Assembly: GCA_040771865.1 (NCBI GenBank) | Contig: JAXGZF010000010.1 | Span: 62,001-126,000, forward strand | Origin: Desulfobacterales bacterium | GTDB lineage: Bacteria > Desulfobacterota > Desulfobacteria > Desulfobacterales > UBA2245 | Direction: 5' to 3' | DNA length: 64,000 nt | Shown: positions 1 to 64,000 of the stretch, piece by piece | Position numbering within the stretch: the stretch's first letter is position 1 | Layout: each line of letters opens with the position of its first letter | The notes under the pieces: model-generated | What the model saw: only the letters and a program-made list of their open reading frames with translations | Database searches by the model: none | Told to the model about the DNA's origin: nothing | Program-made: the position numbers and the translations under genes

Positions 1-182
1 CGGCAGGCTTTATCTGGATCATCTCATGGAAAGGCAGATAAGAGCAGCGGTTGCGGGCTGTCTTTTCCATGATTGAGGATAATCCAGATAGTATATGATT
101 TCAAAGAACAGCCGCGCAGCGCGGGCTGGCTAAAATTTGGGAAATCACAGCTTCTTTGATTATTTGTGAATATTGTAATAAC

Positions 183-968
183 TCATTGTCGAAGCGCTTC
201 AAGGAGAGTGCGGCAGAGAACGAGAAATTGAGTGGTATCCATTTCTCGAGGCCGTGGCAGATCGACAGCCATATCCTTTCTTATCCGGCCGGGGTCCTTC
301 CCCATCAGCAAGATTCGATCGGCCATCTTGACGGCTTCCTGGACGTCGTGAGTGACAAACAGAATCGTATGGGAAAACTTTTGCCATAACGATAGGAGAA
401 GATTCTGCATCTCTTCGCGGGTTTGTGCATCCAGAGCGGCAAATGGTTCATCCATAAGAAGCACCGCAGGTTTCAGAATCAACACCCGCGCCAGGGCCAC
501 CCGCTGTTTCATGCCTCCAGAGATTTCCCGGGGCAGGTAATCGCGAAATTCCGTCAATCCAACCAGCGAAAGAAACCGGTCTGTCTCCTCTCGTACTTTG
601 CGTCTCGTCCCTCCCAGACCAAAACCGATGTTCTCTTCAACCGTCAGCCAGGGGAAAAGAGCATCTTCCTGGAAAACCACACATCGGTCCGGTCCGGGCT
701 TCGTAGCCGAATGACCTCCAATCAGAACCTGACCGGCTGTCGGTGGAATAAATCCGGCCAGAATGTTGAGCAGCGTTGTTTTGCCGCAACCGCTGCGTCC
801 AAGGATGCAGATCATTTCCCCCTTATTCACTGAAAAATGGATCTGTTCCAGAACCGTGGTAAACTTTCCGGAGACTTGGAAGGTTTTCCGTAACTCCCTG
901 ATTTCCAGAATACCTTCCGTCGGCCGGTCGGGGACCTCCTGAGGAACCAACTTCAAGCGAGTTCTCAC
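183..968 (-). CDS. ABC transporter ATP-binding protein (NitT/TauB/SsuB family)
   Basis: Walker A GRSGCGKT, signature ISGGMKQ, Walker B LLMDEPF, VTHD. Likely GTG start at 968 after GGAGG, overlapping the permease stop (GTGA). Confidence 0.9.
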   Translation of the reverse strand: MRTRLKLVPQEVPDRPTEGILEIRELRKTFQVSGKFTTVLEQIHFSVNKGEMICILGRSGCGKTTLLNILAGFIPPTAGQVLIGGHSATKPGPDRCVVFQEDALFPWLTVEENIGFGLGGTRRKVREETDRFLSLVGLTEFRDYLPREISGGMKQRVALARVLILKPAVLLMDEPFAALDAQTREEMQNLLLSLWQKFSHTILFVTHDVQEAVKMADRILLMGKDPGRIRKDMAVDLPRPREMDTTQFLVLCRTLLEALRQ

Positions 969-1801
969 GTTAACCTCCGGGCGCTTTTGAAACACAGACG
1001 CATGAAGTGGTAAAGAAACAGATCGCTGATTCTGCCGACGACCGCGATGATGATGATTCCCACAATGATGATATCGATGCGTCCAAGCATGCGGGCATCC
1101 ATAATCACGGCGCCCAGTCCGTTGGGAACCCCTGTCAGTTCCCCCAGAACCAGATAAGCCCATGCAATTCCAAGACCCAGCCGCAAGCCGCTGATGATTT
1201 GAGGCATGGCGGAGGGTATAAGGATGGCAAACACGCCGCGAAGCCGTGTAACACCCATCATGGCCCCCGCCTGATAATAAATGGGTTTGACCTGGCGGGC
1301 GCCCGAGGCCGTGTTCAGGTAAATCGGGAAAAATGCGGCCAATGCCACCAAAAATACGGTGGTCTTCATGCCGATGCCAAACCAGACCATGGCTATCGGA
1401 AGCCAGCTGATTCCTGGAACGGCGCGGACTGCGTTGAACGTATTACTGAACAGTCGATTCACCAGAGTGATGCGCCCCGAAAACATGCCGGCCGGTATGC
1501 CGATGGCCGCCGCCAGCCCAAAGCCAAGCGCCACACGCGAGAGGCTGCTGAAAAAGTCATCCATGAACCGTCCGGCATACGGCATCTGCCCGGGAGAGCC
1601 CAGAATATAGCTGTAGGCGGCTTTTCCGATCTGAAAAGGATGGGGCAACAGGTAAATCGGCACGGCTCCTGTTTCACTGACAGCAAACCAGAGCAACAGT
1701 ATTCCGAGCGGGATTATCCACGGTTGCAAAGTGCTGGCGGCGTTTTTCGAGCTGATGCGCTTGATCACCAAAAACCTCCTCTGAGCAGATATGCCCTTCA
1801 C
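965..1801 (-). CDS. ABC transporter permease (SsuC/TauC family)
   Basis: Multiple hydrophobic segments, EAA-like loop (YQAGAMMG), SGLRLGLGIAW motif; coupled to the ATPase and binding-protein genes. Confidence 0.9.
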   Translation of the reverse strand: MKGISAQRRFLVIKRISSKNAASTLQPWIIPLGILLLWFAVSETGAVPIYLLPHPFQIGKAAYSYILGSPGQMPYAGRFMDDFFSSLSRVALGFGLAAAIGIPAGMFSGRITLVNRLFSNTFNAVRAVPGISWLPIAMVWFGIGMKTTVFLVALAAFFPIYLNTASGARQVKPIYYQAGAMMGVTRLRGVFAILIPSAMPQIISGLRLGLGIAWAYLVLGELTGVPNGLGAVIMDARMLGRIDIIIVGIIIIAVVGRISDLFLYHFMRLCFKSARRLT

Positions 1802-2763
1802 CCGTCCCGATCAGGGGCCATGCTGCCGATTGCTTTCCGAACAAAGCGCAAGTCGAATAGTTTCTCATAGTCGGGCTGACGTTCGATCATGCCCAACGCT
1901 TGCATGCGCTCGCCCAGCGCACGGGTTCTGGCAACAAAATCTTCATCCATCGACCACGCCAGCTCCATGTTGGGCGCTGCTTTTTCTAGGACGGAAAGGG
2001 GGGTGCCGAATTCGGCTGCCCGCTCCAGCCATTGATCCGGATGCGCATTCAGGTACTGGGTTGCCTTGGCATGGGCCAGAACCAGTTCCATGACGAGGCT
2101 GGGGTTTTTCTCGATGAATTCCCGTTTAACCAGCATTCCGGCATTGACGGCACCGATTGACTCTCCATAATAGGGATGCGCAAGCACCCGGCCATAGCCC
2201 TTGACTGTCGCCAGTGAGGGAAAAGGCTCGCCGGACAAAAAAGCATCGATTCCTCCGCCGGCCAGCGCGGCACCCATGTCGAAAAAATCAACCCGCATCA
2301 GCTTTACATCTTTTTCCGGAGACAGGCCGCTGCGGACGAGTGCCTCCCGCAGCAGGATTTCGTGCATGGTGCCCGGAACATAGCCGATACTTTTGCCTTT
2401 TAAATCTTCCACCTTTTGAACGGGGCTGTCCTTTTTCACGACCAAGGCCGAACACCTGTTGCACAGTGCCGCCACCAGAACCACCGGCTGCCCCTGGGAA
2501 GCCGAATATATGGCATGGGCCAGAGTGGTACCGCACATGTCCAGGCTGTCCGCCAGAAGCGCTGTTTTCTGGTCGGCCGGATTCGTGAACGGAAATATCT
2601 GCAATTTGTACTTTGCCGGCAGAAATTGCGCATAGAAAAAAGGTTGAATGGTCTGGGCAGTTTTCCAGGTTCCCAAACGCACTTCCAGGGCCATAGCGGG
2701 CGCGGAAACTGCCAGAATCACGAAGGCCCAGAGGAGGTTTGACAGAAATGGCCTATATCGCAT
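1798..2763 (-). CDS. ABC transporter substrate-binding protein (SsuA/NrtA/NMT1-like)
   Basis: Signal peptide (…APAMA), DLKGKSIG motif, GGIDAFLSGEPF; in operon with permease and ATPase. Confidence 0.85.
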   Translation of the reverse strand: MRYRPFLSNLLWAFVILAVSAPAMALEVRLGTWKTAQTIQPFFYAQFLPAKYKLQIFPFTNPADQKTALLADSLDMCGTTLAHAIYSASQGQPVVLVAALCNRCSALVVKKDSPVQKVEDLKGKSIGYVPGTMHEILLREALVRSGLSPEKDVKLMRVDFFDMGAALAGGGIDAFLSGEPFPSLATVKGYGRVLAHPYYGESIGAVNAGMLVKREFIEKNPSLVMELVLAHAKATQYLNAHPDQWLERAAEFGTPLSVLEKAAPNMELAWSMDEDFVARTRALGERMQALGMIERQPDYEKLFDLRFVRKAIGSMAPDRDG

Positions 2764-3832
2764 ACAAACTCTCTCCTGCTGACTGGAAATTGCCTGAATT
2801 CGACCCGGAGCCGGGTCTGTATGGTTCCGATCGGGGGAAACAATTTGACGGCAGGTCCGGGTTCCAGTTCATCTCGACAAACAGGCGGCTGCATTCACTC
2901 AGATTCCGTCCGCGGCCCTTGCCGGTATCCGGCGCTTGATCCCGCGGACTGGAGCCTACCTCCGGAAAAAATAGATTGGCGCCGGCCAGCAGTGAGGCGG
3001 CGTTTGGTTCATGAGTGCAGTGCGCTCTGGGAACCGGCCCCATCACCAGACGGCTAACGGCCACCATTCGGGCCATTTCCAGTTCGGAGATCATGCCATA
3101 CTTTTCCATCGGCGAACCGGGGAAATTGATCCGCCGCATCACGCCGCTATAGGTGGCCCCGTAATCGCGGGCCAGAAACATCAGATCGACAATCTCTTCC
3201 GCACTGTGCTCGGGTCCCACAGGTTCCACACAGTTCATCCATTGCAGTCCTACGTGCCGAAGCACTTGAATGGTCCTGATACGCTGCTCTTTCTTAAAAG
3301 GTGTTACGCGGCCTTCGCCCAAACGCACCGCATGATAGAATCCCACAAAACCGGCATCGAGCAGACGCTCTCCCTCCTGGTAATTGATGTCTCTGGTGTT
3401 GGCCACCAGCGGCACGGAGACGTTTGCTCTAAGCAAACGCCCCACATCAAGCAGTCTTTCAAATGCGTAGGTGCCTGTGGTCATCAGGTTCAGAGCATCG
3501 GCGCCCTCAACTTCCCCCTGTTTGGCCCATTTCAGCAAAGTATCCTCTGAGAATTCTATTTTTTCCTTGAAAATACCGGCCGTTCTCGTGAGCGAACAGA
3601 ATGCGCAATCCATGGGACATGGCTCAACATTCAAACCGATGTGAAAATGTTTTTCACCCTTGTTGCCGAATTGCTGTCGTGACATCCGGTTGGCGGTTTC
3701 CATGAGCGCATAGGCGGCTTTGCTGTGCAATCCGATTCGCATCAGGGCCAGCGCCTCATCTCTTGAAATCTTTTCGAAGTCGTTTGCTTTATTAAGAATT
3801 TCTGCTATGGCAGGGGGAATTTTCCAGGACAT
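2753..3832 (-). CDS. Radical SAM protein, biotin-synthase-like fold, function unknown
   Basis: CPMDCAFC (CxxxCxxC); BioB-like length and N-terminus; C-terminal MARMVAVSRL…AGAN motif. Confidence 0.8.
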   Translation of the reverse strand: MSWKIPPAIAEILNKANDFEKISRDEALALMRIGLHSKAAYALMETANRMSRQQFGNKGEKHFHIGLNVEPCPMDCAFCSLTRTAGIFKEKIEFSEDTLLKWAKQGEVEGADALNLMTTGTYAFERLLDVGRLLRANVSVPLVANTRDINYQEGERLLDAGFVGFYHAVRLGEGRVTPFKKEQRIRTIQVLRHVGLQWMNCVEPVGPEHSAEEIVDLMFLARDYGATYSGVMRRINFPGSPMEKYGMISELEMARMVAVSRLVMGPVPRAHCTHEPNAASLLAGANLFFPEVGSSPRDQAPDTGKGRGRNLSECSRLFVEMNWNPDLPSNCFPRSEPYRPGSGSNSGNFQSAGESLYAI

Positions 3833-3922
3833 AATTTGACAGCTCCAATTTTGTACTTGTTACGGCACATCGAAATCCTATAAATCGTGCAGGCTCTTTT
3901 AACAAATCTTCAGAACCGGCAT

Positions 3923-4126
3923 TTATCTGCCGAACGGACATAAAAGCTCGCTCGCATGATACACGTGCTTTTCGCCGCAAAACGGGCAGGGCTGGTCGAT
4001 TGCTACCTTCGCATTCAGCGTTTTATTTCCGGCTTCGTCAGTTACCACGCCTCTGCTTTCCAGAATGGTAAAATCCGAGCTTTCAAAAACCTTGTTATGG
4101 GTTGGGCAAACAAAACAAATTTTCAT
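3923..4126 (-). CDS. Small Cys/His-rich putative metal-binding protein (67 aa)
   Basis: CPTH…CPFCGEKH…CPF; lies in-line within the operon. Confidence 0.65.
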   Translation of the reverse strand: MKICFVCPTHNKVFESSDFTILESRGVVTDEAGNKTLNAKVAIDQPCPFCGEKHVYHASELLCPFGR

Positions 4127-4143
4127 TTTTTCTCTGATTCGAT

Positions 4144-4668
4144 TCAGGCGCCTTCTTCTCTGAATGGACGCCTTGCGACCGCCTCAACCAGCCCGCGGAA
4201 CACGCGGCGCATATCCTGATCCCCGATTTCCAGCTTTGCTTCTTCTGCAAAATCCTGCCGAATATCCTCATGATTGTTATTGCCCGAGTGATCGGACGGG
4301 TGATTGGAGGGGCACGCCTCAAATAACGCATTACTGTCTGTAGAGACCTCTTTCAGCCGGCTGTTGTTATCCAGCCAGCGCTGGCATTCATCGTGGGCTC
4401 CCAGAAATAGAATAAATACTCTATCCCCCTGTAGCAGTGTGATCAGTCGAAAACCACAGCCCAGATCGAATTTTCGGCACTTCTTGATGCGTTTCTCACC
4501 GAACTTGGTTAAACTTCCGACCGTATTCAACCGGCGCCGGGCAGCTCCGGATGCAAGGCCTTCGATAACGCGTGTTGCTTTTTGCGCTAGCGCCATTCCC
4601 GCCTTACCGGATTTTTTCAGGCCGTTTAAGCGGCTTTGAACCCCCGCGCTGATATGGATACATCTCAT
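4144..4668 (-). CDS. Hypothetical protein with RelE/ParE-like N-terminal pattern
   Basis: ORF in operon; ATG at 4668 preceded by AGGA; RKFDLGCGFRLI…VFILFLGAHDE resembles RelE-fold C-terminal strands. Confidence 0.6.
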   Translation of the reverse strand: MRCIHISAGVQSRLNGLKKSGKAGMALAQKATRVIEGLASGAARRRLNTVGSLTKFGEKRIKKCRKFDLGCGFRLITLLQGDRVFILFLGAHDECQRWLDNNSRLKEVSTDSNALFEACPSNHPSDHSGNNNHEDIRQDFAEEAKLEIGDQDMRRVFRGLVEAVARRPFREEGA

Positions 4669-4813
4669 AACGAATTCCTGCATCACTCGAAAAACGATCT
4701 TTTTGTTAAGGTCATAAAAGCACGAAGATGCATCTTCGCCTTGATATTCAGAGTGCGGCGGCAAGTGATGCATATTTTTTGACTTCGATTCATCTTTTTA
4801 CTCAGACATTTCC

Positions 4814-5518
4814 TTAAATTTGACTGAGTCCCTGATCCTGAAGCAGCATCACCTTATCCGCGATCCGCCGCATCTGGTCCATGTAGTGGGATACCACCAG
4901 AAGCGTACATTTCGCCTTGAGACTGACCAGGAAGTCCTCGATAATTCCGGCGGCCTTTTTGTCCAGGGAGCTGGTAGGTTCGTCGCATAACAGCACCTCG
5001 GGCTCCAACACCAGCGCCCTGGCGATGCACAGCCGCTGCTTCTGGCCCCCGGACAGATCCAGCGCGCTTTTTTCCAGGCGGTCCTTCACTTCTTCCCACA
5101 GAAACGCCTGTGCCAGCGATTTTTGAATCTTTTCTTCGATTAAGGACTGATCCCGTAAACCGGCAAGCTTCAGAGGAAAAGCCATGTTTGAGGCAATGCT
5201 CATCGGCAGCGGGTTGGGTTCCTGAAAAATCATGGCGACCTTTCGGCGCAAAAGCGGCATGGGTATGTCTTTCTGGATCGGCGACACCCATTTGTCGCCA
5301 AGTCGAATTCGAATGGTTCCGGTACAGCGGGCGCCTGGAATCTCGTCCCACATACAATTGAACAGCCCCAGCAGCGTGGACTTTCCCTGTCCGGAAGGCC
5401 CGGTAATTGCCGTAATGGCGCCTTCAGCAAAACTTGCGTGAATATTGTTCAGCACCCGGTTTCGCCCATAATAGAAACTGATCCCCTTGACGATTATTTT
5501 ATCCTTTGCTTCCATCAA
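4814..5518 (-). CDS. pstB: Phosphate-type ABC transporter ATP-binding protein
   Basis: GPSGQGKS, FQEPNPLPMSI, LWEEVKDRL, LSGGQKQRLCIARAL, DEPTSSLD. Confidence 0.88.
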   Translation of the reverse strand: MMEAKDKIIVKGISFYYGRNRVLNNIHASFAEGAITAITGPSGQGKSTLLGLFNCMWDEIPGARCTGTIRIRLGDKWVSPIQKDIPMPLLRRKVAMIFQEPNPLPMSIASNMAFPLKLAGLRDQSLIEEKIQKSLAQAFLWEEVKDRLEKSALDLSGGQKQRLCIARALVLEPEVLLCDEPTSSLDKKAAGIIEDFLVSLKAKCTLLVVSHYMDQMRRIADKVMLLQDQGLSQI

Positions 5519-5545
5519 TTCCGTATCAACCTGCCCGACGGCTTC

Positions 5546-6430
5546 CTATGCCCTGTAAAGTGTCCAGTAAGACAGATGCTTTTTCATCCCGTATGCCAGC
5601 ATGAACAGAAAAGCGCAGACTCCCAGCAAAATCAGGGACGCACCATAACCGCCGGCCAGTTCCTCCGGGTTCGTATACTGATTGGATATGTAGTAAATAT
5701 AAAAGGGCAGCGCCTCGTATTGCGACAACAGGGAGGACGGCACGCCGGCCGTCGCCACCACGCCTGTCAACAGCATAACCGCTGTATCTTCGGCGCATCG
5801 GCCGACGGCCAGGATAATGCCGGAGCTGATGCCGGAAAGCGCGTTCGGTATCAATACATAGACAATGTTTTGGAGTTTATTCGCACCAAGAGCAAGGGCG
5901 GTTCTGCGGATGCCCGGCGACAGCTCCTCCAGAGATATCTGGGTGCTCCGGACAATGTAGGGCAGTACGAGTATGGCAAGCGACAGGGAACTGATCAGCA
6001 GACAAGGCCCGATGCGGTCATCAAAGTGGTTATGCAGGAAAACAGCGAGGCTGAAGCCGAACAGGCCGATTACAATGGAGGGAATGCCTGCCAGAATGTC
6101 GAACAACATCCCTGAAAGTTTTTTCATTCCGGGTCCTGCGTATTCTGCCAGATAGATGCCGGAACACACGCCCACCGGCACCGCGAGAGATGCGGACAAT
6201 ACAACCAGGCAAAGGGTCCCCACAATAGCCGGAAAGATGCCGTCGAAAACCCTGGCGCGGCCCAGTAAGGCTTGAAGCGGATCCGCCTGACCGAAAATCA
6301 GCTCTCTTCCGAGGCTCGGAAGACCCTGAATCAGCAGGTATCCCAGAAATAGAGACACAAACAGGCAAAGCAGGATTGTCATGATCCAGGAAAAAACCAC
6401 AACCGCCTTTTCAGCAAAACCCTGCATCAC
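5546..6430 (-). CDS. pstA: Phosphate-type ABC transporter permease PstA
   Basis: IYLAEYA, LAGIPSIVIGLFG, ALALGA, GRCAEDTA motifs. Confidence 0.88.
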   Translation of the reverse strand: MMQGFAEKAVVVFSWIMTILLCLFVSLFLGYLLIQGLPSLGRELIFGQADPLQALLGRARVFDGIFPAIVGTLCLVVLSASLAVPVGVCSGIYLAEYAGPGMKKLSGMLFDILAGIPSIVIGLFGFSLAVFLHNHFDDRIGPCLLISSLSLAILVLPYIVRSTQISLEELSPGIRRTALALGANKLQNIVYVLIPNALSGISSGIILAVGRCAEDTAVMLLTGVVATAGVPSSLLSQYEALPFYIYYISNQYTNPEELAGGYGASLILLGVCAFLFMLAYGMKKHLSYWTLYRA

Positions 6431-7284
6431 TGCACCACGCTCTTTTTATGACCGATGAATCTAACTGCAACGACGGCCGTGGTTGTAAACAGATACAGGG
6501 CGATGCCGCATGTAAAAATGGAACGGAACTCCAGACTGTTGAAGTCCGCGGCATTTACCAGCGCGATATGCGCGGTCAGCGTCCTGGCCGGTTCCAGAAA
6601 TCCGCGCGGCGCGCGTATCGCATTTCCGGCCAGCATCAGCGAAATGAGGGTATCCCCAAGGGCGCGGCCCAGGGCAAGGATAAATCCCGATATCATGCCG
6701 TTTAAAGCTTTTGGCATGATGATATACAGCAGACGCTGCGCACGGTCGGCGCCGAGGGCCTTGGCTGCCTGAACATCAACCGGATCCACGGCCAGCAAAC
6801 TGTCTGAAAAAAACAGGATCATGGTGGGGCTGATCAGTATGGCCAGTACAACAACTGCCGCCAGCACGCACATGCCTGCTCCGCCAAATCCCTCCCGTAT
6901 CAGCGGCACCAGCAGAAAGATGCCCACGAAACCGTAAATCACGGTGGGAATGCCGGTCATGAAACGAACCAGAGCGCCCAGTATCCTGCGCAATCCCGGC
7001 CCGCCCAGACTGGTGATCGCAAAAGACGTTCCCAGGGAAAGGGGAAGCGACAAAGCTGTGGCCGGAAGCGCAATCCACAGGGTGCCGGAAATCATGGGCC
7101 GTATGCCGTAAAGTCCCTGATAGGGGTCCCACGGACCGGCCCAGATGGAAAGGAACATACCTTCCTGAAACAGGGGAAGGCCCAGTGCGATCAAGAACAA
7201 CAATATCGACGAAATGGTGACCGCACTGGCCAGTGTGCAAAAAAGAAATATATTTTTTGCGGTGGTTTCCCTGGAAAATATCAT
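6427..7284 (-). CDS. pstC: Phosphate-type ABC transporter permease PstC
   Basis: YGIRPMISGTL, GIPTVIYGFVG, LALGRALGDT, TLTAHIA motifs. Confidence 0.88.
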   Translation of the reverse strand: MIFSRETTAKNIFLFCTLASAVTISSILLFLIALGLPLFQEGMFLSIWAGPWDPYQGLYGIRPMISGTLWIALPATALSLPLSLGTSFAITSLGGPGLRRILGALVRFMTGIPTVIYGFVGIFLLVPLIREGFGGAGMCVLAAVVVLAILISPTMILFFSDSLLAVDPVDVQAAKALGADRAQRLLYIIMPKALNGMISGFILALGRALGDTLISLMLAGNAIRAPRGFLEPARTLTAHIALVNAADFNSLEFRSIFTCGIALYLFTTTAVVAVRFIGHKKSVVQ

Positions 7285-8111
7285 TTTACCGAAATGAACC
7301 CGCTATCGACGACTATTTGTTGCCCTTCGGTCGTGAAGAGGTAGTCGATGAACAGCTTGGCCAACCCCGTGGGCTCGCCCTTGGTATTGCTGTATAATCC
7401 GCGGGACACCTTGTATTGACCATTTACGACGGTTTCGATGGTCGGCGTTACGCCGTCAAGGGCCACTGGGGCCACGGTTTCGTCCATGTGGCCTACGGAA
7501 ACATAGCCGATTGCGTATGGGTCGTTTGCAACGGCGGTTTTCATGGCGCCATTGGACGGCACGAAAAGCGCCTTTGCGGATATGTCGCCTTTATTCAGGG
7601 CTTTTTCCCAGAAAACTTCCCGGGTTCCACTGGATTCATCCCGAGTGTAAACGGTAATTTCATGATCCGCGCCGCCCAGAGCCTTCCAGTTGCTGATTTT
7701 TTCGGAATAAATATCTTTCAACTGGTCTTTGGTCAGAGATTTTACGGGATTTGCCGGATTGACCGTTACAGCTACTCCGTCAATAGCCCATTTGAACATT
7801 TTGAGGTTATACGGTTCGATTTCTTCCGGCTTGGGCGCACGGCCGGAGTTTCCGATGTCCACAAGCCCCTCGCCCACCTGTTTGATGCCGACGCCCGAGC
7901 CGCCGCCGCCCACGGTGATCACGATATCCTTGTAGCGCGTCATGATCCGTTTGGCCGCTTCCTTCATCACCGGGATGTGAGCCGTGCCGCCGGCGATCTT
8001 AAGGGTTCCCTTCTGTCCTTCGAAGGCATCCAGGGCGCCGCCGAAACAAGGCGAAGCCAGAAAGCAAAATGCGAAGAAAACAATAAGCATTTGAATCGGC
8101 TTTTTTGACAT
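7281..8111 (-). CDS. pstS: PstS-family periplasmic oxyanion-binding protein
   Basis: Signal peptide; GGGGSGVG, RDESSGT and AIGYVS motifs. The first motif is atypical (AGGTAH). Confidence 0.85.
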   Translation of the reverse strand: MSKKPIQMLIVFFAFCFLASPCFGGALDAFEGQKGTLKIAGGTAHIPVMKEAAKRIMTRYKDIVITVGGGGSGVGIKQVGEGLVDIGNSGRAPKPEEIEPYNLKMFKWAIDGVAVTVNPANPVKSLTKDQLKDIYSEKISNWKALGGADHEITVYTRDESSGTREVFWEKALNKGDISAKALFVPSNGAMKTAVANDPYAIGYVSVGHMDETVAPVALDGVTPTIETVVNGQYKVSRGLYSNTKGEPTGLAKLFIDYLFTTEGQQIVVDSGFISVK

Positions 8112-8153
8112 GGTCTTTTTCTCTCCCTTTCAATTCTCTGATTTTGATGAACA

Positions 8154-8924
8154 TTACAAGATATTGCCTGCCAGCAACGCCGCACCCAAGGCACCGATCA
8201 ACTGTGGATCATCCGGGCAAAGCACTTTGCGGCCGAGTTTTTCCGACAATAGCGTGCGCATGCACGGGTTTTTGGCCACGCCGCCGGTGAAAACGATATC
8301 GCCTTCCGATGAAACCCGGCTGATCATGCCGGCAACCCGGCGAACGACGCTGGCGTGCAGACCCCTGGCGATGTCCCGGCGGCTCTCTCCTCTGGCAATC
8401 AGCGAGGTGACCTCGGATTCGGCAAATACCGTGCACATGCTGGAAATATTCAGATCGTTTTCCGCCAGAAGCGCTTCCTTGCCAAAACTCTCGACGTCAT
8501 AACCCAGGGTTCTGGCCATAATTTCCAGAAACTTTCCGGTTCCGGCTGCGCAGCGGTCGTTCATCTCGAATTTTTTTACCCGGCCGTTTGCAAACATCGA
8601 AATGGCCTTGCTGTCCTGCCCCCCGATATCCAGGACCGTTCGAACATCCGGGAAAAAGACCCGCGCACCCCTGGCGTGGGCTTTGATTTCCGTGACCGTG
8701 GGGGCGTTAAAGGAGATCTCGAAAAGGTTCCGGCCGTATCCGGTGGCCATGATGCGGTGATAAGACACGCCGTTGATCAGCGTTGAGGCCTCAGCCATGG
8801 GATCGAAGCCGGTGTCCGTCTGAAGGCTGAGGGCGATTTGACCCGTGTCATTTACCAGCACCAGTTTAATGGTGCGCGAGCCGATATCGATTCCCGCAAA
8901 ATGCATGGTTCTTTTGGTTCCCAA
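8154..8924 (-). CDS. ATP-dependent [4Fe-4S] activator/reductase (BadF/HgdC family; DCCP reductase-like)
   Basis: GIDIGSRT, ATGYGR, LDIGGQDSK, MNDRCAAGTG, SMCTVFAESE, TGGVA. Alternative ATG at 8906. Confidence 0.92.
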   Translation of the reverse strand: MGTKRTMHFAGIDIGSRTIKLVLVNDTGQIALSLQTDTGFDPMAEASTLINGVSYHRIMATGYGRNLFEISFNAPTVTEIKAHARGARVFFPDVRTVLDIGGQDSKAISMFANGRVKKFEMNDRCAAGTGKFLEIMARTLGYDVESFGKEALLAENDLNISSMCTVFAESEVTSLIARGESRRDIARGLHASVVRRVAGMISRVSSEGDIVFTGGVAKNPCMRTLLSEKLGRKVLCPDDPQLIGALGAALLAGNIL

Positions 8925-8927
8925 AGC

Positions 8928-10205
8928 CTAACGAAGCTGTTCGATAAAGGCCTCGATCCTGGTTTTCAGCTGACCGACATCCTCCATGCTGTAATCGGTC
9001 TCGATGCGCAGCGTAGGAATGTTTTTTTCTTCGAGCGCCTTTTCGATCGGCATGGATTCCATGAGATAGGGCTGGCAGAACTGAAGACCATAGTGGATTA
9101 CCCCGTCGGCTCTGTATGTTTTAACCATTTCCTGAATATGGTCCAGACGGTCCGGGTTGGGCGTGAAAATGGCGCAATCCACCTTGAAATAACGATCCAC
9201 GATGGAGTCCATCATTTCATCAACTGTCTGCCCGGATTCGTCCGTGAGGTTCCGTGTGCCGCGTTCGCCCACGCAGGATTCCTCGCCCACGATCACTGCG
9301 CCGGAGGTCTCCACGATAAAGGGCAGCTTCCAGTTGGGAACCGCCTGGGGACAACCGGATACCAGTATGCGAGGGGTTTTCTCGGGGAAAGCGCCCCTTT
9401 TCTCTTCAACCCGCTTTTCCAGTTCGTCGCAGATCTTGTTTACGGATGCCGTAAACCGGGCCGGATTGTCGTAGAAGAACACCTGGTTGGCCAGAAGAGC
9501 GTCCAGACCGGATATGGGCGCCGGGTCCGCCTTGCGCAGGGACGACAGCCGATGAATGGCGGCGCGTTTGGCATTGACCGTTCGAATTGCCTGCTTCAGG
9601 GATTCCGCAGTGATCGAAACGCTGGTTAGCTCCTCGACGGATTTCTTGAACCGGTCGTATTCCGTTTTCAACAGCGCCCTGCCCTGCCCGGATTTTACCT
9701 GCGGCAGATCCATTACATAAAGATTTTTGACCATGCTGTTCAGGGATTCATAGGCTTTTTTCTTGCCGTCGCAGGTATTTTCACCGACCACCATGTCCGC
9801 GCTTTCGAGATATGGACAAACCTTGCCGAGCTTGAACCCGAAGGACGATTTAATCAAAGCGCAGGTATTGCGCGGCAGAAGCTTTTCCACCTCTTCCATG
9901 GCAAAATCCGCGCCGGAGCAAAGTCCGACAAGCGTCGCATTGGCCGCCAGAACGATTTCCTCGGGCACAAAAACGCAGTAGGACCCGATAATCCTGCGAC
10001 CGGCAGCCTTTTCGCCCATCAGCTCCTTGATCCGCAGCCCGTGGACCTCGCTCATGACAAAATCAAAATAACCCATCCCCTCGGGGCGGTTCTTTTGAGA
10101 CATGAAAATATCCTGGTACGCTTTTCCCAGAACTCCCAGAAGAACATCGTGTGCAGCCAGGTCAAGTCCCAAGTCGAGCCACATGTTTTTATAATCTTCG
10201 CTCAT
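8928..10205 (-). CDS. Double-cubane-cluster protein (DCCP) / 2-hydroxyacyl-CoA dehydratase D family reductase
   Basis: N-terminus W..LGLDL..HD…NRPEGMGYFD…HGLRI; Cys motifs YCVFVPEE, LPRNTC, VCPY, NTCDGKK, EESC, DCA, QFC. ATG at 10205 with AAGGAG RBS; adjacent to the activator gene. Confidence 0.88.
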   Translation of the reverse strand: MSEDYKNMWLDLGLDLAAHDVLLGVLGKAYQDIFMSQKNRPEGMGYFDFVMSEVHGLRIKELMGEKAAGRRIIGSYCVFVPEEIVLAANATLVGLCSGADFAMEEVEKLLPRNTCALIKSSFGFKLGKVCPYLESADMVVGENTCDGKKKAYESLNSMVKNLYVMDLPQVKSGQGRALLKTEYDRFKKSVEELTSVSITAESLKQAIRTVNAKRAAIHRLSSLRKADPAPISGLDALLANQVFFYDNPARFTASVNKICDELEKRVEEKRGAFPEKTPRILVSGCPQAVPNWKLPFIVETSGAVIVGEESCVGERGTRNLTDESGQTVDEMMDSIVDRYFKVDCAIFTPNPDRLDHIQEMVKTYRADGVIHYGLQFCQPYLMESMPIEKALEEKNIPTLRIETDYSMEDVGQLKTRIEAFIEQLR

Positions 10206-10268
10206 ACGCTTCTCCTTAAAATGATAATAAAATTTAAGTTTATATCTATATAATTTATTATAAAAATG

Positions 10269-10290
10269 TGTCAAATTTATAATATTTATA
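10269..10290 (-). promoter_or_regulatory. Putative promoter (-35 TTGACA with AT-rich upstream element) for the DCCP operon
   Basis: Minus strand TATTATAAATTTGACACAT; same motif family recurs at 10459, 17472, 32780 and 38124. Confidence 0.45.
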
Positions 10291-10458
10291 AATATATCTA
10301 TTATTTATTGATAAAAACAATTAATCCCGATGCCACAGATATTATAGAACGCAGAAACCAAATCGATTACGCTCAAAATAATGGGCAGTCAAATGCTGCA
10401 ACGGAAAAATCATCCATACTGCCGCTGTATTGATTTACTGGCTGATTAACAAAATTGC

Positions 10459-10501
10459 CATTATAATTATCTATTTGACAAATATATGTTTTATATAACA
10501 T
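10459..10501 (+). promoter_or_regulatory. Putative promoter for the fdh leader/operon
   Basis: CATTATAATTATCTATTTGACA followed by an AT-rich -10-like region (TAACAT). Confidence 0.5.
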
Positions 10502-10541
10502 AAAAAGGACGATTCAAATTTCACCTTCTGAAAGGTCTTCC

Positions 10542-10586
10542 ATGATTTATCAGAATTACGATTTCGGCTTTACCTGACGGCTTTAA
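10542..10586 (+). CDS. Putative selenocysteine-containing leader peptide MIYQNYDFGFT(U)RL
   Basis: GAAAGG RBS-like sequence before ATG 10542; TGA at 10575-10577 followed by CGG CTT TAA; SECIS-like stem-loop immediately downstream. Confidence 0.55.
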
Positions 10587-10620
10587 CAGGTCTGACCGGG
10601 TTGTCGGACACATAAGCCGT
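10577..10620 (+). promoter_or_regulatory. Bacterial SECIS-like stem-loop
   Basis: Lower stem ACGGCTT/AAGCCGT. Upper stem GTCTGAC/GTCGGAC (one G-U) starts after a 12-nt spacer from the UGA. Apical loop CGGGTT. Confidence 0.55.
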
Positions 10621-10988
10621 TTGCCGGAATCGAATCCAGTCTGCATTCACTTTTTTCATCTCGGGTTCGGTCCAGCACATTTAATTTCGCTCATTGCAGT
10701 ACAGCTCTTGACGGTTGCTTTTTCATGGTGCTCTGCCTGCTTGCAGGACAGGCGTAATGTCTCGTTGTTGCAAAGATAAGCATCGGCTTTTTTGAAAACA
10801 GCAATAGACTCAATGGATTGTGAGTTCAAGGAAGGGCTTTGAGCTTCGGGCGGAAAAGGGAGGAGGTGAGAAATTCTTAACCAAGCAAGACGTTTCGGAA
10901 GGCCGGAATTCCTTCAGGAAACCGGTCGGGAAACGCAAATCCGGAAATTCGTTATTCATTTAAACCCCAAAAACAGGAGATAGATTTC

Positions 10989-13900
10989 ATGAATGTAACA
11001 CGAAGGGAGTTTATCCAGATCACGGGCGCGACCGCCGCTGGTCTGGCCGTGAGCGGGATCGGATTCGGCCTCTCCCCGGTCAAATCTCACGCCCAGATGC
11101 TCAAGACCAAGTATGCCAAGCAGACCACGACCATCTGCTGTTACTGCGCCGTGGGCTGCGGCGCCATCGTGCACACAAACAAAGCGGATGGTCGGGCCAT
11201 CAATGTCGAGGGTGATCCGGATCATGTGATCAACCGCGGCGCACTCTGCGCCAAGGGCGCGTCTCTGTTTCAGCTGGCGGAGAACAGGAACCGTCTGACC
11301 GAACCCATGTACCGAGCGCCTTACTCGGATAGATGGCAGAAGGTTTCCTGGGAATGGGCGATCGAAAATATCGCCGATAGAGTCAAGAAAACGCGCGACG
11401 CCAATTTTACGACCCAAAACGACAAGGGGCAGACGGTCAACCGCACCACCGCCATCGCATCCGTCGGCAGCGCGGCTTTCGACAACGAGGAGTGCTTTAT
11501 CTATCAGTCATTGATGCGGGCACTGGGGCTTGTCTATATCGAGCATCAGGCCCGTATCTGCCACAGTTCTACCGTTCCGGCGCTGGCGGAATCGTTCGGA
11601 CGCGGTGCCATGACCAATCACTACATTGACCTGAGAAACAGCGATGTCCTGCTGGCAATGGGCGGCAATCCGGCGGAAAACCATCCCATTTCCTTCAAGT
11701 ACATCACTGAGGCCCAGCTCAAGGGCGCGACGCTGATCAGCGTGGACCCCCGCTTTACCAAAACATCGTCCAAGGCCGATATATACGCGCCGATGCGTTC
11801 CGGCACGGACATCGCCTTCCTCGGAGGCATGATCAAGTACATTCTGGACAACAAGCTCTACGATGTGGAATACGTGTCCAATTACACCAACGCTTGTTTT
11901 ATCGTCGGCAAAGGCTTTAGTTTCAAGGACGGTCTTTTCTCGGGTTATGACAAGGCCAAGCGGGCCTACGACAAAAAACAGTGGGCGTACGAGATGGACG
12001 CCAACGGGGTCCCCAAGATGGACCGGACCCTCAAGGACAAACGGTGCGTTCTGAGTCTGCTCAAGAAGCATTACGACCGCTACACCACCAAACTCGTTTC
12101 CAAGATCACCGGAACGCCCGAAGCCGATCTGGTCAAGGTTTACAAGGCTTACGGCGCCACGGGCGCCAAGGGCAAGGCCGGAACGAGCATGTACGCCATG
12201 GGCTGGACCCAGCATACCGTGGGCGTGCAGAACATCCGCACCATGGCCATGATTCAGCTTCTTCTGGGCAACATCGGTTGCGCCGGCGGCGGCGTGAACG
12301 CCATGCGCGGCGAGTCCAACGTTCAGGCGTCAACGGACTGGGCCTTGCTGTTCAATATCCTGCCCGGCTACCTGAAGATTCCGCGGGCATCCGATGATTC
12401 GCTGAATACTTATCTAACGAAGAACACGCCCAAGAGCAATGATCCTCAGAGCGCCAATTGGTGGCAGAACTATCCCAAGTACACGGTCAGCCTGCTCAAA
12501 TCCTTTTTCGGGGATAAGGCCCAGAAAGAGAACGGTTTCGGATTCAACTGGCTGCCCAAGTGCGATGACGGCAAGGATTACTCCTGGCTGAGCCTCTTTG
12601 ACGAAATGTACAAGGGCTCGTTCAAGGGATTTTTTGCCTGGGGCATGAACCCGGCATGCAGCGGGGCCAATTCCAACAAGACCCGCGCGGCTTTGGGAAA
12701 GCTCGACTGGATGGTTAATGTCAACCTGTTTGACAATGAGACCGGTTCTTTCTGGCGCGGTCCGGGGATGAATCCGGCCAGCATTAAGACCGAGGTGTTC
12801 ATGCTGCCCGCCTGCGTTTCCTATGAGAAGGAAGGCAGCATCACGAACAGCGGCCGGTGGATGCAGTGGCGCTACCAGGGGCCCGACCGCCTGGGCAACA
12901 GCAAACCCGACGGCGACATGATGATCGAACTGGGCCTCAAGCTCAAAGAGCTTTATGCGAGAGGCGGCGCATTTACAGAACCCATTCTCAATCTCAAGTG
13001 GGATTACATGACCCACCATGAGTTTGATCCTCACAAGGCGGCCAAGGAGATCAACGGATACTTCCTGAAAGACGTGACCATTAAGGATACGACGTACAAG
13101 GCCGGCACCCTGGTGCCGAGCTTTGCCATGCTGCAGGCCGACGGATCGACCTCTTCGGCCAACTGGCTGTATTGCGGCAGCTATACGGAAAAGGGCAACA
13201 TGGCCGCACGCCGGGGCCAGGAAGACGCCGAGAACAAGATCGGTCTCTATCCCAATTTTTCCTGGTGCTGGCCGGTCAACCGGCGCATCATCTACAACCG
13301 CGCATCCGTGGATCTCAAGGGCAATCCGAGAGATGAGAAGCGATGGGTCATCAAGTGGAACGGAGAAAAGTGGATCGGCGATGTGCCCGACGGTCCGTGG
13401 CCCCCGCTGCAGAATGCCGACGGCTCGCCCAATCCCGCCGGCCGGCATCCGTTCATCATGCAACAACACGGGCATGCGCATATCTTTGGCCCGGGCCTGG
13501 TTGACGGTCCGTTCCCCGAGCATTACGAACCGATCGAGTGCCCGGTGGAAAAGAACCTCCTCGGAAAGCAGCTTAACAGCCCGACCGCTCCGGTTTATAC
13601 GTCGGATAAGGATGCGGTCGTTTCCTGCGATCCGCGCTTCCCGTATGTCGGATCGACCTACCGGGTTGTCGAGCACTGGCAGACCGGTCTGATGACGCGG
13701 CCCCAGCCCTGGCTGCTGGAACTTCAGCCCCAGGTGTTCGTGGAGATGAGCGAAGAGCTTGCCAAACTCAAGGGCATCAAGAACGGAGAACGCGTCCGGG
13801 TGTCTTCCGCGCGCGGTTCGGTTGATTGTGTCGCCATGGTGACCAAGCGCTTCAAGCCCTTTAAAATCGCCGGGAATACGGTTCATGAGGTTGGCGTGCC

Positions 13901-14033
13901 CTGGCATTTTGGATGGCGATGGCCGGAAAGCGGCGCCGAGGAAAGCGCCAATATGCTGACTGTGTCCGCAGGCGATTCCAACACCCGAATTCCGGAAAGC
14001 AAGGCATTTATGTGCAATGTTTCGAAAATATAG
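10989..14033 (+). CDS. fdhA: Periplasmic Mo/W formate dehydrogenase alpha subunit, Cys-type
   Basis: Tat signal TRREFI; CCYCAVGC…LCAKG Fe-S motif; EHQARICHS with TGC at the position that is Sec in FdnG-type enzymes; AMGWTQH, RGESNVQ. Confidence 0.95.
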   Translation: MNVTRREFIQITGATAAGLAVSGIGFGLSPVKSHAQMLKTKYAKQTTTICCYCAVGCGAIVHTNKADGRAINVEGDPDHVINRGALCAKGASLFQLAENRNRLTEPMYRAPYSDRWQKVSWEWAIENIADRVKKTRDANFTTQNDKGQTVNRTTAIASVGSAAFDNEECFIYQSLMRALGLVYIEHQARICHSSTVPALAESFGRGAMTNHYIDLRNSDVLLAMGGNPAENHPISFKYITEAQLKGATLISVDPRFTKTSSKADIYAPMRSGTDIAFLGGMIKYILDNKLYDVEYVSNYTNACFIVGKGFSFKDGLFSGYDKAKRAYDKKQWAYEMDANGVPKMDRTLKDKRCVLSLLKKHYDRYTTKLVSKITGTPEADLVKVYKAYGATGAKGKAGTSMYAMGWTQHTVGVQNIRTMAMIQLLLGNIGCAGGGVNAMRGESNVQASTDWALLFNILPGYLKIPRASDDSLNTYLTKNTPKSNDPQSANWWQNYPKYTVSLLKSFFGDKAQKENGFGFNWLPKCDDGKDYSWLSLFDEMYKGSFKGFFAWGMNPACSGANSNKTRAALGKLDWMVNVNLFDNETGSFWRGPGMNPASIKTEVFMLPACVSYEKEGSITNSGRWMQWRYQGPDRLGNSKPDGDMMIELGLKLKELYARGGAFTEPILNLKWDYMTHHEFDPHKAAKEINGYFLKDVTIKDTTYKAGTLVPSFAMLQADGSTSSANWLYCGSYTEKGNMAARRGQEDAENKIGLYPNFSWCWPVNRRIIYNRASVDLKGNPRDEKRWVIKWNGEKWIGDVPDGPWPPLQNADGSPNPAGRHPFIMQQHGHAHIFGPGLVDGPFPEHYEPIECPVEKNLLGKQLNSPTAPVYTSDKDAVVSCDPRFPYVGSTYRVVEHWQTGLMTRPQPWLLELQPQVFVEMSEELAKLKGIKNGERVRVSSARGSVDCVAMVTKRFKPFKIAGNTVHEVGVPWHFGWRWPESGAEESANMLTVSAGDSNTRIPESKAFMCNVSKI

Positions 14034-14049
14034 AGGGGAGGCGAGATAG

Positions 14050-14772
14050 ATGAGCAAAGCAATTTTTGTCGATACGACAACCTGCACAGCCTGTCGCGGT
14101 TGCCAGATAGCCTGCAAGCAGTGGCATGGCCTGCCTGCGGAACAAACCACCAATCGTGGAACTTTTGAAAATCCTGCGGATCTTTCTTTCAACACCTACA
14201 AGATCGTCCGGATGCGGGAAGAGGTGATCGACGGCAAGCTGAACTGGCTGTTCTTTCCGGAGCAGTGCCGTCACTGCCTCGAACCGCCCTGCGGAGGCAT
14301 TGCCCAGGATGAGAGTTCCATTTTCCGGGATGAGCGGACCGGCGCCGTGATTTTTACGGCGAACAGCAAGAGTCTCAACGCTCAGGAAATCACCGAAGCC
14401 TGCCCGTACAATATTCCCCGGGCCGGCGAGGATGGGACGCTGGCCAAGTGCGACCTGTGCAACGACCGGGTCGAGAACGGACTGCTTCCGGCCTGCGTGC
14501 AGACGTGCCCCACAGGCGCCATGAGTTTCGGCGACCGGGAAGAGATGCTGGACAAGGCCAAGAAACGCCTGGAAGTGGTGAAGCAGAAATATCCCAAGGC
14601 CATGCTGCTGGATCCTGACGATGTCAGCGTGATTTATCTGGTGGCCTTTGAACCGAAGTACTACCATGAGTTTGCGGTGGCTTCGCGTTCGACGGGATAC
14701 GACATGACGCGGAAGATGGCTCTGCGGAAGATGTTCCGTCCGCTGGCAAACATCATGTCTTCATTGACATAA
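14050..14772 (+). CDS. fdhB: Formate dehydrogenase iron-sulfur (beta) subunit
   Basis: CTACRGCQIAC, CRHCLEPPC, CDLC…PACVQTCP. Confidence 0.92.
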   Translation: MSKAIFVDTTTCTACRGCQIACKQWHGLPAEQTTNRGTFENPADLSFNTYKIVRMREEVIDGKLNWLFFPEQCRHCLEPPCGGIAQDESSIFRDERTGAVIFTANSKSLNAQEITEACPYNIPRAGEDGTLAKCDLCNDRVENGLLPACVQTCPTGAMSFGDREEMLDKAKKRLEVVKQKYPKAMLLDPDDVSVIYLVAFEPKYYHEFAVASRSTGYDMTRKMALRKMFRPLANIMSSLT

Positions 14773-14804
14773 ACAAAACGTGTATTAATTTCAAAAAGTA
14801 ACAT

Positions 14805-14833
14805 CGAGAGGGGAGAGTTGATCTCCCCTCTCG
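14805..14833 (+). other. Intergenic stem-loop between fdhB and fdhE (mRNA stabiliser or partial terminator)
   Basis: CGAGAGGGGAGA-gttga-TCTCCCCTCTCG, perfect 12-bp stem with no U-tract. Confidence 0.55.
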
Positions 14834-14868
14834 CGCTACATGACTATGACAAACGATCAGGAGAAGGA

Positions 14869-15753
14869 ATGACCCAGCAGACAGAGACCACCCCGGCCCA
14901 GGTCGGAAAAGCGGCAGAATCCATTATGAGCATAAGACCTTTTTACGGGGAGCTGATCGGGTTTTACCAGGCCGTATTTATGGCACAGGAAGAGGCGAAG
15001 CAGACCGTTCGAATCGAGGCAAAACCGATTTCCGAGGACATGCTGAAGCTCAAGCTCAAGGAGAAGTTTCCCCTGGTTTCCGTAAGCGAGTTTGAGCTGG
15101 ATGAAGTCTCCTGCAGGCAGCTTTTTGATAAAATCAGCCGCATCATTTGCGAGAAAAATCCGGGTCTGAAGTCCTCCGCCGAGGTTTTGATCGCCGCTGT
15201 GGACAAGGGCGATCTCAGGGTTGAGGATCTCTGCCGGGCCCTGCTGGCCGGAAATGATTCCGTTTTTGAAAAGTACGCCGAGGAATTGAAGGTTGACAAG
15301 AAGCTGCTGGCATTTATTGTCTACAACAGCGTCAAGCCTTCGCTGAACGTTTTTGCCGAAAAGACGGCACAGCAACTGGCGCCGGATTATTACTGGGGCA
15401 AGGGGTATTGCCCGGTATGCGGAAACACTCCGGCCATTGCGGTTCTGCAGGGCGAGGGAGAGCGGTTTTTGCACTGCGGCTTCTGCGGTTATCACTGGTC
15501 CGCGATGCGTATATACTGTCCGTTCTGCGAAAACAAGGACGCCAAGACCCTGAGCTATTTTTACAGCGAGTCGGAACCGGAGTACCGGGTGGATATCTGC
15601 GAAGCCTGCAACAAGTACATCAAGACGGTGGATCTTCGAAAGCTCAGCCGGGAGTGCTACATACCCCTGGAGCAGGTCGCGACCCTTCACCTGGATCTGA
15701 AGGCCCGTGAAATGGGCATTGAAAGTGGAACCAGCCTGTATCTGGAACCCTGA
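14869..15753 (+). CDS. fdhE: Formate dehydrogenase accessory protein FdhE
   Basis: CPVCG, CGFC, CPFC, CEAC..YIK, HLDL motifs; ATG 14869 after AGGAGAAGG. Confidence 0.9.
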   Translation: MTQQTETTPAQVGKAAESIMSIRPFYGELIGFYQAVFMAQEEAKQTVRIEAKPISEDMLKLKLKEKFPLVSVSEFELDEVSCRQLFDKISRIICEKNPGLKSSAEVLIAAVDKGDLRVEDLCRALLAGNDSVFEKYAEELKVDKKLLAFIVYNSVKPSLNVFAEKTAQQLAPDYYWGKGYCPVCGNTPAIAVLQGEGERFLHCGFCGYHWSAMRIYCPFCENKDAKTLSYFYSESEPEYRVDICEACNKYIKTVDLRKLSRECYIPLEQVATLHLDLKAREMGIESGTSLYLEP

Positions 15754-15761
15754 TCGGAAAG

Positions 15762-15797
15762 ATTCATCCGAGGCTCTCGTCACGGAAGCCGGATGAA
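15762..15797. terminator. Possible hairpin between convergent fdhE and the GT2 gene
   Basis: TTCATCCG…CGGATGAA inverted repeat with an imperfect inner stem. Confidence 0.35.
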
Positions 15798-15813
15798 TCC
15801 GGGCCATTATGAT

Positions 15814-16494
15814 TCAGGGATACCATCTGGCGAGCCTTTCCGGGCGAACGCCGAGCAGGTGGAGCAAAACCATGGTCCAGTTGCGCAGCGTGCAGGCGAT
15901 TATTCCCTCTCTTCTCCACCGGCGGGAGGATGTCTTCACCCTTTCGTCCAGGAGGCATATTTTTCCGCCGTTTCTCTTGATGCGCCGCATCAGGTCCATG
16001 TCCTCCATAACGGGCAGGTCCCTGTATCCGCCCATTCGAAGGAAATAGTCACGCCTGAGGAATATCGCCTGATCTCCGTAAGGAATGCGCGTAATGCGGG
16101 ATCGAATGGATGCCGCCTTCTCGATGATGCGGAGCGCATATCCTCTATCCGCTATTTCCAGGTCAAAGGCACCGCCCGCGTAATTATCATTCTTCATTAC
16201 AGAGGAGATCCTTCGAAGGCCTCCGGAAGGAAGTTTCGTATCGATGTGAAGAAACAGAAGGATATTACCGGATGCCGCCGCAGCCCCCTTGTTCATCTGC
16301 GTTCCTCGTCCTTTCCGTGAGGCGAGGCCTTTCACCCCTTTGACCGTCATGGCCTTCAGGGTCGCCGCCTCTTCACCGCCGTCCACCACAATGATTTCGA
16401 CTGCCTCTTCCGTCTCCGCGCACAGAAGCCGGTTGATCGCATCGTTAATCAGAGCTTCTTCATGGTAAACGGGAACGATGATTGAGATGGTCAT
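15814..16494 (-). CDS. GT2 glycosyltransferase, TIGR04283-like (radical SAM/selenodomain, arsenosugar-associated)
   Basis: ISIIVPV, VVDGG, GRGTQMNKGA, FLHIDT, PYGDQAIF, MED, TSSRRW, LARWY. Confidence 0.85.
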   Translation of the reverse strand: MTISIIVPVYHEEALINDAINRLLCAETEEAVEIIVVDGGEEAATLKAMTVKGVKGLASRKGRGTQMNKGAAAASGNILLFLHIDTKLPSGGLRRISSVMKNDNYAGGAFDLEIADRGYALRIIEKAASIRSRITRIPYGDQAIFLRRDYFLRMGGYRDLPVMEDMDLMRRIKRNGGKICLLDERVKTSSRRWRREGIIACTLRNWTMVLLHLLGVRPERLARWYP

Positions 16495-16601
16495 GATGGA
16501 ACCTCAAAAAAAAATGATAGTTCAGGGCGCTTCAAAACCGGAGATAGAGGGCGAACACTGCGCCGCAGCGGGGAAGATGACCGCAGCTCGACCTGGACGG
16601 A

Positions 16602-17435
16602 TTATTTACGAAGCTCTCGCTCATAATGTCGCCAGCGAAAAGTGTTGCGCAGATAATCGATCGTTTTGAGTCCGCCGGGCGGAAGGTCCTTTTGCCGTTC
16701 GCAGACTTCCGCAAGGTCCGGAAATTCATCTATGTCGCTCCAAAGCGGGAGAACGTGAACATCGACGCCATTCTTTCGAAACACCCGCATGGTGGCCTCA
16801 AAAACTTCCGGTCCGCTCCACTTGATGCCGCAAAATACCGCCGGAAGAAAGCCGCCGGAGGAGAAGCCTATTAGGTAATACCCCCCGTCCCGGGCCGGTC
16901 CGAGGACTGCGCCGCAGGTTTTGAGCGCATCAAACGCCTCGTGGAGAAAAGCCGGGGGAAGATCCGGGCAATCGCTGCCGATAAGAACGGCCCGTGAGCT
17001 TTGAAGCAATACATTCTGAAACGCATCGAGCATCCTTTGTCCCAGATCGCCCCCTTTCTGCGGAACGCAGACGATGTCGCCTCCGATCCAGTTTTCGACC
17101 GCGCCCCGGGCTTCGGGCGGATGAAAGAATGCCAGCGCAGGATAACCGGCGTGCCGAACCGTTGCAAAAATGTCGGAGACGAAACAGCGGTAGAGGTCAA
17201 GGGCGGCCTTATCGCCGATGCTTTGCGCCAGTCTTGTCTTCACGGCGCCTCTGACGGGGTTTTTCACAAAAACGATCAACCGGTTTTCGGCAGGGATTTT
17301 GGAATCCTCCGCACCGCCATTTATTTCCCGCGGATCGCAAAATTCTTCCATAAACGATGTCTTCTTATTTCTTCCATCCCGCAGGTGCGCTAACATCGTC
17401 CGTTCGACACCGCATACGCACCCCTTCATGTTCAT
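16602..17435 (-). CDS. TIGR04282-like transferase (DUF2064/CofC-like)
   Basis: FVKNPVRGAVKTRL, QKGGDLGQRM, LIGSDCP, GPARDGGYYLIG, DID. True start uncertain, probably downstream (e.g. 17351). Confidence 0.85.
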   Translation of the reverse strand: MNMKGCVCGVERTMLAHLRDGRNKKTSFMEEFCDPREINGGAEDSKIPAENRLIVFVKNPVRGAVKTRLAQSIGDKAALDLYRCFVSDIFATVRHAGYPALAFFHPPEARGAVENWIGGDIVCVPQKGGDLGQRMLDAFQNVLLQSSRAVLIGSDCPDLPPAFLHEAFDALKTCGAVLGPARDGGYYLIGFSSGGFLPAVFCGIKWSGPEVFEATMRVFRKNGVDVHVLPLWSDIDEFPDLAEVCERQKDLPPGGLKTIDYLRNTFRWRHYERELRK

Positions 17436-17676
17436 GCGGTTTCAAAAATATCTACATTGGCGGTATTCATGTGTCAAATAAATAAAAAAAATTAATTGAT
17501 GTCGGAAAATTGAAAAAAACAATCAGCCAGAACGTGTCGGATTTAAGCAAAACCTGTATTTCGAGAGGGGAATTAATTTTCTTTGGACAGCCATATTTTT
17601 ATTGTATGCTCAGGCGCTTTCAAGGCAATATTCTATTACCGAACAGTGACGCATAACTTCCTGGCAGCCATTATCT

Positions 17677-19092
17677 ATGAATCGCTTGAAAACAGACCGG
17701 ACACCATCTTGTATCAGGCCAAGGCTGTCCGGTTTGCTCACGCTCATCCCTGTTACGGCCTGCGCTTTCCTGGCGCTGGAACCCGAACTTCGGCTGGCTG
17801 TTCCGTTAATTGTTGGCCTTACGGCGGTGATGGCCATAACGCTTGCATGTGCGCTTTATTTTGGCGAGCGCAATACAATCGCTTGGTCTCCGTTCATAAT
17901 TCTTGCCGTGGCGCTGATTTTGCGCCTGATGTTTTTGTTTTCTCCCCCGCAGCTATCCGACGACATCTACCGATATCAATGGGATGGCGGCAATTTGCTG
18001 AGGGGCATCAATCCTTATGCTGCGGCGCCGTCCGATGTCGCTCCCCCGTCTGCCCTTTCCGACGTTCACTCCCGGATCAATCATTCCGAGTACGTCACCA
18101 TTTATCCGCCGTCGGCCCAGGTGATTTTTGCTGCAGGGGTCGCACTGGGAGGCGGCATTTTCGCCATGAAAAGTTTGCTCGTGCTGCTGGACATGGCGCT
18201 GTGCGTCCAGTTGGTTTTATTGTTGAAACGTCTTGAGATGCCGGCGTGGCGGGCGGTTCTGTATGCATGGAATCCCCTGCCGATACTGGAGATCGCCGGT
18301 TCCGGACATGTGGATGGAGCGGGCCTTTCGATGCTGATCGGCTCCGTCATCCTGCTGGTGATGCGACAGAAAAACGATTCCAGGCGCGGTCTCGAACGCT
18401 GGCCGTTTCTGTTGTCAGGAGCGCTCATGGCCGGGGCGGGCCTGGTGAAACTGTTTCCGTTCATGCTGGCGCCGGTGATTTTCTTTCTGGCGCCGAAAAG
18501 CCGCCGTCTGCATTTTACAGTCGGATTGACAGTGACTTCAGCGGCGCTTGTTTTTCCGTTCCTGCCGCACATAGTCAACATGGCCGACAGTCTGAACGTT
18601 TATGCCCGCCACTGGGAATTCGCCGGTTTTGCATTCAACGCTTTTCGCCTCATAAGCGGCTCGGGAACAATCGCCAGACAGGTTTTATCGCTCTGTTTTC
18701 TGTTGATCGTTGCGGCTGTCGTTTTCCGTTTCGTCTCCGGCACGCCTCGATCCGTTTGTCCCATGGCCGCAACGCGTCAGGCTTTGAACGCCTGTTACGC
18801 TATCGCCATGGCCTTTTTGCTGCTTACCCCTACCCTGCATCCCTGGTATGCTCTTTACCTGGCCGTGTTTCTGCCGTTCGTTCCGGGCGCTTCAGGAATG
18901 GTGCTCTGCTGGGCGGTCTTTCTGATATACCAGGTTCAGATTCTCTATTTTTCTGCCGGACAATGGGTCGAGAACCCGTACGTTGCGGCAGCGGTTTTCC
19001 TTGCCCCGTTCTCAGCCTGGTTTCTTAGCAGATCTCTTGCCGGAATTTGGCAGAAGCACGGGGGCCCAAGGGTCAGTAGTATTTACCCTTAA
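17677..19092 (+). CDS. Polytopic membrane glycosyltransferase (GT-C/GT87-like)
   Basis: LSDDIYRYQWDG, GINPY, TIYPP, YAWNPL, SGHVD, HPWY motifs; many TM segments. Confidence 0.8.
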   Translation: MNRLKTDRTPSCIRPRLSGLLTLIPVTACAFLALEPELRLAVPLIVGLTAVMAITLACALYFGERNTIAWSPFIILAVALILRLMFLFSPPQLSDDIYRYQWDGGNLLRGINPYAAAPSDVAPPSALSDVHSRINHSEYVTIYPPSAQVIFAAGVALGGGIFAMKSLLVLLDMALCVQLVLLLKRLEMPAWRAVLYAWNPLPILEIAGSGHVDGAGLSMLIGSVILLVMRQKNDSRRGLERWPFLLSGALMAGAGLVKLFPFMLAPVIFFLAPKSRRLHFTVGLTVTSAALVFPFLPHIVNMADSLNVYARHWEFAGFAFNAFRLISGSGTIARQVLSLCFLLIVAAVVFRFVSGTPRSVCPMAATRQALNACYAIAMAFLLLTPTLHPWYALYLAVFLPFVPGASGMVLCWAVFLIYQVQILYFSAGQWVENPYVAAAVFLAPFSAWFLSRSLAGIWQKHGGPRVSSIYP

Positions 19093-20527
19093 GATAGTGC
19101 CTCACATCGCTCACAAAATGTCTCAAGGTCTGTTTATACGGATAGATTCGAAATCTCAAACAATAACCTTTCCAAAGCCGGTCCAGCAATTCATAAAACT
19201 TCCGCAAGGGCAGCGCGATCAGCATCCGCACCAGCGCTCTCGGCAGATTCAGACGGACGCACAATGCAAAAACAGCGCGAAGCCTGCCTCGTTTATCCTG
19301 ATCTTTAATGACGATTGACGAGTTCTCATAAAATGTTTCAGGAAAGCGGGCGACCGGCGACTTCGCGAATCCGTGACGGAGAGCGTAAGCCTCAATATCG
19401 GTTCCCGGATAAACCTGCATCAGGGAAACGAAACTAAAGTGCGGCCGGACATGCGCATTGACCGAATAAGTCAACAGGTCGTCGTCGAGAGTTGATCCGG
19501 GCGCGCCAAGAATATTTTCCGTCGCAAATCGGATGCCATTTGCATGCAGCCAGTCACAGGCGTTTTCGAACTGCGAAAGACTCATCCCCCGCTTCAGAAT
19601 TCCGTTGCGCACCGCTTCGTTCCCTGCCTCCAGACCGAGCTTGACCGAAAGACAACCGGCCTGTCTCAGCAGGCCGGTTGTCTCGGCATCCAGCAAATCA
19701 GCCCGCAGATGACAGTGAAACGGAATCCCGATTTTGCAGGCATAGCGTTCTGCAAAGGCCCGAAGCCATCCCTGATCCAGGTTGAAGGTGTCGTCCTGAA
19801 AAACCACCATCTGCAGCGGATAGCGCCGCTGCAACTGCTGAATCTCCCCGATGACATGTCCGATGCTGCGCCTTCGGCAGAACATCCCGCGGCCATGATA
19901 CAACCTGCGATAGGCATGATTGAAGCAATAACTGCAATTGAATGGGCAGCCTCGAGATGCCATGACGTAAACAGTCGCCGGTTTGGCGCCCTGGCTGGCC
20001 CGCTCGAAAATGCTGCGGTCCGGCCAGGGCAGCTCATCGAGATTTTCAACAAGGTGACCCAGGTCATTTCGGCAAATCGTTCCGTCCGGGCGTTTGATCC
20101 ACCAGTTTGACAGGTTTTCGGGTAAAGCGCCGGTTTGGACTAGGGCGTTGACAAGGGCCGGAAGCGCATTATCGCCTTCACCCCTGCATACGGCATCGAT
20201 GCAGGGTTCGTTAATGCACTCCGGATAGAACGTCGGATGCGGACCTCCGGCCAGGACGAGCAGATGCGGATGCGTGGATTTGATTTGCCTAGCTCTTTCG
20301 ATAAACAGGGGGTGCTGGCCCGTGATCAGCGAAAGACACAGTATATCGGGTTTGAAAATGCGCAACAATAATTCCTGGCGCGCCGTATCCCCGAGAGCGG
20401 CGACCTCGGCGCGATGTCCGGCCTTTAAAAGCACGGCCGAAAGGGAAGCGATCCCCAGCGGTTGGGTGAGATGGTCAAAAGAAATAAAAAGGAGTTTCAT
20501 TGGATATTCTATTCTACGCGTTGACAA
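19073..20527 (-). CDS. B12-binding-domain radical SAM protein
   Basis: PLGIASL, GGPHPT, GEGD, SRGCPFNCSYC, FQDDTF, GLEAG. Alternative start at 20500. Confidence 0.88.
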   Translation of the reverse strand: MSTRRIEYPMKLLFISFDHLTQPLGIASLSAVLLKAGHRAEVAALGDTARQELLLRIFKPDILCLSLITGQHPLFIERARQIKSTHPHLLVLAGGPHPTFYPECINEPCIDAVCRGEGDNALPALVNALVQTGALPENLSNWWIKRPDGTICRNDLGHLVENLDELPWPDRSIFERASQGAKPATVYVMASRGCPFNCSYCFNHAYRRLYHGRGMFCRRRSIGHVIGEIQQLQRRYPLQMVVFQDDTFNLDQGWLRAFAERYACKIGIPFHCHLRADLLDAETTGLLRQAGCLSVKLGLEAGNEAVRNGILKRGMSLSQFENACDWLHANGIRFATENILGAPGSTLDDDLLTYSVNAHVRPHFSFVSLMQVYPGTDIEAYALRHGFAKSPVARFPETFYENSSIVIKDQDKRGRLRAVFALCVRLNLPRALVRMLIALPLRKFYELLDRLWKGYCLRFRIYPYKQTLRHFVSDVRHYLKGKYY

Positions 20528-21917
20528 TATTGCGTAGATGCCGGCTGGTAGAAGCAGCCAGGTGAACCCATTTATGCAGGGAATTGAGGTTTTTCAGAAA
20601 AAAAAGAATCCGAGACGGTCTGAGACTGAAGCGGATAAATGTCCTGCCGGCAATGGCGTGCAATTCCTTCGGCGGAACCTTGGCCAGGTTGTTGACCGCA
20701 TTCTGGAACACGCAATCCGAAAACCGGGCAGCTGCATCCGGTTGAAGCTGTGCGAAGATATCCGAACCGGGCAGTGGAACGAGAACCGAGAACGCCACCG
20801 CATCGAGATTCAGGGAAAGCGCCAGATCAACCGTCTGCGATATGTCATCGAACGTCTCATCCGGAAACCCCAGCATAAAAAATCCGCCGACATCGATGCC
20901 GTTTTTCTTCAGGTATGAGATCTTTAACGGCAGCTGATTCAGGTTGAGCTCCTTGCGAATCGATTTCTGAATTCGAGGACTCCCGGACTCGATGCCCAGG
21001 AATACGAAATGGCAGCCGCTCCTGCCCATCCATTCCGCAAGTTCCGCATCGAGGCTGTTGGCCTTGACGCCGTTGGGACAGCTCCAGACCATATCCAGCT
21101 TCCGGTCAAGAATTCCCCTGCAGATTTGAATCATACGGGCTTTGTCCTGAATGCAGTTGCTGTCCAGGATTTGAATTTCTCGGATGCCGTAATTTCGAAC
21201 AAGCAATTCAATCTCATCCAGAACGTGTTCGGCCGATCGGGCCCGATATCGCCGCCCCTCGATCAGGTGTATCGCGCAGAAGGTGCAATGCGAGGTGCAG
21301 CCGCGAGCGGTCGAAATTCCGACAATCGGATGACGTTTGGAGTAGAACAGATTGAATGGTACGTGCATTGATTCCGGATCGAGCAGGTCCCAGGCGGGCC
21401 AGCCGAGCTGATCCAGGTTTTCGACGGCCTCCGGCGGATTGCTCTCAATTGCGCTGTTGTTGCGCCACATGAGACCGGGAATGGTACGCAGCTTTTCCGC
21501 CGGCGGTCTGCCGGCATGGAATTGAAGCGATGAAACGAATCGTGGAAAACTCTGGTCCGCTTCGCCTATGAAAGCATATTCAAGACCGGGAAACTGATCG
21601 AATGCCGATTTTTTTGCGCCGCAGACATGGGGCCCGCCCAGAACAACCGAAATCTGCGGAAATTCTTGAGCGACCGCGGCATACAGTTGACGGCATGCGC
21701 CGAGGTCGCAAGTCATGACCTTCATGCCGACAATATCAATCGAGTTGGAGCGGATGGCCTCTAGCGCGCGGGCTGTACTCCATCCCCTGGTGTCTGGCAC
21801 ATGGAGAATCGGACTGTGTCCGGCCTTGCGCAGACCGGTTGCGAGATACCCGAGACCAAGATCGGGAACCCGGTAGTTCAAAAGGGTTTTCTGGGGGCGG
21901 GTTAGCAAAACGCGCAT
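20514..21917 (-). CDS. B12-binding-domain radical SAM protein
   Basis: PDLGLGYLA, GGPH, GEAD, TARGCTSHCTFC, GIESGS, FMLGFPDET. Confidence 0.88.
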   Translation of the reverse strand: MRVLLTRPQKTLLNYRVPDLGLGYLATGLRKAGHSPILHVPDTRGWSTARALEAIRSNSIDIVGMKVMTCDLGACRQLYAAVAQEFPQISVVLGGPHVCGAKKSAFDQFPGLEYAFIGEADQSFPRFVSSLQFHAGRPPAEKLRTIPGLMWRNNSAIESNPPEAVENLDQLGWPAWDLLDPESMHVPFNLFYSKRHPIVGISTARGCTSHCTFCAIHLIEGRRYRARSAEHVLDEIELLVRNYGIREIQILDSNCIQDKARMIQICRGILDRKLDMVWSCPNGVKANSLDAELAEWMGRSGCHFVFLGIESGSPRIQKSIRKELNLNQLPLKISYLKKNGIDVGGFFMLGFPDETFDDISQTVDLALSLNLDAVAFSVLVPLPGSDIFAQLQPDAAARFSDCVFQNAVNNLAKVPPKELHAIAGRTFIRFSLRPSRILFFLKNLNSLHKWVHLAASTSRHLRNIVNA

Positions 21918-22014
21918 GGCATGATTTTATGGCGCAGATTAATGTCAACGTCGCGAACGTTCAAATGATCAGACTCATTTGCCCTGCAGACCCGGCTCTG
22001 TTTAAAAACGTTTA

Positions 22015-23499
22015 TCATTCCGATGATCTTTCGATTGCCTTGTATAATGATTCCCTGATGTCTTTTGCCATGGTCAATGCAAAACCGAATGGAACCAGCA
22101 ACAGCAAGGATATGGCAAGCCAGGTCCCCCGCTGCGATGCAAAAAGAATCGGCAGCAGGCAGTAGAGGAACAGCAGGCCGTTGATGAAAATGTAAGGGAT
22201 GTTTTTCTGATGATACTGCAGGGCCGGCACCGGCATCCGGTCATCTTCCCGCATGCCGAATTTCGGCGTCCTCTCGAAAGCCCCGCCCGATCGAAACAGC
22301 CCCTTCAGCACGGAAAGGGAGATGCTGGGCGCCAGACCGATGGTAAGAGCCGGAAGCAGAAATACATAGCTCAGCTTTTTGGAGTTGCTTCGAATCGAAT
22401 AAAGCAGGAAGTAGCTCATGATCGCTCCGGTTGAAACCAGAAAAAGCGGCAGATCAATGCTGACGACCTGTTGCAGGCCGATGCCGACCCGCCAGTTGAT
22501 CGCCGGGTAGAGGGTCAGTATGGCGATCATGCCTAGGAGCCAGAAGATATTGGCCATCAAATGAACTGCGGCTTCAATCTTGACGGGCAGCGGCAAGCGT
22601 TCCTTCAAAAGTCGCGGCAGAATCTTCCGGGCCGTCTGTATGGAGCCTTTTGCCCAGCGCTGCTGCTGGGTGCGCAGTGCAGACAGGGTTACAGGAAGCT
22701 CGGATGGCACGTGGCACTCTTCGAGATAGACGAATCGCCATCCGGCCATTTGAGCCCGGTAACTCAGATCCAGGTCCTCGGTGACCGTGTCCGCCTGCCA
22801 GCCGCCGGCGGATTCGATGGCGCTTTTCCGCCAGACGCCGGCGGTGCCGTTGAAATTAAAGAACAGGCCCTGCTGAAAACGCACGCGATGCTCGATGCTG
22901 AAATGGGCGCCGAGCATGAGGGATTGAATGCCAGTGAACCAGGAGTGGCCGGCATTGCAGAAGCTCCAGCGGGCTTGGACCATGCCGACTTTCGGGTCCC
23001 TGAACCAGGGGGCGGTGGAATGCAGAAAATCAGAAGGAGGAATGAAGTCGGCGTCGAAAACGGCGATCAGTTCGCCCTGTGCCGTTTTGAGACCATTGGC
23101 GAGCGCTCCGGCCTTGTAGCCGACCCGGCAGGATCTTCGCACCACTCTCATAACAACCCCGCGCTGCCGCCACCAGGCAACACGTGCGTCCACCAGAGCG
23201 CAGGTATCATCGTCCGAATCGTCCAGCACCTGAATGTCGAGACGATCCGCAGGCCAGTCAAGACGGGCGGCTGCGTCCAGCAGGCGTTCCGCCACAAAGC
23301 GTTCATTGTAAAGCGGCAGTTGTACCGTAACCACAGGGAAGTGTTCGAATGCGGAAAAAGGGGCCGGCATGGCCGTTTCATCCGGCTTTTGTTTGTACAG
23401 GCAACAGATCAGCCAGAGCCGGTGTAATCCGTACAGGCAGACCAAAGACAGAGCGGCAAAATGGATCACCCCCAGAACCGGTATCAGTGCGGACAACAT
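22015..23499 (-). CDS. Membrane GT2 glycosyltransferase (cellulose-synthase-like)
   Basis: VTVQLPLYNE, LDDSDD, KAGAL, FDADF, TEDLDLS, QQQRW (D,D,D,QxxRW). Confidence 0.9.
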   Translation of the reverse strand: MLSALIPVLGVIHFAALSLVCLYGLHRLWLICCLYKQKPDETAMPAPFSAFEHFPVVTVQLPLYNERFVAERLLDAAARLDWPADRLDIQVLDDSDDDTCALVDARVAWWRQRGVVMRVVRRSCRVGYKAGALANGLKTAQGELIAVFDADFIPPSDFLHSTAPWFRDPKVGMVQARWSFCNAGHSWFTGIQSLMLGAHFSIEHRVRFQQGLFFNFNGTAGVWRKSAIESAGGWQADTVTEDLDLSYRAQMAGWRFVYLEECHVPSELPVTLSALRTQQQRWAKGSIQTARKILPRLLKERLPLPVKIEAAVHLMANIFWLLGMIAILTLYPAINWRVGIGLQQVVSIDLPLFLVSTGAIMSYFLLYSIRSNSKKLSYVFLLPALTIGLAPSISLSVLKGLFRSGGAFERTPKFGMREDDRMPVPALQYHQKNIPYIFINGLLFLYCLLPILFASQRGTWLAISLLLLVPFGFALTMAKDIRESLYKAIERSSE

Positions 23500-24536
23500 G
23501 CTGGCACTTCCGTTTCCTGCTTGTTTGCGGACACGCAGATGTCTGCCTCGGATTCAGCAAATGACGCGCCGCATCCTGAACCCTCTCCGGCGGTGCAACT
23601 GAAACAATGGTCGGCCATCAGAATGCTTCTGCCCGTGAAAATCGCCTCGTCGATCCGATCGATGGTCATAAGCGCGCCATCCATATCTTTCAGCGGCATG
23701 GCGGCAGCCAGGTTAAAGTCGCAGTTGTAGATCGTTCCGTCCCAGCCGACGCTGACCAGAGTCCGGCACATGATTCTCTCTGCGGCCTGAGGGTTGAATT
23801 TCTCCTCCAGATATTCGATGTAGCGTCGATAAGTTCCCCTGTTTTCCAGAAGATCACGGAATCGGCCGATGGGCGCATTGCTCATGCAGTGGAGCCGGTT
23901 GAACCTCACGCCAAAGCGCTGGAGCAGTTCCATGCGGTAGTGCTGTTCCAGTATATTCCGTGATCCGTAGATGGAGCGGTTGCCCGGGTTGTGGACGAGA
24001 TGAAGTTCCAGATCATCGCCATAGCCCTGCCGATTAAGGCGTCGCAACACCTCGATGCTTCGGGTGAAAACCCCTTTTCCTCTCTGTTTGTCCACATTTT
24101 CCTGTTCGTAGCATGGAAGCGACGCCATTACCACCAGGTTCTGCCGGCGATAAAAATCAGGCAGCCACTCCATTCCAAGCTCAAGGGCGACAACCAGATT
24201 GCTGCGGATGATGCGGCGTGTCGCGTATTCCGCCGTTGCTTCGATAAAATCGCGGAAGTGTGGATTCATTTCCGGACATCCGCCGGTTATATCCAGCGTC
24301 AGACCGGGATGCCCCGCCAGGAAGGCCGTAATCCGATCCATGACGGCCCTGTCCATGAGACGGCTGCCGTCCGGAGAGGCATGATGATGACAGTGGGCGC
24401 AGCTCAGGTTGCAGAGATCGCCCAGATTCACCTGGAGCGTTTCCAGTTTGCAGAATCTGCTAAAACGCGAATTGACCGCCTCGACTTTCTGTTTGAACAG
24501 TTCTCTCATGACTTGAGTTTCTCCGGTTCGTGTCAT
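23484..24536 (-). CDS. arsS: ArsS-family radical SAM protein (rSAM/Cys-rich, DUF3641 C-terminus)
   Basis: TLQVNLGDLCNLSCAHCH, DITGGCPEMNP, ASLPCY…VDKQRG, MCRTLVSVGWDG..YNCDFN, HCFSCTAGEGSGC. Confidence 0.85.
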   Translation of the reverse strand: MTRTGETQVMRELFKQKVEAVNSRFSRFCKLETLQVNLGDLCNLSCAHCHHHASPDGSRLMDRAVMDRITAFLAGHPGLTLDITGGCPEMNPHFRDFIEATAEYATRRIIRSNLVVALELGMEWLPDFYRRQNLVVMASLPCYEQENVDKQRGKGVFTRSIEVLRRLNRQGYGDDLELHLVHNPGNRSIYGSRNILEQHYRMELLQRFGVRFNRLHCMSNAPIGRFRDLLENRGTYRRYIEYLEEKFNPQAAERIMCRTLVSVGWDGTIYNCDFNLAAAMPLKDMDGALMTIDRIDEAIFTGRSILMADHCFSCTAGEGSGCGASFAESEADICVSANKQETEVPACCPH

Positions 24537-25030
24537 TTGCCGGCAATGCCGAGCTGTTTTTCCTCGAAAAGATACCTGTCCGGCCGCCAGTCCCGCAACG
24601 AACCCGTCTTCCCGACGCCGCCGATCACGTCTTCTCCGGATACCAGCCAGAAACGCCGGGTCCAGTTTTTCCAGAACCCTGCCAGCTCCAGTGCGCCGTG
24701 TTCGTCGCTCGTTCCCCGGGCCAGGATTTGGGCACTGGGCGGATCATCCGAATAGCGGATCAGGGCGTAGCACGCACGGGGATGGAGGCCCGAAGCGTTC
24801 AGAATGAAGGCGCCAGTGGACTCCCGATAGATCATTCTGCCGCTTCCGCCGTTGACAATGGACCAATCGGCGGGGTTCTTGGCAAACAGCAGCAGTTCCT
24901 TGGCATCGCGGGCTGCACGCGTTGTTGATTCCAATTCTGCCGTAAAGCTGACTGAAACTGAAACCATAAGCGCCAGAGCCGCCAGCGTCAGTTCGCACAA
25001 AGATTGGAGTGTGGACGGTAAGATGTTCAT
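24533..25030 (-). CDS. Hypothetical exported/membrane-anchored protein
   Basis: N-terminal hydrophobic segment; ATGA overlap with arsS. Confidence 0.65.
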   Translation of the reverse strand: MNILPSTLQSLCELTLAALALMVSVSVSFTAELESTTRAARDAKELLLFAKNPADWSIVNGGSGRMIYRESTGAFILNASGLHPRACYALIRYSDDPPSAQILARGTSDEHGALELAGFWKNWTRRFWLVSGEDVIGGVGKTGSLRDWRPDRYLFEEKQLGIAGK

Positions 25031-25051
25031 GATCGTGCCGGCGATATGGCT

Positions 25052-25999
25052 TTATTGCTTGCCGGACCGCTTTTCCCAGGCCGCCCATCCGCCCTTGTAA
25101 TTGCGGGCATCGGGCAATCCCGCCAGCTGATGCGTCATCCATGCGTAGGCTGAGCGCACTCCTCCCAGACAGTAATAGACCACGGGTTTGGAAGTGTCCA
25201 CACCATGCCTGGCGAGCAGTTTCTTCAACTCGGCCGGCGGAAGCGGGCGGCGGTCTTTGCCTGTATGGAAATCTTCCCAGGGAATGCGGATGGCGCCGGA
25301 AATCCGGCCCTTGATCCATTCAAAGGTCGAACGGACGTCCACCAGCACGCAGGATCCGTTGCCGTTCCGCACATCCTCCGTAGATGCAATACACTGGGGC
25401 TGAAGATTGACCTGGTAACCGGCCTTCTTCGCGACGGGCTTTTCCGGGCCTTCGGCCAACGAAAAATTCAGCTTGCGCCAGGCCTGAATGCCGCCGTTCA
25501 GCAGCCGGATTGGGCCCTCGTGTCCAAGCCATGTTAACAGCCACACGTCATATCCTTCGCATCCCCAGCTTTTATCGGCATCTCCGTAAACCACGACCGG
25601 TGTTTTTTCGTCTATGCCCAGTCCTGCCAGCACAGCAGCCAGTTCCTCAGGCGGAAAGGAGCTGAACTCTATCCCCTGAGCATCGGTGCGGGTATAATTT
25701 TCCCAGGAAAACGGAATTGCCCCCGGAATATGGCCGCCTTTCCACTCATCGTCGGGACGGGCATCCAGGATGACCCATTTTGCCAGATCGGTTTTCAAGC
25801 TTGTCGGATCGATCAGTCCCAGATCAGCGGCCGTGGCAGCCGATGAATACAAAATGATCGCAATGAGCGTCACCAATAAGACCCTGTTGACACGATAAAA
25901 CCCGCCTGTTTTTGCATGTTTGCCAAACTTTGCCGTAATCCGCATAACGATTTTTCTCTTTGTATGAAAATATCCGCGATCGATAGCTTGCTCTTGCAA
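25052..25999 (-). CDS. Two-domain rhodanese/sulfurtransferase, probably exported
   Basis: LDAR…GHIPGA, LNGG, YYCLGGVRS active-site loop, NYKGGW. Start uncertain. Confidence 0.88.
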   Translation of the reverse strand: MQEQAIDRGYFHTKRKIVMRITAKFGKHAKTGGFYRVNRVLLVTLIAIILYSSAATAADLGLIDPTSLKTDLAKWVILDARPDDEWKGGHIPGAIPFSWENYTRTDAQGIEFSSFPPEELAAVLAGLGIDEKTPVVVYGDADKSWGCEGYDVWLLTWLGHEGPIRLLNGGIQAWRKLNFSLAEGPEKPVAKKAGYQVNLQPQCIASTEDVRNGNGSCVLVDVRSTFEWIKGRISGAIRIPWEDFHTGKDRRPLPPAELKKLLARHGVDTSKPVVYYCLGGVRSAYAWMTHQLAGLPDARNYKGGWAAWEKRSGKQ

Positions 26000-26035
26000 T
26001 TTTACATTCCGTTGCGTCGATCAGCATAGATCATG

Positions 26036-27208
26036 TTATTTTATAATTGTTACTTTAATCTCGATGGGTTCGCCCGGTCCGGGCATGAGCTCGGATTTAG
26101 GGAAAAACCGGCCAGCATAGTAATTTCTTTCATCGTCGGGCTGTCCGAAGGTGTCGTAGATCCCGCCATCGGCAAACCATACGTCATCGTTCACCTTGTC
26201 ATTGCTTGAAATTCCACACACGCATGAGTACAGGCAGAAGATGCATCCAGGATTCCAGAGGAGGTTGGAATCACGTGTTCCGCCCATGCGGGCTTCGATG
26301 CCGAGCGGTTCGAACCCGGCCGGATTCGGGTGAAATTCAGACGGTCTTTCTTCAAAAAGTTCTTCTAACGCATAATATTGTCCTGCGCCGTTCCATGTGA
26401 CAGAATAATCGATGCGGTCACCGTCCGCAAATTTGCTGCCGTATTCTTCGGAAGTGCCGTAATAGATGCCGTCGGCCATATTGCCTTCCGGACTTACGCC
26501 CAGATACATCAGCAATTCGTGGAAAATAAACGGCGGAATATCAGCGACAAGAAAACTGTAAACATTTAACGCACCGCCTTTATAAGTGATGCCGTGGTGG
26601 GTGGGCCGAGTGGACACATTGTCATAATTGGCGTTGTTAATAAAACCGGTAAAAACAAAACTGCCGTTTTCCTGATCCACAGAAACCGCTCCCGGTCCGT
26701 ATTTTTGGACGTAATCGGGGTAACGCTCAGCCCATTTTTCATAACCGCCTGAAAGATGGTCGACATCCGTATATCCGATCTCTTTGGCGATTTCCTCGGC
26801 ATCTTCGGCATAATCGCCGTAAAAAATGATTTCCGAATTCTGATAAGTTGAGACAAAATCATTGACAAGCTGGTTGACCAGCATGTGTCTTAACCAGGAG
26901 TCGGCTATCTGGTCGGACGCGGTTGGGCTGACTTCATCATAATTGTTGGTGTAAAGGGCTTTGCCATTCTCGGATATCATCTGATAAGGGATGCTTAAGG
27001 CGTCCTTGATATGGCCATCAATATATTCGGCGCTGGACCGGGTGTCCACCACCAGAATTCGGTTTTGCGCCCCTTCTTCGGTGGCGCCGCTTTGGATGTA
27101 GGTCGCCAGTGTTTTCATGGATACCCCGGATCCATCCGAATCGCTGCCGCAACCAGCCATTACAAGTCCAGATAGCATGATTAACAAGAAGAAACCGATT
27201 CTATTCAT
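26036..27208 (-). CDS. Lipoprotein: inactive rhodanese domain fused to a YdjY-like Cys-motif domain
   Basis: Lipobox LVMAGC; VDTR…GHIKDA rhodanese with no Cys in the loop (FYGD); C-terminal PTHHGI…GCIFCLYSCVCGISSN. Confidence 0.7.
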   Translation of the reverse strand: MNRIGFFLLIMLSGLVMAGCGSDSDGSGVSMKTLATYIQSGATEEGAQNRILVVDTRSSAEYIDGHIKDALSIPYQMISENGKALYTNNYDEVSPTASDQIADSWLRHMLVNQLVNDFVSTYQNSEIIFYGDYAEDAEEIAKEIGYTDVDHLSGGYEKWAERYPDYVQKYGPGAVSVDQENGSFVFTGFINNANYDNVSTRPTHHGITYKGGALNVYSFLVADIPPFIFHELLMYLGVSPEGNMADGIYYGTSEEYGSKFADGDRIDYSVTWNGAGQYYALEELFEERPSEFHPNPAGFEPLGIEARMGGTRDSNLLWNPGCIFCLYSCVCGISSNDKVNDDVWFADGGIYDTFGQPDDERNYYAGRFFPKSELMPGPGEPIEIKVTIIK

Positions 27209-27212
27209 TATT

Positions 27213-27977
27213 TTAAACCTCCTTGTTTTTTAACACCCTTATATGTTTTTTTTCAGGTTTTTCCTGGTGGTTTTTGCTTCGCAATCCGTGCATCAATTCG
27301 CGGCCGATAACCCACAGGATGGTGCTTCCAGCCTTGATGGTTCCCATGACTGTCCGACTGATCTTTGACTTGCCAGCAGTTCGCAGATGATATGGAACGT
27401 CGATCTCCCGTATTGTGAGATCCTGCTTGATTGCCCGGATCTGCATTTCAACCGTCCATCCGAAGGCCTGATCCGCCATATTCAACCGGCTCAGGGCAGG
27501 CCAGCTGATGACGCGCATGGGCCCCAGGTCGTAAAAACGGTGTTTCCAGATAAGATGTATCAGCCGGGTTGCCAGAATATGGCCGAAGCGTTGTTGAAAA
27601 CTTAAAGCCGCCGCTACGACCGGAAGGCGCCGACCCAGCGCCATGTCGGCCTCGCCTGCGGCAACCGGGGCGATCAGGTCGGACAGGCGCGACGGCTCAT
27701 CGCTTCCGTCGGCATCGACAAAGGCAACGATGTCGGGCGGATGACGCCGCAGGGCATTCAATCCCGCCAGGCAGGCTCTTCCGTAACCTGCCACCGGTTC
27801 ACGAATGACCAGCGCGCCGTGTGCGGCGGCAACTTTCCCCGTTCCATCCGTAGAGCCGTTGTCCACTACGATGACGCGTTCGATTTCCGCGGGCAGATTC
27901 GCCAGCACGCCCGGCAGGGATCCTTCTTCGTTGCGCGCCGGAATAATCAGCGCGATATCGGGATGAACGGTTTTCAA
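27213..27977 (-). CDS. GT2 glycosyltransferase (polyprenol-phosphate glycosyltransferase-like)
   Basis: IIPARNEE, VDNGSTD, GYGRAC, DADGSD, DLGPMR, GWTVEMQ, GKSKIS. TTG start overlaps the upstream stop. Confidence 0.87.
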   Translation of the reverse strand: MKTVHPDIALIIPARNEEGSLPGVLANLPAEIERVIVVDNGSTDGTGKVAAAHGALVIREPVAGYGRACLAGLNALRRHPPDIVAFVDADGSDEPSRLSDLIAPVAAGEADMALGRRLPVVAAALSFQQRFGHILATRLIHLIWKHRFYDLGPMRVISWPALSRLNMADQAFGWTVEMQIRAIKQDLTIREIDVPYHLRTAGKSKISRTVMGTIKAGSTILWVIGRELMHGLRSKNHQEKPEKKHIRVLKNKEV

Positions 27978-29803
27978 TGGGTCGCCTCGCTGGTCGATTT
28001 TCTTTTTTTCAACTGCCGGTAGGCAACCGGGATCAGAGAAACCAGCACGATCAGGGCGATGCCGATCAGGGCCGCAGGGGATATGTGCCCCCGGATCAAT
28101 CCCAGCAATGAGCTGGAAAAAACGATGAAGGCAATGCAGGCCGGCAGCATGCAAATGAAAGAGGCAGCCACGTAATGCGTAAACGGCACCTTGGTCAGTC
28201 CAAAGGCGTAGTTCAGCAGGTTGAACGGAAAGGCAGGAATCAGCCGGGTGAAGGCCACGACCTTCCAGCCGTGCTGGGCTACGTCGCGGTCAAGCTTTTC
28301 CCATCTTGAGCCGGTCAGTTTGGCGGCCACCCAGTCGCGGGCCACGTACCGCGCCGCCAGAAAAGCCAGGGAAGCGCCGATGGTTGAGCCGGTAATGGTA
28401 TAGACCACGCCCCAGAAAGGTCCGAAAACGATGCCGCCAACAATGGTGATCGGCAGTCCGGGCAGAAAAAGAACCGGTGCCAGGGAATAGATCAGCATGT
28501 AGATGGCCGGCGCCAGAGATCCGTAAGCACCGATCAGCGCACGCAACCTGTCCTGCTCCAGGTACTGAGTTGCGCCCGACAGGTGGACGCCGGCAACCAC
28601 CGCCGCCAGCATCGCCAGAAATATCAGCGGTTTCCAGGAACGTTTCTTTTGAGTCTCCTGGTCGTCGACAAAGGTGCGTTCACGCTTCACGGCGAATCCC
28701 TCCCGGCGTTTAAAGGCCCCTTTGAGGCGAAGCCGGTTCAGATAGGTGAAGGGGGCGCCGGCGCCTTTGACTTTTCCGGCCAGGGTTTGAGCCGGTTTGA
28801 AAAGAACATCGACGAGGTGATTGGTCGGCGTATGCCCGCCCAGGGTCTGAGTGCAGCCGGCGCAATAGGTGATGATCCTCTTGCCGTCCGCTTCTTTTTT
28901 GCGAAGTTCGCCCCATTCTGCGGCAAGTTCCGGGTTCAGCAGGTTGACTGCGCCTCCCTGGCCGCAACAGATGGTTTTTTTTCCTGAATGGGGCATTTCC
29001 TCCACCGTCAGTCCCTGGCGCTTCAGCAGGGTGCGTACGGCCTGATGCACCGGCTCGGCATGGCGGATGGCGCAGGGGTCGTGAACCGTCACCGTGCCGG
29101 ATGCTTTCTCAGGCTGCAGCCCGTTTTCCGCCAGGGCCTCCCACACGGTTTTCACTTTCAGCCCCTCGCCCAGAGAAGCGAACATCGACTGACAGTTGGG
29201 GCAGGCCACCAGTACCTTCCGAACCCCCTGCTGCACGAGCCAGCTGCGCATCTCCTCGAACATGACGCGAGCGTGCCGCTCCCGGCCAACGGTCCGGGAC
29301 GGCTTGGAACAGCAGTCAAAAACGATGCCGATGGCCGGATCAGCCTGCCGGAGCTGAGCGAAAATCTTCTCGACTCCTTCGGGACGGGTGCCCGACAGGG
29401 AACAGCCAGGAAAGAAGATCGTCGTGCATCCCTCAGGCAGGCGGTACAGGGTGAAACGGCGGGTCGTTCCTATTCGTTCGTAGTTCAACAGGGGTTTATG
29501 CTCTGAATGCTCGCCAAGACCCTGATCGACCGCTTCGCGCCGCATTTCCAGAAACATGCCGGCTACATCTATCTGCTTCGGGCAGTTTGCCGTGCAGAGA
29601 TTGCACAGGCTGCATTCAAAGGAGCGCGACAGGGATTCTGGTGAGGAAAGGTCGAAACCGGCGGCGATTGACTTCGGTGCGCCGTATTTCTTGAGAAAGA
29701 CGCACTCTCTCATGCATTTGCCGCAGTCGGTGCAGTCTGATGCGATTGCATTAATGAGCTCCCGCAGTTCCGGGCGGATCTTGTTTCCGCTGACAACGTT
29801 CAT
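27974..29803 (-). CDS. Fe-S oxidoreductase (ferredoxin + CCG domains) fused to a TVP38/DedA (VTT) membrane domain
   Basis: CTDCGKCMREC, CSLCNLCTANCP, FFPGC, DCC, ACPNC, HDPC, CCG, YCAGC, then TVP38 motifs FLPG and RLIPAFPFNLLNYAFG. Confidence 0.85.
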   Translation of the reverse strand: MNVVSGNKIRPELRELINAIASDCTDCGKCMRECVFLKKYGAPKSIAAGFDLSSPESLSRSFECSLCNLCTANCPKQIDVAGMFLEMRREAVDQGLGEHSEHKPLLNYERIGTTRRFTLYRLPEGCTTIFFPGCSLSGTRPEGVEKIFAQLRQADPAIGIVFDCCSKPSRTVGRERHARVMFEEMRSWLVQQGVRKVLVACPNCQSMFASLGEGLKVKTVWEALAENGLQPEKASGTVTVHDPCAIRHAEPVHQAVRTLLKRQGLTVEEMPHSGKKTICCGQGGAVNLLNPELAAEWGELRKKEADGKRIITYCAGCTQTLGGHTPTNHLVDVLFKPAQTLAGKVKGAGAPFTYLNRLRLKGAFKRREGFAVKRERTFVDDQETQKKRSWKPLIFLAMLAAVVAGVHLSGATQYLEQDRLRALIGAYGSLAPAIYMLIYSLAPVLFLPGLPITIVGGIVFGPFWGVVYTITGSTIGASLAFLAARYVARDWVAAKLTGSRWEKLDRDVAQHGWKVVAFTRLIPAFPFNLLNYAFGLTKVPFTHYVAASFICMLPACIAFIVFSSSLLGLIRGHISPAALIGIALIVLVSLIPVAYRQLKKRKSTSEATH

Positions 29804-29816
29804 GAATATGATCCTC

Positions 29817-30656
29817 TCAAGGCGTCTTGTAATAGACGGAAATCGAATAATTGGCGCCGGCCGCCGTATTCTGGCCATAGATGTCGGGCCGATAGCTTAA
29901 CTCAACGCCCCAGGACTGAGTGATCTTGTATCCCAGCGCGATATCGAGCTTGCCGAGGTCATAGTTGTAGGTTGACGTAGGATTGCCGCTGCTGTCTTTC
30001 TTTTCCCCGTCATCCATGCTGTAGATGCCGTCCAGCTTGACGCGGGCATAGACGCTGCTGGTGATGTCCGCACCGAACTCGATCAGGTAGCGAATCTCAT
30101 CGGAAGGCTCTTCCGCGCGAAAGCGGTAGCCTACCTCGAAATTGCAGTAACCGGGGATCAGCGGATAAAGCGAACGGCCGTAAAGCAGCCGGATTTCCGT
30201 ATCGAGCTGATCGTTGCCCAGGGGCAGGTCGTCGTCTTCGTCATACGGCCCGGGAATCTTGAAAAGCAGTTGCGTGGAAATGATGCCGATCCGGTCGCTG
30301 TCCAGCAATTTGTACCGCAACCCGAGGTCAATGTCGCCGATGCCGTACGCTTCCGAGGTAAACGCGTCGTTGTCGTTTTCCAGCCATTTGTAGGTCAGCG
30401 AGTTGATCAGGGTCAGGTTGTCGAGCAACCCGTACTCAAAGTAGTTGGAAACGTTGTAATCGGTGAATTCCCCGTTGTTGGGCGTGCTCTCGCGGTCTCC
30501 GTCCGGATCGAAAGTGTCGCTCGAATAATAATAATTGAAGGAAACCTGTTCGTAGAATCCGCCCTTCTTTTGAGTCCAGGCGCCGGAAAAGCAGGTCGCG
30601 GCGGATACCGTTACCAGCAGGATGACAACGATTGTTGACAGAACAAGATTTTTCAT
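29817..30656 (-). CDS. Putative outer-membrane beta-barrel protein
   Basis: Signal peptide (…CFSGAW); alternating aromatic/hydrophobic strands (YFEYGL, IDLGLRYKL, EVGYRFR, IALGYKI). Confidence 0.65.
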   Translation of the reverse strand: MKNLVLSTIVVILLVTVSAATCFSGAWTQKKGGFYEQVSFNYYYSSDTFDPDGDRESTPNNGEFTDYNVSNYFEYGLLDNLTLINSLTYKWLENDNDAFTSEAYGIGDIDLGLRYKLLDSDRIGIISTQLLFKIPGPYDEDDDLPLGNDQLDTEIRLLYGRSLYPLIPGYCNFEVGYRFRAEEPSDEIRYLIEFGADITSSVYARVKLDGIYSMDDGEKKDSSGNPTSTYNYDLGKLDIALGYKITQSWGVELSYRPDIYGQNTAAGANYSISVYYKTP

Positions 30657-30679
30657 AAGGGACCTTTCAATGTGGTAGC

Positions 30680-30710
30680 CAGGAGGGCGACCGTTATGGT
30701 TGCCCTCCTG
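30680..30710 (-). other. Intergenic stem-loop after the seleno-rhodanese gene
   Basis: Plus-strand CAGGAGGGCGACC-gttat-GGTTGCCCTCCTG inverted repeat; no U-tract on the coding strand. Confidence 0.5.
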
Positions 30711-30760
30711 TAGGTAGTAAACCTCATTATTTCTTGTAATGACGACAGGATAATCCTGAA

Positions 30761-32593
30761 TTATTCAGCGCCAAGAACTCTGGGTCGATCCGGATCCCAG
30801 GTCCACTCGTACCAGCTTCCATCGTAGTTTTTGATTTCAGGGTAGCCCATGGAGTACGCAAAAAAGAAGACCATACTGGTCCTCCATGCCGTCCCTCAGT
30901 AAAAGGCCAGCATTTTGTCAGAAGTAATTCCCCTATCCTGCCACATCTGTTCCACTTCGGGATAGCTCCGCAGCGTCTTGTCGGCGTCGAAATACCAGCC
31001 GCTATTCTCCGCGTACACATCGCCTGGAATGTGGCCTGCTGCCGTAAAGAAGTTGTAGTGGGTACCACCATCTTCGCCGGTATGTTCTTCCCAGCTGCGT
31101 ATGTCCACAACTACAGAATGCGGGTCAGACAACATTTCCTGGATTTCCGCGGTAGTAGCCAGATATTCCGGATGAACCGGAACGACGGCGCCGAAATCAG
31201 CAATGGGAATCGGTATGTTCGGCGTGGTTTCCACGCCGCCGCCGCTTGCCGACCACGCCTCGTATCCGCCGTTGAGAACGCGCACATCCTCGACACCGGC
31301 ATACATCAAAGCCCATGCAACCCTGAAATAGTTTGATGATGAGCCGTAGCCATACACAACCACCGTTGTGTCACGAGTGATCCCCAACTCTTCGATCAGT
31401 GTTTGAAGCTGGGGATCCGGCGGTAAATTTGCTTCAGCCGGACAAGTGTATACATCAGCGCCACAAGTTAGTTCACGGGTGCCGACGTGTATGGCACCTG
31501 GTATGTGGCCCGTGTTGTATTTAAGGTTAGGACTTGTGCTTTCCGTTTCCAAGATTACATATCTTTCACTCTCGAATGTCGGCGGCGTGCCGCCCGCAAT
31601 GAGTTCCTCAATCCATCCCGGATACACCAGCATGTGATAGTTGGCCATCTTGTCCATCGGATACGCGGTTTCATCCGCGGCGGCCCACTCGATAATGGAG
31701 GCGTCGTAATTGGCCGCGCTGGGATAGCCCATCAGCCTCAGGGCAAAATAGACAAATCCGCTGCGGATGCCGACCGTGCAGTTGGAGGCGACTTCCTTGT
31801 CGGCAGTGACGCCACGGGTTTCAAGCAGGGTCTTGAGATCCGCATAGGACAGAACGGTTTTATCGCTGTTAAAAAACCAGGCATAGGGAATCTGGACCGC
31901 TCCGGGAATATGACCGCCCCGCGCTTCTCCGTAGATCTGCCAGCCGTTGTATTCTTCATCCGTCCGGGCGTCGATGAGAACAAAATCGCTGCTCTGCTCC
32001 TTGGCCAGAATGGATTCCTTGGTAGCCCGCACGGCGTCCTTGACCGATGCTGTAAAGGTCGCCTTGATCAGGGCGTTGGTTCTTGTTTCTGTTGGTCTCC
32101 CGTCGGCGATCCATTTGTCCCAGCCGCCGTTGAGGATGTGGACGTCGTTGCATCCGAGGTATTCAAGCATCCAGAAGATGCGCCCCGCAGCGCCCCAGGC
32201 CGCCGTGGTGTTGTCGTAGACAACGACGGTCATATCCCGGGTCAAACCCGCCTCGCCGAGAAGAGCTTCCAGCTCTTCCACGGGTTTCAGGCCGGAACCC
32301 CAGGTCCAGAAGTCGTTGTGTATCAGGTTGATGGCGCCTGGTATGTGTCCCTGGTCGTATGCGGCTTTACCCCGCGCGTCGATAACCAGCAGATCGGGGT
32401 TGCTCAGGTTGTCCTCGACGGAACCTGCCCATACGAGGAGGTCGGCATTGGGATATTCCGTGGAAGATGGAACAAGAATCGATGCTGAGCTTGATGATCC
32501 TTTGTTGTCCACGGAACTGCCGCAGCCCGAAATTAAGCATGCGGCCGCCAACGCCAGAAACGACAGGATGATAAGTAGTCCGTTGCGTTTCAT
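30761..32593 (-). CDS. Four-domain rhodanese lipoprotein, selenoprotein (Sec566)
   Basis: Lipobox LISGC. The ORF track stops at TGA 30896-30898, but the frame continues FY-U-GTAWRTSMVFFFAYSMGYPEIKNYDGSWYEW…GAE* to TAA at 30761, matching paralog FYCGTAWRSS. SECIS-like hairpin present. Confidence 0.88.
30866..30884 (-). promoter_or_regulatory. SECIS-like hairpin
   Basis: GAGGACCA-GUA-UGGUCUUC, beginning after an 11-nt spacer from the UGA. Confidence 0.7.
31613..32462. repeat. Diverged third copy of the shared N-terminal double-rhodanese module
   Basis: Aligns with ~34931-35780 (offset 3318) with scattered substitutions. Confidence 0.8.
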
Positions 32594-32950
32594 TCGAATT
32601 TTTCCCTTTCACGCTTTTGAACGTTTATGTCGTACTGTTTTCGTGCCTGATTTTCATATATTTGATTTGTATTTTCTCTCCTTTCATGGGTTGGAATCTT
32701 CAAATGAACGGTTAGCGCGTCTGTTCCCGTAATGACGCACTGGCTTAAAGATAGCGGTATCTTCACAATTTTATAAATAAGTCAAATTGATAATAAGAAT
32801 ATAAAAATAATCAATTATTGAGATAAGCGATCAATTATGGTTTCTTTACAGGCGGGCTTAATAGCAATAATAATGGTCCTGCGGAAAAATACATTTTCTG
32901 AAGAATAGAGTGCGTTCCGGCGCAGAAATTAAAGCGCGTTGAGAATCGAT

Positions 32951-32992
32951 TTCAAACAAAAGGCCGCCTGAAAAGGCGGCCTTTTGTTTGAA
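32951..32992. terminator. Intrinsic (bidirectional-type) terminator after the 964-aa rhodanese
   Basis: TTCAAACAAAAGGCCGCCT-gaaa-AGGCGGCCTTTTGTTTGAA, perfect 19-bp inverted repeat with U-tracts. Confidence 0.85.
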
Positions 32993-33007
32993 TTATTATG
33001 CACAAAT

Positions 33008-35902
33008 TCAGGGCAGATCCGGATTCTCATCCAGGATGGGATTTTCGACCGGATAATCTCCGTTATAGGCGGATCCATTACCCATGCTCCATTCGAACCA
33101 GGAACTGTCGAAATTGCTGATTTCCGGATAACCGATCATGTATGCATAAAACCAGGCCAAACTGGAGCGCCAGGCCGTCCCGCAGTAAAAGCTCAGGTGC
33201 TTGTCGGTGGTGATGCCGTGAGAATTCCAGTAGATGTAAATCTCAGCGGATGATTTCAGAGTGCCGTCGTCGTTGACATAGTCTTCCATGGTCCACGGGC
33301 CTGAACCTGCCTTGCCCCAGACTGCGCCGGGAATGCGGCCGCTGGTGGGAATATAGCTGTACGGAGCTGTCGCACCGGTATATTCATCCCAGGAACGGAT
33401 GTCAACAATCAGTGCATCGGTTTCAACGCCGTTGACAACATCGCGCACATAGGGAATGTCCACCTTGTATTCGGGATGAATGGCCGTGATTCGGCCGGGA
33501 TCATCCGGGTCAAAGAATGCCGCCGGCGACCGGAGATTGGTGGTTGTTTCCAGTTCATATCCGGCGGATGTCCAGGCATTCTTGCCTCCGTCTAAAAAGC
33601 GGACGTCGCTGACGCCGGCGTACATAAGAGTCCAGAACAGACGTGCGGCGGCGGTTGCGTCATCGCCATAAACGACGACCGTGGCATCTTTGTTGATGCC
33701 CATGTAGGCAATGGCCGGAAGCAGATACTCGTCCGGATAGATATTCCACCAGTTCCGCGGCAGGGCATCATTCGGACCAAGCCCCTTGGCGGCGTCCTCT
33801 TCTTCCGTTGTGCTGCGATCCCAGCAGGCCGGTTCGCCCGCTTCCACGGGCCAGGCGTTGCGGGCGTTGAAACAGTCGTATTCGATCTCGTCGGTGTTTA
33901 CCCAGATTGCTCTCGGGATATGACCGTTGTAGTATGGAGCATCAGCCGGGCCCCAGCCGGTTTCGACGATCACATAAGGCTTGCCGCCATTGTTGTTATC
34001 CGTCATTTGCTTTAACCAGGCCGCGCTGACCAACTTGTCGGTATTGCCGGTCTCCCTTGGATTGTCGTAATAGGACCACTGGAACCAGCCTCCATCAAAG
34101 TTTGCGGCCTGCCATCCCATCAGATAGGCATAAAAAGTATACAGACCGGATCGCCAGCCCGTACCGCAATAGAAATACATGGTTTTATCCGGTGAAAACC
34201 CCGAAGCGATCCAGTTCTTTTCAACCTCCGTATAGGTTCGCAGCGATTGCGTATCGTCTCTGACCAGTTCAACCCAGTCCCCGATCCATCGGGCTGTAGG
34301 AATGCGGCCGTATTCATGGAAATAGTGATAGTAGGAATTTGATGATCCGACGAATTCCGCCCATTCCCGATCGTCCACGATGATTGCGTCGGTATTGACG
34401 CCGCCGATCACGTCATGCAGATCCTCCATGGTGGCGAGGAATTGAGCATTGCCTTCTCCGCCGCCAAAATTAGCGGCAGGCAGGGTGTGCGGCGTGGTTT
34501 CGATGTCTCCGCCATATGCAACCCAGGCGGCATAGCTTCCATTGAGGATGCGCACATCGTTCACTCCGGCAAGAAGCAATGCCCAGGCCGTGCGTCCGGC
34601 GGTCATCATGGAAATATCGTCATCCGCGTAAACCACGACGGTCTTGTCTTTGGAAATGCCCAGTTCGCCGAAAAACTGCTGTAACTCGGCAATGGGTTTG
34701 ACATTGCCTTCCTCGGGAAATTCATATCCGTCTCCGTACTCTGAATTCGGGCCGTTTTCGATACTGTATGTGTCCATGAAAATCGAACCCGGAATGTGAC
34801 CGTTTTCATAATGGCTTCCAACATAATCCGTCCGGTTTTCACTGTATCGGGGCTCATACGAAGTATAAAGAATGACAAACCCGTTCCCCGGATAGGTCGG
34901 CGGGTTATTCCCCTTGATAAGCTCGTCCACCCATCCCGGATACACCAGAGCCTGATAATTGGCCATCTTGTCCATCGGATACGTGGTTTCATCCGCGGCG
35001 GCCCACTCGATAATGGATGCGTCATAGTTGGCTGCGATGGGGTAGCCCATCAGCCTCAGGGTAAAGTAGACAAATCCGCTTCGAATGCCGACCGTGCAGT
35101 TGGAGGCGACATCCTTGTCGGCAGTGACGCCGCGCGCTTCAAGCAGGGTCTTGAGATCCGCATAGGCCAGAACGGTCTTGTCTGCGTTAAAGAACCGGGC
35201 GTAGGGAATCTGGACCGCGCCGGGAATATGGCCGCCCCGGGCTTCTCCATAAAGCTGCCAGCCGTTGTATTCTTCATCCGTCCGGGCGTCGATGAGAACG
35301 AAATTGTTGTTTTGCATTTTGGCCAGAATGGATTCCTTGGTGGCCCTCACGGAGTTGTTGACCGCCGCCTTGAAGGTTGCCTGGGTCAGGGCGTTGGTTT
35401 TTGTTTCCGTAGGTCTTCCGTCAGCGACCCATTTGTCCCACCCTCCGTTGAGAATGTGGACATCCGTGCACCCGAGGTATTCGAGCATCCAGAAGATGCG
35501 CCCCGCAGCACCCCAGGCCGCCGTGGTGTTGTCGTAGACGACGACGGTCATATCCCGGGTCAAACCCGCCTCGCCGAGAAGAACCTCCAGCTCTTCCACG
35601 GGTTTCAGGCCGGATCCCCAGGTCCAGAAGTCGTTGTGTATCAGGCTGATGGCCCCCGGTATGTGTCCCTGGTCGTATGCGGCTTTGCCCCGCGCATCGA
35701 TGACCAGCAGATCGGAGTTGTTCAGGTTGTCCTCGACGGAATCCGCGGATACGAGAAGTCCGGCATTGGGGTATTCCGTTGACGCGGGATCAAGAGTCAC
35801 CACCGTTTCCTTGCTGTCCGAGGAGCTGCTGCAACCGGGAAGCAGAAATATTGCCGCCAAGGCCAAAAGGCCCAGAACTATAAAAACACTGCTGCGTTTC
35901 AT
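33008..35902 (-). CDS. Six-domain rhodanese lipoprotein (YnjE-like active sites)
   Basis: Lipobox LLPGC; three GHIP-containing tandem pairs; loops CTVGIRS, CGTGWRS, CGTAWRS. Confidence 0.9.
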   Translation of the reverse strand: MKRSSVFIVLGLLALAAIFLLPGCSSSSDSKETVVTLDPASTEYPNAGLLVSADSVEDNLNNSDLLVIDARGKAAYDQGHIPGAISLIHNDFWTWGSGLKPVEELEVLLGEAGLTRDMTVVVYDNTTAAWGAAGRIFWMLEYLGCTDVHILNGGWDKWVADGRPTETKTNALTQATFKAAVNNSVRATKESILAKMQNNNFVLIDARTDEEYNGWQLYGEARGGHIPGAVQIPYARFFNADKTVLAYADLKTLLEARGVTADKDVASNCTVGIRSGFVYFTLRLMGYPIAANYDASIIEWAAADETTYPMDKMANYQALVYPGWVDELIKGNNPPTYPGNGFVILYTSYEPRYSENRTDYVGSHYENGHIPGSIFMDTYSIENGPNSEYGDGYEFPEEGNVKPIAELQQFFGELGISKDKTVVVYADDDISMMTAGRTAWALLLAGVNDVRILNGSYAAWVAYGGDIETTPHTLPAANFGGGEGNAQFLATMEDLHDVIGGVNTDAIIVDDREWAEFVGSSNSYYHYFHEYGRIPTARWIGDWVELVRDDTQSLRTYTEVEKNWIASGFSPDKTMYFYCGTGWRSGLYTFYAYLMGWQAANFDGGWFQWSYYDNPRETGNTDKLVSAAWLKQMTDNNNGGKPYVIVETGWGPADAPYYNGHIPRAIWVNTDEIEYDCFNARNAWPVEAGEPACWDRSTTEEEDAAKGLGPNDALPRNWWNIYPDEYLLPAIAYMGINKDATVVVYGDDATAAARLFWTLMYAGVSDVRFLDGGKNAWTSAGYELETTTNLRSPAAFFDPDDPGRITAIHPEYKVDIPYVRDVVNGVETDALIVDIRSWDEYTGATAPYSYIPTSGRIPGAVWGKAGSGPWTMEDYVNDDGTLKSSAEIYIYWNSHGITTDKHLSFYCGTAWRSSLAWFYAYMIGYPEISNFDSSWFEWSMGNGSAYNGDYPVENPILDENPDLP
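34962..35902. repeat. Direct repeat copy 1 (941 bp, 5' module of rhodanese gene)
   Basis: Near-identical to 37070-38010 (offset 2108). Confidence 0.92.
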
Positions 35903-36126
35903 ACGAATTTCATCCTTTCATTTTACTTAATTCCTATCTCTGTTATGAAGCCGGTTGCTGTGCCAAAACAGCGGCCTCTTTATTGGGCCGGGGATGGCTC
36001 CTGCGGAACTCAAACTGTACGGAAAGATCTTAACTTTTCCATATTATCACAAGACCACTCGATGCATTATCCCTGTCGAGCTTCTGCATATTGGAGTGTA
36101 TTCTTTTAACCATCTGACTCCTCCGG

Positions 36127-38010
36127 TTATTCTGGCACTCCGGTCTCCCTGTCATTATCATCATTAGTTGACCACAGGAACCATCCGCCTTCATAGTTTG
36201 CTGCAGGCCATCCCATCATATATGCATAAAAGGTATACATGGCCGACCTCGCACCTCCGCCGCAATAAAAATACATTTTTTTGCTAGGCGTAAATCCTTT
36301 TTGCTTCCAATCATACTCTGCATCTGCAAAGGGTATAAAAGACTGATGATCCTCACTTACAATGTCAACCCAGTCGCCTATCCATTTTGCTGTAGGGATA
36401 CGGCCGTATTCTTCAAACCACCAATAGTATGAATTAGACGCGCCGGTGTATTCATCCCACTCACGGTCATCGACGATAATTGAACCAGTGTCGATGCCGT
36501 CAATAACATCCTGAAGATCTTCAGTGGTAGCTATATACTCAGTGTTGCCCGAAGATACGCCAAAACTTGCCACGGGGGACCATGAAGTTTCTCCGGTTTC
36601 GACTGCAAATCCCGCCGCCGTCCATGCTTGATAGCCCCCGTTCAGAATACGCACGTCGTCGACCCCTGCATATAATAATGCCCAGGCAATGCGCCCTGCT
36701 GTCATCATGGAAATATCATCATTCGCGTAAACGATGACTGTTTTATCCTTGGTGATTCCCATTCCGGCAAAAAATGTCTGCAAAGCAGAAAGTTCCTTGA
36801 CATATGATTCGCTCGGACTCTGATAACCATCTCCAAATTCTGAATTCGGACCGGTCTCGACTGAATAAGTATCCAGGAATATAGCGCCGGGAATGTGCCC
36901 GACTGAGGAGAAGGGGGTTCCTGCCCCGGTAGTAGATATCTCATTTGTCTCCCATCGGGGCCACCATGATGTAAAGACAATCACGTATCCGTTGCCGGGA
37001 TATGTTGCAGGATTGTTGCCTTCGATCAGATCATTAACCCATTGCGGAGATACCAGGGCCTCAAAATGCGCCATCTTGTCCATCGGATACGCGGTTTCAT
37101 CCGCGGCGGCCCACTCGATAATGGATGCGTCATAGTTGGCTGCGATGGGGTAGCCCATCAGCCTCAGGGTAAAGTAGACAAATCCGCTTCGAATGCCGAC
37201 CGTGCAGTTGGAGGCGACATCCTTGTCGGCAGTGACGCCGCGCGCTTCAAGCAGGGTCTTGAGATCCGCATAGGCCAGAACGGTCTTGTCTGCGTTAAAG
37301 AACCGGGCGTAGGGAATCTGGACCGCGCCGGGAATATGGCCGCCCCGGGCTTCTCCATAAAGCTGCCAGCCGTTGTATTCTTCATCCGTCCGGGCGTCGA
37401 TGAGAACGAAATTGTTGTTTTGCATTTTGGCCAGAATGGATTCCTTGGTGGCCCTCACGGAGTTGTTGACCGCCGCCTTGAAGGTTGCCTGGGTCAGGGC
37501 GTTGGTTTTTGTTTCCGTAGGTCTTCCGTCAGCGACCCATTTGTCCCACCCTCCGTTGAGAATGTGGACATCCGTGCACCCGAGGTATTCGAGCATCCAG
37601 AAGATGCGCCCCGCAGCACCCCAGGCCGCCGTGGTGTTGTCGTAGACGACGACGGTCATATCCCGGGTCAAACCCGCCTCGCCGAGAAGAGCTTCCAGCT
37701 CTTCCACGGGTTTCAGGCCGGAGCCCCAGGTCCAGAAGTCGTTGTGTATCAGGTTGATGGCGCCTGGTATGTGTCCCTCGTCGTATGCGGCTTTGCCCCG
37801 CGCATCGATGACCAGCAGATCGGAGTTGTTCAGGTTGTCCTCGACGGAATCCGCGGATACGAGAAGTCCGGCATTGGGGTATTCCGTTGACGCGGGATCA
37901 AGAGTCACCACCGTTTCCTTGCTGTCCGAGGAGCTGCTGCAACCGGGAAGCATAAATATTGCCGCCAAGGCCAAAAGACCCAGAACTATAAAAACACTGC
38001 TGCGTTTCAT
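36127..38010 (-). CDS. Four-domain rhodanese lipoprotein
   Basis: Lipobox MLPGC; loops CTVGIRS and CGGGARS; YEGGW. Confidence 0.9.
   Translation of the reverse strand: MKRSSVFIVLGLLALAAIFMLPGCSSSSDSKETVVTLDPASTEYPNAGLLVSADSVEDNLNNSDLLVIDARGKAAYDEGHIPGAINLIHNDFWTWGSGLKPVEELEALLGEAGLTRDMTVVVYDNTTAAWGAAGRIFWMLEYLGCTDVHILNGGWDKWVADGRPTETKTNALTQATFKAAVNNSVRATKESILAKMQNNNFVLIDARTDEEYNGWQLYGEARGGHIPGAVQIPYARFFNADKTVLAYADLKTLLEARGVTADKDVASNCTVGIRSGFVYFTLRLMGYPIAANYDASIIEWAAADETAYPMDKMAHFEALVSPQWVNDLIEGNNPATYPGNGYVIVFTSWWPRWETNEISTTGAGTPFSSVGHIPGAIFLDTYSVETGPNSEFGDGYQSPSESYVKELSALQTFFAGMGITKDKTVIVYANDDISMMTAGRIAWALLYAGVDDVRILNGGYQAWTAAGFAVETGETSWSPVASFGVSSGNTEYIATTEDLQDVIDGIDTGSIIVDDREWDEYTGASNSYYWWFEEYGRIPTAKWIGDWVDIVSEDHQSFIPFADAEYDWKQKGFTPSKKMYFYCGGGARSAMYTFYAYMMGWPAANYEGGWFLWSTNDDNDRETGVPE
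37070..38010. repeat. Direct repeat copy 2
   Basis: Near-identical to 34962-35902. Confidence 0.92.
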
Positions 38011-38397
38011 TCAAACTTTCTCCTTTCTCGGGTTAGAGCTTTGACGCCGTATTATTTGCATACATGTTTCCTTTAAGATGGACCGATTATAACGTAGCCG
38101 GTATCCTCATATTTTTATCAATGTGTCAAATTGTTAATTATAATGCATTAAAGATAACTCATTTTTAAAAACTATTAATTAAAGTGTTAAGTACATTGGC
38201 ACAAAAAAAAGAATCAAAAAGATAGATATCGAAGCGAATAAGTGTTTTTATCCTTAAAGGTTTTATGCTATATTCCCCCTCGCCGTACGGGCTGAAAGCG
38301 GTGTTTTGCGAAATTTTAAAATAACTCCGCTTGCCGATAGACAGCGGCGCTTTCTGTCGGACAGATTCCTATTTCGGACAAAGGATGCCGGAAATAT

Positions 38398-39720
38398 ATG
38401 CCAAGCAAATGCGTTCTGATTCTTCTGGATGGTCTGGGCGACCGCAGCTATGAACAGCTTCTGCATCAGACCCCGCTGCAGGCGGCCCGAACCCCTGCCC
38501 TGGATTATCTGGCGGAAATGGGCGCCAGCGGTCTTTACCACGCTTCCCTGGTGGGTCAGGCCCTGCCCAGTGAAAATGCCCATTTCGCGATGTTTGGCTA
38601 CGAAAAAGACGAATTTCCCGGCCGGGGCGCTCTGGAGGCTTTAGGTGCCGGAATCGATCTGAATCCTGAGGATGTTGCCGTGCTTGCCCATTTCGTCAGC
38701 GTGCGCGAGTCGAAAGGGTCCCTCGTTCTGGTAAAGGATCGACCGGTTGCCTCCGAGGATGAGATCGTTGCGCTGTTTAAGGCAGTGGAAGCATATGAAG
38801 AAGGCGGCGTGAACGTCCGTTTTATTCGAACAAAAAAAATGGACGGAATCATCATGCTTCAGGGAAATGTGGCACCCTTTGTGACCGATTCGGATTCCAT
38901 CAGAAAAGGCGCCCCGCTTGTGGAAATCAAACCATGGACGGATTACCGCCAGGATGCCGCTTCCTGCAATACGGCCAGGGCTTTAAAGAGTTATCTGGTT
39001 TACAGCTACAGGAAGTTGAAGAACCATCCGGTGAATAAACTTCGAGCTAAAAAAGGACTGCCCCCTGTCAACGCGATTGCCACACAACGCGCCGGCCGTT
39101 TGAAAACAGTGGTTCCTTTTGCCCGGAAGTACGGTCTTCGCGGACTTTCCATCGCATCTTCATTCGTCTACTGGGGCCTTTCCGCATATATCGGCCTGGA
39201 TTGCATAAAGGCGGCAGATACGCAAGATCCGGGCAAAGATATTGCCCGGCGTCTGGCCATTGCCCGCAAGGCCCTGAAAACCTATGACTTTATACACGTT
39301 CATACCAAGGCGCCGGACGAGGCGGCGCACAAAAAGGATCCGGTGGAAAAAAAACGGGTCATCGAATCCCTGGACAGGGGTATCGGAGAGGCAATCGAAC
39401 CGCTGATGAATGATCCCGAGGTGCTGATCGTGGCTACGGCCGATCATTGCACGCCAAGCGAGGAACCGCTGATTCACTCGGGCGAGACGGTGCCGCTGAC
39501 TTTTTTCGGCCGGGGCATACGGCGGGACCGTGTGAACAGATTCGACGAAATCAGCGCCGCGAACGGTGCCCTGGGGTGTCTTCGGGGAAAGGAATTCACC
39601 TACCTGATTCTCAATCACCTGGAACGGGCAAAACTCCACGGCATTATGGACACGCCGAATGATCAGCCGTTCTGGCCCGGCCATTATGAGCCGTTCAAAA
39701 TCGAACAGGACAGGAAATGA
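38398..39720 (+). CDS. Cofactor-independent phosphoglycerate-mutase-like (ApgM/alkaline phosphatase superfamily) metalloenzyme
   Basis: LLDGLGD, TPLQAARTP, PSENAH (Ser nucleophile), GRGALEALG, HTKAPDEAAH, TADH, H-S-G. Confidence 0.85.
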   Translation: MPSKCVLILLDGLGDRSYEQLLHQTPLQAARTPALDYLAEMGASGLYHASLVGQALPSENAHFAMFGYEKDEFPGRGALEALGAGIDLNPEDVAVLAHFVSVRESKGSLVLVKDRPVASEDEIVALFKAVEAYEEGGVNVRFIRTKKMDGIIMLQGNVAPFVTDSDSIRKGAPLVEIKPWTDYRQDAASCNTARALKSYLVYSYRKLKNHPVNKLRAKKGLPPVNAIATQRAGRLKTVVPFARKYGLRGLSIASSFVYWGLSAYIGLDCIKAADTQDPGKDIARRLAIARKALKTYDFIHVHTKAPDEAAHKKDPVEKKRVIESLDRGIGEAIEPLMNDPEVLIVATADHCTPSEEPLIHSGETVPLTFFGRGIRRDRVNRFDEISAANGALGCLRGKEFTYLILNHLERAKLHGIMDTPNDQPFWPGHYEPFKIEQDRK

Positions 39721-40307
39721 CAAACACGGTGCCAGAAAATGAAACCGGCGTGATTCACGGACGGTTTCAGGTGGTTCACAACGACCATGTGAGATACCTT
39801 CTGGCCGGCAAGAGGCTTTGCCGGCATCTCGTCGTGGGCATCACCAACCCCGATCCTCTGCTGACCCGCAATGAGGATTCGGATTTAAAAAGAAGCGGCC
39901 CTCTGGCCAATCCATTAACCTATTACGAACGGTATATTCTCATTCGATCGACACTGGCCGAATCCGGTCTGAATCCTGATGAATTCTCCGTGGTGCCGCT
40001 GCCGATCAGTCTGCCGGAACTGTATCAATATTATGTTCCCATGGACGCCGTTTTTTATCTGTCGATTTACGATGAATGGGGAAGACGAAAACTTGGCTAC
40101 TTTCAGTCTCTGGGGCTTAAGACCCATGTCCTGCGGAATGTGCCGATAGCGGAAAAGGGCATCAGCGGCAGCGATGTCCGAAACCGGATGCTCATGGGAG
40201 AACCCTGGGAGCACCTGGTTCCGCAGGCGGTCAGCGCGCTTCTGAAACATTGGGATATTCCGGCACGGCTCAGAAAAATTCGGGAAATTCAGATGCTCCG
40301 GCAATAA
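39717..40307 (+). CDS. Cytidylyltransferase-like (HxGH-superfamily) nucleotidyltransferase
   Basis: HGRFQVVHNDH, VVGITNPD, NPLTYYER, ISGSDVR, WEHLVP. Confidence 0.82.
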   Translation: MTNTVPENETGVIHGRFQVVHNDHVRYLLAGKRLCRHLVVGITNPDPLLTRNEDSDLKRSGPLANPLTYYERYILIRSTLAESGLNPDEFSVVPLPISLPELYQYYVPMDAVFYLSIYDEWGRRKLGYFQSLGLKTHVLRNVPIAEKGISGSDVRNRMLMGEPWEHLVPQAVSALLKHWDIPARLRKIREIQMLRQ

Positions 40308-40381
40308 TCGTAGCCAAGGATACTGTTTGATCAACTCGAAGCAATCGAATTGTTGTTAAATTTAATCATAAGGAGACAACC

Positions 40382-40996
40382 ATGTCGAATACAGTGGATA
40401 CAAGAGGACTTGCCTGCCCCCAACCGGTCATCATGACGAAAATGGCGCTTGATACGGATGAGCATATCATCGTGATCGTCGATAATCCCGCGGCCAGAGA
40501 GAATGTATGCCGTCTGGCGAAAAGCAAGGGATGTGAGCTCAAGGTTGAAGAAAAGCCGGATGGAATCTATATCTCTATTTTTTCAGACGACTCGAAAGTC
40601 AAAGAAGCTGAGAGCCCGGCCGGCATAGACGACCCGGTCGGAGATGCGGATCGGAAAACAGGCCCTCTGGTCGTCACCATTCAGGAGAACCGAATGGGAA
40701 GAGGCAATGATGAGCTGGGCTACGTTTTGATCAAAAGCTTTCTCCACACCCTGGGCGAGGTCCGTCCTTCTCCCGACGTCATGATTTTCTTCAACACGGG
40801 CGTCAAGCTCTGCGTAAAAGGATCGGATGTGGTTGATGATTTGAAGCATCTTCAGGAAACAGGGATCAAAATACTCGTGTGCGGAACCTGCCTGAATTTT
40901 TTCGGACTGATGAACGACCTGGAGGCAGGGATGATTTCCAATATGTACGATATCAGCGAGACCCTGCTTTCGGCCGGAAAAATCGTGACCGTCTGA
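40382..40996 (+). CDS. yedF: Sulfurtransferase-like selenium metabolism protein YedF (TusA + DsrE-like domains)
   Basis: DTRGLACPQPVI, MGRGNDELG, FNTGVKL, ILVCGTCL, ISNMYDI. Confidence 0.85.
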   Translation: MSNTVDTRGLACPQPVIMTKMALDTDEHIIVIVDNPAARENVCRLAKSKGCELKVEEKPDGIYISIFSDDSKVKEAESPAGIDDPVGDADRKTGPLVVTIQENRMGRGNDELGYVLIKSFLHTLGEVRPSPDVMIFFNTGVKLCVKGSDVVDDLKHLQETGIKILVCGTCLNFFGLMNDLEAGMISNMYDISETLLSAGKIVTV

Positions 40997-41364
40997 ACGA
41001 TTCGAAGCCACAGTGTACAACCTTTTCCCTTGCTTCCATGTATCGCATGTTTTGCGTTGACCTGTTTCATCGGATGGTCGAAATCCTTTGTGGCCGAACG
41101 CTCGAAATTCTGATAATAGAAAATAAACGAAATTTCGACAGCGGGAAGAGAACTCCTCGACAAAGCAAGGAAGCATCATGGAAGACGCGGGCGCAATGAT
41201 AGCCTTTGGCGGCATTTTTCTGGGAATCTATTTTATTGTCAAGGCAGTGGCACAGTTTCATTCGATGCGGCGCGTAAACCCGGCCCAGGGTGCTGCGGGC
41301 AGCCAGGATGTGAGTCCCTCAAAAACATCCGATGATGAACCCGGCTCATAGAAGATAACCGACA

Positions 41365-42591
41365 ATGTCGTTTGAAACTTTTATCGCAGGCCGTTATCTT
41401 CGGGCAAAACACAAACAGGTATTCATCTCTCTGATCAATTTTCTGTCGATCGCCGGAGTGACCGTGGGCGTGATGACCCTGATTGCGGTGATTGCCGTGA
41501 TGACCGGATCGGATTTTGAGCTCAGGGCCCGAATACTGGGCATTCAACCCCATGTGCTGATGATGCGCCACGGAGGCGCTTTTTCCGACTACAGGCCCGT
41601 CATCGAAACCATCCGTAAAATGGATGGGGTCAAAAATGCAGCCCCTTTTGCCTACGCCCAGGTGATGCTCCGGTCGGCGTCCGGCATTGAGGGGGCGGTT
41701 CTCAAAGGCATTCTTCCGGAATCTTCCGACATTCTGATTTATAAAACAGCGCTGAAATCTCTGAATTCAACGCCGGGCGGACGTGAAGCCGGAACCGGCA
41801 ATATTCCAGGCATTGTGCTTGGAAAGGAGCTTGCCGAAAAACTCGGCGTCGGAACCGGGCAGCTCGTGGATCTGATCACTCCTTCGGGCATGTCGTCCGC
41901 TTCCCGCCTTCCGACGATCCGGCGACTGGAAGTTCGCGACACCGTTGATACCGGCATGTACGAATATGACAGCACATTCGGCTATGTATCTCTGGAGACG
42001 GCCCAGAAGATTTTGGGAATGGGCGAGGCGGTTACCGGCATCGAGATACAGGTTGACGATGTTTACAACGCCGATGCTGTCTCCGAGCGAATCGACGCTG
42101 CCAACGGATTCCCCTACTGGACGGTCGACTGGATGCAGCGCAACCGCAACATCTTCACCTCTCTGAAGATTCAGAAAGCCGTCATGTTCGTCATATTCTC
42201 ACTGATCATACTGGTGGCCGGATTCAGCATCACCAGCGCCCTGATCATGTCGGTGATTGAAAAGACCCGGGATATTTCCATTCTCAAAGCCATGGGCGCG
42301 TCTAACCGAAGCATTCGAAAAATATTCATGCTCAAGGGAATGGCGATCGGTGCGCTGGGAACCGGTCTAGGAATAGTGCTGGGTTTCGTGCTCTGCGAGG
42401 CGCTCGGCCGATACCAGTTCGTGGAGCTTCCCAAGGACGTGTACTTCTTTTCCACCCTGCCCGTTCGCATCGAAACTCTCGACGTGCTGTCCATTGCGGG
42501 CGCGGCTTTCCTGATCTGTCTGCTGGCCTCGCTTTATCCCGCCATTCGGGCCTCCCGGCTCAATCCCGTGGACGGGATTCGAAATCGGTAA
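41365..42591 (+). CDS. lolE: Lipoprotein-releasing ABC transporter permease LolC/E
   Basis: FIAGRYLR…FISLI, GMYEYD, DWMQRN, EKTRDISILKAMGA, LYPA.RA..LNPV. Confidence 0.88.
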   Translation: MSFETFIAGRYLRAKHKQVFISLINFLSIAGVTVGVMTLIAVIAVMTGSDFELRARILGIQPHVLMMRHGGAFSDYRPVIETIRKMDGVKNAAPFAYAQVMLRSASGIEGAVLKGILPESSDILIYKTALKSLNSTPGGREAGTGNIPGIVLGKELAEKLGVGTGQLVDLITPSGMSSASRLPTIRRLEVRDTVDTGMYEYDSTFGYVSLETAQKILGMGEAVTGIEIQVDDVYNADAVSERIDAANGFPYWTVDWMQRNRNIFTSLKIQKAVMFVIFSLIILVAGFSITSALIMSVIEKTRDISILKAMGASNRSIRKIFMLKGMAIGALGTGLGIVLGFVLCEALGRYQFVELPKDVYFFSTLPVRIETLDVLSIAGAAFLICLLASLYPAIRASRLNPVDGIRNR

Positions 42592-42845
42592 GAAAAAAGT
42601 CATGAATTCCTTTTTTCATGTTTATTGAATTTGTGGATTTCATCTACGGGTACTGAAGAAAAACCCCATGCCCTTGTTGACAAGCACGGTAGAATAGTAC
42701 AAATTTTAAATCGGATTCATAAAGAATGCCGTATTGCATCGATTACGGATTCAATTCCGGCCTGCCTCGGCGTTTCTCAGACCCCAAAAGGCAGATGATG
42801 CATATCGAACCAGCGAGTCTAAAGCCCCTTATTGGAGAGCCTGTG

Positions 42846-44483
42846 ATGGAAAAAGAAAAACGAGTGTCGCCAGATCCAAGCGTCCGTAATACGGCCAATT
42901 CGGACGATATCGCCGAAGATGAAAAATCCCCGCTCTGGGCTACTCAGGAAAACCTGATACGATTGCAGAACATGCGTGATGAGGCGTTTCTGGGCGGCGG
43001 AACCGGTCGAATTAAGGAACAGCATACCAAGGGAAAACTTACCGCGCGCGAGCGGGTTGACGTGCTGCTGGATGAGGGTTCGTTTGAAGAATTCGATACG
43101 CTGAAATCCGGCCGGGGCGGGCATCTGGGGGATGACAAGTCCTACCTGACAGACGGCGTCATCACCGGACATGGGACCATCGACGGCAGAGAGGTCTTTA
43201 TCTTCAGCCAGGACTTTACCGTGCTGGGCGGCTCTCTGGGTGAGGCTCATTCCGAGAAGATCTGCAAGGTCATGGATCATGCCGTCCGCGTGGGAGCGCC
43301 GGTAATCGGCCTCAACGACTCGGGCGGCGCAAGAATTCAGGAAGGCGTGGATGCCCTGGCATCGTACGGTCAGATTTTCAACCGCAACGTCATGGCCAGC
43401 GGCGTGATACCTCAGATTTCCTGCATCATGGGACCCTGCGCCGGCGGAGCGGTGTACAGCCCGTCCATGACGGATTTCACCTTCATGGTGGACCACACCT
43501 CGTATATGTTCGTCACCGGACCCAACGTGGTCAAGACCATCATTCATCAGGACATCAGCTTTGAAGACCTTGGCGGCCCCCGAATGCATGCTGAAAAAAG
43601 CGGGGTGGCGCATTTCGTGATGCCCAACGACATTCTGTGTCTTCGAGAAATTCGAAGGCTGATCAATTATCTTCCCTCCAACAACCGCCACAAGCCGCCT
43701 ATTCTGGATCTTCGGGACCCGGTGGACCGAACCGATCCGGTTCTGGATTATCTGGTTCCGGCAAACCCCAATCAACCTTACGATATGAAAGTTCTGGTTC
43801 ACAGCATACTGGACGGCGCCGAATTCATGGAAGTGCATTCCTCCTTCGCCCGCAACATAATCGTCGGCTTCGGACGGCTGGGCGGCGAGACGATCGGCCT
43901 GATCGCCAACCAGCCCGCGGTTCTGGCCGGCGTTCTGGACAACGACGCGTCGGTCAAGGGTGCTCGGTTTGTACGATTCTGCGATACCTTCAACATTCCG
44001 ATTATATGCCTGGTGGACGTTCCCGGATTCATGCCCGGACCGCAGCAGGAACACGGCGGCATCATCCGCCACGGCGCCAAGCTGCTCTATGCGTTTATCG
44101 AAGCCACTGTTCCCCGGATTACCGTCATTGTCCGAAAAGCTTACGGCGGCGCCTACATCGTGATGAACTCCAAGCATATCGGCGCGGACATCAACTATGC
44201 ATGGCCGACGGCCGAAATTGCGGTTCTGGGTCCGAGGGGAGCGGCGGAGGTGATTTTCCGCAGGGAAGTTCAGGAGGCATCCGATCCTTCGGCCGTGCTC
44301 AGGGAAAAGGAGGAATCCTACCGTCAGACCTTCTGCAACCCTTTTATCGCAGCCAAAAAGGGATATATCGATGACGTTGTCTTTCCAAGAAACACCCGCG
44401 GCCGTCTCATTCGAAGTCTTCAGGTCCTGGAAACCAAAAAATCCCTTAAACCCGAACGCAAACACGGAAACATTCCCCTGTGA
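42846..44483 (+). CDS. pccB: Acyl-CoA carboxylase carboxyltransferase subunit (PccB/MmdA-like)
   Basis: GKLTARER, QDFTVLGGSLGE, DSGGARIQEG, GPCAGGAVYSP, KAYGGA, KHGNIPL. Confidence 0.9.
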   Translation: MEKEKRVSPDPSVRNTANSDDIAEDEKSPLWATQENLIRLQNMRDEAFLGGGTGRIKEQHTKGKLTARERVDVLLDEGSFEEFDTLKSGRGGHLGDDKSYLTDGVITGHGTIDGREVFIFSQDFTVLGGSLGEAHSEKICKVMDHAVRVGAPVIGLNDSGGARIQEGVDALASYGQIFNRNVMASGVIPQISCIMGPCAGGAVYSPSMTDFTFMVDHTSYMFVTGPNVVKTIIHQDISFEDLGGPRMHAEKSGVAHFVMPNDILCLREIRRLINYLPSNNRHKPPILDLRDPVDRTDPVLDYLVPANPNQPYDMKVLVHSILDGAEFMEVHSSFARNIIVGFGRLGGETIGLIANQPAVLAGVLDNDASVKGARFVRFCDTFNIPIICLVDVPGFMPGPQQEHGGIIRHGAKLLYAFIEATVPRITVIVRKAYGGAYIVMNSKHIGADINYAWPTAEIAVLGPRGAAEVIFRREVQEASDPSAVLREKEESYRQTFCNPFIAAKKGYIDDVVFPRNTRGRLIRSLQVLETKKSLKPERKHGNIPL

Positions 44484-44492
44484 GGTGACGAC

Positions 44493-46502
44493 ATGTTTGA
44501 CAAGGTTCTGATTGCCAATCGATCTGAAATCGCCCTTCGCATCATTCGAACCTGCAGACGCATGGGGATCAGCACGGTGGCCGTGTTCTCCGAGGTGGAT
44601 TCTAGATCGCCGTATGTGGAAGAAGCGGATGAAACCGTGTTTATCGGCGCGGCCCGGGCCCAGGAATCCTTTTTGAATCAAAAGAAGATTCTGGCGGCCG
44701 CCCTTTCCCGAAAATGTCAGGCCATTCACCCGGGGTATGGTTTTTTGTCCGAAAACGCCGAGTTTGCAAAACGGGTGGCTGATGCCGGCTTGAGCTTTAT
44801 CGGCCCCCCTGCCGAGGCGATCGCCCGGCTGGGAGACAAGGTGCAGGCCAAGCACCTGGCGATCAAGGCAGGCGTTCCGGTGGTGCCGGGCCATGCCGAA
44901 CCCCTGGAAGACGTTGAATACGCAAAACAAATCGCCGAAAAGATCGGCTTTCCCATTCTGCTGAAACCCGCTGCGGGCGGAGGCGGACGTGGAATGCGCA
45001 TCGTCCGGAAAGAAGAGGATCTGGCTTCGGCATTTTCCGCCTGCCGGGAAGAGGCCAGGAAGGGGTTTGCCGATGACCGCCTGTTTTTAGAGCGTTTTAT
45101 CGAACGTCCCCGTCATATTGAATTCCAGATTATGGCCGACAGCTTCGGCAATGTGATTCATTTAGGAGAGCGGGAATGCTCCGTGCAGCGCCGCTATCAG
45201 AAGCTGGTGGAAGAAACCCCCTCCGTGGTTCTGGATGAGGTCCAGCGTCGAAAAATGGGCGAAATTGCCTGCCTTCTGGCCAAGGAAGCCGGTTTTGTCA
45301 ATGCAGGCACAGTGGAATTTATTCTGGATGCGGACAAAAACTGTTATTTCCTTGAAATGAACACCCGGCTTCAGGTGGAGCACCCGGTCACCGAAATGGT
45401 TACATCTCTGGATCTGGTGGAGCTGCAGCTTCGCATTGCCGCCGGAGAAGTACTTCCCCTCAAACAGGAGGACGTGCGGATCAAGGGATGGGCTATCGAG
45501 GCTCGCATCTGCGCTGAGGATCCTTTCCGGAATTTTTTGCCGACCACCGGCATCATCAGCCGGTATTCCGAACCCCGGGTTCGAAACGTTCGGATCGACA
45601 GCGGGGTTACGCCCGGCAGTGTAGTGACCATATACTACGATTCTCTTCTGGCCAAGGTGATCGCCTGGGGAAACAACCGGAACGAGGCCGTCGACACGCT
45701 GGTACGGGGCCTGAACGGCTTTCATATTGTGGGATTGACGACCAACGTGGACTTCGTCAATTCCGTTCTCAACCATTCGGCCTTTATCCGTGGAGAACTT
45801 TCCACGAATTTCATAGACGAGCATTTCGAAAATGGCCGCAGCAAGATTCCGCCATCGACCGAAACCCTTCACTACATGGCAATGGCCGCCGTCCTGGTTT
45901 TTCACAACCGTCAGCGTCTGATGCGCGATTCGCTTAAATCCATGAGTCCGATTGTGGGCAGGACTCAGGTGCCTAAGAAAGAGCATGTTTATATCGTTCG
46001 TGGCGAAAAAAACGTATTTGAGGTCAAACTTCTGAAAACAGACGAACCCCGACACTGGCGGATCAGAATCAACCGGAAAAGCTACGAGGTAACAGTTCCG
46101 GATTTCGAGTTTTTCCGAAGGCGCCTGAAACTCAATATTGACGGTAAATCCCACATGTTCCGCCTTCGCTATCAGGATGCCCACATCATGACGTTTTTCC
46201 GGGGAACCGTACGTACGGTCGAGATTTACACTTTACGGGAATGGCGGCTGAGCCATTACATGCTCCGCGACAAGAAAGCAGCGGCCGACAACGTATTGAA
46301 ATGCCCCATGCCCGGGCTTGTGACGGCGGTCTGCGTGAAAAAGGGAGACGTCGTTCACCGGGGAGACGAGGTGCTTCGCATGGAATCCATGAAAATGGAA
46401 AGCGGCATTGCCGCGCCCTGCGACGGGATGGTCGAGAATATTCTGGTTCAGCCCGGACAGACCGTGGAAAGCGACGAGGTGCTCATCACATTCAAGCTGT
46501 AA
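44493..46502 (+). CDS. pccA: Acyl-CoA carboxylase alpha subunit (biotin carboxylase + BCCP)
   Basis: LIANRSEIA, HPGYGFLSEN, GGGGRGMR, ERECSVQRR, EMNTRLQVEH, ESMKME biotinylation site. Confidence 0.9.
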   Translation: MFDKVLIANRSEIALRIIRTCRRMGISTVAVFSEVDSRSPYVEEADETVFIGAARAQESFLNQKKILAAALSRKCQAIHPGYGFLSENAEFAKRVADAGLSFIGPPAEAIARLGDKVQAKHLAIKAGVPVVPGHAEPLEDVEYAKQIAEKIGFPILLKPAAGGGGRGMRIVRKEEDLASAFSACREEARKGFADDRLFLERFIERPRHIEFQIMADSFGNVIHLGERECSVQRRYQKLVEETPSVVLDEVQRRKMGEIACLLAKEAGFVNAGTVEFILDADKNCYFLEMNTRLQVEHPVTEMVTSLDLVELQLRIAAGEVLPLKQEDVRIKGWAIEARICAEDPFRNFLPTTGIISRYSEPRVRNVRIDSGVTPGSVVTIYYDSLLAKVIAWGNNRNEAVDTLVRGLNGFHIVGLTTNVDFVNSVLNHSAFIRGELSTNFIDEHFENGRSKIPPSTETLHYMAMAAVLVFHNRQRLMRDSLKSMSPIVGRTQVPKKEHVYIVRGEKNVFEVKLLKTDEPRHWRIRINRKSYEVTVPDFEFFRRRLKLNIDGKSHMFRLRYQDAHIMTFFRGTVRTVEIYTLREWRLSHYMLRDKKAAADNVLKCPMPGLVTAVCVKKGDVVHRGDEVLRMESMKMESGIAAPCDGMVENILVQPGQTVESDEVLITFKL

Positions 46503-46504
46503 TC

Positions 46505-47821
46505 ATGAACGATCAAACCGGCAAACATGTGGCTCATATTGCCACCATTCTGGACAGTGTGGCCGACGGCGTATTCACCGTTGACGAAAGCATGCGCATC
46601 ACCTCGTTCAACCGGGCCGCCGAAGAAATCACCGGTTTTTCAAGGAACGAGGCCATGGGTCAGCGCTGTTGTGAAATATTCCGCACCGATGTATGCTTTT
46701 CCGCCTGCCCGGTTCAGGAAGCCCTGAAGACCGGTCGGGATGTGACCAACCGGGAAGTGAATGTGCTGGATCGACGGAACCGTGAAATTCCCATATCGGT
46801 CAATGCGTCGGCATTGCGCGATGCGGACGGACGGACGGCCGGCGGCGTGGAAACCTTTCGGGACCTTTCTCAACTTCGCGCCCTGACGCGGGAGATGGAA
46901 CAAAAATATACCTTCCATAACCTGGTCAGCCGCAATCCGGCCATGCGCAAGCTTTTCGACATACTGCCGGATGTCGCGGCCAGCGACGTTGCGGTCCTGA
47001 TTCAGGGCGACAGCGGCACCGGCAAGGAATTGTTTGCCCGGGCCATTCACAATCTAAGTCCCAGAAAAGACAAGCCGCTGGTGGTGGTCAACTGCGGCGC
47101 CCTTCCCGAGCCGCTGCTGGAGGCGGAGATTTTCGGCGCCAAACGCGGCGCGTACACCGGAGCGTTGAATGACCGGCCCGGACGCCTGGAAATGGCCGAA
47201 GGCGGCACTTTTTTCCTCGACGAAATCGGAGATTTGCCTCTCGCTCTTCAGGTCAAACTGCTCCGCGTGATCGAAAATCACGAATATCAGCCTCTGGGCG
47301 CCAAGCGTTCTATAAAAGCCGATGTACGGTTTGTGGCCGCCACTCACCGGGATCTGGAACAGATGGTGCGGGCCGGTAATTTCCGGCAGGATCTGTTTTT
47401 CCGCCTGAACGTCATTGCCTTGAAGATCCCTCCCCTGTCCGCTCGAAGTGAGGACATTCCCCTGCTGCTGGACCTGGCCCTTGAAAGGTTCAATGCCAAA
47501 TACGGCAAAAAAATCCGCGGATTTTCCAGGGATGCGCTGAGCTTTCTCCTGAATCACGCCTATCCCGGAAATGTGCGGGAATTGCTGAACCTTGTGGAGC
47601 GGGCGGTCATTCTGAGCCACGAGGCCATGATCGGCGTCAAGGATTTCCCCGCCATTTCCCGCGACCTCTCCCCGCACTCGATCCGGGCCGAGGCTCAGAA
47701 GCCCTCCAGAAAGGATCTGCAACAGATTTTGGAACAATACGGAGGAAATCGCGCACTAGCCGCTCGATCCCTGAGGATCCATCGCACCACGTTGTGGCGA
47801 TGGATGAAGACATTGGATTGA
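46505..47821 (+). CDS. PAS-domain sigma54-dependent activator (OrpR-like)
   Basis: PAS domain; GDSGTGKE, GAYTGA, FLDEIG, FRQDLFFRL, PGNVREL; Fis-type HTH. Confidence 0.9.
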   Translation: MNDQTGKHVAHIATILDSVADGVFTVDESMRITSFNRAAEEITGFSRNEAMGQRCCEIFRTDVCFSACPVQEALKTGRDVTNREVNVLDRRNREIPISVNASALRDADGRTAGGVETFRDLSQLRALTREMEQKYTFHNLVSRNPAMRKLFDILPDVAASDVAVLIQGDSGTGKELFARAIHNLSPRKDKPLVVVNCGALPEPLLEAEIFGAKRGAYTGALNDRPGRLEMAEGGTFFLDEIGDLPLALQVKLLRVIENHEYQPLGAKRSIKADVRFVAATHRDLEQMVRAGNFRQDLFFRLNVIALKIPPLSARSEDIPLLLDLALERFNAKYGKKIRGFSRDALSFLLNHAYPGNVRELLNLVERAVILSHEAMIGVKDFPAISRDLSPHSIRAEAQKPSRKDLQQILEQYGGNRALAARSLRIHRTTLWRWMKTLD

Positions 47822-47847
47822 AAAAACGCTTCATGTGTTTCAAGTAT

Positions 47848-47955
47848 CGTTGCAAATAAAACGCTTTTGCAACAAATGCAAATTCCCTCCTGATTCAAGG
47901 ACATCGTTCTCGCCCCATCCCGCCATGTGTTGCAGATGCATCATGAAATGCAACA
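47848..47955. promoter_or_regulatory. Two palindromic enhancer-like sites (GTTGCA-N13/14-TGCAAC)
   Basis: CGTTGCA-N13-TGCAACA at 47848-47874 and TGTTGCA-N14-TGCAACA at 47928-47955, between the sigma54 activator and the Orp-like genes. Confidence 0.6.
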
Positions 47956-48048
47956 TCAATCAGGTTGAATTCAACATCTTCGAATTAAATTAATCTTCAA
48001 TTTAATAAATATGTTCCGGATGTTATATCATCCGATACTTTATGCGGC

Positions 48049-48474
48049 ATGAATATTGTAAAACAACCAGATATGTGCGCAGCGACATGTCAATGCCGGA
48101 TTCTGATCGCCGTTCCCAGTTATGAAAACCGGGTCATGCCGCGATTCGGCCAGGCAAGGGAATTCCACCTCGCCGAGCTCGACGCGTCCGCCTGCAGAAT
48201 TTTATCGCTGCATCGGCATCCGCTTCCTGCATCGGTGTCGAGCTTTCAGACAATTTCCTGGCTGGCGCAGAACACTGTACAGGGTGTTGTTTGCGCCGGA
48301 ATTCATCCGCGTTTTCAGACCGCCCTGCACAATGAAAACATCTGGGTGTGCTGGGGGTACCGGGGCGAGGTTGCATCGGTTATTCATCAGTGGCTGGCAG
48401 ATGGAATGCTGGTTTCAAGTCCGGAACCTTTCGAAAATATGATGCAGGCTGCCGGAAGAAAAAAACAAGATTAA
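48049..48474 (+). CDS. NifB/NifX (MTH1175-like) family protein
   Basis: ILIAVP…RVMPRFGQAREF…VVCAGI. Start uncertain (possibly 48073). Confidence 0.65.
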   Translation: MNIVKQPDMCAATCQCRILIAVPSYENRVMPRFGQAREFHLAELDASACRILSLHRHPLPASVSSFQTISWLAQNTVQGVVCAGIHPRFQTALHNENIWVCWGYRGEVASVIHQWLADGMLVSSPEPFENMMQAAGRKKQD

Positions 48475-48495
48475 CTTAATCGGAGAATCGAAAAC

Positions 48496-48852
48496 ATGAA
48501 AATTCTGATCAGTTCACAGGGAAATACCCCGGACAGCGCGGTCAATCCGCGTTTCAGCCGGGCGCCGTGGTTTATGGTCTATGACGACTCGCTTCAGACA
48601 TGGACCGCGTTTGACAATTCCAAAGCGATGGATATCGCAAGGGGCGCCGGAATTCAAGCAGCCCAGACGGTATCCGACCTTGGCGCCAAAGTGGTCATCT
48701 CCGGCATCATGGGTCCAAAAGCATATAAGGCCATGAATGCAGCCGGTATTCAGATCTATATCGGTGCGTCCAATACAGTGCGCCAGGCACTGGAGGCCTA
48801 TCAAAGCGGCAAATTAACGCTGGCCGATGAAAAAAGCGCCAGCGGAGTATGA
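48496..48852 (+). CDS. Orange-protein-like NifB/NifX family protein
   Basis: MKILISS…PRFSRAPWF…GAGIQAAQ…GPKA. Confidence 0.85.
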   Translation: MKILISSQGNTPDSAVNPRFSRAPWFMVYDDSLQTWTAFDNSKAMDIARGAGIQAAQTVSDLGAKVVISGIMGPKAYKAMNAAGIQIYIGASNTVRQALEAYQSGKLTLADEKSASGV

Positions 48853-48919
48853 CAGGCGGGTTCAAGCGCAAAAGTGCGGCAAAGCAGCTGAACAAAAAAA
48901 TGAGTCAGGATGCCTGAGA

Positions 48920-49792
48920 ATGTCAAAAATAAAAATAGCGATCGCCAGTGGGAAGGGAGGAACCGGCAAAACCCTGGTCGCCGTCAACCTGTGCAGAATC
49001 GCATCGGAATCGCTTTCGGTCGCCTATGTGGACTGCGACGTGGAAGCGCCCAACGGTCATATTTTTTTAAAACCCGAGTTTAACGGGACCCTTTCCGTAA
49101 AACAGCGGATTCCACTCGTGGATTTGAATCGATGCACCGGCTGCGGCCGATGTGCGGCCATCTGCGAGTTTCATGCCATTCTCTGCCTGGACAGGGAGGT
49201 GATGGTTTTCCCTGAACTGTGCCATGGATGCGGCGGATGCATGCGGGTGTGCCCGGAAAACGCCATCACCGAAACCGGGCGTGGAATCGGTCATATCGAT
49301 ATCGGAAAAGCGGATTCAATTCATTTCATACAAGGCGTGCTCAACGTGGGAGAGCCCATGGCGCCGCCGCTGATCAAGGCGGTAAAAAACGTCCCGATTG
49401 AAGCTGATCTGGTGATTCTGGATTCGCCGCCCGGAACGTCCTGTCCGGTGGTCGAAACCGTCCGGGGCAGCGCGCTGGTGGTTCTGGTCACCGACGCCAC
49501 GCCTTTCGGCCTTCATGATCTGAAGCTGGCCGTTGACACGCTTCGCGTCCTCGAACTTCCTTTTGTCGTGGTGGTCAACCGCGCTGACGTGGGCGACAGA
49601 GAGGTCTTTTCCTATTGCAGTCAGGAAGGGATTAAGATTCTGGCCGAAATGCCAGACGATCGCCGTGTTGCCGAAGCGTATTCCCGAGGGGAGGTAATTG
49701 TTGAAAGCATCCCCTCATATCGGCCGCTCTTTTCCTCACTGAAAGATGCCTTGTTGCGGGAAGCCGATTTAAATTCAGGAAGGTCCAGATGA
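48920..49792 (+). CDS. MinD/ParA-type ATPase with 2x[4Fe-4S] ferredoxin insert
   Basis: ASGKGGTGKT, DCDVEAPN, CTGCGRC…CHGCGGC, DSPPGTSCP. Confidence 0.88.
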   Translation: MSKIKIAIASGKGGTGKTLVAVNLCRIASESLSVAYVDCDVEAPNGHIFLKPEFNGTLSVKQRIPLVDLNRCTGCGRCAAICEFHAILCLDREVMVFPELCHGCGGCMRVCPENAITETGRGIGHIDIGKADSIHFIQGVLNVGEPMAPPLIKAVKNVPIEADLVILDSPPGTSCPVVETVRGSALVVLVTDATPFGLHDLKLAVDTLRVLELPFVVVVNRADVGDREVFSYCSQEGIKILAEMPDDRRVAEAYSRGEVIVESIPSYRPLFSSLKDALLREADLNSGRSR

Positions 49793-50685
49793 AAGAACTC
49801 ATCGTCATCAGCGGCAAGGGCGGAACCGGAAAAACTTCAGTATTGTCCTGCTTTGCCGCCCTGGCTGAAAATCCGGTGCTGGCTGACTGCGATGTGGACG
49901 CATCGGATCTCCATCTGATTTTAAAACCCGAAATCATTCACAGCCAGAATTTTTCAGGCGGAAATCGGGCGGAAATAATGCCCGAAAAATGTACGGCCTG
50001 CGGAACCTGTCATGAAATCTGCCGGTTTGATGCGGTTCATTATCGGAAAACGGCGCATGGAAAATCGATTTTTGCCATCGACCCGATTGCCTGCGAGGGC
50101 TGCGGGGTGTGTGCTCATTTTTGTCCGGCGCAGGCCGTATCTTTCAAACCCGCTGTAAACGGGCAGTGGTTTATTTCCAAAACCCGTTTCGGGCCGATGG
50201 TCCATGCCCGACTCGGCGTAGCCGAGGAAAATTCCGGCAAACTGGTCAGCCTGGTTCGCCAGCAGGCCAGAAAGATCGCTCAGGATCAGGGCCGGGAACT
50301 CGTCCTGGTCGACGGCCCGCCTGGAATGGGCTGTCCGGTGATCGCGTCCATTTCCGGAGCAAGCCTGGTGCTGGCGGTGACGGAGCCCACGCTCAGCGGG
50401 CTTCATGACCTGGAGCGCGTCATTGAGCTGGCGCGTCACTTTGACATTCCCCTGATGATCAGCGTCAACAAGTGGGATATCAATCCATCCCTCGCCAGCC
50501 GCATCGAAAAACAGGCCTCCCGTGCCGGCGCGGCCGTTTCCTTGCGGATACCTTATGATCCTGCCGTGACCCGGGCGCAGATACAGATGCAGGCGGTAGT
50601 TGAATATGCCGATACGCCCGCGGCTCAGGATATTCGAACACTCTGGAAAGCGGTCCTGTTATCGCTTTCAAAGAATAATGCATAA
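49789..50685 (+). CDS. MinD/ParA-type ATPase with ferredoxin insert (paralog)
   Basis: SGKGGTGKT, DCDVDASDL, CTACGTC…CEGCGVC, ENSGKLV, DGPPGMGCP. Confidence 0.88.
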   Translation: MKELIVISGKGGTGKTSVLSCFAALAENPVLADCDVDASDLHLILKPEIIHSQNFSGGNRAEIMPEKCTACGTCHEICRFDAVHYRKTAHGKSIFAIDPIACEGCGVCAHFCPAQAVSFKPAVNGQWFISKTRFGPMVHARLGVAEENSGKLVSLVRQQARKIAQDQGRELVLVDGPPGMGCPVIASISGASLVLAVTEPTLSGLHDLERVIELARHFDIPLMISVNKWDINPSLASRIEKQASRAGAAVSLRIPYDPAVTRAQIQMQAVVEYADTPAAQDIRTLWKAVLLSLSKNNA

Positions 50686-50698
50686 ACAAGGAGATTAT

Positions 50699-51037
50699 AT
50701 GAAAATTGCCGTACCCTTGACAAAGGGAGTGCTCAGCGCTCATTTCGGTCATTGTGAGGAATTTGCCCTTCTGGAAATCGACAGGGATCAAAAAACCATA
50801 CTCAGCAAAACGATTCTGCAACCGCCGCCTCACGAACCGGGGGTGCTGCCCAGATGGCTGGGACAACTCGGCGTTAATGTCATCATCGCCGGCGGGATGG
50901 GAAAAAGAGCTATTGAGATTTTTGCCGAAAATGACATCACTGTTCTGGTGGGCGCTCCGCAGGAGGAGGTGGAGAAACTGGTTCAAAAGTTTTTGGCCGG
51001 TTCCCTGACCACCGGCATCAACTTATGCGATCACTGA
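50699..51037 (+). CDS. NifB/NifX family protein
   Basis: MKIAVP…SAHFGHC…PPHEPG…AGGMG…NLCDH. Confidence 0.85.
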   Translation: MKIAVPLTKGVLSAHFGHCEEFALLEIDRDQKTILSKTILQPPPHEPGVLPRWLGQLGVNVIIAGGMGKRAIEIFAENDITVLVGAPQEEVEKLVQKFLAGSLTTGINLCDH

Positions 51038-51062
51038 TCATGATCTCTCAAGAGGCTCTTAA

Positions 51063-51509
51063 ATGGAAGAAGAATACGACCTGGTTATTGATTTTGAAGG
51101 CACCAAACGTTACGAAAAAATTCTTTCGGCCCTGGGATATTCAGACAAGGCCATTCGATACTTTATTGACAAGCCCTTTATGGGAAGACTTCCGGATCCC
51201 GACCTGACTTTCGAGTATTCCGGAGACTGCGGAGACCATCTGATTCTGGATCTGAAACTGGACCAGGACCGGATTGTCGATGCCCGCTTTGAGGTGGACG
51301 GATGTCCGGGATCAATCTCTTCTGCCATGGCCCTTGCGGATATGATCCGGGGCATGACTCTTGAAGAAGCGCGGAATCTTGAGGTCGAAGGCTTGCAGCT
51401 TTATGTGGAAGGGCTTCCGGAGACCAAGGTTCACTGTCTTCGGCTTGCGGTCTCCACCCTTCACGAACTGATCGACGCGACAAAAAAGGCGCCTGCAGAA
51501 AGTCACTGA
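51063..51509 (+). CDS. IscU/NifU-N-like Fe-S scaffold protein
   Basis: GDCGD, FEVDGC, KVHC three-Cys pattern. Confidence 0.82.
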   Translation: MEEEYDLVIDFEGTKRYEKILSALGYSDKAIRYFIDKPFMGRLPDPDLTFEYSGDCGDHLILDLKLDQDRIVDARFEVDGCPGSISSAMALADMIRGMTLEEARNLEVEGLQLYVEGLPETKVHCLRLAVSTLHELIDATKKAPAESH

Positions 51510-51510
51510 A

Positions 51511-51550
51511 TCCAAAGCGGCAAATCAAATTTTTGACTTGCCGCTTTGGA
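51511..51550. terminator. Hairpin terminator between convergent genes
   Basis: TCCAAAGCGGCAA…TTGCCGCTTTGGA, 13-bp perfect inverted repeat. Confidence 0.7.
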
Positions 51551-51616
51551 TGTCTTTCGAAGTCTGAATACGGATCACTGTGTTTCGGGTAAGCAACCGA
51601 TAACATCAAAACAAAA

Positions 51617-51847
51617 TTATTTCCGGTCTTCCCTTGAAGAACTGCCGCTGAATATTTTTTCTCCCATCTTATCGGCTTCCTGTTTCAGGCGCGTGTCGGC
51701 AACAATTTTCTGCGTCATGCTGAGAATCATGGATTCAAATTTTTCACGACTCATGCCATGCTCTTTCCAAGGCTTTGCCGCGAGATACTCTTTTCTGGAA
51801 ATGCCAAGCTTCTGCCAGGGTTTGATCGTGGTTCGTTTTATTGCCAT
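51617..51847 (-). CDS. Small hypothetical protein with duplicated KPW..xG.SR motif
   Basis: KPWQKLGISRKEY / KPWKEHGMSREKF internal repeat. Confidence 0.5.
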   Translation of the reverse strand: MAIKRTTIKPWQKLGISRKEYLAAKPWKEHGMSREKFESMILSMTQKIVADTRLKQEADKMGEKIFSGSSSREDRK

Positions 51848-51923
51848 GTGAATTCAATCAGATCCAATTGCGGGGGGTTTCGTATCAGAATCAGAAGGAG
51901 CGGAAAAATCACATATCCCGCGA

Positions 51924-54521
51924 TCATCCGGCGGATTGTTCCTTAACGATACAGTGATTGCTGTACGGCACCTCAATCACAATCTTGGTCCCCTGCCTGG
52001 GGCGTGATTGAATCTGAAACTTCCCGTTGAGCAAACTGATGCGCTCCTGCATGCTTCTCAGACCCATGCGTTTTTCATTCAGAGCGGTATTTAAACGCCG
52101 GGTGACATCAAAGCCGTTTCCGTCATCTTCGATGCGAAGAATGAGGTTGGGAAACGATGCCACGATCCTCACCGTAACCGTTTTGGCCTCGGCGTGTTTG
52201 CGGATGTTGTTGAGAGCTTCCTGAACCACCCGGTACAGATTGATCTCCGTATCAAAATCCAGAGTCAGGCCGTTGATGCCGACCGGGAGAAAGTCAACCG
52301 TAATTCCGGTCTGCTGGGAAAAATCCTGGCAGTACTGATTCAGGGCACGAACCAGTCCCAGCTTGTCGAGCGCCGCAGGATGCAGGTCGTAGGAAACGCC
52401 GCGAATCAGGTGAATCGAACGCTTCAGGCCATTAGACAACTCGGCCAGTTTAGATCGGATTTCCTTGGGCGTATCCGGAAACACGTCGCCGATCATGTCG
52501 CAGCCGATTTTCAGGCTGGAAAGATCCTGCGCCACGCTGTCGTGCAGATACCGGGAAATCCGCTTGCGCTCATTTTCCTGTGCCTTGATCAGCCGATGCG
52601 TCAGGATATGGATCTGGGCTTCGGCCCGTTTGCGCCGGCTGAAGTCCTGAATTTGCGACAGGAAGCCGTTGAAACTGTCTGAAGAACTTTTTCCGATGGG
52701 CGTCAGAATGATGCTGAGATCACGAATGCCGGTGTAAACGCTGTCGAACAAGGCTTTCTGACGGATCATGTCAAAATCAAATTCAACGTCTTCAAAACGC
52801 ACATTGTATCCTTGATGCAGACGTTCTTTTGACTCGGCGGGTAAAAAGGATTCATCAAAAAGGTTTAAGGAGTCGAATGCCGACGGACTCGCTACGCCGA
52901 AAATTTTCAAAGCAGAACGGTTGGCCTCGAGAAACCGGCCCTGGGCGTCAAAAAGCATCAGGCCGATGGGAGATTCGGCGAATATGGATCGAAATTTTTC
53001 CTCGCTGGCCGCGAGCGCTTTTCGCATATTGACCTGTTCGGTGATTTCCACCGAGATTCCGCCCAGCAAGGCGGGCTTTCCATCCCGGAGCACGGGAAAC
53101 TTGAAGGTGCGGTAAACGCGGTCAACGCCGTTGCGGTCCGGAAGGGTTTCCATAATCTTGATGCCTTTACCGCTGATGGCCTTCAGGTCCTCCTCGCGAT
53201 GCCGTTCAATAACGGATTCCGGTAAAAGATCCCGGCTTTTGCCATCCGAAGTTGCTTCTTTTCCGAACATCTCCCGGCAGTATTTGTTCGCATAAATCAG
53301 CTTGGAACTCGTGTCTTTCATGAAGGCGGCGCCGGGAAAATAGTCCATAAAGGTGGAAAACCGCTCCTCGCTTTCCCGAAGCGCCTCCTGGGAGATCCGG
53401 TACTGGGTGACATCCCGGATCGACTCGATGGCGCCGATCAGTTCTCCGTTGGCGTCATAGATGGGAGCGGCCTTACCCCACAGATAGATTGATCTGCCAT
53501 TGACCGACAGCGGATGGATTGTTTCTCCGATCAGCATGTTTTTTTCACGGCAGATCATGCGGTACCCCTTTTCAGCCGCCTCATCGGGATTGAGGACCAT
53601 ATCAATCAGAATGGGTTTGGAGTGTCCGTAAAATGGTATTCTGTAAGCATTGTCTCCACGACCCAGCATTTCGCTTGCCGCTATGCCGGTCATTTCCTCA
53701 ATCGCCTTGTTCCATGCGATTACCTTGCCGAAACGATCGATCGCAAAGGTGGCGTCGGGTAGAAAGTTGAAAATTTCAGTCATCTGTCGTCTGGATTCCT
53801 CAAGCGCCATTTCCGAGTGCTTCCGGGCGGTAATGTCTCTTAAAGATGCCAGATAAGCGTTCCGACCCTCCCAGACAATGGCGGCCACCCGCATTTCCGC
53901 AATAGCGGAGGATTGATTGTCTGTTTTGACCAGAATTTCTGTGGATGTACCGGGTATCAGGGGAAAAGGAAAATACCCGTCTGGAAGGCAATCCGGGTTG
54001 CCCGCAAACAGCGCCTCTGCCGCTGGATTGACGAACTGAACCACGCCGGCAATATCCGTGATTACAATGCCGTCCAGGGTGTTTTTTACGATCGTCCGAA
54101 GGCGATTTTCGCTGGTTTTCAAGCTTCGCTGAAGCCGATGCCGTTCAACGGCGTAGCGTAACGTCCGCTCCAGCATTCGTGGGCCAATTTCCTCCTTCTC
54201 GAGATAATCTGAGGCGCCGGCTTTCATCGCCTCCAGGTCGATTCTAAAGTCTCCCTGACCGGTCAGCAGAATAATTGGAATATCGCATCCCGCGTCCTTG
54301 GCTTCCTGCAACAGATCCAGCCCACTGCGCTCGCCAAGCCTGAGATCCAGAAGACAGACGTCATAGGATTGGCCAAGAAGCTTTGACAGTCCGGTTTCAT
54401 AAGTCGAAGCCCACTCCAGGTGAAATCGCACACCATCAGTTTCAGACAAAAGTTCTCGAGTAATGATGTAATCGTCTTCGTCGTCTTCAATCAGCAGAAC
54501 CCTTAGACAAGGCGCTTCCAT
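51924..54521 (-). CDS. Hybrid sensor kinase (receiver-PAS x4-HisKA_3-HATPase)
   Basis: LLIEDD…LLD receiver; PAS repeats; ERKRISRYLHD; QEALNN, DDGNGF, GLRSMQER. Start 54521 after GGAG. Confidence 0.9.
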   Translation of the reverse strand: MEAPCLRVLLIEDDEDDYIITRELLSETDGVRFHLEWASTYETGLSKLLGQSYDVCLLDLRLGERSGLDLLQEAKDAGCDIPIILLTGQGDFRIDLEAMKAGASDYLEKEEIGPRMLERTLRYAVERHRLQRSLKTSENRLRTIVKNTLDGIVITDIAGVVQFVNPAAEALFAGNPDCLPDGYFPFPLIPGTSTEILVKTDNQSSAIAEMRVAAIVWEGRNAYLASLRDITARKHSEMALEESRRQMTEIFNFLPDATFAIDRFGKVIAWNKAIEEMTGIAASEMLGRGDNAYRIPFYGHSKPILIDMVLNPDEAAEKGYRMICREKNMLIGETIHPLSVNGRSIYLWGKAAPIYDANGELIGAIESIRDVTQYRISQEALRESEERFSTFMDYFPGAAFMKDTSSKLIYANKYCREMFGKEATSDGKSRDLLPESVIERHREEDLKAISGKGIKIMETLPDRNGVDRVYRTFKFPVLRDGKPALLGGISVEITEQVNMRKALAASEEKFRSIFAESPIGLMLFDAQGRFLEANRSALKIFGVASPSAFDSLNLFDESFLPAESKERLHQGYNVRFEDVEFDFDMIRQKALFDSVYTGIRDLSIILTPIGKSSSDSFNGFLSQIQDFSRRKRAEAQIHILTHRLIKAQENERKRISRYLHDSVAQDLSSLKIGCDMIGDVFPDTPKEIRSKLAELSNGLKRSIHLIRGVSYDLHPAALDKLGLVRALNQYCQDFSQQTGITVDFLPVGINGLTLDFDTEINLYRVVQEALNNIRKHAEAKTVTVRIVASFPNLILRIEDDGNGFDVTRRLNTALNEKRMGLRSMQERISLLNGKFQIQSRPRQGTKIVIEVPYSNHCIVKEQSAG

Positions 54522-54841
54522 AAACTTCTCCACTTTCTGCTTCATAGGAGCATGAACGCCGCAAAGCTTGCGCGAGATAAAACAAGAACGTCGCACCACT
54601 CGCGATGGGGTTGGTGCGAACTCATTTTCCCCGTTTGAAAAGCATCTCAATCCTATCCGCTAAAACAGTGTTCGGGATGCGGGATTTCTCACTCTTCCGG
54701 GATTTTTCAAGGGGCCGGGCGCATGTCGGGGATCGCTTCCTTCTGTCCGCTGTTACGACGCCGGTCCGTGTGTTAAAAAAAACCGTTGCAGTCAGGATCT
54801 TGAATTTCAACTCAATTCGCTATTCAAAACAACAGCCTAAT

Positions 54842-55924
54842 TCAGGGTTTTAAAATGAACTGGTATTTCTTGTTGCTGCCGAATGCGTTGACTGCATAGC
54901 GCTCTAAAATCAGATTGACGCCATCGTTCAAAGATGCCGCCTTGATCGGTTCGGAAGTCGGGGCCTGTCCCGGCCATGGCATGGGCATGGCCCAGAACCG
55001 GTCGTATTTCTTTTCCACATCGCCGATGTGAAGATCGCCATCCTTGTGAATCGCGTAAACAGCCAGAGTGCCGAGGTCTCCCTTGATCCGGTAGTCGATT
55101 TTCGAGGCCTGCTGATCCTTAAAAAGATCCAGGCGTTTGCGTTTGGCGATGTCGAGTCTGAAAGCGGCGCTCTCGGCCATCAGCTTCTTCTCGGAGTCAA
55201 TCGCGGGGCCATCGGACCGGGCAAGAATGCCCTGGGCCTGCTCATACCACTGAATGGCCTGGGTGGCGTCTTTTCCAACCCCCTTGCCGTATAAATAGTA
55301 ATCACCGATCATGATGGCTGCTCCAGGCTGGCGGCCTGCATTAAAGGCGCTGGAAAACCACTGACGGGCGGTCGCATAATCGCCTTCGCTGTGGCAGGCC
55401 TGTGCAAGTTCCAGCATGGCCCTCATCTCGCCGTGCTGGGCCGCAAGGGACAGCCAGTGCCTGGCGTTGTATCTGGCCCTCTTTACAATGCCGGCCTTGA
55501 GCACCTGAGCCAGATTGTATTGCATCTCCTTGTACTTACCCTGAGATACGGCGGGATTGTTGATCAAATCCGTATAATAGAAGGCCGCCTGATCCTGATT
55601 CATGGGAATCCTGGACTTCAACCGCTCGACATCTTCCGGATGCTGAACGACATAGCCCTGAGGAAAGGTTTGCAGGTAAGCCTCCGCAAGAAATATCTGA
55701 GCATCGGCGAAATTTTGTCTGGCGGCTGAATCGATCAGAGAGAGCCCATGGTCTACGGATTTTTCCTCAGGGGTCTGCAGGAATCGGATACCGCGATTAT
55801 AGATACCTTCCGGCGTGCAGTTCCAGCAGAAATAGTCCTGCAGGCTCAGGTATCCGATGTATCCCCCATAAGACAGCGCGGCGAGTGCCGAGACGACCAA
55901 TGCGGATTTAATCCACTTCTTCAT
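54842..55924 (-). CDS. Membrane-anchored Sel1-repeat protein
   Basis: N-terminal TM; AQIFLA, AAQHG..AM.EL, GDYYLYGKGVGKD..QAIQWY. Confidence 0.75.
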   Translation of the reverse strand: MKKWIKSALVVSALAALSYGGYIGYLSLQDYFCWNCTPEGIYNRGIRFLQTPEEKSVDHGLSLIDSAARQNFADAQIFLAEAYLQTFPQGYVVQHPEDVERLKSRIPMNQDQAAFYYTDLINNPAVSQGKYKEMQYNLAQVLKAGIVKRARYNARHWLSLAAQHGEMRAMLELAQACHSEGDYATARQWFSSAFNAGRQPGAAIMIGDYYLYGKGVGKDATQAIQWYEQAQGILARSDGPAIDSEKKLMAESAAFRLDIAKRKRLDLFKDQQASKIDYRIKGDLGTLAVYAIHKDGDLHIGDVEKKYDRFWAMPMPWPGQAPTSEPIKAASLNDGVNLILERYAVNAFGSNKKYQFILKP

Positions 55925-56028
55925 GCCTGTTGACTCCCCCCATGTTTGCCGAACCCAAACCGGCCCGGTTGTTCAATATTTCAGTCAAAGAGATGCTGCG
56001 ACAATCGACTTGAATCGCGAATCATCAT

Positions 56029-56859
56029 CTATTGGAGACGATGCGCATCGCCGTGGCAGTCCAGACAGCCCTCAAAATCCTTGAGCATCTCTTCGTCATG
56101 CGGTCCGTTGCCATGACAGTCCTGACAGGTCGGAATGAATCCATGCTTTGCCGCATGACAGAACACACAGTTTAACGGAGCATGACCTTTTCCGCTGCCG
56201 GATAGATCCATCGCGGCCCCGGAATGGCATCCGCTGCAGAGACTGCTTGAAACATCGCCGGAATACTCAATGCGCAACGGCGCGTGAACCGGATGGCATC
56301 CCGCACATCCGGCATTGTCCTTGTACGGAGCGTGCGGCTGATCATGGCACGCCGTGCACTCCGGAATGTATCCATGTTTATCGGCATGGCATTCGATGCA
56401 GGACATTTCCGCATGAGCGCTGGCATTTTCCTTGATTTCTCCCGCCTGAACGTGGTGGCAATTCATGCAGTCCTGAATCATCTTGTCCAGCTCGATGCTG
56501 AAAACCGGCGCATGGACATTGGCATGGCATCGCTTGCAATCGGCAAATTTTCCCTCGTGGACGGTGGAATGACAGGTTGCGCAGGTCGGCAATGCCTTGC
56601 TGGAATCATCGCCCGGCTTTTTGGTATGGAAAACCTCATGGCACTTCCGGCAGGCGAGCTTGTGTGCGCCGCCCTGGTCGCGGATGTCGGTAAAAACCGA
56701 ATAATGGCACTGGGCGCATTCAAGCGTGGTCAGCTGCCGGACTTTCAGATCGTAAACCTCCGGCCCCTCCTCCTGGCCCGACACTGCCGTTCCCGCAAAA
56801 ACGCATGTCATCAGGAACAACATCCCGACGGTAAAAGTTGTCAATCCCTTTGCCTTCAT
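56029..56859 (-). CDS. Periplasmic multiheme cytochrome c (12 CxxCH)
   Basis: Signal peptide; 12 CxxCH motifs counted. Alternative start 56892. Confidence 0.9.
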   Translation of the reverse strand: MKAKGLTTFTVGMLFLMTCVFAGTAVSGQEEGPEVYDLKVRQLTTLECAQCHYSVFTDIRDQGGAHKLACRKCHEVFHTKKPGDDSSKALPTCATCHSTVHEGKFADCKRCHANVHAPVFSIELDKMIQDCMNCHHVQAGEIKENASAHAEMSCIECHADKHGYIPECTACHDQPHAPYKDNAGCAGCHPVHAPLRIEYSGDVSSSLCSGCHSGAAMDLSGSGKGHAPLNCVFCHAAKHGFIPTCQDCHGNGPHDEEMLKDFEGCLDCHGDAHRLQ

Positions 56860-56910
56860 TGTCCCTCTCTCATCCTCTTTTATAGGTTCCATCCAAGGTC
56901 CGGCTGCGAG

Positions 56911-58161
56911 CTATCGCATTAACGCGTGGGCATCCTTGTGACAGGTCACGCATTTCGGATACTTTGCATGAAGTTTGAAATCGTGGGGCTCCCCGTGACA
57001 CACACCGCACTCAAATACGGACCTGTGACGCTCTTTATGACAATAGACGCAAGCCAGGTCTTTGTGTTTGGCGCTGGTTCTTTCAAGTTTGACGCCTTCG
57101 GCCGCATGACATCCGGTGCAGAAATCACTGGGCGTATCATTGGCGTACAAGACTTCCTTTGGAATGTGTGGCTTATGGCACCGTATGCAATCCGCGTTTT
57201 CCATGGTCTTGGAATGGGGTTCGTGGCAGTCGGTACACAAAGCCGATTCAGGGTGTCGCGTATGACATTCGGCGCAATCCATATCCGCATGCGCGGAGGG
57301 AGCGCTTTGCATCTGCTTTCCCGGCTCAGGGTGGCAGGAAAGACAGACGGGTTTAGTCTCCTCCCCGCGGCTCATCGGCGTATCGGCCGGGCTGTGAGGG
57401 TTGTGGCATCCGGCGCATTGACCCACGGCATAATGGGGGGAGTCGTCGCGTGAATGGCATTGCCCGCACTCGGGCATTACGTCGGCATCCGGCGGATGTT
57501 TCTGGTGGCAATCCGCGCATTCAAGCTCCTTATGAGCTCCTCCCTTTTCATCCAGTACGCTGATGGTATCGTCGTGGCACGGGCTGCACAGGCGGGACGA
57601 CACGGTCCCTTCGTACACCAGGGGTTTGGGTCGATGCGGTTTGTGGCACAGCCGGCAGTCGGCGGCAGTCATATTGTCCCCGTGGGGCTCATGACAATCC
57701 ACGCAGGAATCGGACTGAGGGTGCTGGGCGTGACATTCCTTGCAGTCCATATCGGCATGAGCGGTGGGATGGGTCTTCATCTGCTCCAGAGGCTCGGCAT
57801 GACATGAAACACAGGCCGCTTTGGACGAATCGATCTTGCTGAAATCCGTTTCCAGGGGGGTGTGAGGTTTATGGCAATCCAGGCATTTATCCACGGCATA
57901 ATGCGCCGATTCCTGGGGTGAGTGGCAATCGGCGCAGGAAAGAACGACCGCCTGTCCTGTTGGCGGATGCTGCGGGTGACAGTCCAGGCAGCCGATTTCT
58001 GTCTTATGTGATGCTCCCCCGGCATCGACTTCATCCGCCTCTGCAGGATGGCATTTGACGCAATCCCTTTCTGTCAAAGGCGGAATGTCGCCGTATGACG
58101 TTCCCAGGCCGAATGCGATCCACGCACAAACAAGGATGCCGATACAAAACACTCTTTTCAT
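56911..58161 (-). CDS. Periplasmic multiheme cytochrome c (20 CxxCH)
   Basis: Signal peptide from MKRVFCIG; 20 CxxCH motifs counted. Confidence 0.9.
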   Translation of the reverse strand: MKRVFCIGILVCAWIAFGLGTSYGDIPPLTERDCVKCHPAEADEVDAGGASHKTEIGCLDCHPQHPPTGQAVVLSCADCHSPQESAHYAVDKCLDCHKPHTPLETDFSKIDSSKAACVSCHAEPLEQMKTHPTAHADMDCKECHAQHPQSDSCVDCHEPHGDNMTAADCRLCHKPHRPKPLVYEGTVSSRLCSPCHDDTISVLDEKGGAHKELECADCHQKHPPDADVMPECGQCHSRDDSPHYAVGQCAGCHNPHSPADTPMSRGEETKPVCLSCHPEPGKQMQSAPSAHADMDCAECHTRHPESALCTDCHEPHSKTMENADCIRCHKPHIPKEVLYANDTPSDFCTGCHAAEGVKLERTSAKHKDLACVYCHKERHRSVFECGVCHGEPHDFKLHAKYPKCVTCHKDAHALMR

Positions 58162-58228
58162 TCGCGCCCCCAACCTCAGATCTGAGCGTTTATAGGAATT
58201 TGATTCCAATGCGCAAGAACTCGCCGGC

Positions 58229-59020
58229 TTATTTACCCAGCGAATGCGGTTCCATATGGCAGGCCAGGCATTCCGGAAATTTCTTGTGCATATTTTCACC
58301 ATGCAGATTCGCTTCATGACAATCCGTGCAGGCTGACGCCGATCCATGCGTTGCAGCATGGCACTCGACGCAGGCCATTTCCGTATGCGAATTCTTGCTC
58401 TTGACCAGGACATCGGCGACTTCGCCATGACAACAGGCGCAGTGTTTATCTGGCACCGAATTTCCATAAGCCACAGGGTCCTTGGGAGAATGGGTGGCAT
58501 GACAGCCTTTGCAGTCAGCCATTGCCATGCCTTCGGCGTGAGCGTCATGGCAGCCGAGGCATTCGGTCGATTCTTTATGGGTGGCGTGACATTCGAGACA
58601 ATCCATCTCGGAATGGGAACTGGGACGTTCCGTCATGGCTTTTCCCTGATCGGGATGGCAGGAGATACAGGCTCGTTTGACCGTTGCAACCTTTGAAAAA
58701 TCGATTTCAGTGGGTCGATGCGTCGTATGACAGCTTTTGCAGTCCTCGATCGCATAATGTGCGGAACTGCCGGGATCATGACAGGCATCGCATGCCGAGA
58801 TAACGTCTTTTCCGAGGGGTGGATGTTCCGGGTGGCAATCCACACACCCGAGATCCGCATGCTTGGCGCCCTTGTCCTTAAGGTCCTGGGTTTCTGTGGG
58901 GTGGCATTTGGCGCAATCGGCATTCTCCAAGGGTATCCGTTCGACCCCTGCAAAAGCGCCCATACTCAGAAAGGCAATCAGCAAGCAGCTCAAACAACCC
59001 GCATAACACCATTTTTTCAT
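58229..59020 (-). CDS. Periplasmic multiheme cytochrome c (12 CxxCH)
   Basis: Signal peptide from MKKWCY…AFA; 12 CxxCH motifs counted. Confidence 0.9.
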   Translation of the reverse strand: MKKWCYAGCLSCLLIAFLSMGAFAGVERIPLENADCAKCHPTETQDLKDKGAKHADLGCVDCHPEHPPLGKDVISACDACHDPGSSAHYAIEDCKSCHTTHRPTEIDFSKVATVKRACISCHPDQGKAMTERPSSHSEMDCLECHATHKESTECLGCHDAHAEGMAMADCKGCHATHSPKDPVAYGNSVPDKHCACCHGEVADVLVKSKNSHTEMACVECHAATHGSASACTDCHEANLHGENMHKKFPECLACHMEPHSLGK

Positions 59021-59878
59021 CCCTTGTCTCCTTTTCCCTCTGCCGTTAGCGAATAAAAAACTGAACCGCATCGAACCGGTACAATACGGACCCTTTGCAA
59101 AGTTAAATGCTATAACATTTTTGATGTTTTTTTCCAACACTTATACGAGTTAAAGATTTTAAAATTTTGATCATGCCGTAACGCAGGAGTTTCACTGATG
59201 CATGCAGCGTTTTGACGTCACGTCTTTTGCCTTGATTGTCAAAGGGTTGAAGCAAACGGCCCGTCGATTTACCGAATATTCGACGACCCGCTTTCAGAAC
59301 CATAGACCGCCTTTCCTGAATTCAAACGCCGGTCGAATATCCTGTTTGCAACGTTCGTTAAGCCAGATTCGGACGGTGTCTCGGCAACATCCATTTTTGA
59401 ACCGACCTTTGCGATATGAATCATCATTATCATGTTTTACCGAGTATTGATCCTGGGTTGTTCGCTGGTTGCCCGGCGGCTTCGAAAATCCGGCTGATCA
59501 CCTGCCGCGCAAGGTATCAAACACGGATGATCTTTAATCATTTTGAATTATTGTGTGATTGAATCCGATGGAAGTGCAACGCATCCTGGAACTTTTATCA
59601 ATCGCCTTAAATTTGATTGGATGATTTGATAAAAAATCGGTATGCTTTCAATCGCTCCGGCAGGATGTTGAAAAACAAGGATCGGGTCGTCGGAAAAAGC
59701 GAACGGCGATGCGACAAGCGCACCCGGCATGTGATCATCGGCACGAGTCGGGCAAAGCTGCCTTTTGAGCATCTGGTTCGGTTTTTCAATAACCTGTCAG
59801 GTTTAACAGCGATTTGCATCAACCGGGCGGATTTCGGCCCGCAAATGATCCGTAAAACTCAAAAGCAGGGAGGATTCA

Positions 59879-60373
59879 ATGGCTCAGTACGGATGGAACA
59901 AGGAATTGAACGTCTCGGTTCTGGAAAAGATCAAAGCCGACCTTAAAAACGCCATGCTCAAGAGGGATGATGAGGTGCGCAGCGCCCTTCGAATGATCAT
60001 GAGCGAATTTCCAAAAATCACCGTTCCCATTCAGCTGGAAGACGGGAAAAAAACCACCCGCCCGAAAACCGCCGCGGAAATCACCGATGATGATGTGCAC
60101 GGCATCATTCGCGGGCTGGTTAAATCCGAAAAAATTGTTCTCGAATTAACCAAGAAGGCTTCATCCCCCTATCTGGAGATTCTGGAGTCTTATTTGCCGA
60201 AAATGGCCGGCCGCGATGAAATTGTTCAGTGGATTTCGGAAAACATCGACTTTTCAAAAATGAAAAGCGCCGCCCAGGCCATGGGGCCGATCATGAAACA
60301 CTTCGGAAAACTGGCGGACGGCAATCTGGTCAAGCAGATCCTTCAGGATATGTCCAAAAAGTCCGGAACCTGA
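59879..60373 (+). CDS. GatB/YqeY domain protein
   Basis: IKADLKNAM…ALRMI, LESYLP, MGPIMK…ADG; GGAGG RBS. Confidence 0.8.
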   Translation: MAQYGWNKELNVSVLEKIKADLKNAMLKRDDEVRSALRMIMSEFPKITVPIQLEDGKKTTRPKTAAEITDDDVHGIIRGLVKSEKIVLELTKKASSPYLEILESYLPKMAGRDEIVQWISENIDFSKMKSAAQAMGPIMKHFGKLADGNLVKQILQDMSKKSGT

Positions 60374-60395
60374 CCGGACGGAAAGGAACTGGCCC

Positions 60396-61169
60396 ATGTC
60401 GCGATTTTTCAAGACCGCAATGCTGCTTCTTCTGGCACTCGGCATCTGGTGCGCCCAGGCGTGGTCCGGCAATGTACTGACGCAGATCTCCACGATCGAT
60501 GCACTGCTTGCAGGGGCCTACGACGGACAGGCGACAATCGGAGAGCTCAAGGCCTTCGGGGATCTGGGAATCGGAACTTTTCACGCCCTGGACGGGGAAA
60601 TGATCGTCTTGAACGGCAGGGTTTTCCAGGCCAGAGCCGACGGACAGATTGTTGCGGTTCCGGATTCGCTGACCACTCCCTTTGCCGTCATGGTCTTTTT
60701 CGAGGCCGAAGAAACCCTGGCCCTTCCCTCCGGCATCAACATGGAGGGGCTCTCCCGAATGATCGACCCGCTGCTTCCGAGTGCCAACCTGTTTTATGCC
60801 TTCCGAATCGAGGGTTCCTTTGAGTCGATGCGCGTTCGAAGCGTTCCCGGCCAGACCAAACCCTATCCGCCGCTGACGGAGGTTGTCGAGCATCAGTATC
60901 TGAAGACTCTGGAAAAGGTTGAGGGCGTGGTGGTGGGGTTCCGGTGCCCCCCGTTCGTCCGGGGCGTCAATGTGCCGGGATATCACCTGCATTTTATCGA
61001 CAAGGATGAAAAGGCGGGTGGCCATGTGCTGGAATTTACCGTTGCCAAAGCCGTTCTCCAGTGGGATGAGATTTCAAATTTTCACATGATGCTTCCCCGT
61101 GATCCGCTGTTTTCACGGATGAACCTGGATAAAGACCGTCAGGAAGATCTTCAGAAAGTCGAAAAATAG
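60396..61169 (+). CDS. budA: Alpha-acetolactate decarboxylase, with signal peptide
   Basis: QISTIDALLAG.YDG, GDLGIGTF..LDGEM, PGYHLHF, GGHVL. Confidence 0.88.
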   Translation: MSRFFKTAMLLLLALGIWCAQAWSGNVLTQISTIDALLAGAYDGQATIGELKAFGDLGIGTFHALDGEMIVLNGRVFQARADGQIVAVPDSLTTPFAVMVFFEAEETLALPSGINMEGLSRMIDPLLPSANLFYAFRIEGSFESMRVRSVPGQTKPYPPLTEVVEHQYLKTLEKVEGVVVGFRCPPFVRGVNVPGYHLHFIDKDEKAGGHVLEFTVAKAVLQWDEISNFHMMLPRDPLFSRMNLDKDRQEDLQKVEK

Positions 61170-61178
61170 ACAGGAATA

Positions 61179-61889
61179 TTGCGTACTTTAACGGCCATGG
61201 AATTCAAAGATACAACCTCTTTCAGTCCCGGCAAAATCGTCCGGCTGCGCATGGATTCAACAAATGCCGGCCGGGTCCATGTTGTGCTCGACAGCGGTCT
61301 CGAATTTTTTGTGAGCCTTCTGGAAGGGGCTGATCTGAAACCCGAACAGGTTTTATCTTCGGAACAGGTTCAACGCTATTACCTGGAAGACCGGTTCAAA
61401 CAGGCCTGTTCGAATGCCTTTGCCCTGCTGTCCCGCAGAGAGCGGAGCCGCCGGGAAGTTCAAACGCATCTGCTGAAAAAAGGATATGCGAAACCCACGG
61501 TTGCCCATGTTCTCGAGTATCTGGAAGCGGAAAATTATCTGAATGACGACCGGTTCTGCGCCCTCTGGATTCGAAGCCGTCAGAGAACCCGGCCCAAAGG
61601 CGCTTATGCCCTGCGCTGCGAGCTGAAGCAGAAAGGCATCGGCGATGAAATGGTTCAACGCCATATCGGGGAGGTCGATGAGGAAAGCGCCGCATGGGAC
61701 GCCCTTCAGTCGAAGCTGAAACGATGGGCCGGTCTCGATCGCAGGCGGTTTGTCTCCGGGGCGGGCGGGTTTCTGCAGCGCCGCGGATTCGACTCGCAAA
61801 CTGTCCGCAAAACCATTGACCGGGCCTGGCAGGCGATGACCGGCAAACCGCCTGAAAATCCGGATGGTTTTATGCTGACCGACACATAA
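61179..61889 (+). CDS. recX: Regulatory protein RecX
   Basis: LLSRRERSRRE, YLNDDRF, KG…LRCELKQKGI, FLQRRGF. Confidence 0.82.
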   Translation: MRTLTAMEFKDTTSFSPGKIVRLRMDSTNAGRVHVVLDSGLEFFVSLLEGADLKPEQVLSSEQVQRYYLEDRFKQACSNAFALLSRRERSRREVQTHLLKKGYAKPTVAHVLEYLEAENYLNDDRFCALWIRSRQRTRPKGAYALRCELKQKGIGDEMVQRHIGEVDEESAAWDALQSKLKRWAGLDRRRFVSGAGGFLQRRGFDSQTVRKTIDRAWQAMTGKPPENPDGFMLTDT

Positions 61890-61904
61890 CCCAAGGAGAA
61901 GACC

Positions 61905-62165
61905 ATGGTGTGCCATGAGGTGGATTACAGAATTATCGGGGACGACATTCAAACGGTTGAGGTCGAACTCGACCCGGAAGAGACCGTCATCGCCGAAGCC
62001 GGTTCCATGAATTACATGGAGGACGGCATATCCTTTGAAGCCAGAATGGGAGACGGGTCCGAAATCGAAAACGGCCTTTTCGGCAAACTGATGAGCGCCG
62101 GCCTGGGGCAAGCAGACAGGCGAAGGCTCGCTGCTGGGCGGTCTTGGACGATTGATGGACGGTGA
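61905..62165 (+). pseudogene. 5' fragment of a TIGR00266/AIM24 family gene
   Basis: [31 protein letters not shown]…MGDGS…GKL match, then the sequence diverges and stops at 86 aa. Family members are much longer. Confidence 0.7.
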
Positions 62166-62253
62166 CAACCGTTGACGATTGACTTGTCGGCGTTCAGGAA
62201 ATTGCGATTGAAACGTTGATTTCCATGAAAGTCGCCGTATCTTAAAATATTGA

Positions 62254-64000
<1,747 letters not shown>

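Follow-up and report, generated by a model that had tools for sequence, protein, structure and literature searches.

The question raised by this locus is what controls a cysteine-type formate dehydrogenase gene in a genome that also encodes the machinery for selenocysteine (Sec). The window, a stretch of 64,000 nucleotides from a Desulfobacterales bacterium (contig JAXGZF010000010.1, positions 62,001 to 126,000), carries fdhA behind a long leader in which a short reading frame ends in UGA and is followed by a hairpin. The original prediction read this leader as a selenium sensor. To our knowledge, the sensing of selenium status by bacteria is largely unknown, and switching between Sec and Cys isoenzymes has been documented in a few organisms only. 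From the sequence comparisons described below, the window element is likely to be a member of a cis-regulatory leader family conserved in Desulfobacterota. It probably senses the supply of SelB and Sec-tRNA through whether its UGA is decoded as selenocysteine.

The leader in front of the Cys-type fdhA

The product of fdhA reads EHQARICHS, with a TGC codon where FdhA of Desulfovibrio vulgaris has Sec, in agreement with the predicted Cys-for-Sec replacement. The Sec machinery was found in the source genome (selA, selB, selD and tRNA-Sec), together with a Sec-type FdhA paralog, 90% identical to the Cys FdhA of the window, whose own leader is short and unrelated to the window leader. The leader element occurred a single time in this genome. 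Neither the Cys fdhA of the window nor its leader was present in the sister species, and with the full 691-nt leader as query, BLAST against 40 relatives gave a single weak match. A search of genome contigs with the FdhA protein detected two Cys-type genes among 80 loci; the other of the two (locus L064) had no leader within 1.5 kb upstream.

Table 1. Features of the fdhA leader and of the genes behind it (positions in the window).
Feature	Position	Strand	Remarks
-35-like hexamer TTGACA	10475..10480	+	inside conserved box ATCTATTTGACA
Shine-Dalgarno-like GAAAGG	10530..10535	+	6 nt upstream of ATG
Leader reading frame MIYQNYDFGFT + UGA	10542..10577	+	ATG 10542-44; 11 codons
P1, 5' strand	10559..10568	+	RNA fold; within reading frame
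UGA, presumed sensing codon	10575..10577	+	TGA at the aligned place in 44/45 copies
P2, 5' strand	10576..10583	+	RNA fold; includes GA of UGA
Read-through tail CGG CTT TAA	10578..10586	+	TAA 10584-86
P3, SECIS-like hairpin GUCUGAC-CGGGUU-GUCGGAC	10590..10609	+	10590-96/10603-09, 7 bp
P2, 3' strand AAGCCGUU	10614..10621	+	RNA fold; 8 bp with 10576-83
P1, 3' strand	10623..10632	+	RNA fold; 10 bp with 10559-68
C-rich, G-poor tract, candidate Rho loading site	10633..10712	+	composition: C 28%, G 17%
Remainder of the long leader	10713..10988	+	z -0.8, structure not unusual
fdhA, Cys-type periplasmic formate dehydrogenase alpha subunit	10989..14033	+	
fdhB, 4Fe-4S subunit	14050..14772	+	
fdhE-like accessory gene	14818..15753	+	

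The short frame was present as predicted, from its GAAAGG box to the TAA that closes the read-through tail (Table 1; codons ATG ATT TAT CAG AAT TAC GAT TTC GGC TTT ACC TGA), and a purine-rich AGG or GAGG box occupied the equivalent place in the leader alignment. The box ATCTATTTGACA was also seen approximately 60–70 nt upstream of the ATG in most of 17 other leaders. The TTGACA hexamer inside it had no clear -10, and the site was absent from the output of the consensus scan.

The predicted hairpin after the UGA was borne out by RNA folding of the segment 10530–10640, which produced a three-tier structure (P1/P2/P3) extending from 10559 to 10632. Its minimum free energy (MFE) was -38.3 kcal/mol versus -25.6 ± 3.6 for shuffled sequences (z -3.52), none of the 200 shuffles being equally stable. 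The stem of P3 started 12 nt after the UGA, and its loop CGGGUU (10597–10602) 19 nt after. The pairing of GAUUUCGGC with GCCGGAAUC, proposed earlier as an alternative fold, was wrongly interpreted: it is P1, the hairpin's own outer helix, and no helix of the family is better conserved. The second proposed alternative, ACCUG with CAGGU, is peculiar to the window; across the family, the complement of ACCUG is the loop CGGGU. The pyrimidine-rich stretch was found in the 80 nt after P1. Farther on, the remainder of the leader could be aligned by eye to the leader of the Cys-fdhA of G098/AnMBR. The UGA of the window lies 411 nt from fdhA.

Conservation of the reading frame and of the hairpin

A MAFFT alignment of 18 leaders (A1) served to build a covariance model, which matched in 28 of 151 genomes of a class sample, representing 22 of 77 genera (G000 counted), and in 5 of 151 genomes of a phylum sample, three of these five being outside the order. 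The short frame, its UGA and a covarying hairpin were all kept in relatives, as the original prediction required. A chance origin of the window leader is excluded because the element is conserved, with covariation, in other genomes. Rfam 15 contained no family for the window leader or for the leaders L142, L150 and L157, the single real match among them being the tRNA-Sec in L157, and a full-text literature search found no description of such a leader. Among the 80 matches listed from a metagenome pattern scan that did not fix the TGA, one was a leader according to the model (L211, upstream of a Sec-type selD); the remaining matches listed were not leaders by the model and were attributed to chance.

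Of the 45 aligned copies, 42 had preserved the in-frame ATG...TGA, among them 24 of the 27 that lay outside the model-building set. The aligned stop, TGA in 44 copies, was never TAA or TAG. One exceptional leader, L168, had kept the hairpins with neither ATG nor TGA, and another, L181, showed ATT in place of ATG. The usual frame consisted of eight codons, M-x-x-[D/F]-[F/L/I]-G-F-T-UGA, with length variants that stayed in frame (+9 nt in the window, +3 nt in L178) and a conserved peptide end (F/L/I)-G-F-T before the UGA. In the 36 distinct sequences, glycine was encoded by GGC (28), GGT (5), GGA (2) and GGG (1), phenylalanine by TTT (32) and TTC (4), and threonine by ACC (29), ACT (4), ACA (1) and ACG (1), plus one serine codon, TCC. 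Save for this serine, the codon changes within F-G-F-T were synonymous, and the leader peptide is under codon-level selection. The read-through tail was variable, from 2 to 26 codons across the family, and not conserved.

The helices were evaluated in A1 and in a second, model-fitted alignment (A2). In A1, ten pairs were changed on both sides versus 4.5 ± 1.3 in shuffles (0/500 as high), and 85.6% of the cells were paired versus 26–47% when the 3' partners were slid. In A2, whose pair counts lean towards the structure as it was fitted to the model, 89.5% of the cells were paired versus 74.2% in shuffles, and the covariation score was 0.451 versus 0.194 (0/500). The outer helix P1 was 96–97% paired, with both sides changed in 4 of 10 pairs in A1 and, with the same leaning, in 6 of 10 in A2; the corresponding figures for P3 were 5 of 7 and 6 of 7. 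The middle helix P2, though strong in the window, was only 63% paired across the 18 A1 leaders, its 3' strand being conserved in sequence and its 5' strand not, and it was rejected as a conserved family feature.

The loop of P3, CGGGUU(U/C) or in a few copies CGUGUU, was nearly invariant, with a G at the second position. The bSECISearch rule places the apical loop of a bacterial SECIS about 16–37 nt after the UGA. The leader loop falls within this range, at 17–22 nt in the 44 of 45 copies where the loop motif was found, and the hairpin occupies the position of a SECIS, directly 3' of an in-frame UGA closing a frame under selection. The real SECIS elements of the clade have G-rich loops 20–23 nt after the UGA (GGC or GGG in fdhA, GGG(G)A in selD), to which CGGGUU is not identical. 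At the end of the frame, ACCUG can pair with the loop CGGGU in 98.9% of the A1 cells and never covaries. It is possible that pairing between RNA segments, and not SelB, is what keeps the loop invariant. A CCCGG motif was observed downstream of the hairpin in 24 of 45 leaders. In many leaders a CUCCCGG box, resembling an anti-Shine-Dalgarno sequence and complementary to the loop, lay approximately 125–135 nt after the UGA; it was missing in many others, including the window. The putative ACCUG:CGGGU pseudoknot was invariant.

A selenium regulon behind the leader

The leader always headed operons, of differing content. The genes linked to it included Cys-fdhA (at two loci), selD, yedE and yedF, PstS-like and Sao-type ABC transporters, an ExtI-like porin, a double-cubane reductase with its activase, and a MauE-like membrane protein with a rhodanese/TsoB-like protein. 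They also included stop-free paralogs of the OS_HP2 (seleno)protein family, and HmcF/DsrK-like proteins which were the stop-free twins of paralogs with one TGA in all four genomes tested. A tRNA gene stood directly behind the leader in six loci, which argues for transcription-level control there. Further members were a tRNA-Sec-like gene and a second selB. Only a selenium signal explains a set made up of selD, yedE/yedF, a tRNA-Sec-like gene accompanied by selB, putative systems for taking up selenium, and stop-free paralogs of other selenoproteins, and the downstream genes form a selenium regulon. This supports the selenium-sensing reading of the window leader, whose gene is itself the Cys twin of a Sec FdhA. 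None of the contrary findings that had been named in advance and that can be looked for in silico, such as a genome lacking selABCD or a short frame and hairpin conserved in no relative, was encountered.

The tRNA-Sec-like gene and the second selB deserve attention, as we know of no signal for the selC*-selB* system, which provides Cys at UGA. This system, a selC* tRNACys with selB* (and cysS*), was described in Desulfobacterales and Syntrophobacterales (Mukai et al. 2017, PMC5389517). The leader-linked genes agree with the description given there, the tRNA-Sec-like gene having A1:U72, U73 and UCA and being followed by a second selB. The account of the system in PMC5389517 mentions no upstream regulatory element, whereas here a leader is present that would supply the missing signal. 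If the sensing reading is correct, a selenium regulon can be defined from sequence alone. The regulon points to candidate genes for selenium uptake and handling, namely the PstS-like and Sao-type ABC systems, the ExtI-like porin, the MauE/rhodanese pairs, the double-cubane reductases and an unknown protein of 160 residues.

Proposed working of the leader and alternatives

We infer SelB binding to the hairpin, ribosome stalling, the sign of the response and a role of Rho in the following model. Transcription would start about 30 nt upstream of the short frame, near 10505–10515, and P1, with its 5' strand inside the frame, clamps P3 as an outer helix. A ribosome would translate the leader and reach the UGA. 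When selenium is sufficient, SelB and Sec-tRNA would dock on P3 and the UGA would be read; the ribosome would go on for 2–26 codons, terminate and depart, and the hairpin would re-form. The C-rich, G-poor RNA would then be left bare and the downstream genes would be off, most likely by premature transcription termination by Rho. When Sec-tRNA is missing, the ribosome would linger at the UGA, the nascent FGFT chain hindering release factor 2 (RF2). The stalled ribosome would hold P1 and P2 open, and the freed 3' strands could re-pair with downstream RNA so that transcription or translation continues. Low selenium would thus turn on the Cys-type FdhA in the source genome and, elsewhere, the genes of selenium uptake and activation and selC*-selB*.

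In a more tentative extension of this model, which we hold to be possible and somewhat less probable than its contrary, the leader would be a homeostat of UGA-decoding capacity governing a conditional change of the genetic code. The FGFT arrest peptide would resist RF2 and be relieved only by a tRNA delivered by SelB. Stalling would turn on selenium scavenging, Cys twins and selC*-selB* (with cysS*), and the resulting Cys-tRNA would decode the UGA of the leader, closing the loop.

The composition of the RNA after P1 bears on the output. In the 80 nt concerned, 43 of 45 leaders had more C than G (on average C 27.5% and G 15.8%, compared to 18.1% and 17.0% in an upstream control). Rho-dependent termination of the downstream genes is suspected because this C-rich, G-poor tract comes after the hairpin. 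Rho dependence is known for tna; for the leader here it is a guess. A loose script found terminator-like sites in 14 of 45 leaders, none of them in the main class, and the consensus scan found no intrinsic terminator in the window; a conserved intrinsic terminator, as in trp-type attenuation, was consequently rejected. Constrained folding of eight leaders, with the ribosome-covered stretch held open, showed no consistent common switch. The MFE fold of main-class leaders favoured a hairpin ACCGGGUUUGU/ACGAAGCCGUGU over P3; this hairpin had no support from covariation.

The nearly invariant loop, SECIS-like in place and make-up, would also suit a SelB operator in which the occupancy of P3 by SelB-GTP-Sec-tRNA alone sets expression, the frame serving only to keep the RNA open or to position ribosomes. 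The downstream CCCGG box could compete with the bound protein for the loop, and L168 retains the hairpins without ATG or UGA. Such an operator, however, would not call for a UGA aligned in 44 of 45 copies, a fixed distance to P3, a fixed length of eight codons, frame-keeping indels or purely synonymous variation in G-F-T, and we consider it unlikely. Its precedent would be the SECIS-like element that Thanbichler and Bock reportedly described in 2002 in the 5' UTR of E. coli selAB, where no UGA is said to be decoded, no leader peptide to be conserved, and a single operon to be repressed at the level of translation. Both elements have a SECIS-type hairpin before genes of the selenium pathway and would couple expression to SelB and Sec-tRNA. 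The leader here differs in having a translated frame ending in UGA and in heading many operons, including tRNA genes. An operator of the selAB type, acting without a decoded UGA, does not match the leader, in which a conserved in-frame UGA precedes the hairpin.

We give equally little credence to an arrest peptide of the TnaC type (FGFT-UGA) or a riboswitch, whose signal would be a small molecule, for instance a selenium compound, with the UGA as an ordinary stop read by RF2. The C-terminal peptide is indeed conserved beside a UGA stop, a C-rich tract follows as in tna, and a conserved terminator is lacking. Left unexplained are a covarying hairpin whose G-rich loop stands as far from the UGA as in a SECIS and the presence of selB and selC* in the regulon; eight residues are, moreover, short for a sensor in the exit tunnel. 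TnaC, the leader peptide of the tryptophanase operon of E. coli, responds to free tryptophan within the exit tunnel (PMC8450073, PMC8429421). As described there, tnaC resembles the leader in encoding a short peptide that is conserved in its C-terminal part and closed by a UGA stop, where a held ribosome would decide expression, and in the C-rich tract after it; the conserved nascent (F/L/I)-G-F-T before the UGA is of this type. No SECIS belongs to tnaC in these descriptions, whereas relief of stalling in the leader would come from decoding of the UGA.

A mini-selenoprotein gene, encoding a functional Sec peptide of about 11–35 residues, would account for the in-frame UGA and the SECIS-like hairpin and is nevertheless very improbable: the 2–26 residues after Sec are not conserved, their apparent conservation follows the RNA motif, and the element always stands at the head of operons with different content.

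If the UGA is decoded as we propose, the leader would extend the principle of the amino-acid attenuators to selenocysteine, with the recoding event itself as the sensor, and would represent a compact, portable switch responsive to selenium or SelB. In the trp, his and leu attenuators, as outlined in PMC3892789, a ribosome translating the regulatory codons of a short leader frame gauges how much of one charged tRNA is available, and the RNA of the frame takes part in helices. The leader shares this arrangement, regulatory codon included, but would rely on a single recoded stop, dependent on SelB and a hairpin, where those attenuators have runs of sense codons, and has no conserved intrinsic terminator. 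The same source describes fdhFSec of Treponema primitia, in which the UGA is part of the enzyme gene itself, whose transcript is cut short when selenium is lacking (PMC3892789). There too, UGA/SECIS decoding couples selenium supply to transcription elongation in an organism with a Sec/Cys pair of formate dehydrogenases; the element here is a dedicated leader in front of the Cys isoenzyme, and the sign of its action would be the reverse.

Contigs of RNA libraries were compared with the leader for four of 16 listed runs; those from X3, X5, X6 and one from X1 were considered as leader transcripts and rejected. Their match begins at 10988, and the preceding letters are those of the 5' UTR of the Sec paralog; the contigs therefore correspond to the paralog of a relative. 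One other contig from X1, 444 nt long and probably DNA, spanned positions 10459–10856 with 36 differences.

Leader hairpin and formate dehydrogenase of the window

Re-reading of the 5' region of the Cys-type fdhA returned the short frame as originally described, from the GAAAGG and the ATG through the peptide to the TGA and the three codons behind it (see the table for positions). The predicted RNA structure of 10530-10640 is one long hairpin (-38.3 kcal/mol), compared to an average of -25.6 +/- 3.6 for shuffles (z -3.52; 0 of 200 equally stable). This bore out the hairpin predicted after the UGA, in three tiers: the outer helix P1, the middle helix P2 and the apical helix P3. The original prediction had taken GAUUUCGGC and GCCGGAAUC for an alternative pairing; they instead form P1 of the same hairpin. 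The remaining 5' region up to fdhA showed no unusual structure (z -0.8). The leader is single-copy in the 2.98-Mb genome, by BLAST and by a covariance model of the family. A strong Shine-Dalgarno-like run, GGGAGGAGGTGA, lies mid-leader at 10858-10869, with only a 4-codon GTG frame behind it. Metatranscriptome contigs touching the region were rejected as leader transcripts since they belong to a relative's Sec paralog.

The ORF at 10989-14033, followed by fdhB and fdhE, corresponded to a periplasmic FdnG/FdhA-type formate dehydrogenase alpha subunit. Its closest solved relative is Desulfovibrio vulgaris FdhAB, whose EHQARI-Sec-HS aligned with EHQARICHS, and the TGC codon at the Sec position confirmed that this FdhA has Cys where FdnG-type enzymes have Sec. 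The possibility that the genome lacks selABCD was checked: tRNA-Sec, selB, selD and selA are all present, and selD itself has an in-frame TGA. A 90%-identical FdhA paralog in the same genome contains one in-frame TGA; the leader of this Sec paralog is short (~170 nt) and the likeness to the Cys gene ends at the ATG. The one other species of the genus examined has Sec genes only. Given the Sec machinery, the 90% paralog and the Sec-only species, the window's fdhA is a young Cys counterpart of a selenoenzyme, carried by a selenocysteine-using organism.

A second, more distant FdhA pair is composed of one TGA-containing and one stop-free gene, which adjoin; the stop-free copy is without leader by the covariance model. 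The FdhA genes at G000:C4:357901-360945, C4:333564-336593 and C4:328255-331260 (G000 being the window's genome) are part of these two Sec/stop-free pairs. Divergent from the leader, the minus-strand operon at 4814-10274 encodes a double-cubane reductase, an activase and a PstS/PstC/PstA/PstB-like ABC transporter, gene types located behind the leader in other genomes. The covariance model found no leader copy at this operon, selD or selB of the window's genome.

Conservation of the leader family

Among the best 80 FdhA loci of the GTDB collection, the active site was TGA in 72 and Cys in two. One of the two, L048 (a Desulfobacterales MAG), has a homologous leader with the same promoter box as the window, the frame ATG ATT TTC GAT TTT GGC TTT ACC TGA, and an upper stem of different sequence with the pairing kept; the Sec gene follows closely after the Cys gene on that contig. 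The other, L064, showed no leader within 1.5 kb upstream of its Cys-fdhA. A BLAST search of 401 genomes from the order with 10455-10660 as query, then a motif scan of 110 loci, provided 17 further leaders; these and the window's (18 sequences) were aligned with MAFFT, and the covariance model was built from this alignment. The model matched 28 of 151 genomes in a class sample (22 of 77 genera, all in one order, several genomes with two copies) and 5 of 151 in a phylum sample, three of them from other orders.

In the MAFFT alignment, 85.6% of cells were paired, compared to 26-47% with the 3' partners slid, and both-side changes occurred in 10 pairs, compared to 4.5 +/- 1.3 in shuffles (none of 500 reached this number); these figures span the four helices tested, the weak P2 and the invariant ACCUG:CGGGU pairing among them. 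P1 was 97% paired with four covarying pairs, and P3 had five; P2, 63% paired, was rejected as a family feature. The 45 model matches (18 seeds and 27 others) were aligned to the covariance model, so that this second alignment leans towards structure: 89.5% of its cells were paired versus 74.2% in shuffles, the covariation score was 0.451 versus 0.194 (0 of 500), and both-side changes affected 6 of 10 pairs in P1 and 6 of 7 in P3. The P3 stem occurred as CUAAC/GUUAG, CUACC/GGUAG, CUGCC/GGCAG and GCCACC/GGUGGC, and in the window as GUCUGAC/GUCGGAC, around a near-invariant loop CGGGUU(U/C) starting 17-22 nt after the UGA.

The frame is conserved as well, and the check suggested originally, conservation in relatives of the short frame, the UGA and a covarying hairpin, came out positive. 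An in-frame ATG...TGA was present in 42 of the 45 copies (24 of the 27 non-seeds), the TGA being at the aligned position in 44 and never replaced by TAA or TAG. The exceptions were L168, without ATG and TGA, L181, with ATT for ATG, and L174, a truncated local match. The frame has eight codons except in the window (11) and L178 (9), both by in-frame insertions, and the peptide consensus is M-x-x-[D/F]-[F/L/I]-G-F-T-UGA. Across 36 distinct leaders, Gly was encoded by GGC, GGT, GGA or GGG, Phe by TTT or TTC, and Thr by ACC, ACT, ACA or ACG (one Ser). Such synonymous, third-position changes are the signature of selection acting on the peptide and not just the RNA. The tail from the UGA to the next stop, 2-26 codons, was unconserved, which speaks against a functional selenopeptide and favors, as first proposed, a regulatory role over a protein product. 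The GC-rich copy L168 (1501-1632, G134:C6), which precedes a double-cubane gene, has kept P1 and P3 with ACG in place of ATG and GGG in place of TGA; its genome retains selB and tRNA-Sec, and the copy is either degenerating or a variant independent of translation.

For comparison, fdhA SECIS elements of this clade carry a loop GGC (74 loci, 56 distinct) or GGG 23 nt after the UGA, on an apical stem of 8 bp, and the selD SECIS a loop GGG(G)A ~20 nt after the UGA (5 loci). One of the first two loop positions of a SECIS is expected to be G (PMC13582414). P3 lies behind an in-frame UGA, with its loop at SECIS distance and a G at one of the first two loop positions; judged against these elements and this rule, it conforms to the usual bacterial SECIS pattern and is a putative SelB site. 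The leader loop differs from both clade SECIS loops, and its invariance could reflect RNA-RNA pairing rather than SelB, as ACCUG:CGGGU is invariant in the MAFFT alignment and a CUCCCGG box complementary to the loop exists in many leaders of the main class.

Genes behind the leader

Downstream genes were identified by NCBIfam scans of ORFs and by tRNA scans.

Features of the window leader and genes behind the leader (G, genomes; L, fetched loci)
Feature	Genome or locus	Position	Basis
Shine-Dalgarno-like GAAAGG	window	10530-35	sequence reading
ATG of frame, eleven codons MIYQNYDFGFT	window	10542	sequence reading
TGA, then CGG CTT TAA	window	TGA 10575-77	sequence reading
P1	window	10559-68 with 10623-32	RNA fold
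P2, starting in UGA	window	10576-83 with 10614-21	RNA fold
P3, closing loop CGGGUU	window	10590-96 with 10603-09	RNA fold
tRNA-Sec-like gene directly behind	L064	5731-5822	
tRNA-Sec-like gene directly behind	L157	1686-1777	Rfam: tRNA-Sec
tRNA-Sec-like gene directly behind	L160	1692-1783	
tRNA-Sec-like gene directly behind	L181	1233-1324 (-)	
tRNA-Sec-like gene directly behind	L158	1439-1525	
tRNA-Sec-like gene directly behind	L183	1691-1779	
~160-residue protein, first gene	L165	780-1253 (-)	
~160-residue protein, first gene	L167	1875-2348	
~160-residue protein, first gene	L171	1830-2321	
~160-residue protein, first gene	L173	1777-2256	
~160-residue protein, first gene	L177	1786-2322	
~160-residue protein, first gene	L186	1740-2249	
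Cys-type fdhA	window, G098		NCBIfam scan
selD	G065, G147, G354, G201, L170, L211 (metagenome contig)		
yedE and yedF	G147, G294, G116, G065, L158, L159, L163		
PstS-like ABC transporters	G197, G392, G373, L158		
ModA-like binding protein	G048		
ExtI-like porins	L164, L183		
Double-cubane reductases, activase, Sao-type ABC genes	G285, G380, G294, L162, L166, L168, L174, L184		
MauE/DoxX-like membrane protein, rhodanese/TsoB-like protein	six loci		
OS_HP2 family (seleno)proteins	L172, L179		
HmcF/TmcB/DsrK-like iron-sulfur proteins	nine loci		

The first gene was tRNA-Sec-like in six loci, with selB next in four. The L064 and L157 tRNAs have A1:U72, the anticodon UCA and the discriminator U73, compared to G73 in the canonical tRNA-Sec of the genome. 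In G023, with two selB and two tRNA-Sec genes, the leader-linked pair was the lower-scoring one. The leader-linked tRNA and second selB match the selC* tRNACys/selB* of Desulfobacterales, which reads the opal codon as Cys, as described in the passages of Mukai et al. on selC*/selB*, where no upstream element is mentioned (PMC5389517). It thus appears that the putative selenium leader governs a backup system for Cys at UGA. In L184 (G555:C7, minus strand, a genome of another order), whose leader reads MCLFFGFT-UGA, a tRNA-Sec-like sequence whose anticodon loop contains GCA was seen by eye ~300 nt past the leader; ARAGORN made no call on it.

The leader-linked HmcF-like genes are stop-free, and in 4 of 4 genomes tested a 62-68% identical paralog has one in-frame TGA, counted at any position in the gene. 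From its gene content, the predicted regulon is made up of selenium acquisition and activation genes, a Sec-decoding backup and Cys twins of selenoenzymes, all of which would be useful under selenium shortage. The ~160-residue protein has an N-terminus like IRFIYRxPxFxKQL, no NCBIfam match and usually an HmcF/DsrK-like gene next. In L146 (G365), an apparent N-terminal double-cubane fragment (MSEDYRSMW...), cut by a stop, lies ~230-330 nt past the UGA before a MauE-like gene, which suggests that genes behind the leader are reshuffled.

Proposed sensing and output

The translated frame, the fixed peptide end, the UGA, the SECIS-like hairpin at SECIS distance and the 5' strand of P1 within the frame fit a sensor of the supply of SelB-bound Sec-tRNA, the ribosome's fate at the UGA being the readout. 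In this model, decoding of the UGA would let the ribosome clear quickly and the hairpin re-form (off); with Sec-tRNA short, the ribosome would stay at the UGA, FGFT hindering release factor 2 (on). Counting against this model are the alternative of RNA-RNA pairing for the invariant loop, the copy L168 lacking ATG and UGA, the leaderless Cys-fdhA of L064 and, in the window's genome, the selD, selB and divergent double-cubane/ABC operon that have no leader.

The first regulated gene can encode a tRNA, so that regulation has to act on transcription, at least at those loci. Intrinsic terminators were not conserved (14 of 45 leaders by a loose script, none in the main class). In 43 of 45 leaders the 80-nt stretch that follows P1 was rich in C and poor in G; C averaged 27.5% and G 15.8%, compared to 18.1% and 17.0% upstream. 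From the tRNA-first loci, the terminator result and the C-rich tract, our guess is that the output is Rho-dependent attenuation of the tna kind. The CUCCCGG box, ~125-135 nt after the UGA, is also complementary to Shine-Dalgarno sequences of the next gene, so that translational control may add to this in the main-class leaders that have it. In the window and G098 the box is absent and the spacer far longer. No switch common to the leaders emerged from constrained folding.

Among the closest known systems are the E. coli selAB genes, which reportedly have a SECIS-like operator, the classical attenuators and tnaC. Treponema primitia fdhFSec, with translation-coupled selenium control inside the gene, is also close; the paper describing it presents an attenuator on rare amino acid incorporation as engineered and unreported in nature (PMC3892789). 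No Rfam 15 family matched the leaders of the window, L142, L150 or L157, the tRNA-Sec in L157 aside. A 2026 review of prokaryotic selenoproteomes (PMC13188914) has no mention of leader, SECIS-like, riboswitch or attenuat-. A full-text literature search, with subscription journals outside it, found no description of such a selenocysteine leader, in line with the original statement that no described Sec-codon attenuator was known. We rate the leader as a case of leader-peptide sensing, a known principle, in which the new element would be that a recoded stop codon does the sensing.

Follow-up and report, generated by a model that had tools for sequence, protein, structure and literature searches.

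The window analysed, a 64,000-nt stretch of DNA from a Desulfobacterales bacterium, carries at 15814-40996 a gene block of ~25 kb (the island) in which periplasmic sulfur/selenium-carrier genes, membrane sugar-transferases and an ArsS radical enzyme are encoded together; the host is a selenocysteine-using anaerobe with a 98%-complete genome. An initial annotation, made from the sequence alone, had let its proposal of a common pathway depend on co-conservation across genomes, and the order of about ten core genes was found to be kept at at least six other loci in two phyla. The island is tentatively explained as one envelope system, in which sulfane sulfur or selenium would be relayed inward and a polyprenyl-phosphate-dependent glycoconjugate would be made, while ArsS and its transferases would add a 5'-deoxyadenosyl or ribosyl derivative. 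All gene families listed in the initial annotation were recovered in 15814-40996 by Pfam and NCBIfam searches, among them five rhodanese-domain proteins, two B12 radical SAM enzymes and two further GT2 glycosyltransferases (494 aa and 313 aa; Pfam). Eleven genes form a one-strand run from 32593 to 19073 with just two gaps above 40 nt (104 nt and 97 nt).

Rhodaneses, a selenocysteine codon and other carrier genes

A six-domain YnjE-like rhodanese lipoprotein of 964 aa (33008..35902, minus strand) has catalytic Cys269, Cys579 and Cys907; six stretches matched Pfam Rhodanese (265 bits), and identity to E. coli YnjE was 35% (E 5e-53). On its 3' side lies a 19-bp palindromic terminator-like hairpin (32951..32992), which coincides with sub-threshold Rfam leader/terminator-like matches. 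The first 1020 nt of this gene are 96.6% identical to those of the gene for a four-domain rhodanese lipoprotein (36127..38010, minus strand; Pfam; catalytic Cys269 and Cys583), which, judged by sequence, is a recent paralogue. The third large lipoprotein, also with four rhodanese domains (30761..32593, minus strand), was correctly annotated as a rhodanese but at 565 aa, since an in-frame TGA (30896..30898, minus strand) had been missed: the frame called at 30896-32593 continues past this codon to 30761, and read-through translation gives 610 aa with catalytic Cys272 and selenocysteine U566. The TGA occupies the catalytic position of the last rhodanese domain, homologues have Cys there and are similar across 44 residues past it, and the genome encodes SelD (itself with a TGA) and SelB. 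A 9-bp hairpin beginning 10 nt past the TGA (30865..30885, minus strand) is a candidate SECIS; the 69-nt stretch around it has a fold z-score of merely -0.97 and gave no match in an Rfam search.

The remaining rhodaneses are an exported two-domain protein (25052..25999, minus strand; Pfam Rhodanese 128.7 bits; catalytic Cys277), with 62-70%-identical copies in G152, L107, L109, L110 and L118, and a lipoprotein that joins a rhodanese-homology domain (Pfam Rhodanese 44 bits) lacking the catalytic Cys to a YdjY domain with a Cys-rich motif (26036..27208, minus strand). The latter matched NCBIfam ydjY_domain under its cut-off (E 2.6e-8), is 28% identical to E. coli YdjY (E 2e-13) and had no counterpart in the other island copies. 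In total, the island has eight catalytic rhodanese sites, one of them selenocysteine, and its rhodanese loops, including that of the exported protein, are of the six-residue sulfurtransferase type, C-x4-R; the loop of arsenate-reductase (Cdc25) type rhodaneses is longer than six residues.

The proposed beta-barrel was upheld by its fold: the AF2 model of the 279-aa protein (29817..30656, minus strand; pLDDT 78.8; no Pfam match) shows a signal helix and a 12-strand outer-membrane barrel channel, with the COG4313 channel 4rl8 (TM 0.74-0.76) and FapF as best PDB matches. The Fe-S/TVP38 fusion was likewise borne out by Pfam, with a 4Fe-4S dicluster (Fer4_17) and two HdrD/DsrK-like CCG domains (60.8 bits) joined to a YdjX-type VTT/DedA domain (97.7 bits) in a single frame (27974..29878, minus strand); nine full-length orthologues were aligned. 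The fusion scored 231 bits against NF045663 (cut-off 530) and is 32% identical to E. coli YdjX over 229 residues (E 4e-31). A small exported protein (24533..25030, minus strand) had no family in Pfam or NCBIfam and led in the Atlas to unnamed clusters alone, and 40-62%-identical copies occur in G152, L107, L109 and L118. At the other end of the island, three plus-strand genes encode an apgM-type, phosphoglycerate-mutase-like metalloenzyme (38398..39720; TIGR00306 330.5 bits, cut-off 320), paralogous to a canonical GpmI encoded elsewhere in the genome (686 bits), a small NMNAT/cytidylyltransferase-like nucleotidyltransferase with weak matches (39717..40307; Pfam CTP_transf_like E 6.7e-4; NCBIfam PRK01153, NMNAT-like, E 2.7e-14, under cut-off) and YedF (40382..40996; TIGR03527 215.4 bits, cut-off 110), a selenium-metabolism carrier family with TusA-like and DsrE-like domains. 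In L111 and L113, a 47%-identical copy of the apgM-like gene adjoins CCG-VTT, yedF copies lie beside CCG-VTT in L113 and beside the ArsS triad in G082, and both genes adjoin CCG-VTT in Thermodesulfovibrionales loci. The chalcogen-carrier theme of the initial annotation is thus borne out by the rhodanese sites, the CCG module and YedF.

In E. coli K-12, ydjX-ydjY-ydjZ-ynjABCD-ynjE-ynjF are gene neighbours of unknown function and share with the island YdjX/YdjZ-type VTT proteins, YdjY and a multi-domain periplasmic rhodanese, YnjE. Unlike that cluster, the island has its VTT domain fused to an Fe-S/CCG reductase module, its rhodanese lipoproteins have as many as six domains and include one with selenocysteine, and it has glycosyltransferases and ArsS and lacks the YnjBCD ABC transporter and YnjA. 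Passages in PMC5877670, PMC6148476 and PMC13510729 describe ExtH/ExtI of Geobacter sulfurreducens as a rhodanese lipoprotein and an outer-membrane porin whose genes adjoin that of ExtKL/MccSep, a selenoprotein that reduces polysulfide, and they connect this arrangement with selenite, tellurite and sulfur. The island resembles the arrangement described there in that a Desulfuromonadales-type anaerobe pairs a rhodanese lipoprotein with an outer-membrane channel; however, the island lipoproteins score 62-82 bits against the ExtH model (82 bits for the 964-aa protein; cut-off 200), the island is without cytochromes, and ExtI has 21 strands whereas the island barrel has 12 and is COG4313-like. The dicluster and two CCG domains near YedF recall DsrK/HdrD-type CCG reductases with TusA/DsrE/DsrC, but the module is fused to VTT instead of having a DsrM-like cytochrome b partner and scores very low, 27-30 bits, against the DsrK and HmcF models.

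Glycosyltransferases and B12 radical SAM enzymes

The GT2 and GT-C pairing put forward in the initial annotation is present by NCBIfam and structure matches. The 471-aa GT-C membrane glycosyltransferase (GT87/PimE/ALG3/PIG-M-like; 17677..19092, plus strand) was recognized by fold, its AF2 model (pLDDT 80.6) matching best GPI mannosyltransferase I (9wno), ALG3 (9s6r) and PimE (9dm5), all polyprenyl/dolichyl-phosphate-mannose-dependent enzymes. Pfam GT87 matched four of ten family members, the window's own sequence had no Pfam match, and the first loop has an acidic motif that does not vary among 10 sequences. Its putative partner is a Dpm1/AglJ-like GT2 of the polyprenyl-phosphate sugar synthase type (27213..28154, minus strand; Pfam GT2; true start probably downstream of 28154), which stayed under the NCBIfam cut-offs of the AglJ, dolichyl-phosphate hexose transferase and PpgS models and has 59-70%-identical copies in every island locus. 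The second, membrane GT2 is of the processive-synthase type (22015..23499, minus strand; Pfam Glyco_tranf_2_3, Glyco_trans_2_3 and GT21; BcsA catalytic domain E 7e-24); its D, DxD, TED and QxxRW motifs are invariant in the family alignment, and copies in island loci are 58-77% identical. Mycobacterial Ppm1/PimE and the ArnC/ArnT pairs are like the island in joining a Dpm1/AglJ-like GT2 to a GT-C enzyme, here nearest to PIG-M, ALG3 and PimE, and unlike it in that the island adds a BcsA-like synthase and rhodaneses to the pair and its GT-C enzyme has no Pfam GT87 match.

Two B12-binding radical SAM enzymes (minus strand) complete this part. Enzyme a (19073..20527; Pfam B12-binding and Radical_SAM) matched HpnJ, ApyD and BchE best in NCBIfam, all far under their cut-offs, and has a 71%-identical copy in the G152 island; enzyme b (20514..21917; Pfam) matched ApyD, HpnJ and the Sden_1168 P-methyltransferase best (the last at 137 bits, cut-off 575), scored 104 bits against PhpK, also under cut-off, and has 65-69%-identical copies in L110 and L117.

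Ppm1/Pmt-like glycosylation of the rhodanese lipoproteins by the sugar-transferases, on Ser-rich N-terminal linkers and with ArsS as a passenger, is considered very unlikely; on that view, the island would be a sulfur-respiration or sulfur-uptake apparatus with its own maturation enzymes. Such a role would suit a Dpm1-like GT2 paired with a GT-C enzyme of the polyprenyl-phosphate-mannose-dependent class and the Ser/Thr-rich stretches that follow the lipobox Cys in the three large lipoproteins, and ExtH/ExtI, in the passages cited above, are co-encoded beside a polysulfide reductase gene. However, it leaves the BcsA-like synthase and the B12 radical SAM enzymes unexplained, the lipoproteins are far under the ExtH cut-off, and L110 keeps both GT2s and the GT-C gene although neither a large rhodanese lipoprotein nor a barrel turned up within 10 kb.

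ArsS and the arsenic question

The ArsS-family radical SAM enzyme (Cys form; 23484..24536, minus strand) has a CX3CX2C motif, exceeds the cut-off of the equivalog model TIGR04167 (378.4 bits, cut-off 300; DUF3641 153.8 bits) and overlaps its upstream and downstream neighbours by 4 nt and 16 nt, respectively. In passages of PMC13598754 and PMC12159101, ArsS adenosylates dimethylarsenite to DDMAA in vitro, and the sole characterised TIGR04167 member acts on dimethylarsenite. The triad is completed on the minus strand by a TIGR04283 GT2 (15814..16494; 242 bits, cut-off 182; Pfam Glycos_transf_2), a family that NCBIfam names 'arsenosugar biosynthesis glycosyltransferase', and a TIGR04282/DUF2064 CofC-like transferase (16602..17435; 190.4 bits, cut-off 134; DUF2064 112 bits). 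TIGR04283 lies within the island in this window only, and is encoded elsewhere in the genome in four of the five genomes of the island-type ArsS clade.

Above-cut-off matches to all three NCBIfam families, named for arsenosugar synthesis, are shared with the cyanobacterial arsM-arsS (Synechocystis)/TIGR04167-TIGR04282-TIGR04283 set and speak for a true arsenic pathway leading to an arsenosugar or arsenosugar-lipid, in which rhodaneses and the CCG module would handle thio-arsenic species and dimethylarsenite would come from sulfidic surroundings or be made by the two B12 enzymes as ArsM-independent methylases. We consider this pathway unlikely, although ArsS chemistry is demonstrated, as far as passages of PMC13598754 go, for dimethylarsenite only, B12 enzyme b resembles P-methyltransferases (Sden_1168 and PhpK, both at sub-cut-off scores) and two B12 methylases would fit the two required methylations. 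Unlike the cyanobacterial set, the island belongs to a selenocysteine-using anaerobe and its ArsS, of a separate clade, lies inside a rhodanese/GT operon in a genome without ArsM, for which both NCBIfam types stayed below cut-off (best 42.7 vs 263, NF008823; 24.7 vs 400, NF038099); self-made dimethylarsenite is therefore unlikely as its substrate, and the product probably differs from the textbook arsenosugar. Five genomes sampled from the island-type ArsS clade likewise gave no ArsM match at E <= 1e-30. Profiling across 301 genomes of the phylum, in which related genomes are not independent, showed no ArsS-ArsM association (ArsM over cut-off in 32/110 ArsS genomes vs 53/191 others, odds ratio 1.07), whereas TIGR04282 was present in 103/110 genomes with ArsS and 48/191 without. 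The lack of ArsM in this genome and of an ArsS-ArsM association in the phylum weakens the arsenic reading without thereby establishing selenium or sulfur. The B12 enzymes occur without ArsS in L110, ArsS occurs with just one B12 enzyme in G152, ars resistance genes were not found in the island by Pfam or NCBIfam, and the sulfurtransferase-type rhodanese loops also argue against arsenic. On the other side, 32 of the 110 ArsS genomes do carry ArsM, and five genomes have ArsS fused to a further ~350-residue domain in a single 666-704-aa frame, with an ArsM-like match inside it in G162 only. Among 30 ArsS loci chosen for long contigs from 116 matches, a VTT gene was found within 6 kb of ArsS in nine, and two more VTT matches at 6-20 kb; tblastn at E <= 1e-5 may overlook divergent neighbours.

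Recurrence of the island and a proposed composite envelope system

The syntenic core recurs in Geobacteraceae, Desulfuromonadaceae, another family of the phylum, Nitrospiraceae and metagenome contigs, with gene order retained at 52-77% protein identity; it comprises rhodanese lipoproteins, barrel, CCG/Fe-S–VTT fusion, Dpm1-like GT2, rhodanese, small exported protein, synthase-like GT2, GT-C and B12 radical SAM enzymes. G152:C19 holds ten island genes at 40-71% identity, L107, L109 and L118 have the order rhodanese, barrel, CCG-VTT, GT2, rhodanese, small protein, (ArsS), GT2, GT-C, and L110 and the Nitrospiraceae locus L112 retain most of it. The island can do without ArsS, which is an optional insert: 5/7 loci have it at its core junction, L110 and L118 lack it there, between small protein (or rhodanese) and GT2, and in L112 none was detected within 10 kb. 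The flanks vary, and the apgM/nucleotidyltransferase/YedF trio does not adjoin the island in G152, L107, L109, L110 or L118; MetY and a DsrE2-like gene (L109), CysK with an Rrf2 regulator (L110) and two cystathionine lyases (G152) lie beside island copies.

Three separate adjoining systems with no common product, namely a ydjX/ynjE-type sulfur/selenium relay, an envelope glycan synthase set and the ArsS triad, are regarded as somewhat unlikely. The optional ArsS, the restriction of in-island TIGR04283 to this window, the distance of the TIGR04282 and TIGR04283 genes from ArsS in G152, G135 and G102 and the flanks, which indicate sulfur assimilation, point towards such a division, as does the occurrence of the GT2/GT-C/barrel trio without rhodaneses in the wider family of the synthase-like GT2 (42-50% identity; 586 metagenome relatives, mostly without rhodanese context; neighbours GT-C in 7/80 loci, barrel in 4/80). 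Against it, rhodanese, CCG-VTT, both GT2s and GT-C hold a single order with overlapping or abutting frames in two phyla, ArsS sits in the operon with overlapping start and stop codons in five loci, and the island ArsS copies form one distinct clade (100/99 support).

The pathway first proposed, which would install Se, S or As on a sugar or glycolipid, stands in part: the carrier theme, the GT pair and co-conservation support it, whereas the optional nature of ArsS and the restriction of in-island TIGR04283 to this window do not. The single envelope system that is tentatively preferred would be a composite of three parts: a chalcogen relay, a glycoconjugate module and the optional ArsS insert. 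In the relay, homologous to the uncharacterised ydjX/ydjY/ydjZ/ynjE of E. coli, the 12-strand channel may admit small, possibly hydrophobic species, presumably zero-valent or sulfane sulfur or selenium; the YnjE-like lipoproteins and the exported rhodanese would carry persulfide or perselenide on the eight sites, one a selenocysteine; the YdjX-type VTT domain of the inner membrane may move the species inward or handle its lipid carrier; and the HdrD/DsrK-like Fe-S/CCG module, facing the cytoplasm, would reduce an S-S or Se-S bond, the carrier there probably being YedF. The Dpm1-like GT2 would make a polyprenyl-phosphate sugar for use by the PimE/ALG3-like GT-C enzyme in the periplasm, the BcsA-like GT2 would make a membrane-bound glycan or glycolipid, and the B12 radical SAM enzymes may modify some substrate. 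Where present, ArsS would transfer the 5'-deoxyadenosyl group of SAM onto a metalloid or chalcogen acting as nucleophile; the two transferases, TIGR04282 and TIGR04283, may then convert its product to a ribosyl conjugate.

Gene content and transcription units

Open reading frames were listed and searched against Pfam and NCBIfam over 13-44 kb of the window, and every family that the initial annotation had named for the island (15814-40996) was recovered. ArsS was matched by TIGR04167 at 378.4 bits (cut-off 300) and by DUF3641 at 153.8 bits; the radical SAM CX3CX2C motif is visible in its translation and the Cys/Sec-rich DUF3641 domain is C-terminal. A PDB sequence search with ArsS returned only a weak match to YydG. 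The TIGR04283 and TIGR04282 transferases scored 242 bits (cut-off 182) and 190.4 bits (cut-off 134), YedF scored 215.4 bits (TIGR03527, cut-off 110; TusA and DsrE in Pfam) and the apgM subfamily 330.5 bits (cut-off 320). Two B12-binding radical SAM proteins, five rhodanese-domain proteins and a 313-aa Dpm1/AglJ-like GT2 were identified with Pfam, as was a 634-aa protein (27974-29878, minus strand; CCG-VTT) which fuses a 4Fe-4S dicluster domain and two CCG domains with a membrane domain of the VTT (TVP38/DedA) family (97.7 bits, Pfam cut-off 33.9). Complex prediction for YedF and residues 30-405 of the CCG module returned no verdict (score 0.00). The 165-aa exported small protein (24533-25030, minus strand) fell into unnamed clusters only in an Atlas search. 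The flanks are unrelated: the left side holds a formate dehydrogenase operon, the right side LolCE and a carboxyltransferase.

Two assignments were rejected: the apgM-type gene as a housekeeping phosphoglycerate mutase, a canonical GpmI being encoded elsewhere in the genome, and the VTT domain as a replacement for YedE, which was found at 481.6 bits on contig C11. Next to this yedE gene (G000:C11:28424-30558, outside the window) lies an open frame of 500 aa whose match is to generic SAM methyltransferases.

Eleven genes run on the minus strand from the selenocysteine (Sec) rhodanese gene (32593) to B12 enzyme a (19073), and just two of the gaps between them, of 104 and 97 nt, exceed 40 nt. The arsS gene overlaps the upstream small protein gene by 4 nt and the downstream GT2 gene by 16 nt, and a 19-bp terminator-like hairpin (32951-32992) lies between the eleven-gene unit and the gene for a 964-aa rhodanese. 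The GT-C gene is on the opposite strand, convergent with the B12 genes; the TIGR04282 and TIGR04283 genes form a separate unit divergent from it, and apgM, the nucleotidyltransferase gene and yedF make up a unit on the plus strand that diverges from the gene for a 627-aa rhodanese. With its start as annotated, the Dpm1-like GT2 gene shares 181 nt (27974-28154) with the 3' end of the CCG-VTT gene; tblastn coverage of 96-98% in three related loci (L108-L110) takes in the overlapped N-terminal part.

Rhodanese lipoproteins and comparison with E. coli and Geobacter

A selenoprotein had escaped the initial annotation. The 565-aa rhodanese frame stops at a TGA (30896-30898), beyond which it continues for 44 codons to 30761, and the apparent 240-nt gap behind it is coding. 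The TGA takes the position of the catalytic Cys of the C-x4-R loop in paralogues and in homologues from other loci, and the downstream residues align; the genome encodes Sec machinery, with SelD (carrying its own TGA) and SelB (362.6 bits, cut-off 242). Given the alignment of the TGA to Cys, the conserved sequence beyond it and this machinery, the 610-aa lipoprotein is predicted to be a selenoprotein. A 9-bp hairpin, a candidate SECIS element, begins 10 nt past the TGA; its fold z-score of -0.97 is not significant, and Rfam has no match at this place. An Rfam search of 10-42 kb at E <= 1 gave no SECIS element or riboswitch and only sub-threshold leader- or terminator-like matches at 32.8-33.1 kb, and the UGA/hairpin leader of the neighbouring formate dehydrogenase had only chance matches of <= 12 nt in the island.

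Eight catalytic rhodanese sites are encoded in the island, one of them with Sec, and the YdjY lipoprotein has a rhodanese domain lacking the catalytic Cys. All three large rhodanese proteins start with lipoboxes. A 5' unit of about 1 kb is duplicated among their genes (33008-38010 and 30761-32593): the 964-aa and 627-aa genes agree at 96.6% of their first 1020 nt, and either one shows 84-85% identity to the gene with Sec. On these identities the unit points to recent duplication or gene conversion.

An NCBIfam YdjY-domain match led to E. coli K-12, where the annotated region sets side by side ydjX (DedA), ydjY, ydjZ (DedA), ynjABCD, ynjE (for a rhodanese of three domains) and ynjF. By BLASTP the VTT domain of the window is 32% identical to YdjX over 229 residues (E 4e-31) and matches YdjZ at E 3e-18, the C-terminal domain of the YdjY lipoprotein is 28% identical to YdjY (E 2e-13), and the 964-aa lipoprotein is 35% identical to YnjE (E 5e-53). 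No functional study of the ydjX-ynjF cluster was found in a full-text literature search. In the relevant passages of a preprint on transporters of polyprenyl phosphate, for which all eight DedA paralogues of E. coli were tested, YdjX and YdjZ among them, strong undecaprenyl-phosphate transport is attributed to DedA only, and its authors suggest that the other paralogues move other lipids (10.1101/2022.02.03.479048). In Geobacter, passages of three reports place a rhodanese lipoprotein and an outer-membrane channel, ExtH and ExtI, beside a gene for a periplasmic polysulfide-reducing selenoprotein (PMC5877670, PMC6148476, PMC13510729). An ExtH identity (NF040901, the rhodanese of selenite/tellurite operons) was rejected for the lipoproteins of the window, whose scores of 62.7-82.2 bits are far under the cut-off of 200.

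Conservation of the island and its envelope modules

A sample of 301 genomes of the phylum contained 116 ArsS matches; for 30 of these, chosen for long contigs (5 of the 30 end early at contig ends), neighbourhoods of ±20 kb were taken and searched with the 20 island proteins by tblastn (E <= 1e-5). Nearly the whole island was found in order at a single locus (G152:C19; ten genes, 40-71% identity). TIGR04282 and/or TIGR04283 genes lay near arsS in 11 loci, both of them in 7; a VTT-domain gene lay <= 6 kb away in 9, with only two further VTT matches at 6-20 kb, both in genome G162. YedF was near ArsS once (G082), and 13 of the 30 loci had no island protein near ArsS. That separate systems are merely juxtaposed in the island is an explanation that we hold to be unlikely, though it deserves weight.

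With the CCG-VTT protein as query, seven loci were obtained from 185,579 species genomes. In two Geobacteraceae loci (L107 and L109) the order is rhodanese, barrel, CCG-VTT, GT2, rhodanese, small protein, ArsS and GT2, followed in L109 by GT-C, and a 3.5-kb fragment (L108) keeps the order of these two. A Geobacter sp. locus (L110) reads CCG-VTT, GT2, rhodanese, GT2, B12 enzyme b and GT-C; its abutting reading frames leave the small protein and ArsS no space, and neither a barrel nor a large rhodanese was found there within 10 kb. A frameshifted Nitrospiraceae locus (L112) holds seven island genes, with no ArsS within 10 kb. Two Thermodesulfovibrionales loci (L111 and L113) have only CCG-VTT and an apgM-like gene (47% identity), joined in L113 by yedF. 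From a metagenome scan with the synthase-like GT2 (586 relatives, 80 loci kept), three loci were added: L117 with ArsS, GT2 and B12 enzyme b; L118 with the whole order minus ArsS, but with a TIGR04282 gene (179.7 bits, cut-off 134); and L119 with GT2 adjoining a rhodanese. The remaining 77 belong to a wider GT2 family (41-51% identity) in mostly unrelated contexts; a GT-C gene was a neighbour in 7 and a barrel gene in 4 of the 80. Where its junction is visible (seven loci), ArsS is present in five (the window, G152, L107, L109 and L117) and absent in L110 and L118. A tree of 34 ArsS sequences groups the copies of the window, L117, L109 and L107 with support 100/100 and unites them with those of G152, G135 and G102 in a larger clade (100/99). 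No published description of the island was found by a literature search on ArsS/arsenosugar, rhodanese/selenium and ydjX-ynjE, from whose coverage most subscription journals are missing.

Sulfur amino-acid genes recur in the flanks of island copies: L109 has O-acetylhomoserine sulfhydrylase together with a DsrE2-like protein and a family 2B encapsulin, L110 has CysK together with an Rrf2 regulator, and G152 has two cystathionine lyase/synthase genes. The DsrE2-like and encapsulin genes of the L109 Geobacteraceae MAG (L109:13313-15501) directly follow the island GT-C gene. In two loci of the wider GT2 family (L120:8139-11833 and L122:11582-15366) the GT2 is followed by a barrel that is a distant relative of the island barrel (29-32% identity), a TPR protein and a protein of about 670 aa of no family, a layout that resembles synthase-dependent polysaccharide export sets.

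The 494-aa membrane GT2 has the motif set of processive synthases (D, DxD, TED and QxxRW), invariant in the alignment, and matches the BcsA catalytic domain at E 7e-24. The 471-aa membrane protein was modelled with AlphaFold (pLDDT 80.6), and in Foldseek its nearest structures were GPI mannosyltransferase I, ALG3 and PimE (best matches 9wno, 9s6r and 9dm5, E 1e-4 to 8e-4), which are GT-C enzymes with polyprenyl- or dolichyl-phosphate-mannose donors. The model has the multi-pass GT-C fold, and the alignment has the acidic motif of the first periplasmic loop, with its Asp-containing motif invariant across ten relatives (the frameshifted L112 copy was left out). The window protein itself matched no Pfam family, GT87 included, even at E up to 10, and nothing was found in a PDB sequence search; GT87 was matched by four of the ten relatives (best E 3.7e-8). 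The 279-aa protein was modelled as a signal helix and 12 strands, closest to the COG4313 outer-membrane channel and FapF.

Families, folds, the Sec codon, synteny and phylogenetic profiles are direct results, and the direction of flow, the element, the coupling of the modules and the product are inferred. We tentatively read the island, at somewhat less than even probability, as a single composite system of chalcogen relay, glycoconjugate module and optional ArsS branch. In a relay of the ydjX/ynjE type, sulfane sulfur or selenium would pass from the outer-membrane channel to persulfide or perselenide sites of the rhodaneses and on to the VTT-CCG reductase and YedF. The Dpm1-like GT2, the GT-C enzyme and the BcsA-like GT2 would make up a polyprenyl-phosphate-dependent glycoconjugate module. 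The optional ArsS/TIGR04282/TIGR04283 branch, which occurs in the window and four other loci, may form a 5'-deoxyadenosyl and then a ribosyl derivative of some element. Self-glycosylation, with the lipoproteins as substrates of the island transferases, we regard as improbable.

ArsS, ArsM and the arsenic question

No ArsM was found in the 98%-complete genome of the window (best 42.7 bits with NF008823, cut-off 263, and 24.7 bits with the arsenosugar-type NF038099, cut-off 400), and TIGR04169 had no match there. A role of ArsS downstream of an ArsM that supplies dimethylarsenite was borne out neither in this genome nor by the phylum pattern. Among the 301 genomes, ArsS was over cut-off in 110 and ArsM in 85; ArsM occurred in 32/110 ArsS-positive and 53/191 ArsS-negative genomes (odds ratio 1.07), or in 59/110 and 84/191 at the looser E <= 1e-30, and TIGR04282 in 103/110 and 48/191 (odds ratio 44), figures that describe a pattern among related, non-independent genomes and are not a statistical test. 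Four of the seven ArsS-positive genomes without TIGR04282 are 61-85% complete. All five sampled genomes of the island-type ArsS clade (sister G086 included) have TIGR04282 and four of them TIGR04283, mostly without linkage to ArsS, and ArsM was found in none at E <= 1e-30.

selD, present in 275/301 genomes, is nearly universal and its profile therefore uninformative. It lies, with a TGA, directly upstream of arsS in two genomes of one family (G100:C59:9014-11355 and G133:C117:242-2741). About 40 ArsS matches in the phylum sample have one TGA and are Sec forms, the window copy being a Cys form; Sec-form ArsS is listed as a predicted selenoprotein family in passages of PMC13188914 and PMC9312934. 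For many TIGR04282 matches in the phylum the open frame reaches 430-500 aa or longer (for example G010:C23, G083:C72 and G262:C343), a length that suggests fusion with another domain, possibly a TIGR04283-type GT2.

Several observations count against a blanket non-arsenic reading of ArsS. Adenosylation of dimethylarsenite is its only demonstrated reaction according to the relevant passages of PMC13598754 and PMC12159101, and the 32 ArsS genomes with ArsM weigh on the same side. In five genomes (G162:C22:70825-72447; G168, G228, G137 and G257) ArsS occupies a single frame of 666-704 aa, about twice the usual length, and in G162 the extra part matches an ArsM-like methyltransferase, which also counts against it. 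A true arsenic pathway in the island, with methylarsenicals taken from outside or produced through methylation by the B12 radical SAM enzymes, we think rather unlikely. We assign a similarly low probability to the proposal that in ArsM-less anaerobes an ArsS-family enzyme adenosylates not arsenic but a chalcogen (selenium or sulfane sulfur) delivered by the rhodanese/VTT-CCG/YedF relay, and that TIGR04282 and TIGR04283 then yield a 5-seleno- or 5-thio-ribosyl conjugate placed in the envelope by polyprenyl-phosphate-dependent transferases.

ArsS, TIGR04282 and TIGR04283 are currently annotated as arsenosugar enzymes. In this phylum ArsS, found in 110 of 301 sampled species, tracks TIGR04282 and not ArsM, so the arsenosugar label may be mistaken or incomplete across a very large group of anaerobes. 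If ArsS did act on a chalcogen, a new organoselenium (or organosulfur) sugar pathway would exist in about a third of the sampled phylum species, where it is now annotated as arsenosugar synthesis. A conserved operon joining a Sec-rhodanese relay to envelope sugar-transferases offers a concrete setting for a role of ArsS without ArsM, and the island is a testable setting of the same kind for the long-uncharacterised ydjXYZ-ynjE genes of E. coli and for YdjX-type DedA proteins. Were the link between element and sugar true, iron- and sulfur-reducing bacteria would make a natural envelope compound of a new organo-chalcogen or organo-arsenic kind.

Follow-up and report, generated by a model that had tools for sequence, protein, structure and literature searches.

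An in-frame UGA very probably encodes selenocysteine at the catalytic site of a predicted four-domain rhodanese lipoprotein from a Desulfobacterales bacterium

Results

An in-frame UGA aligns with the catalytic cysteine of rhodaneses

The minus-strand gene 30764..32593 of the window, a 64,000-nucleotide stretch of contig JAXGZF010000010.1 from a Desulfobacterales bacterium, contains a single in-frame TGA, codon 566 (30896-30898), which we read with high confidence as a selenocysteine (Sec) codon at the catalytic site of a rhodanese. The codon, its conservation, a downstream hairpin with covariation, the Sec machinery of the genome and selection on the downstream frame are all demonstrated. The open reading frame 30896..32593 ends with ...KMLAFY-TGA; past this codon, read as U, the frame continues as GTAWRTSMVFFFAYSMGYPEIKNYDGSWYEWTWDPDRPRVLGAE and closes with TAA at 30761-30763, giving 610 residues in total with U at position 566. 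An earlier note on this DNA had proposed exactly this apparent end and the frame running on, and the 44 further codons are indeed present.

Sequence alignment by BLASTP showed that FYUGTAWRTS of the product matches FYCGTAWRSS in the last domain and FYCGTGWRSG in the fourth domain of the neighbour 33008..35902, a 964-residue paralogue sharing 61% identity with the gene product, in agreement with the earlier proposal that the UGA falls exactly on the column of the active-site Cys. U566 is also placed opposite Cys in the 84 Cys-type active sites of related loci and in the catalytic site of EanB, whose loop AFYCGTGWRGS aligns over it. As had been anticipated, annotation takes the protein as truncated: the window product is listed in protein databases at 565 residues, and two NCBI orthologues end with ...FY. 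The features of the gene and its surroundings are collected in Table 1.

Table 1. Features of the Sec-type rhodanese gene and its neighbourhood (window coordinates)
Feature	Position	Strand	Basis or remark
Full coding sequence, 610-aa seleno-rhodanese prolipoprotein	30764..32593	minus	translation with TGA=U; TAA stop at 30761-30763
Predicted signal peptide with lipobox LISG/C; Cys24 (32522-32524) predicted lipidated residue	32522..32593	minus	read from translation
Cys272, active-site Cys of domain 2 (loop CTVGIRSG), Cys-based catalytic module	31778..31780	minus	loop conservation
In-frame TGA read as Sec566, active-site position of domain 4 (loop UGTAWR)	30896..30898	minus	alignment to catalytic Cys
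44 post-UGA codons completing the fourth rhodanese domain	30764..30895	minus	alignment to the ends of EanB and YnjE; dN/dS
bSECIS-like hairpin, 9-bp stem, loop G23 U24 A25 (30874-30876)	30865..30885	minus	comparison and folding
Inverted repeat CAGGAGGGC-13 nt-GCCCTCCTG, between the gene stop and the next gene	30680..30710	minus	no U-run after; unflagged by terminator scan
279-aa protein with signal-peptide-like start, immediately downstream	29817..30656	minus	no Pfam family
Membrane protein, 4Fe-4S/CCG (heterodisulfide-reductase-like) domains fused to VTT/DedA	27977..29806	minus	Pfam
Strong hairpin of terminator type (19 pairs) behind the 964-aa paralogue upstream	32951..32992	minus	terminator scan
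Cys-only paralogue, 964 aa, six rhodanese domains, lipobox	33008..35902	minus	Pfam, BLASTP
Second Cys-only paralogue, 627-aa ORF, four rhodanese domains	36127..38010	minus	

The product is a predicted lipoprotein with two catalytic modules

Pfam analysis revealed that family PF00581 matches the product in four stretches (E 7.1e-66), corresponding to four rhodanese domains. They form tandem domains of the SseA/3-MST type with Sec in the catalytic loop, which is of the CGTGWR type; the loop of domain 2 is kept by homologues as CT[AV]GIRSG. The top NCBIfam match is 3-mercaptopyruvate sulfurtransferase SseA (NF008557), with 165.5 bits under a cut-off of 250, and on the product every NCBIfam (seleno)protein model stays short of its cut-off, including ExtH, 3-MST, rhodanese_LYCAU and TsoB.

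The bacterial lipobox follows the pattern [LVI][ASTVI][GAS]C. Read by eye from the translation, LISG/C at residues 20-24 fits this pattern, and all four Sec-type orthologues taken from genomes have a lipobox-like N-terminus. Of the earlier description as a cell-envelope seleno-rhodanese, the Sec part is supported, whereas the envelope location is a prediction from the N-terminus (MKRNGLLIILSFLALAAACLISG/C, lipobox). Judged from its sequence, the product is a predicted lipoprotein that combines a Cys-active module (C272) with a Sec-active module (U566).

A bSECIS-like hairpin follows the UGA

With nucleotides numbered from the U of UGA, the hairpin spans nt 14-34 (30885..30865 of the window) and consists of nine pairs, two of them G-U, closed by a GUA loop, with its start 10-11 nt after the UGA. 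The earlier note described this stem with eight pairs and an 11-nt spacer, leaving out the outer G-U pair. The other features given there hold as well: the stem contains an AGG Arg codon, and the hairpin is absent from the Cys paralogue, which has CGC and folds to a minimum free energy (MFE) of -4.0 kcal/mol versus -11.3 kcal/mol. The bSECIS model, as given in the available text of PMC13188914, requires a loop of 3-9 nt beginning with G followed by G or U, a stem of 4-16 bp, a UGA-to-loop distance of 16-37 nt and an MFE of at most -7.5 kcal/mol; the window hairpin agrees on every count, with a 3-nt loop starting with GU, a 9-bp stem, a spacing of 19 nt and an MFE of -11.3. It also resembles the SECIS elements of E. 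coli fdhF and fdnG in the UGA spacing of ~11 nt and in G23 and U24 of the apical loop (available part of PMC8659212), but differs from them in lacking the bulged U17 and in having a 3-nt loop and another stem sequence.

The folding energy of nt 12-40 was compared over 89 rhodanese active-site codons (five TGA and 84 Cys) from the window and related loci. The TGA sites rank 1, 2, 4, 5 and 10, and such a hairpin is mostly absent from the 84 Cys-type sites; one of these (L013) folds to -11.2, but with a different geometry. Synonymous recodings of the window sequence rarely fold as well (4 per 1000 with uniform and 9 per 1000 with usage-weighted codon choice), and the corresponding numbers per 1000 are 0 and 13 for L034, 3 and 4 for L065, 0 and 16 for L033, and 15 and 27 for L038. 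In a 29-nt fold window, five of the seven TGA genes identified in this study reach the -7.5 kcal/mol threshold. The two that miss it have weak hairpins: L040 (-6.1 kcal/mol, with 68-74 of 1000 recodings as good) and L066 (-4.8 kcal/mol, with a U-C mismatch and 257-342 of 1000).

A hairpin lies at the same position in all seven genes, and G23-U24 is invariant. Comparison of hairpin subtypes A and B further revealed compensatory pairs at stem levels 4 (A-U/U-A), 7 (A-U/C-G) and 8 (G-C/A-U). A plain fold of a 76-nt stretch is not significant (z -0.98, with 37 of 200 shuffles at least as good), and its MFE structure differs from the hairpin; the argument for the latter is comparative. No SECIS family of Rfam matched in 30600-31100, where the scan produced just two hits at chance level (E 0.25 and 9).

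The UGA and the frame behind it are conserved among homologues

Among 52 loci of species-representative genomes, four have TGA at this column (L033, L034, L038 and L040), in addition to two (L065 and L066) of the three metagenome loci confirmed from 84 pattern matches. Together with the window gene, this makes seven TGA genes in four assemblies, that is, six further genes in three other assemblies; they are not independent, since there are only four assemblies and some of the genes are paralogues. The comparison with homologues suggested by the earlier note thus found both forms at the column, TGA in these seven genes with DNA and Cys at 84 of the 89 active-site codons. Five of the best 120 database matches stop at this column, and three of the four inspected end with ...FY; judging from its protein sequence, P0051 (567 residues, ending with ...GFV) probably stops there as well.

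Of 41 genomes of close relatives, three, the window's own included, have a match at E <= 1e-20, and neither of the others has the TGA form; a genome of the same genus has no match at this threshold. In a sample of 400 other genomes from the phylum, six gave a match (E <= 1e-28), with TGA forms only in G278, the same metagenome-assembled genome that carries L034 and L040. In the tree the Sec forms cluster, and the Sec label requires three changes, a number as low as which was reached in none of 500 label shuffles.

Behind the UGA, the frame is open to the homologous C-terminus in all seven genes. The post-UGA part gives dN/dS of 0.27/1.06 between the window and L034 and 0.24/1.24 between the window and L065, and ratios of about 0.2-0.3 between Sec-type orthologues. 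These data bear directly on the alternative that the TGA is a true stop, in which case the 565-residue protein with one working module would be the main or only product and the hairpin with its U-run would be an intrinsic terminator or attenuator. Gene callers and the NCBI annotation do end the protein at the TGA, and six U follow the hairpin, which is also caught by the terminator scan (GGAGGACCAGTATGGTCTTCT then TTTTTGCGTA, 9 pairs). However, the 44 downstream codons are open and under purifying selection in every TGA gene and complete the rhodanese fold to the ends of EanB and YnjE, whereas a protein ending at the TGA would have a shortened domain 4 without the active-site loop. Moreover, the U-run encodes a conserved FFF/FFY, and the subtype-B hairpins are followed only by UUUU-GG. 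We therefore consider a true stop very unlikely. Sec insertion is generally inefficient, and so some 565-residue product is to be expected regardless.

A pseudogene, in which a recent nonsense mutation turned a Cys codon (TGC or TGT) into TGA and disabled the last domain, would need only one base change, and the two intact adjoining Cys paralogues could compensate for the loss. Against this, TGA is found at the same column in six other genes, whose protein identity over the last domain is 42-62%, each with a co-varying hairpin; in addition, the downstream frame is intact and conserved, and the genome has the full Sec machinery. This explanation is highly improbable, and the codon is best read as Sec.

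The genome encodes the Sec machinery

Profile searches identified selA (526.7 bits), the SelB wing domain (69.1 bits) and selD (371.8 bits) in the genome, and a tRNA-SeC with anticodon tca lies on contig C8. The selD gene has an in-frame TGA of its own in an SGAGU motif and is of the Sec type. All four of the genes that the earlier note proposed to look for (selA, selB, selC and selD) are accordingly present, which bears out its view that the host decodes Sec. Its further suggestion, that Sec decoding would support an fdh leader model, gains no direct help: the FdnG-type formate dehydrogenase at 10989..14033 has Cys (QARICHSSTV) at the canonical position. Otherwise TGA is the commonest stop, ending 12 of 22 Pfam-supported genes of the window, which indicates that the code is not reassigned.

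A TGA produced by sequencing or assembly error was also considered. The assembly of 13 contigs is probably a metagenome-assembled genome, and depth in the runs that contain this stretch is low (4.6-12.4). Nonetheless, independent contigs from two other samples (runs X3 and X4), belonging to the same study as the probable source sample, keep the TGA, although they differ from the window at two nearby intergenic places and nowhere else (T>G at 30671 and a 2-nt insertion after 30717). Orthologues in other assemblies carry TGA as well, and we regard an error as exceedingly improbable. Run X5, from another study, has no coverage of 30865-31024 and so is silent on the TGA; no RNA run containing this stretch is listed.

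The neighbourhood of the gene

The terminator-like hairpin behind the upstream paralogue (Table 1) suggests that transcription of the Sec gene begins separately, in the AT-rich segment 32600-32950. The product of 27977..29806 shares 55% identity over 595 residues with the equivalent neighbour in G278, which also has Sec-type rhodaneses; the CCG-VTT membrane protein is a conserved neighbour of the rhodanese array. For the 279-residue protein NCBIfam gives weak hints only (AcfA-family outer-membrane protein, E 0.008), and it is tentatively, and only possibly, an outer-membrane beta-barrel. No cytochrome c family was found among the 29 window ORFs scanned.

Near the gene there are also the Sec-type selD, a YedF gene and a cluster of the ArsS-type radical-SAM/glycosyltransferase kind. 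A PhsA-like molybdoenzyme beside the L040 gene was discarded as a functional clue, being below every family cut-off and absent from the window cluster.

Discussion

Comparison with known rhodaneses

YnjE of Escherichia coli is exported. Among solved relatives it ranks second (PDB 2wlr and 3ipo, E 8e-42), and it likewise has multiple domains and a loop of the CGTGWR type, but it has Cys rather than Sec, three domains and no lipoprotein array. For the C-terminal module, the best solved relative is EanB, the anaerobic ergothioneine synthase of Chlorobium limicola (PDB 6h98, 6ktv and others), with E 5e-51 over 278 residues. Superposition of the sequences places U566 at the persulfide-carrying Cys412, R571 at Arg417 and a Tyr at Tyr353, the roles of these residues being those given in the available text of PMC10903977. 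The Sec/Arg/Tyr equivalents of the EanB triad represent a likeness of the active sites as predicted by alignment, not the same reaction. EanB is cytoplasmic and has Cys and a single catalytic module, whereas the window protein has a lipoprotein signal and two modules. Synthases of the EanB type are encoded together with the hercynine-forming methyltransferase EanA; no methyltransferase family occurs among the 29 window ORFs scanned.

A Sec-containing rhodanese-related sulfurtransferase of COG2897 was predicted as a selenoprotein family by Zhang, Fomenko and Gladyshev in 2005 (PMC1088965) and tabulated again by Zhang and Gladyshev in 2007 (PMC1976440), and rhodanese forms with the members WP_010941598.1, MBM9537886.1 and MCY3690685.1 are listed in a 2026 review (PMC13188914), according to the available portions of these papers. 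As such proteins have been catalogued since 2005, the gene does not represent a new kind of selenoprotein. In both the catalogued proteins and the window protein, rhodanese domains (SseA/3-MST-like) occur in tandem, Sec replaces the catalytic Cys and a bSECIS follows shortly downstream. In the text available to us they are reported from deltaproteobacterial symbionts, the broad lineage of the relatives found here, and the motif UxxG given there for forms 2 and 4 fits six of the seven TGA genes, the window gene having UGTA. The window protein differs in its four domains, its lipobox and its second, Cys-based module; it may be one of the listed forms or a further one.

ExtH of Geobacter sulfurreducens (extHIJKL; NF040901), from the same phylum, is a rhodanese-family envelope lipoprotein too, and its gene lies beside an outer-membrane protein gene in a cluster linked to selenite and tellurite reduction (PMC6148476, PMC5877670). 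In that cluster, however, the Sec protein is the cytochrome ExtKL, and the available text of the two papers does not present ExtH as a selenoprotein. The NF040901 model gives the window protein 90.9 bits, under its cut-off of 200.

A proposed pathway

We propose that, during translation, SelB with Sec-tRNA(Sec) would most likely bind the hairpin at nt 14-34 (loop G23-U24-A25), upon which Sec would be inserted at position 566 and translation would run on for 44 codons. The resulting 610-residue prolipoprotein would be exported and lipid-anchored at Cys24. It may be viewed as two tandem-rhodanese modules, each with a presumably inactive domain followed by a catalytic one, containing Cys272 (CTVGIR) and Sec566 (UGTAWR), respectively. 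On the model of rhodaneses, YnjE and EanB, Sec566 would act through its selenolate, which would accept sulfane sulfur or selenium (the donor being polysulfide, thiosulfate or a partner protein), carry it as a Se-S(-) or Se-Se(-) adduct and deliver it within the cell envelope, with the neighbouring Cys-type rhodanese lipoproteins and the Fe-S/CCG-VTT membrane protein as likely partners. Under selenium limitation, translation would end at the UGA and yield the 565-residue protein, in which only module 1 is intact.

A bolder reading, which we consider rather unlikely, is that the Sec- and Cys-type multi-rhodanese lipoproteins together with the 4Fe-4S/CCG-VTT protein constitute an undescribed envelope relay for sulfane sulfur or selenium. 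The selenolate would be its reactive carrier, with the Sec and Cys paralogues serving as isoforms that depend on selenium, comparable to the Sec/Cys pairs of methanogens; as an addition, the hairpin might double as a terminator that couples downstream transcription to Sec decoding. The neighbourhood would fit such a relay in its putative outer-membrane protein of 279 residues and in the selD, YedF and ArsS-type genes noted above.

Implications

The finding opens no new class of system. It corrects the annotation of the window protein and of at least three orthologues in public databases that are listed as truncated at the catalytic residue and escape the selenoprotein models of NCBIfam, and it adds a predicted exported, lipid-anchored form with four domains to the Sec-rhodaneses, a group known from prediction alone. 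It also documents the organism as Sec-decoding, with a Sec-type SelD and a gene neighbourhood rich in selenium- and sulfur-handling genes. With Cys-active and Sec-active modules of the same fold side by side, the protein would lend itself well to studying, in a natural setting, the advantage that selenium gives to an enzyme of sulfur transfer.

A probable selenocysteine codon at the active site of a predicted four-domain rhodanese lipoprotein

Translation of the minus strand revealed a reading frame of 565 codons that opens with the ATG at 32593, closes with the TGA at 30896-30898 and has the C-terminal end ...SDKMLAFY. When this TGA is read as selenocysteine (U), the frame continues for 44 further codons (GTAWRTSMVFFFAYSMGYPEIKNYDGSWYEWTWDPDRPRVLGAE) up to TAA at 30761-30763, yielding 610 residues with U at position 566. 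Pfam recognizes four rhodanese domains in the read-through product (PF00581 in four stretches, E 7.1e-66), which is 61% identical over 629 BLASTP columns to the neighbouring 964-residue Cys paralogue of six rhodanese domains. A second BLASTP alignment places FYUGTAWRTSMVFFFAYSMGYPEIKNYDGSWYEW opposite FYCGTAWRSSLAWFYAYMIGYPEISNFDSSWFEW of this neighbour; the text and coordinates that the earlier note gave for the TGA and the continued frame are thus correct. The N-terminus (MKRNGLLIILSFLALAAACLISG/CGSS, cut before C) reads by eye as a lipobox, and the N-termini of Sec-type orthologues resemble it. At the loop position, Cys is missing from domains 1 and 3 (VVVYDNTTAAWG and VVVYGYGSSSNY), whereas domain 2 carries Cys272 within CTVGIRSG and domain 4 Sec566 within UGTAWRTS, so that the protein comprises a pair of tandem-rhodanese modules, the first built around Cys and the second around Sec. 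On the Sec protein, all NCBIfam models score below their cut-offs (3-MST 165.5/250, ExtH 90.9/200, rhodanese_LYCAU 63.2/115, TsoB 28.9/805).

Over their whole length, the C-terminal 281 residues can be aligned with Cys-type rhodaneses of known structure, namely the EanB group (6h98, 6ktv and others; E 5e-51, query residues 2-279 on residues 151-438 of a 441-residue chain) and YnjE (3ipo, 2wlr; E 8e-42). The 44 post-UGA residues therefore form the final part of the fold, and a 565-residue protein would be left without the active-site loop of domain 4. In the EanB alignment, U566 lies opposite the Cys of AFYCGTGWRGS, R571 opposite the next Arg, and the Tyr of THYNFF opposite the Tyr of YNYI. For EanB, the literature names Cys412 (the persulfide carrier), Arg417 and Tyr353 (PMC10903977); with numbering transferred through the construct offset, U566, R571 and the THYNFF Tyr would be their equivalents. 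The protein may act in the cell envelope by carrying sulfur or selenium.

UGA at the same column in relatives

Searching ~5.8 billion proteins with residues 330-610 gave 1778 matches at E <= 0.001 among 3572 candidates. Among the best 120 of these, five span just 83-84% of the query, ending at the U column: the window's own 565-residue call, P0051 (...GFV), P0057 (...TFY; locus L065), P0084 (...TFY; L034) and P0087 (...AFY; L040). Two of the latter four are NCBI records titled 'rhodanese-like domain-containing protein'. Among 52 related loci from a scan of one genome per species, four show TGA where the last domain has its catalytic column (L034, L038 and L040 from one MAG, G278, and L033 from another), and the others covering the column have Cys; homologues of both kinds, which the earlier note proposed to seek, are thus present. 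In a single metagenome scan, 84 pattern matches led to three confirmed loci, two of them with TGA (L065 and L066, on the same contig), bringing the total to seven TGA genes in four assemblies. The family is sparse, with a match at E <= 1e-20 in 3/41 close relatives, the window's genome included, and none at this threshold in a same-genus genome. An even sample of 400 other genomes from the phylum contains 6 that match at E <= 1e-28, just one of them with TGA forms.

In each of the seven TGA genes the post-UGA frame runs on for 43-51 codons before it meets a stop, which lies at the homologous C-terminus. Over the first 40 codons after UGA (Nei-Gojobori), dN/dS is 0.27/1.06 for window against L034, 0.24/1.24 for window against L065, 0.04/0.14 for L034 against L065 and 0.22/0.81 for L033 against L038. 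As judged from sequence comparison, the post-UGA frame is very probably translated.

A conserved hairpin follows the UGA

All seven genes have a hairpin at the same place 3' of the UGA. Subtype A (window, L034, L065, and L040 with a shifted register) has GGAGGACCA-GUN-UGGUCUUCU, encoding W-R-T/S-S-M/L-V/T-F-F, and subtype B (L033, L038, L066) has (A)CGGUCCA-GUUU-UGGACUG(U), encoding I-R-S-S-F-G-L-F. Between the subtypes, three stem levels have changed on both sides with pairing kept (A-U to U-A, A-U to C-G, G-C to A-U), and G23 and U24, numbered from the U of UGA, are invariant in the loop. The flaws are one U-C mismatch in L066 and a shorter stem in L038. Both subtypes co-occur on the L065/L066 contig and within G278, so several Sec paralogues can coexist (three in G278).

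The bacterial SECIS model, as summarized in one figure legend, requires a loop of 3-9 nt starting with G[G/U], an upper stem of 4-16 bp, a UGA-to-loop distance of 16-37 nt and an MFE <= -7.5 kcal/mol (PMC13188914, Fig. 2 legend). The window hairpin lies within all of these limits (loop 3 nt starting with GU, stem 9 bp, spacing 19 nt, MFE -11.3 kcal/mol). It shares spacing and G23/U24 positions with the E. coli SECIS as outlined in PMC8659212, but lacks the bulged U17 of the latter. No Rfam family was found for it in an Rfam scan, and a plain 76-nt fold is unexceptional (z -0.98). Directly after the hairpin comes UUUUUU, which encodes the conserved FFF, and a terminator scan lists the element as terminator-like; the hairpin might in addition pause or end transcription.

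As a control, nt 12-40 after every rhodanese active-site codon of the window's cluster and loci L013-L064 were folded (89 sites: 5 TGA, 84 Cys). The TGA sites ranked 1, 2, 4, 5 and 10, with G23-U24 in the hairpin loop in 5/5. Among the Cys sites, L013 folds to -11.2 kcal/mol but with a different geometry, and L037 (a domain-2 site) forms one at -5.7 whose hairpin loop contains GU. In the window itself, the Cys paralogue uses CGC where the Sec gene has AGG for Arg and folds to -4.0 against -11.3 kcal/mol, in agreement with the earlier note, which had described the hairpin as missing from this paralogue. In addition, the 14 codons after UGA were recoded synonymously. The hairpin structure is selected beyond the peptide constraint in five of the seven genes, weakly in L040 and undetectably in L066.

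Synonymous recodings (per 1000) with a fold as stable as the native one or more so
Gene	Uniform	Usage-weighted
Window	4	9
L034	0	13
L065	3	4
L033	0	16
L038	15	27
L040	68	74
L066	257	342

The genome encodes selenocysteine machinery

The window's genome (13 contigs totalling 2.98 Mb; estimated completeness 98.3%) contains selA (526.7 bits), a SelB-specific winged-helix domain within a 733-residue frame (69.1 bits), tRNA-SeC with anticodon tca on contig C8, and selD (371.8 bits), so that the Sec machinery whose absence would have counted against the earlier note is in place. The selD gene, which shares the window's contig and lies ~11 kb further upstream (G000:C10:49846-50772), itself has one in-frame TGA at ...SGAGU ASK... 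in the N-terminal glycine-rich loop, where SelD proteins usually have their Sec or Cys. Among 22 Pfam-supported window genes, 12 end with TGA, 8 with TAA and 2 with TAG; TGA is hence a normal stop in this genome, and an in-frame TGA needs local recoding. The 'fdh leader model' that the earlier note saw backed by Sec decoding gains no direct help from it: the FdnG-type formate dehydrogenase alpha subunit here is a Cys-type enzyme, with Cys rather than Sec at the canonical position (QARICHSSTV).

A miscalled TGC or TGT could also produce such a TGA. Six public runs contain the stretch in whole or part. Contigs of two of them, X3 and X4, span at least 30600-31233 and keep the TGA; these are assembled contigs rather than raw reads, from other samples of one study, to which the source sample probably belongs as well. 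X5, from another study, leaves 30865-31024 uncovered. A sequencing error is thus unlikely. X3 and X4 differ from the window just by T>G at 30671 and by an insertion of 2 nt after 30717, both outside the Sec gene, in the spacer to the next gene beside an inverted repeat (30680-30710). In all, contigs from three other runs carry these two changes, which are population variation with the TGA kept.

Gene neighbourhood

Three multi-rhodanese lipoprotein genes stand in a row in the same orientation, the Sec gene being the last. A strong terminator-like hairpin and a 350-nt AT-rich spacer separate it from the upstream gene, and it probably has its own promoter. With YedF ~8 kb away and the Sec-type selD beyond the window, this part of the genome seems rich in genes for selenium handling. 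An arsenosugar-biosynthesis-type cluster, interleaved with rhodanese lipoproteins, includes an ArsS-family radical SAM (seleno)protein, a TIGR04282 glycosyltransferase, two GT2 glycosyltransferases and two B12-binding radical SAM enzymes; as a guess, its product might be a thio-, seleno- or arseno-sugar lipid.

Features around the Sec gene (minus strand)
Feature	Position	Strand	Match
FdnG-type formate dehydrogenase alpha subunit	10989-14033	+	TIGR01553, 1481 bits
Arsenosugar-type cluster	16602-28154	mostly -	
Glycosyltransferase, near downstream array	16602-17435		TIGR04282, 190 bits (cut-off 134)
Downstream 7: more GT2 and B12-radical-SAM genes		same	
Downstream 6: ArsS-type radical SAM (seleno)protein family member	23484-24536	same	TIGR04167, 378 bits (cut-off 300)
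Downstream 5: two-domain rhodanese		same	
Downstream 4: rhodanese-YdjY lipoprotein		same	
Downstream 3: GT2 glycosyltransferase		same	
Downstream 2: 4Fe-4S/CCG-VTT membrane protein	27977-29806	-	
Downstream 1: 279-aa protein without family, possibly outer-membrane barrel		same	
Putative SECIS hairpin	30865-30885	-	
Terminator-like hairpin, 19 pairs	32951-32992		
Multi-rhodanese lipoprotein, six domains, Cys	33008..35902	same	
Multi-rhodanese lipoprotein, four domains, Cys	36127..38010	same	
YedF, selenium-metabolism protein	40382-40996	+	TIGR03527, 215 bits (cut-off 110)

The CCG-VTT protein has two 4Fe-4S clusters and CCG domains (heterodisulfide-reductase-like) fused to a VTT/DedA membrane domain; its top NCBIfam match, 'diclust_near_Sec' (NF045663), is below cut-off. 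It is 55% identical over 595 residues to its counterpart in G278 (L076 15441-17291), where one Sec gene is followed by a 967-residue Cys paralogue and the CCG-VTT protein and preceded by a two-domain rhodanese. Sec-type genes are thus associated with Cys-type paralogues and a CCG-VTT protein in two genomes, too few for a rule. Immediately upstream of the L040 Sec-rhodanese gene, G278 also encodes a Tat-signal molybdopterin oxidoreductase (L077 6236-8416), whose top matches, FDH-alpha and PhsA-like models, are all below cut-off; the arrangement is reminiscent of a sulfur carrier working together with a polysulfide or thiosulfate reductase.

Evolution and relation to known Sec-rhodaneses

In an unrooted tree built by a quick search from 52 last-type catalytic domains, with SH-aLRT values as its sole support measure, subtype B forms one starred clade (99), and the window groups with L034 and L065 (81), next to the Cys form L052 on a long branch (94); L040 falls in neither supported group. 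The Sec label requires three changes, where the starred branches alone would permit one, and as few as three arose in 0/500 shuffles. This pattern fits one or a few switches between Cys and Sec, in either direction, inside one subgroup.

Taken together, the TGA column, the hairpin, the machinery and the conserved frame support the earlier note's interpretation, its observation being confirmed: TGA 30896-30898 is very probably the Sec codon of a rhodanese lipoprotein, which no annotation model catches. Sec rhodaneses are already catalogued: a Sargasso Sea study has 'Rhodanese-related sulfurtransferase, COG2897' among its new selenoprotein families (3 sequences; PMC1088965, Table 1), deltaproteobacterial Olavius symbionts have seven 'Sulfurtransferase COG2897' members, 3 with Sec and 4 with Cys (PMC1976440, Table 1), and a 2026 review tabulates five rhodanese selenoprotein forms (PMC13188914). 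The subfamily described here may already be among the forms that these studies cover. The Sec gene therefore adds a member to a known kind, distinguished by a lipoprotein architecture of four domains that pairs a Cys module with a Sec module.
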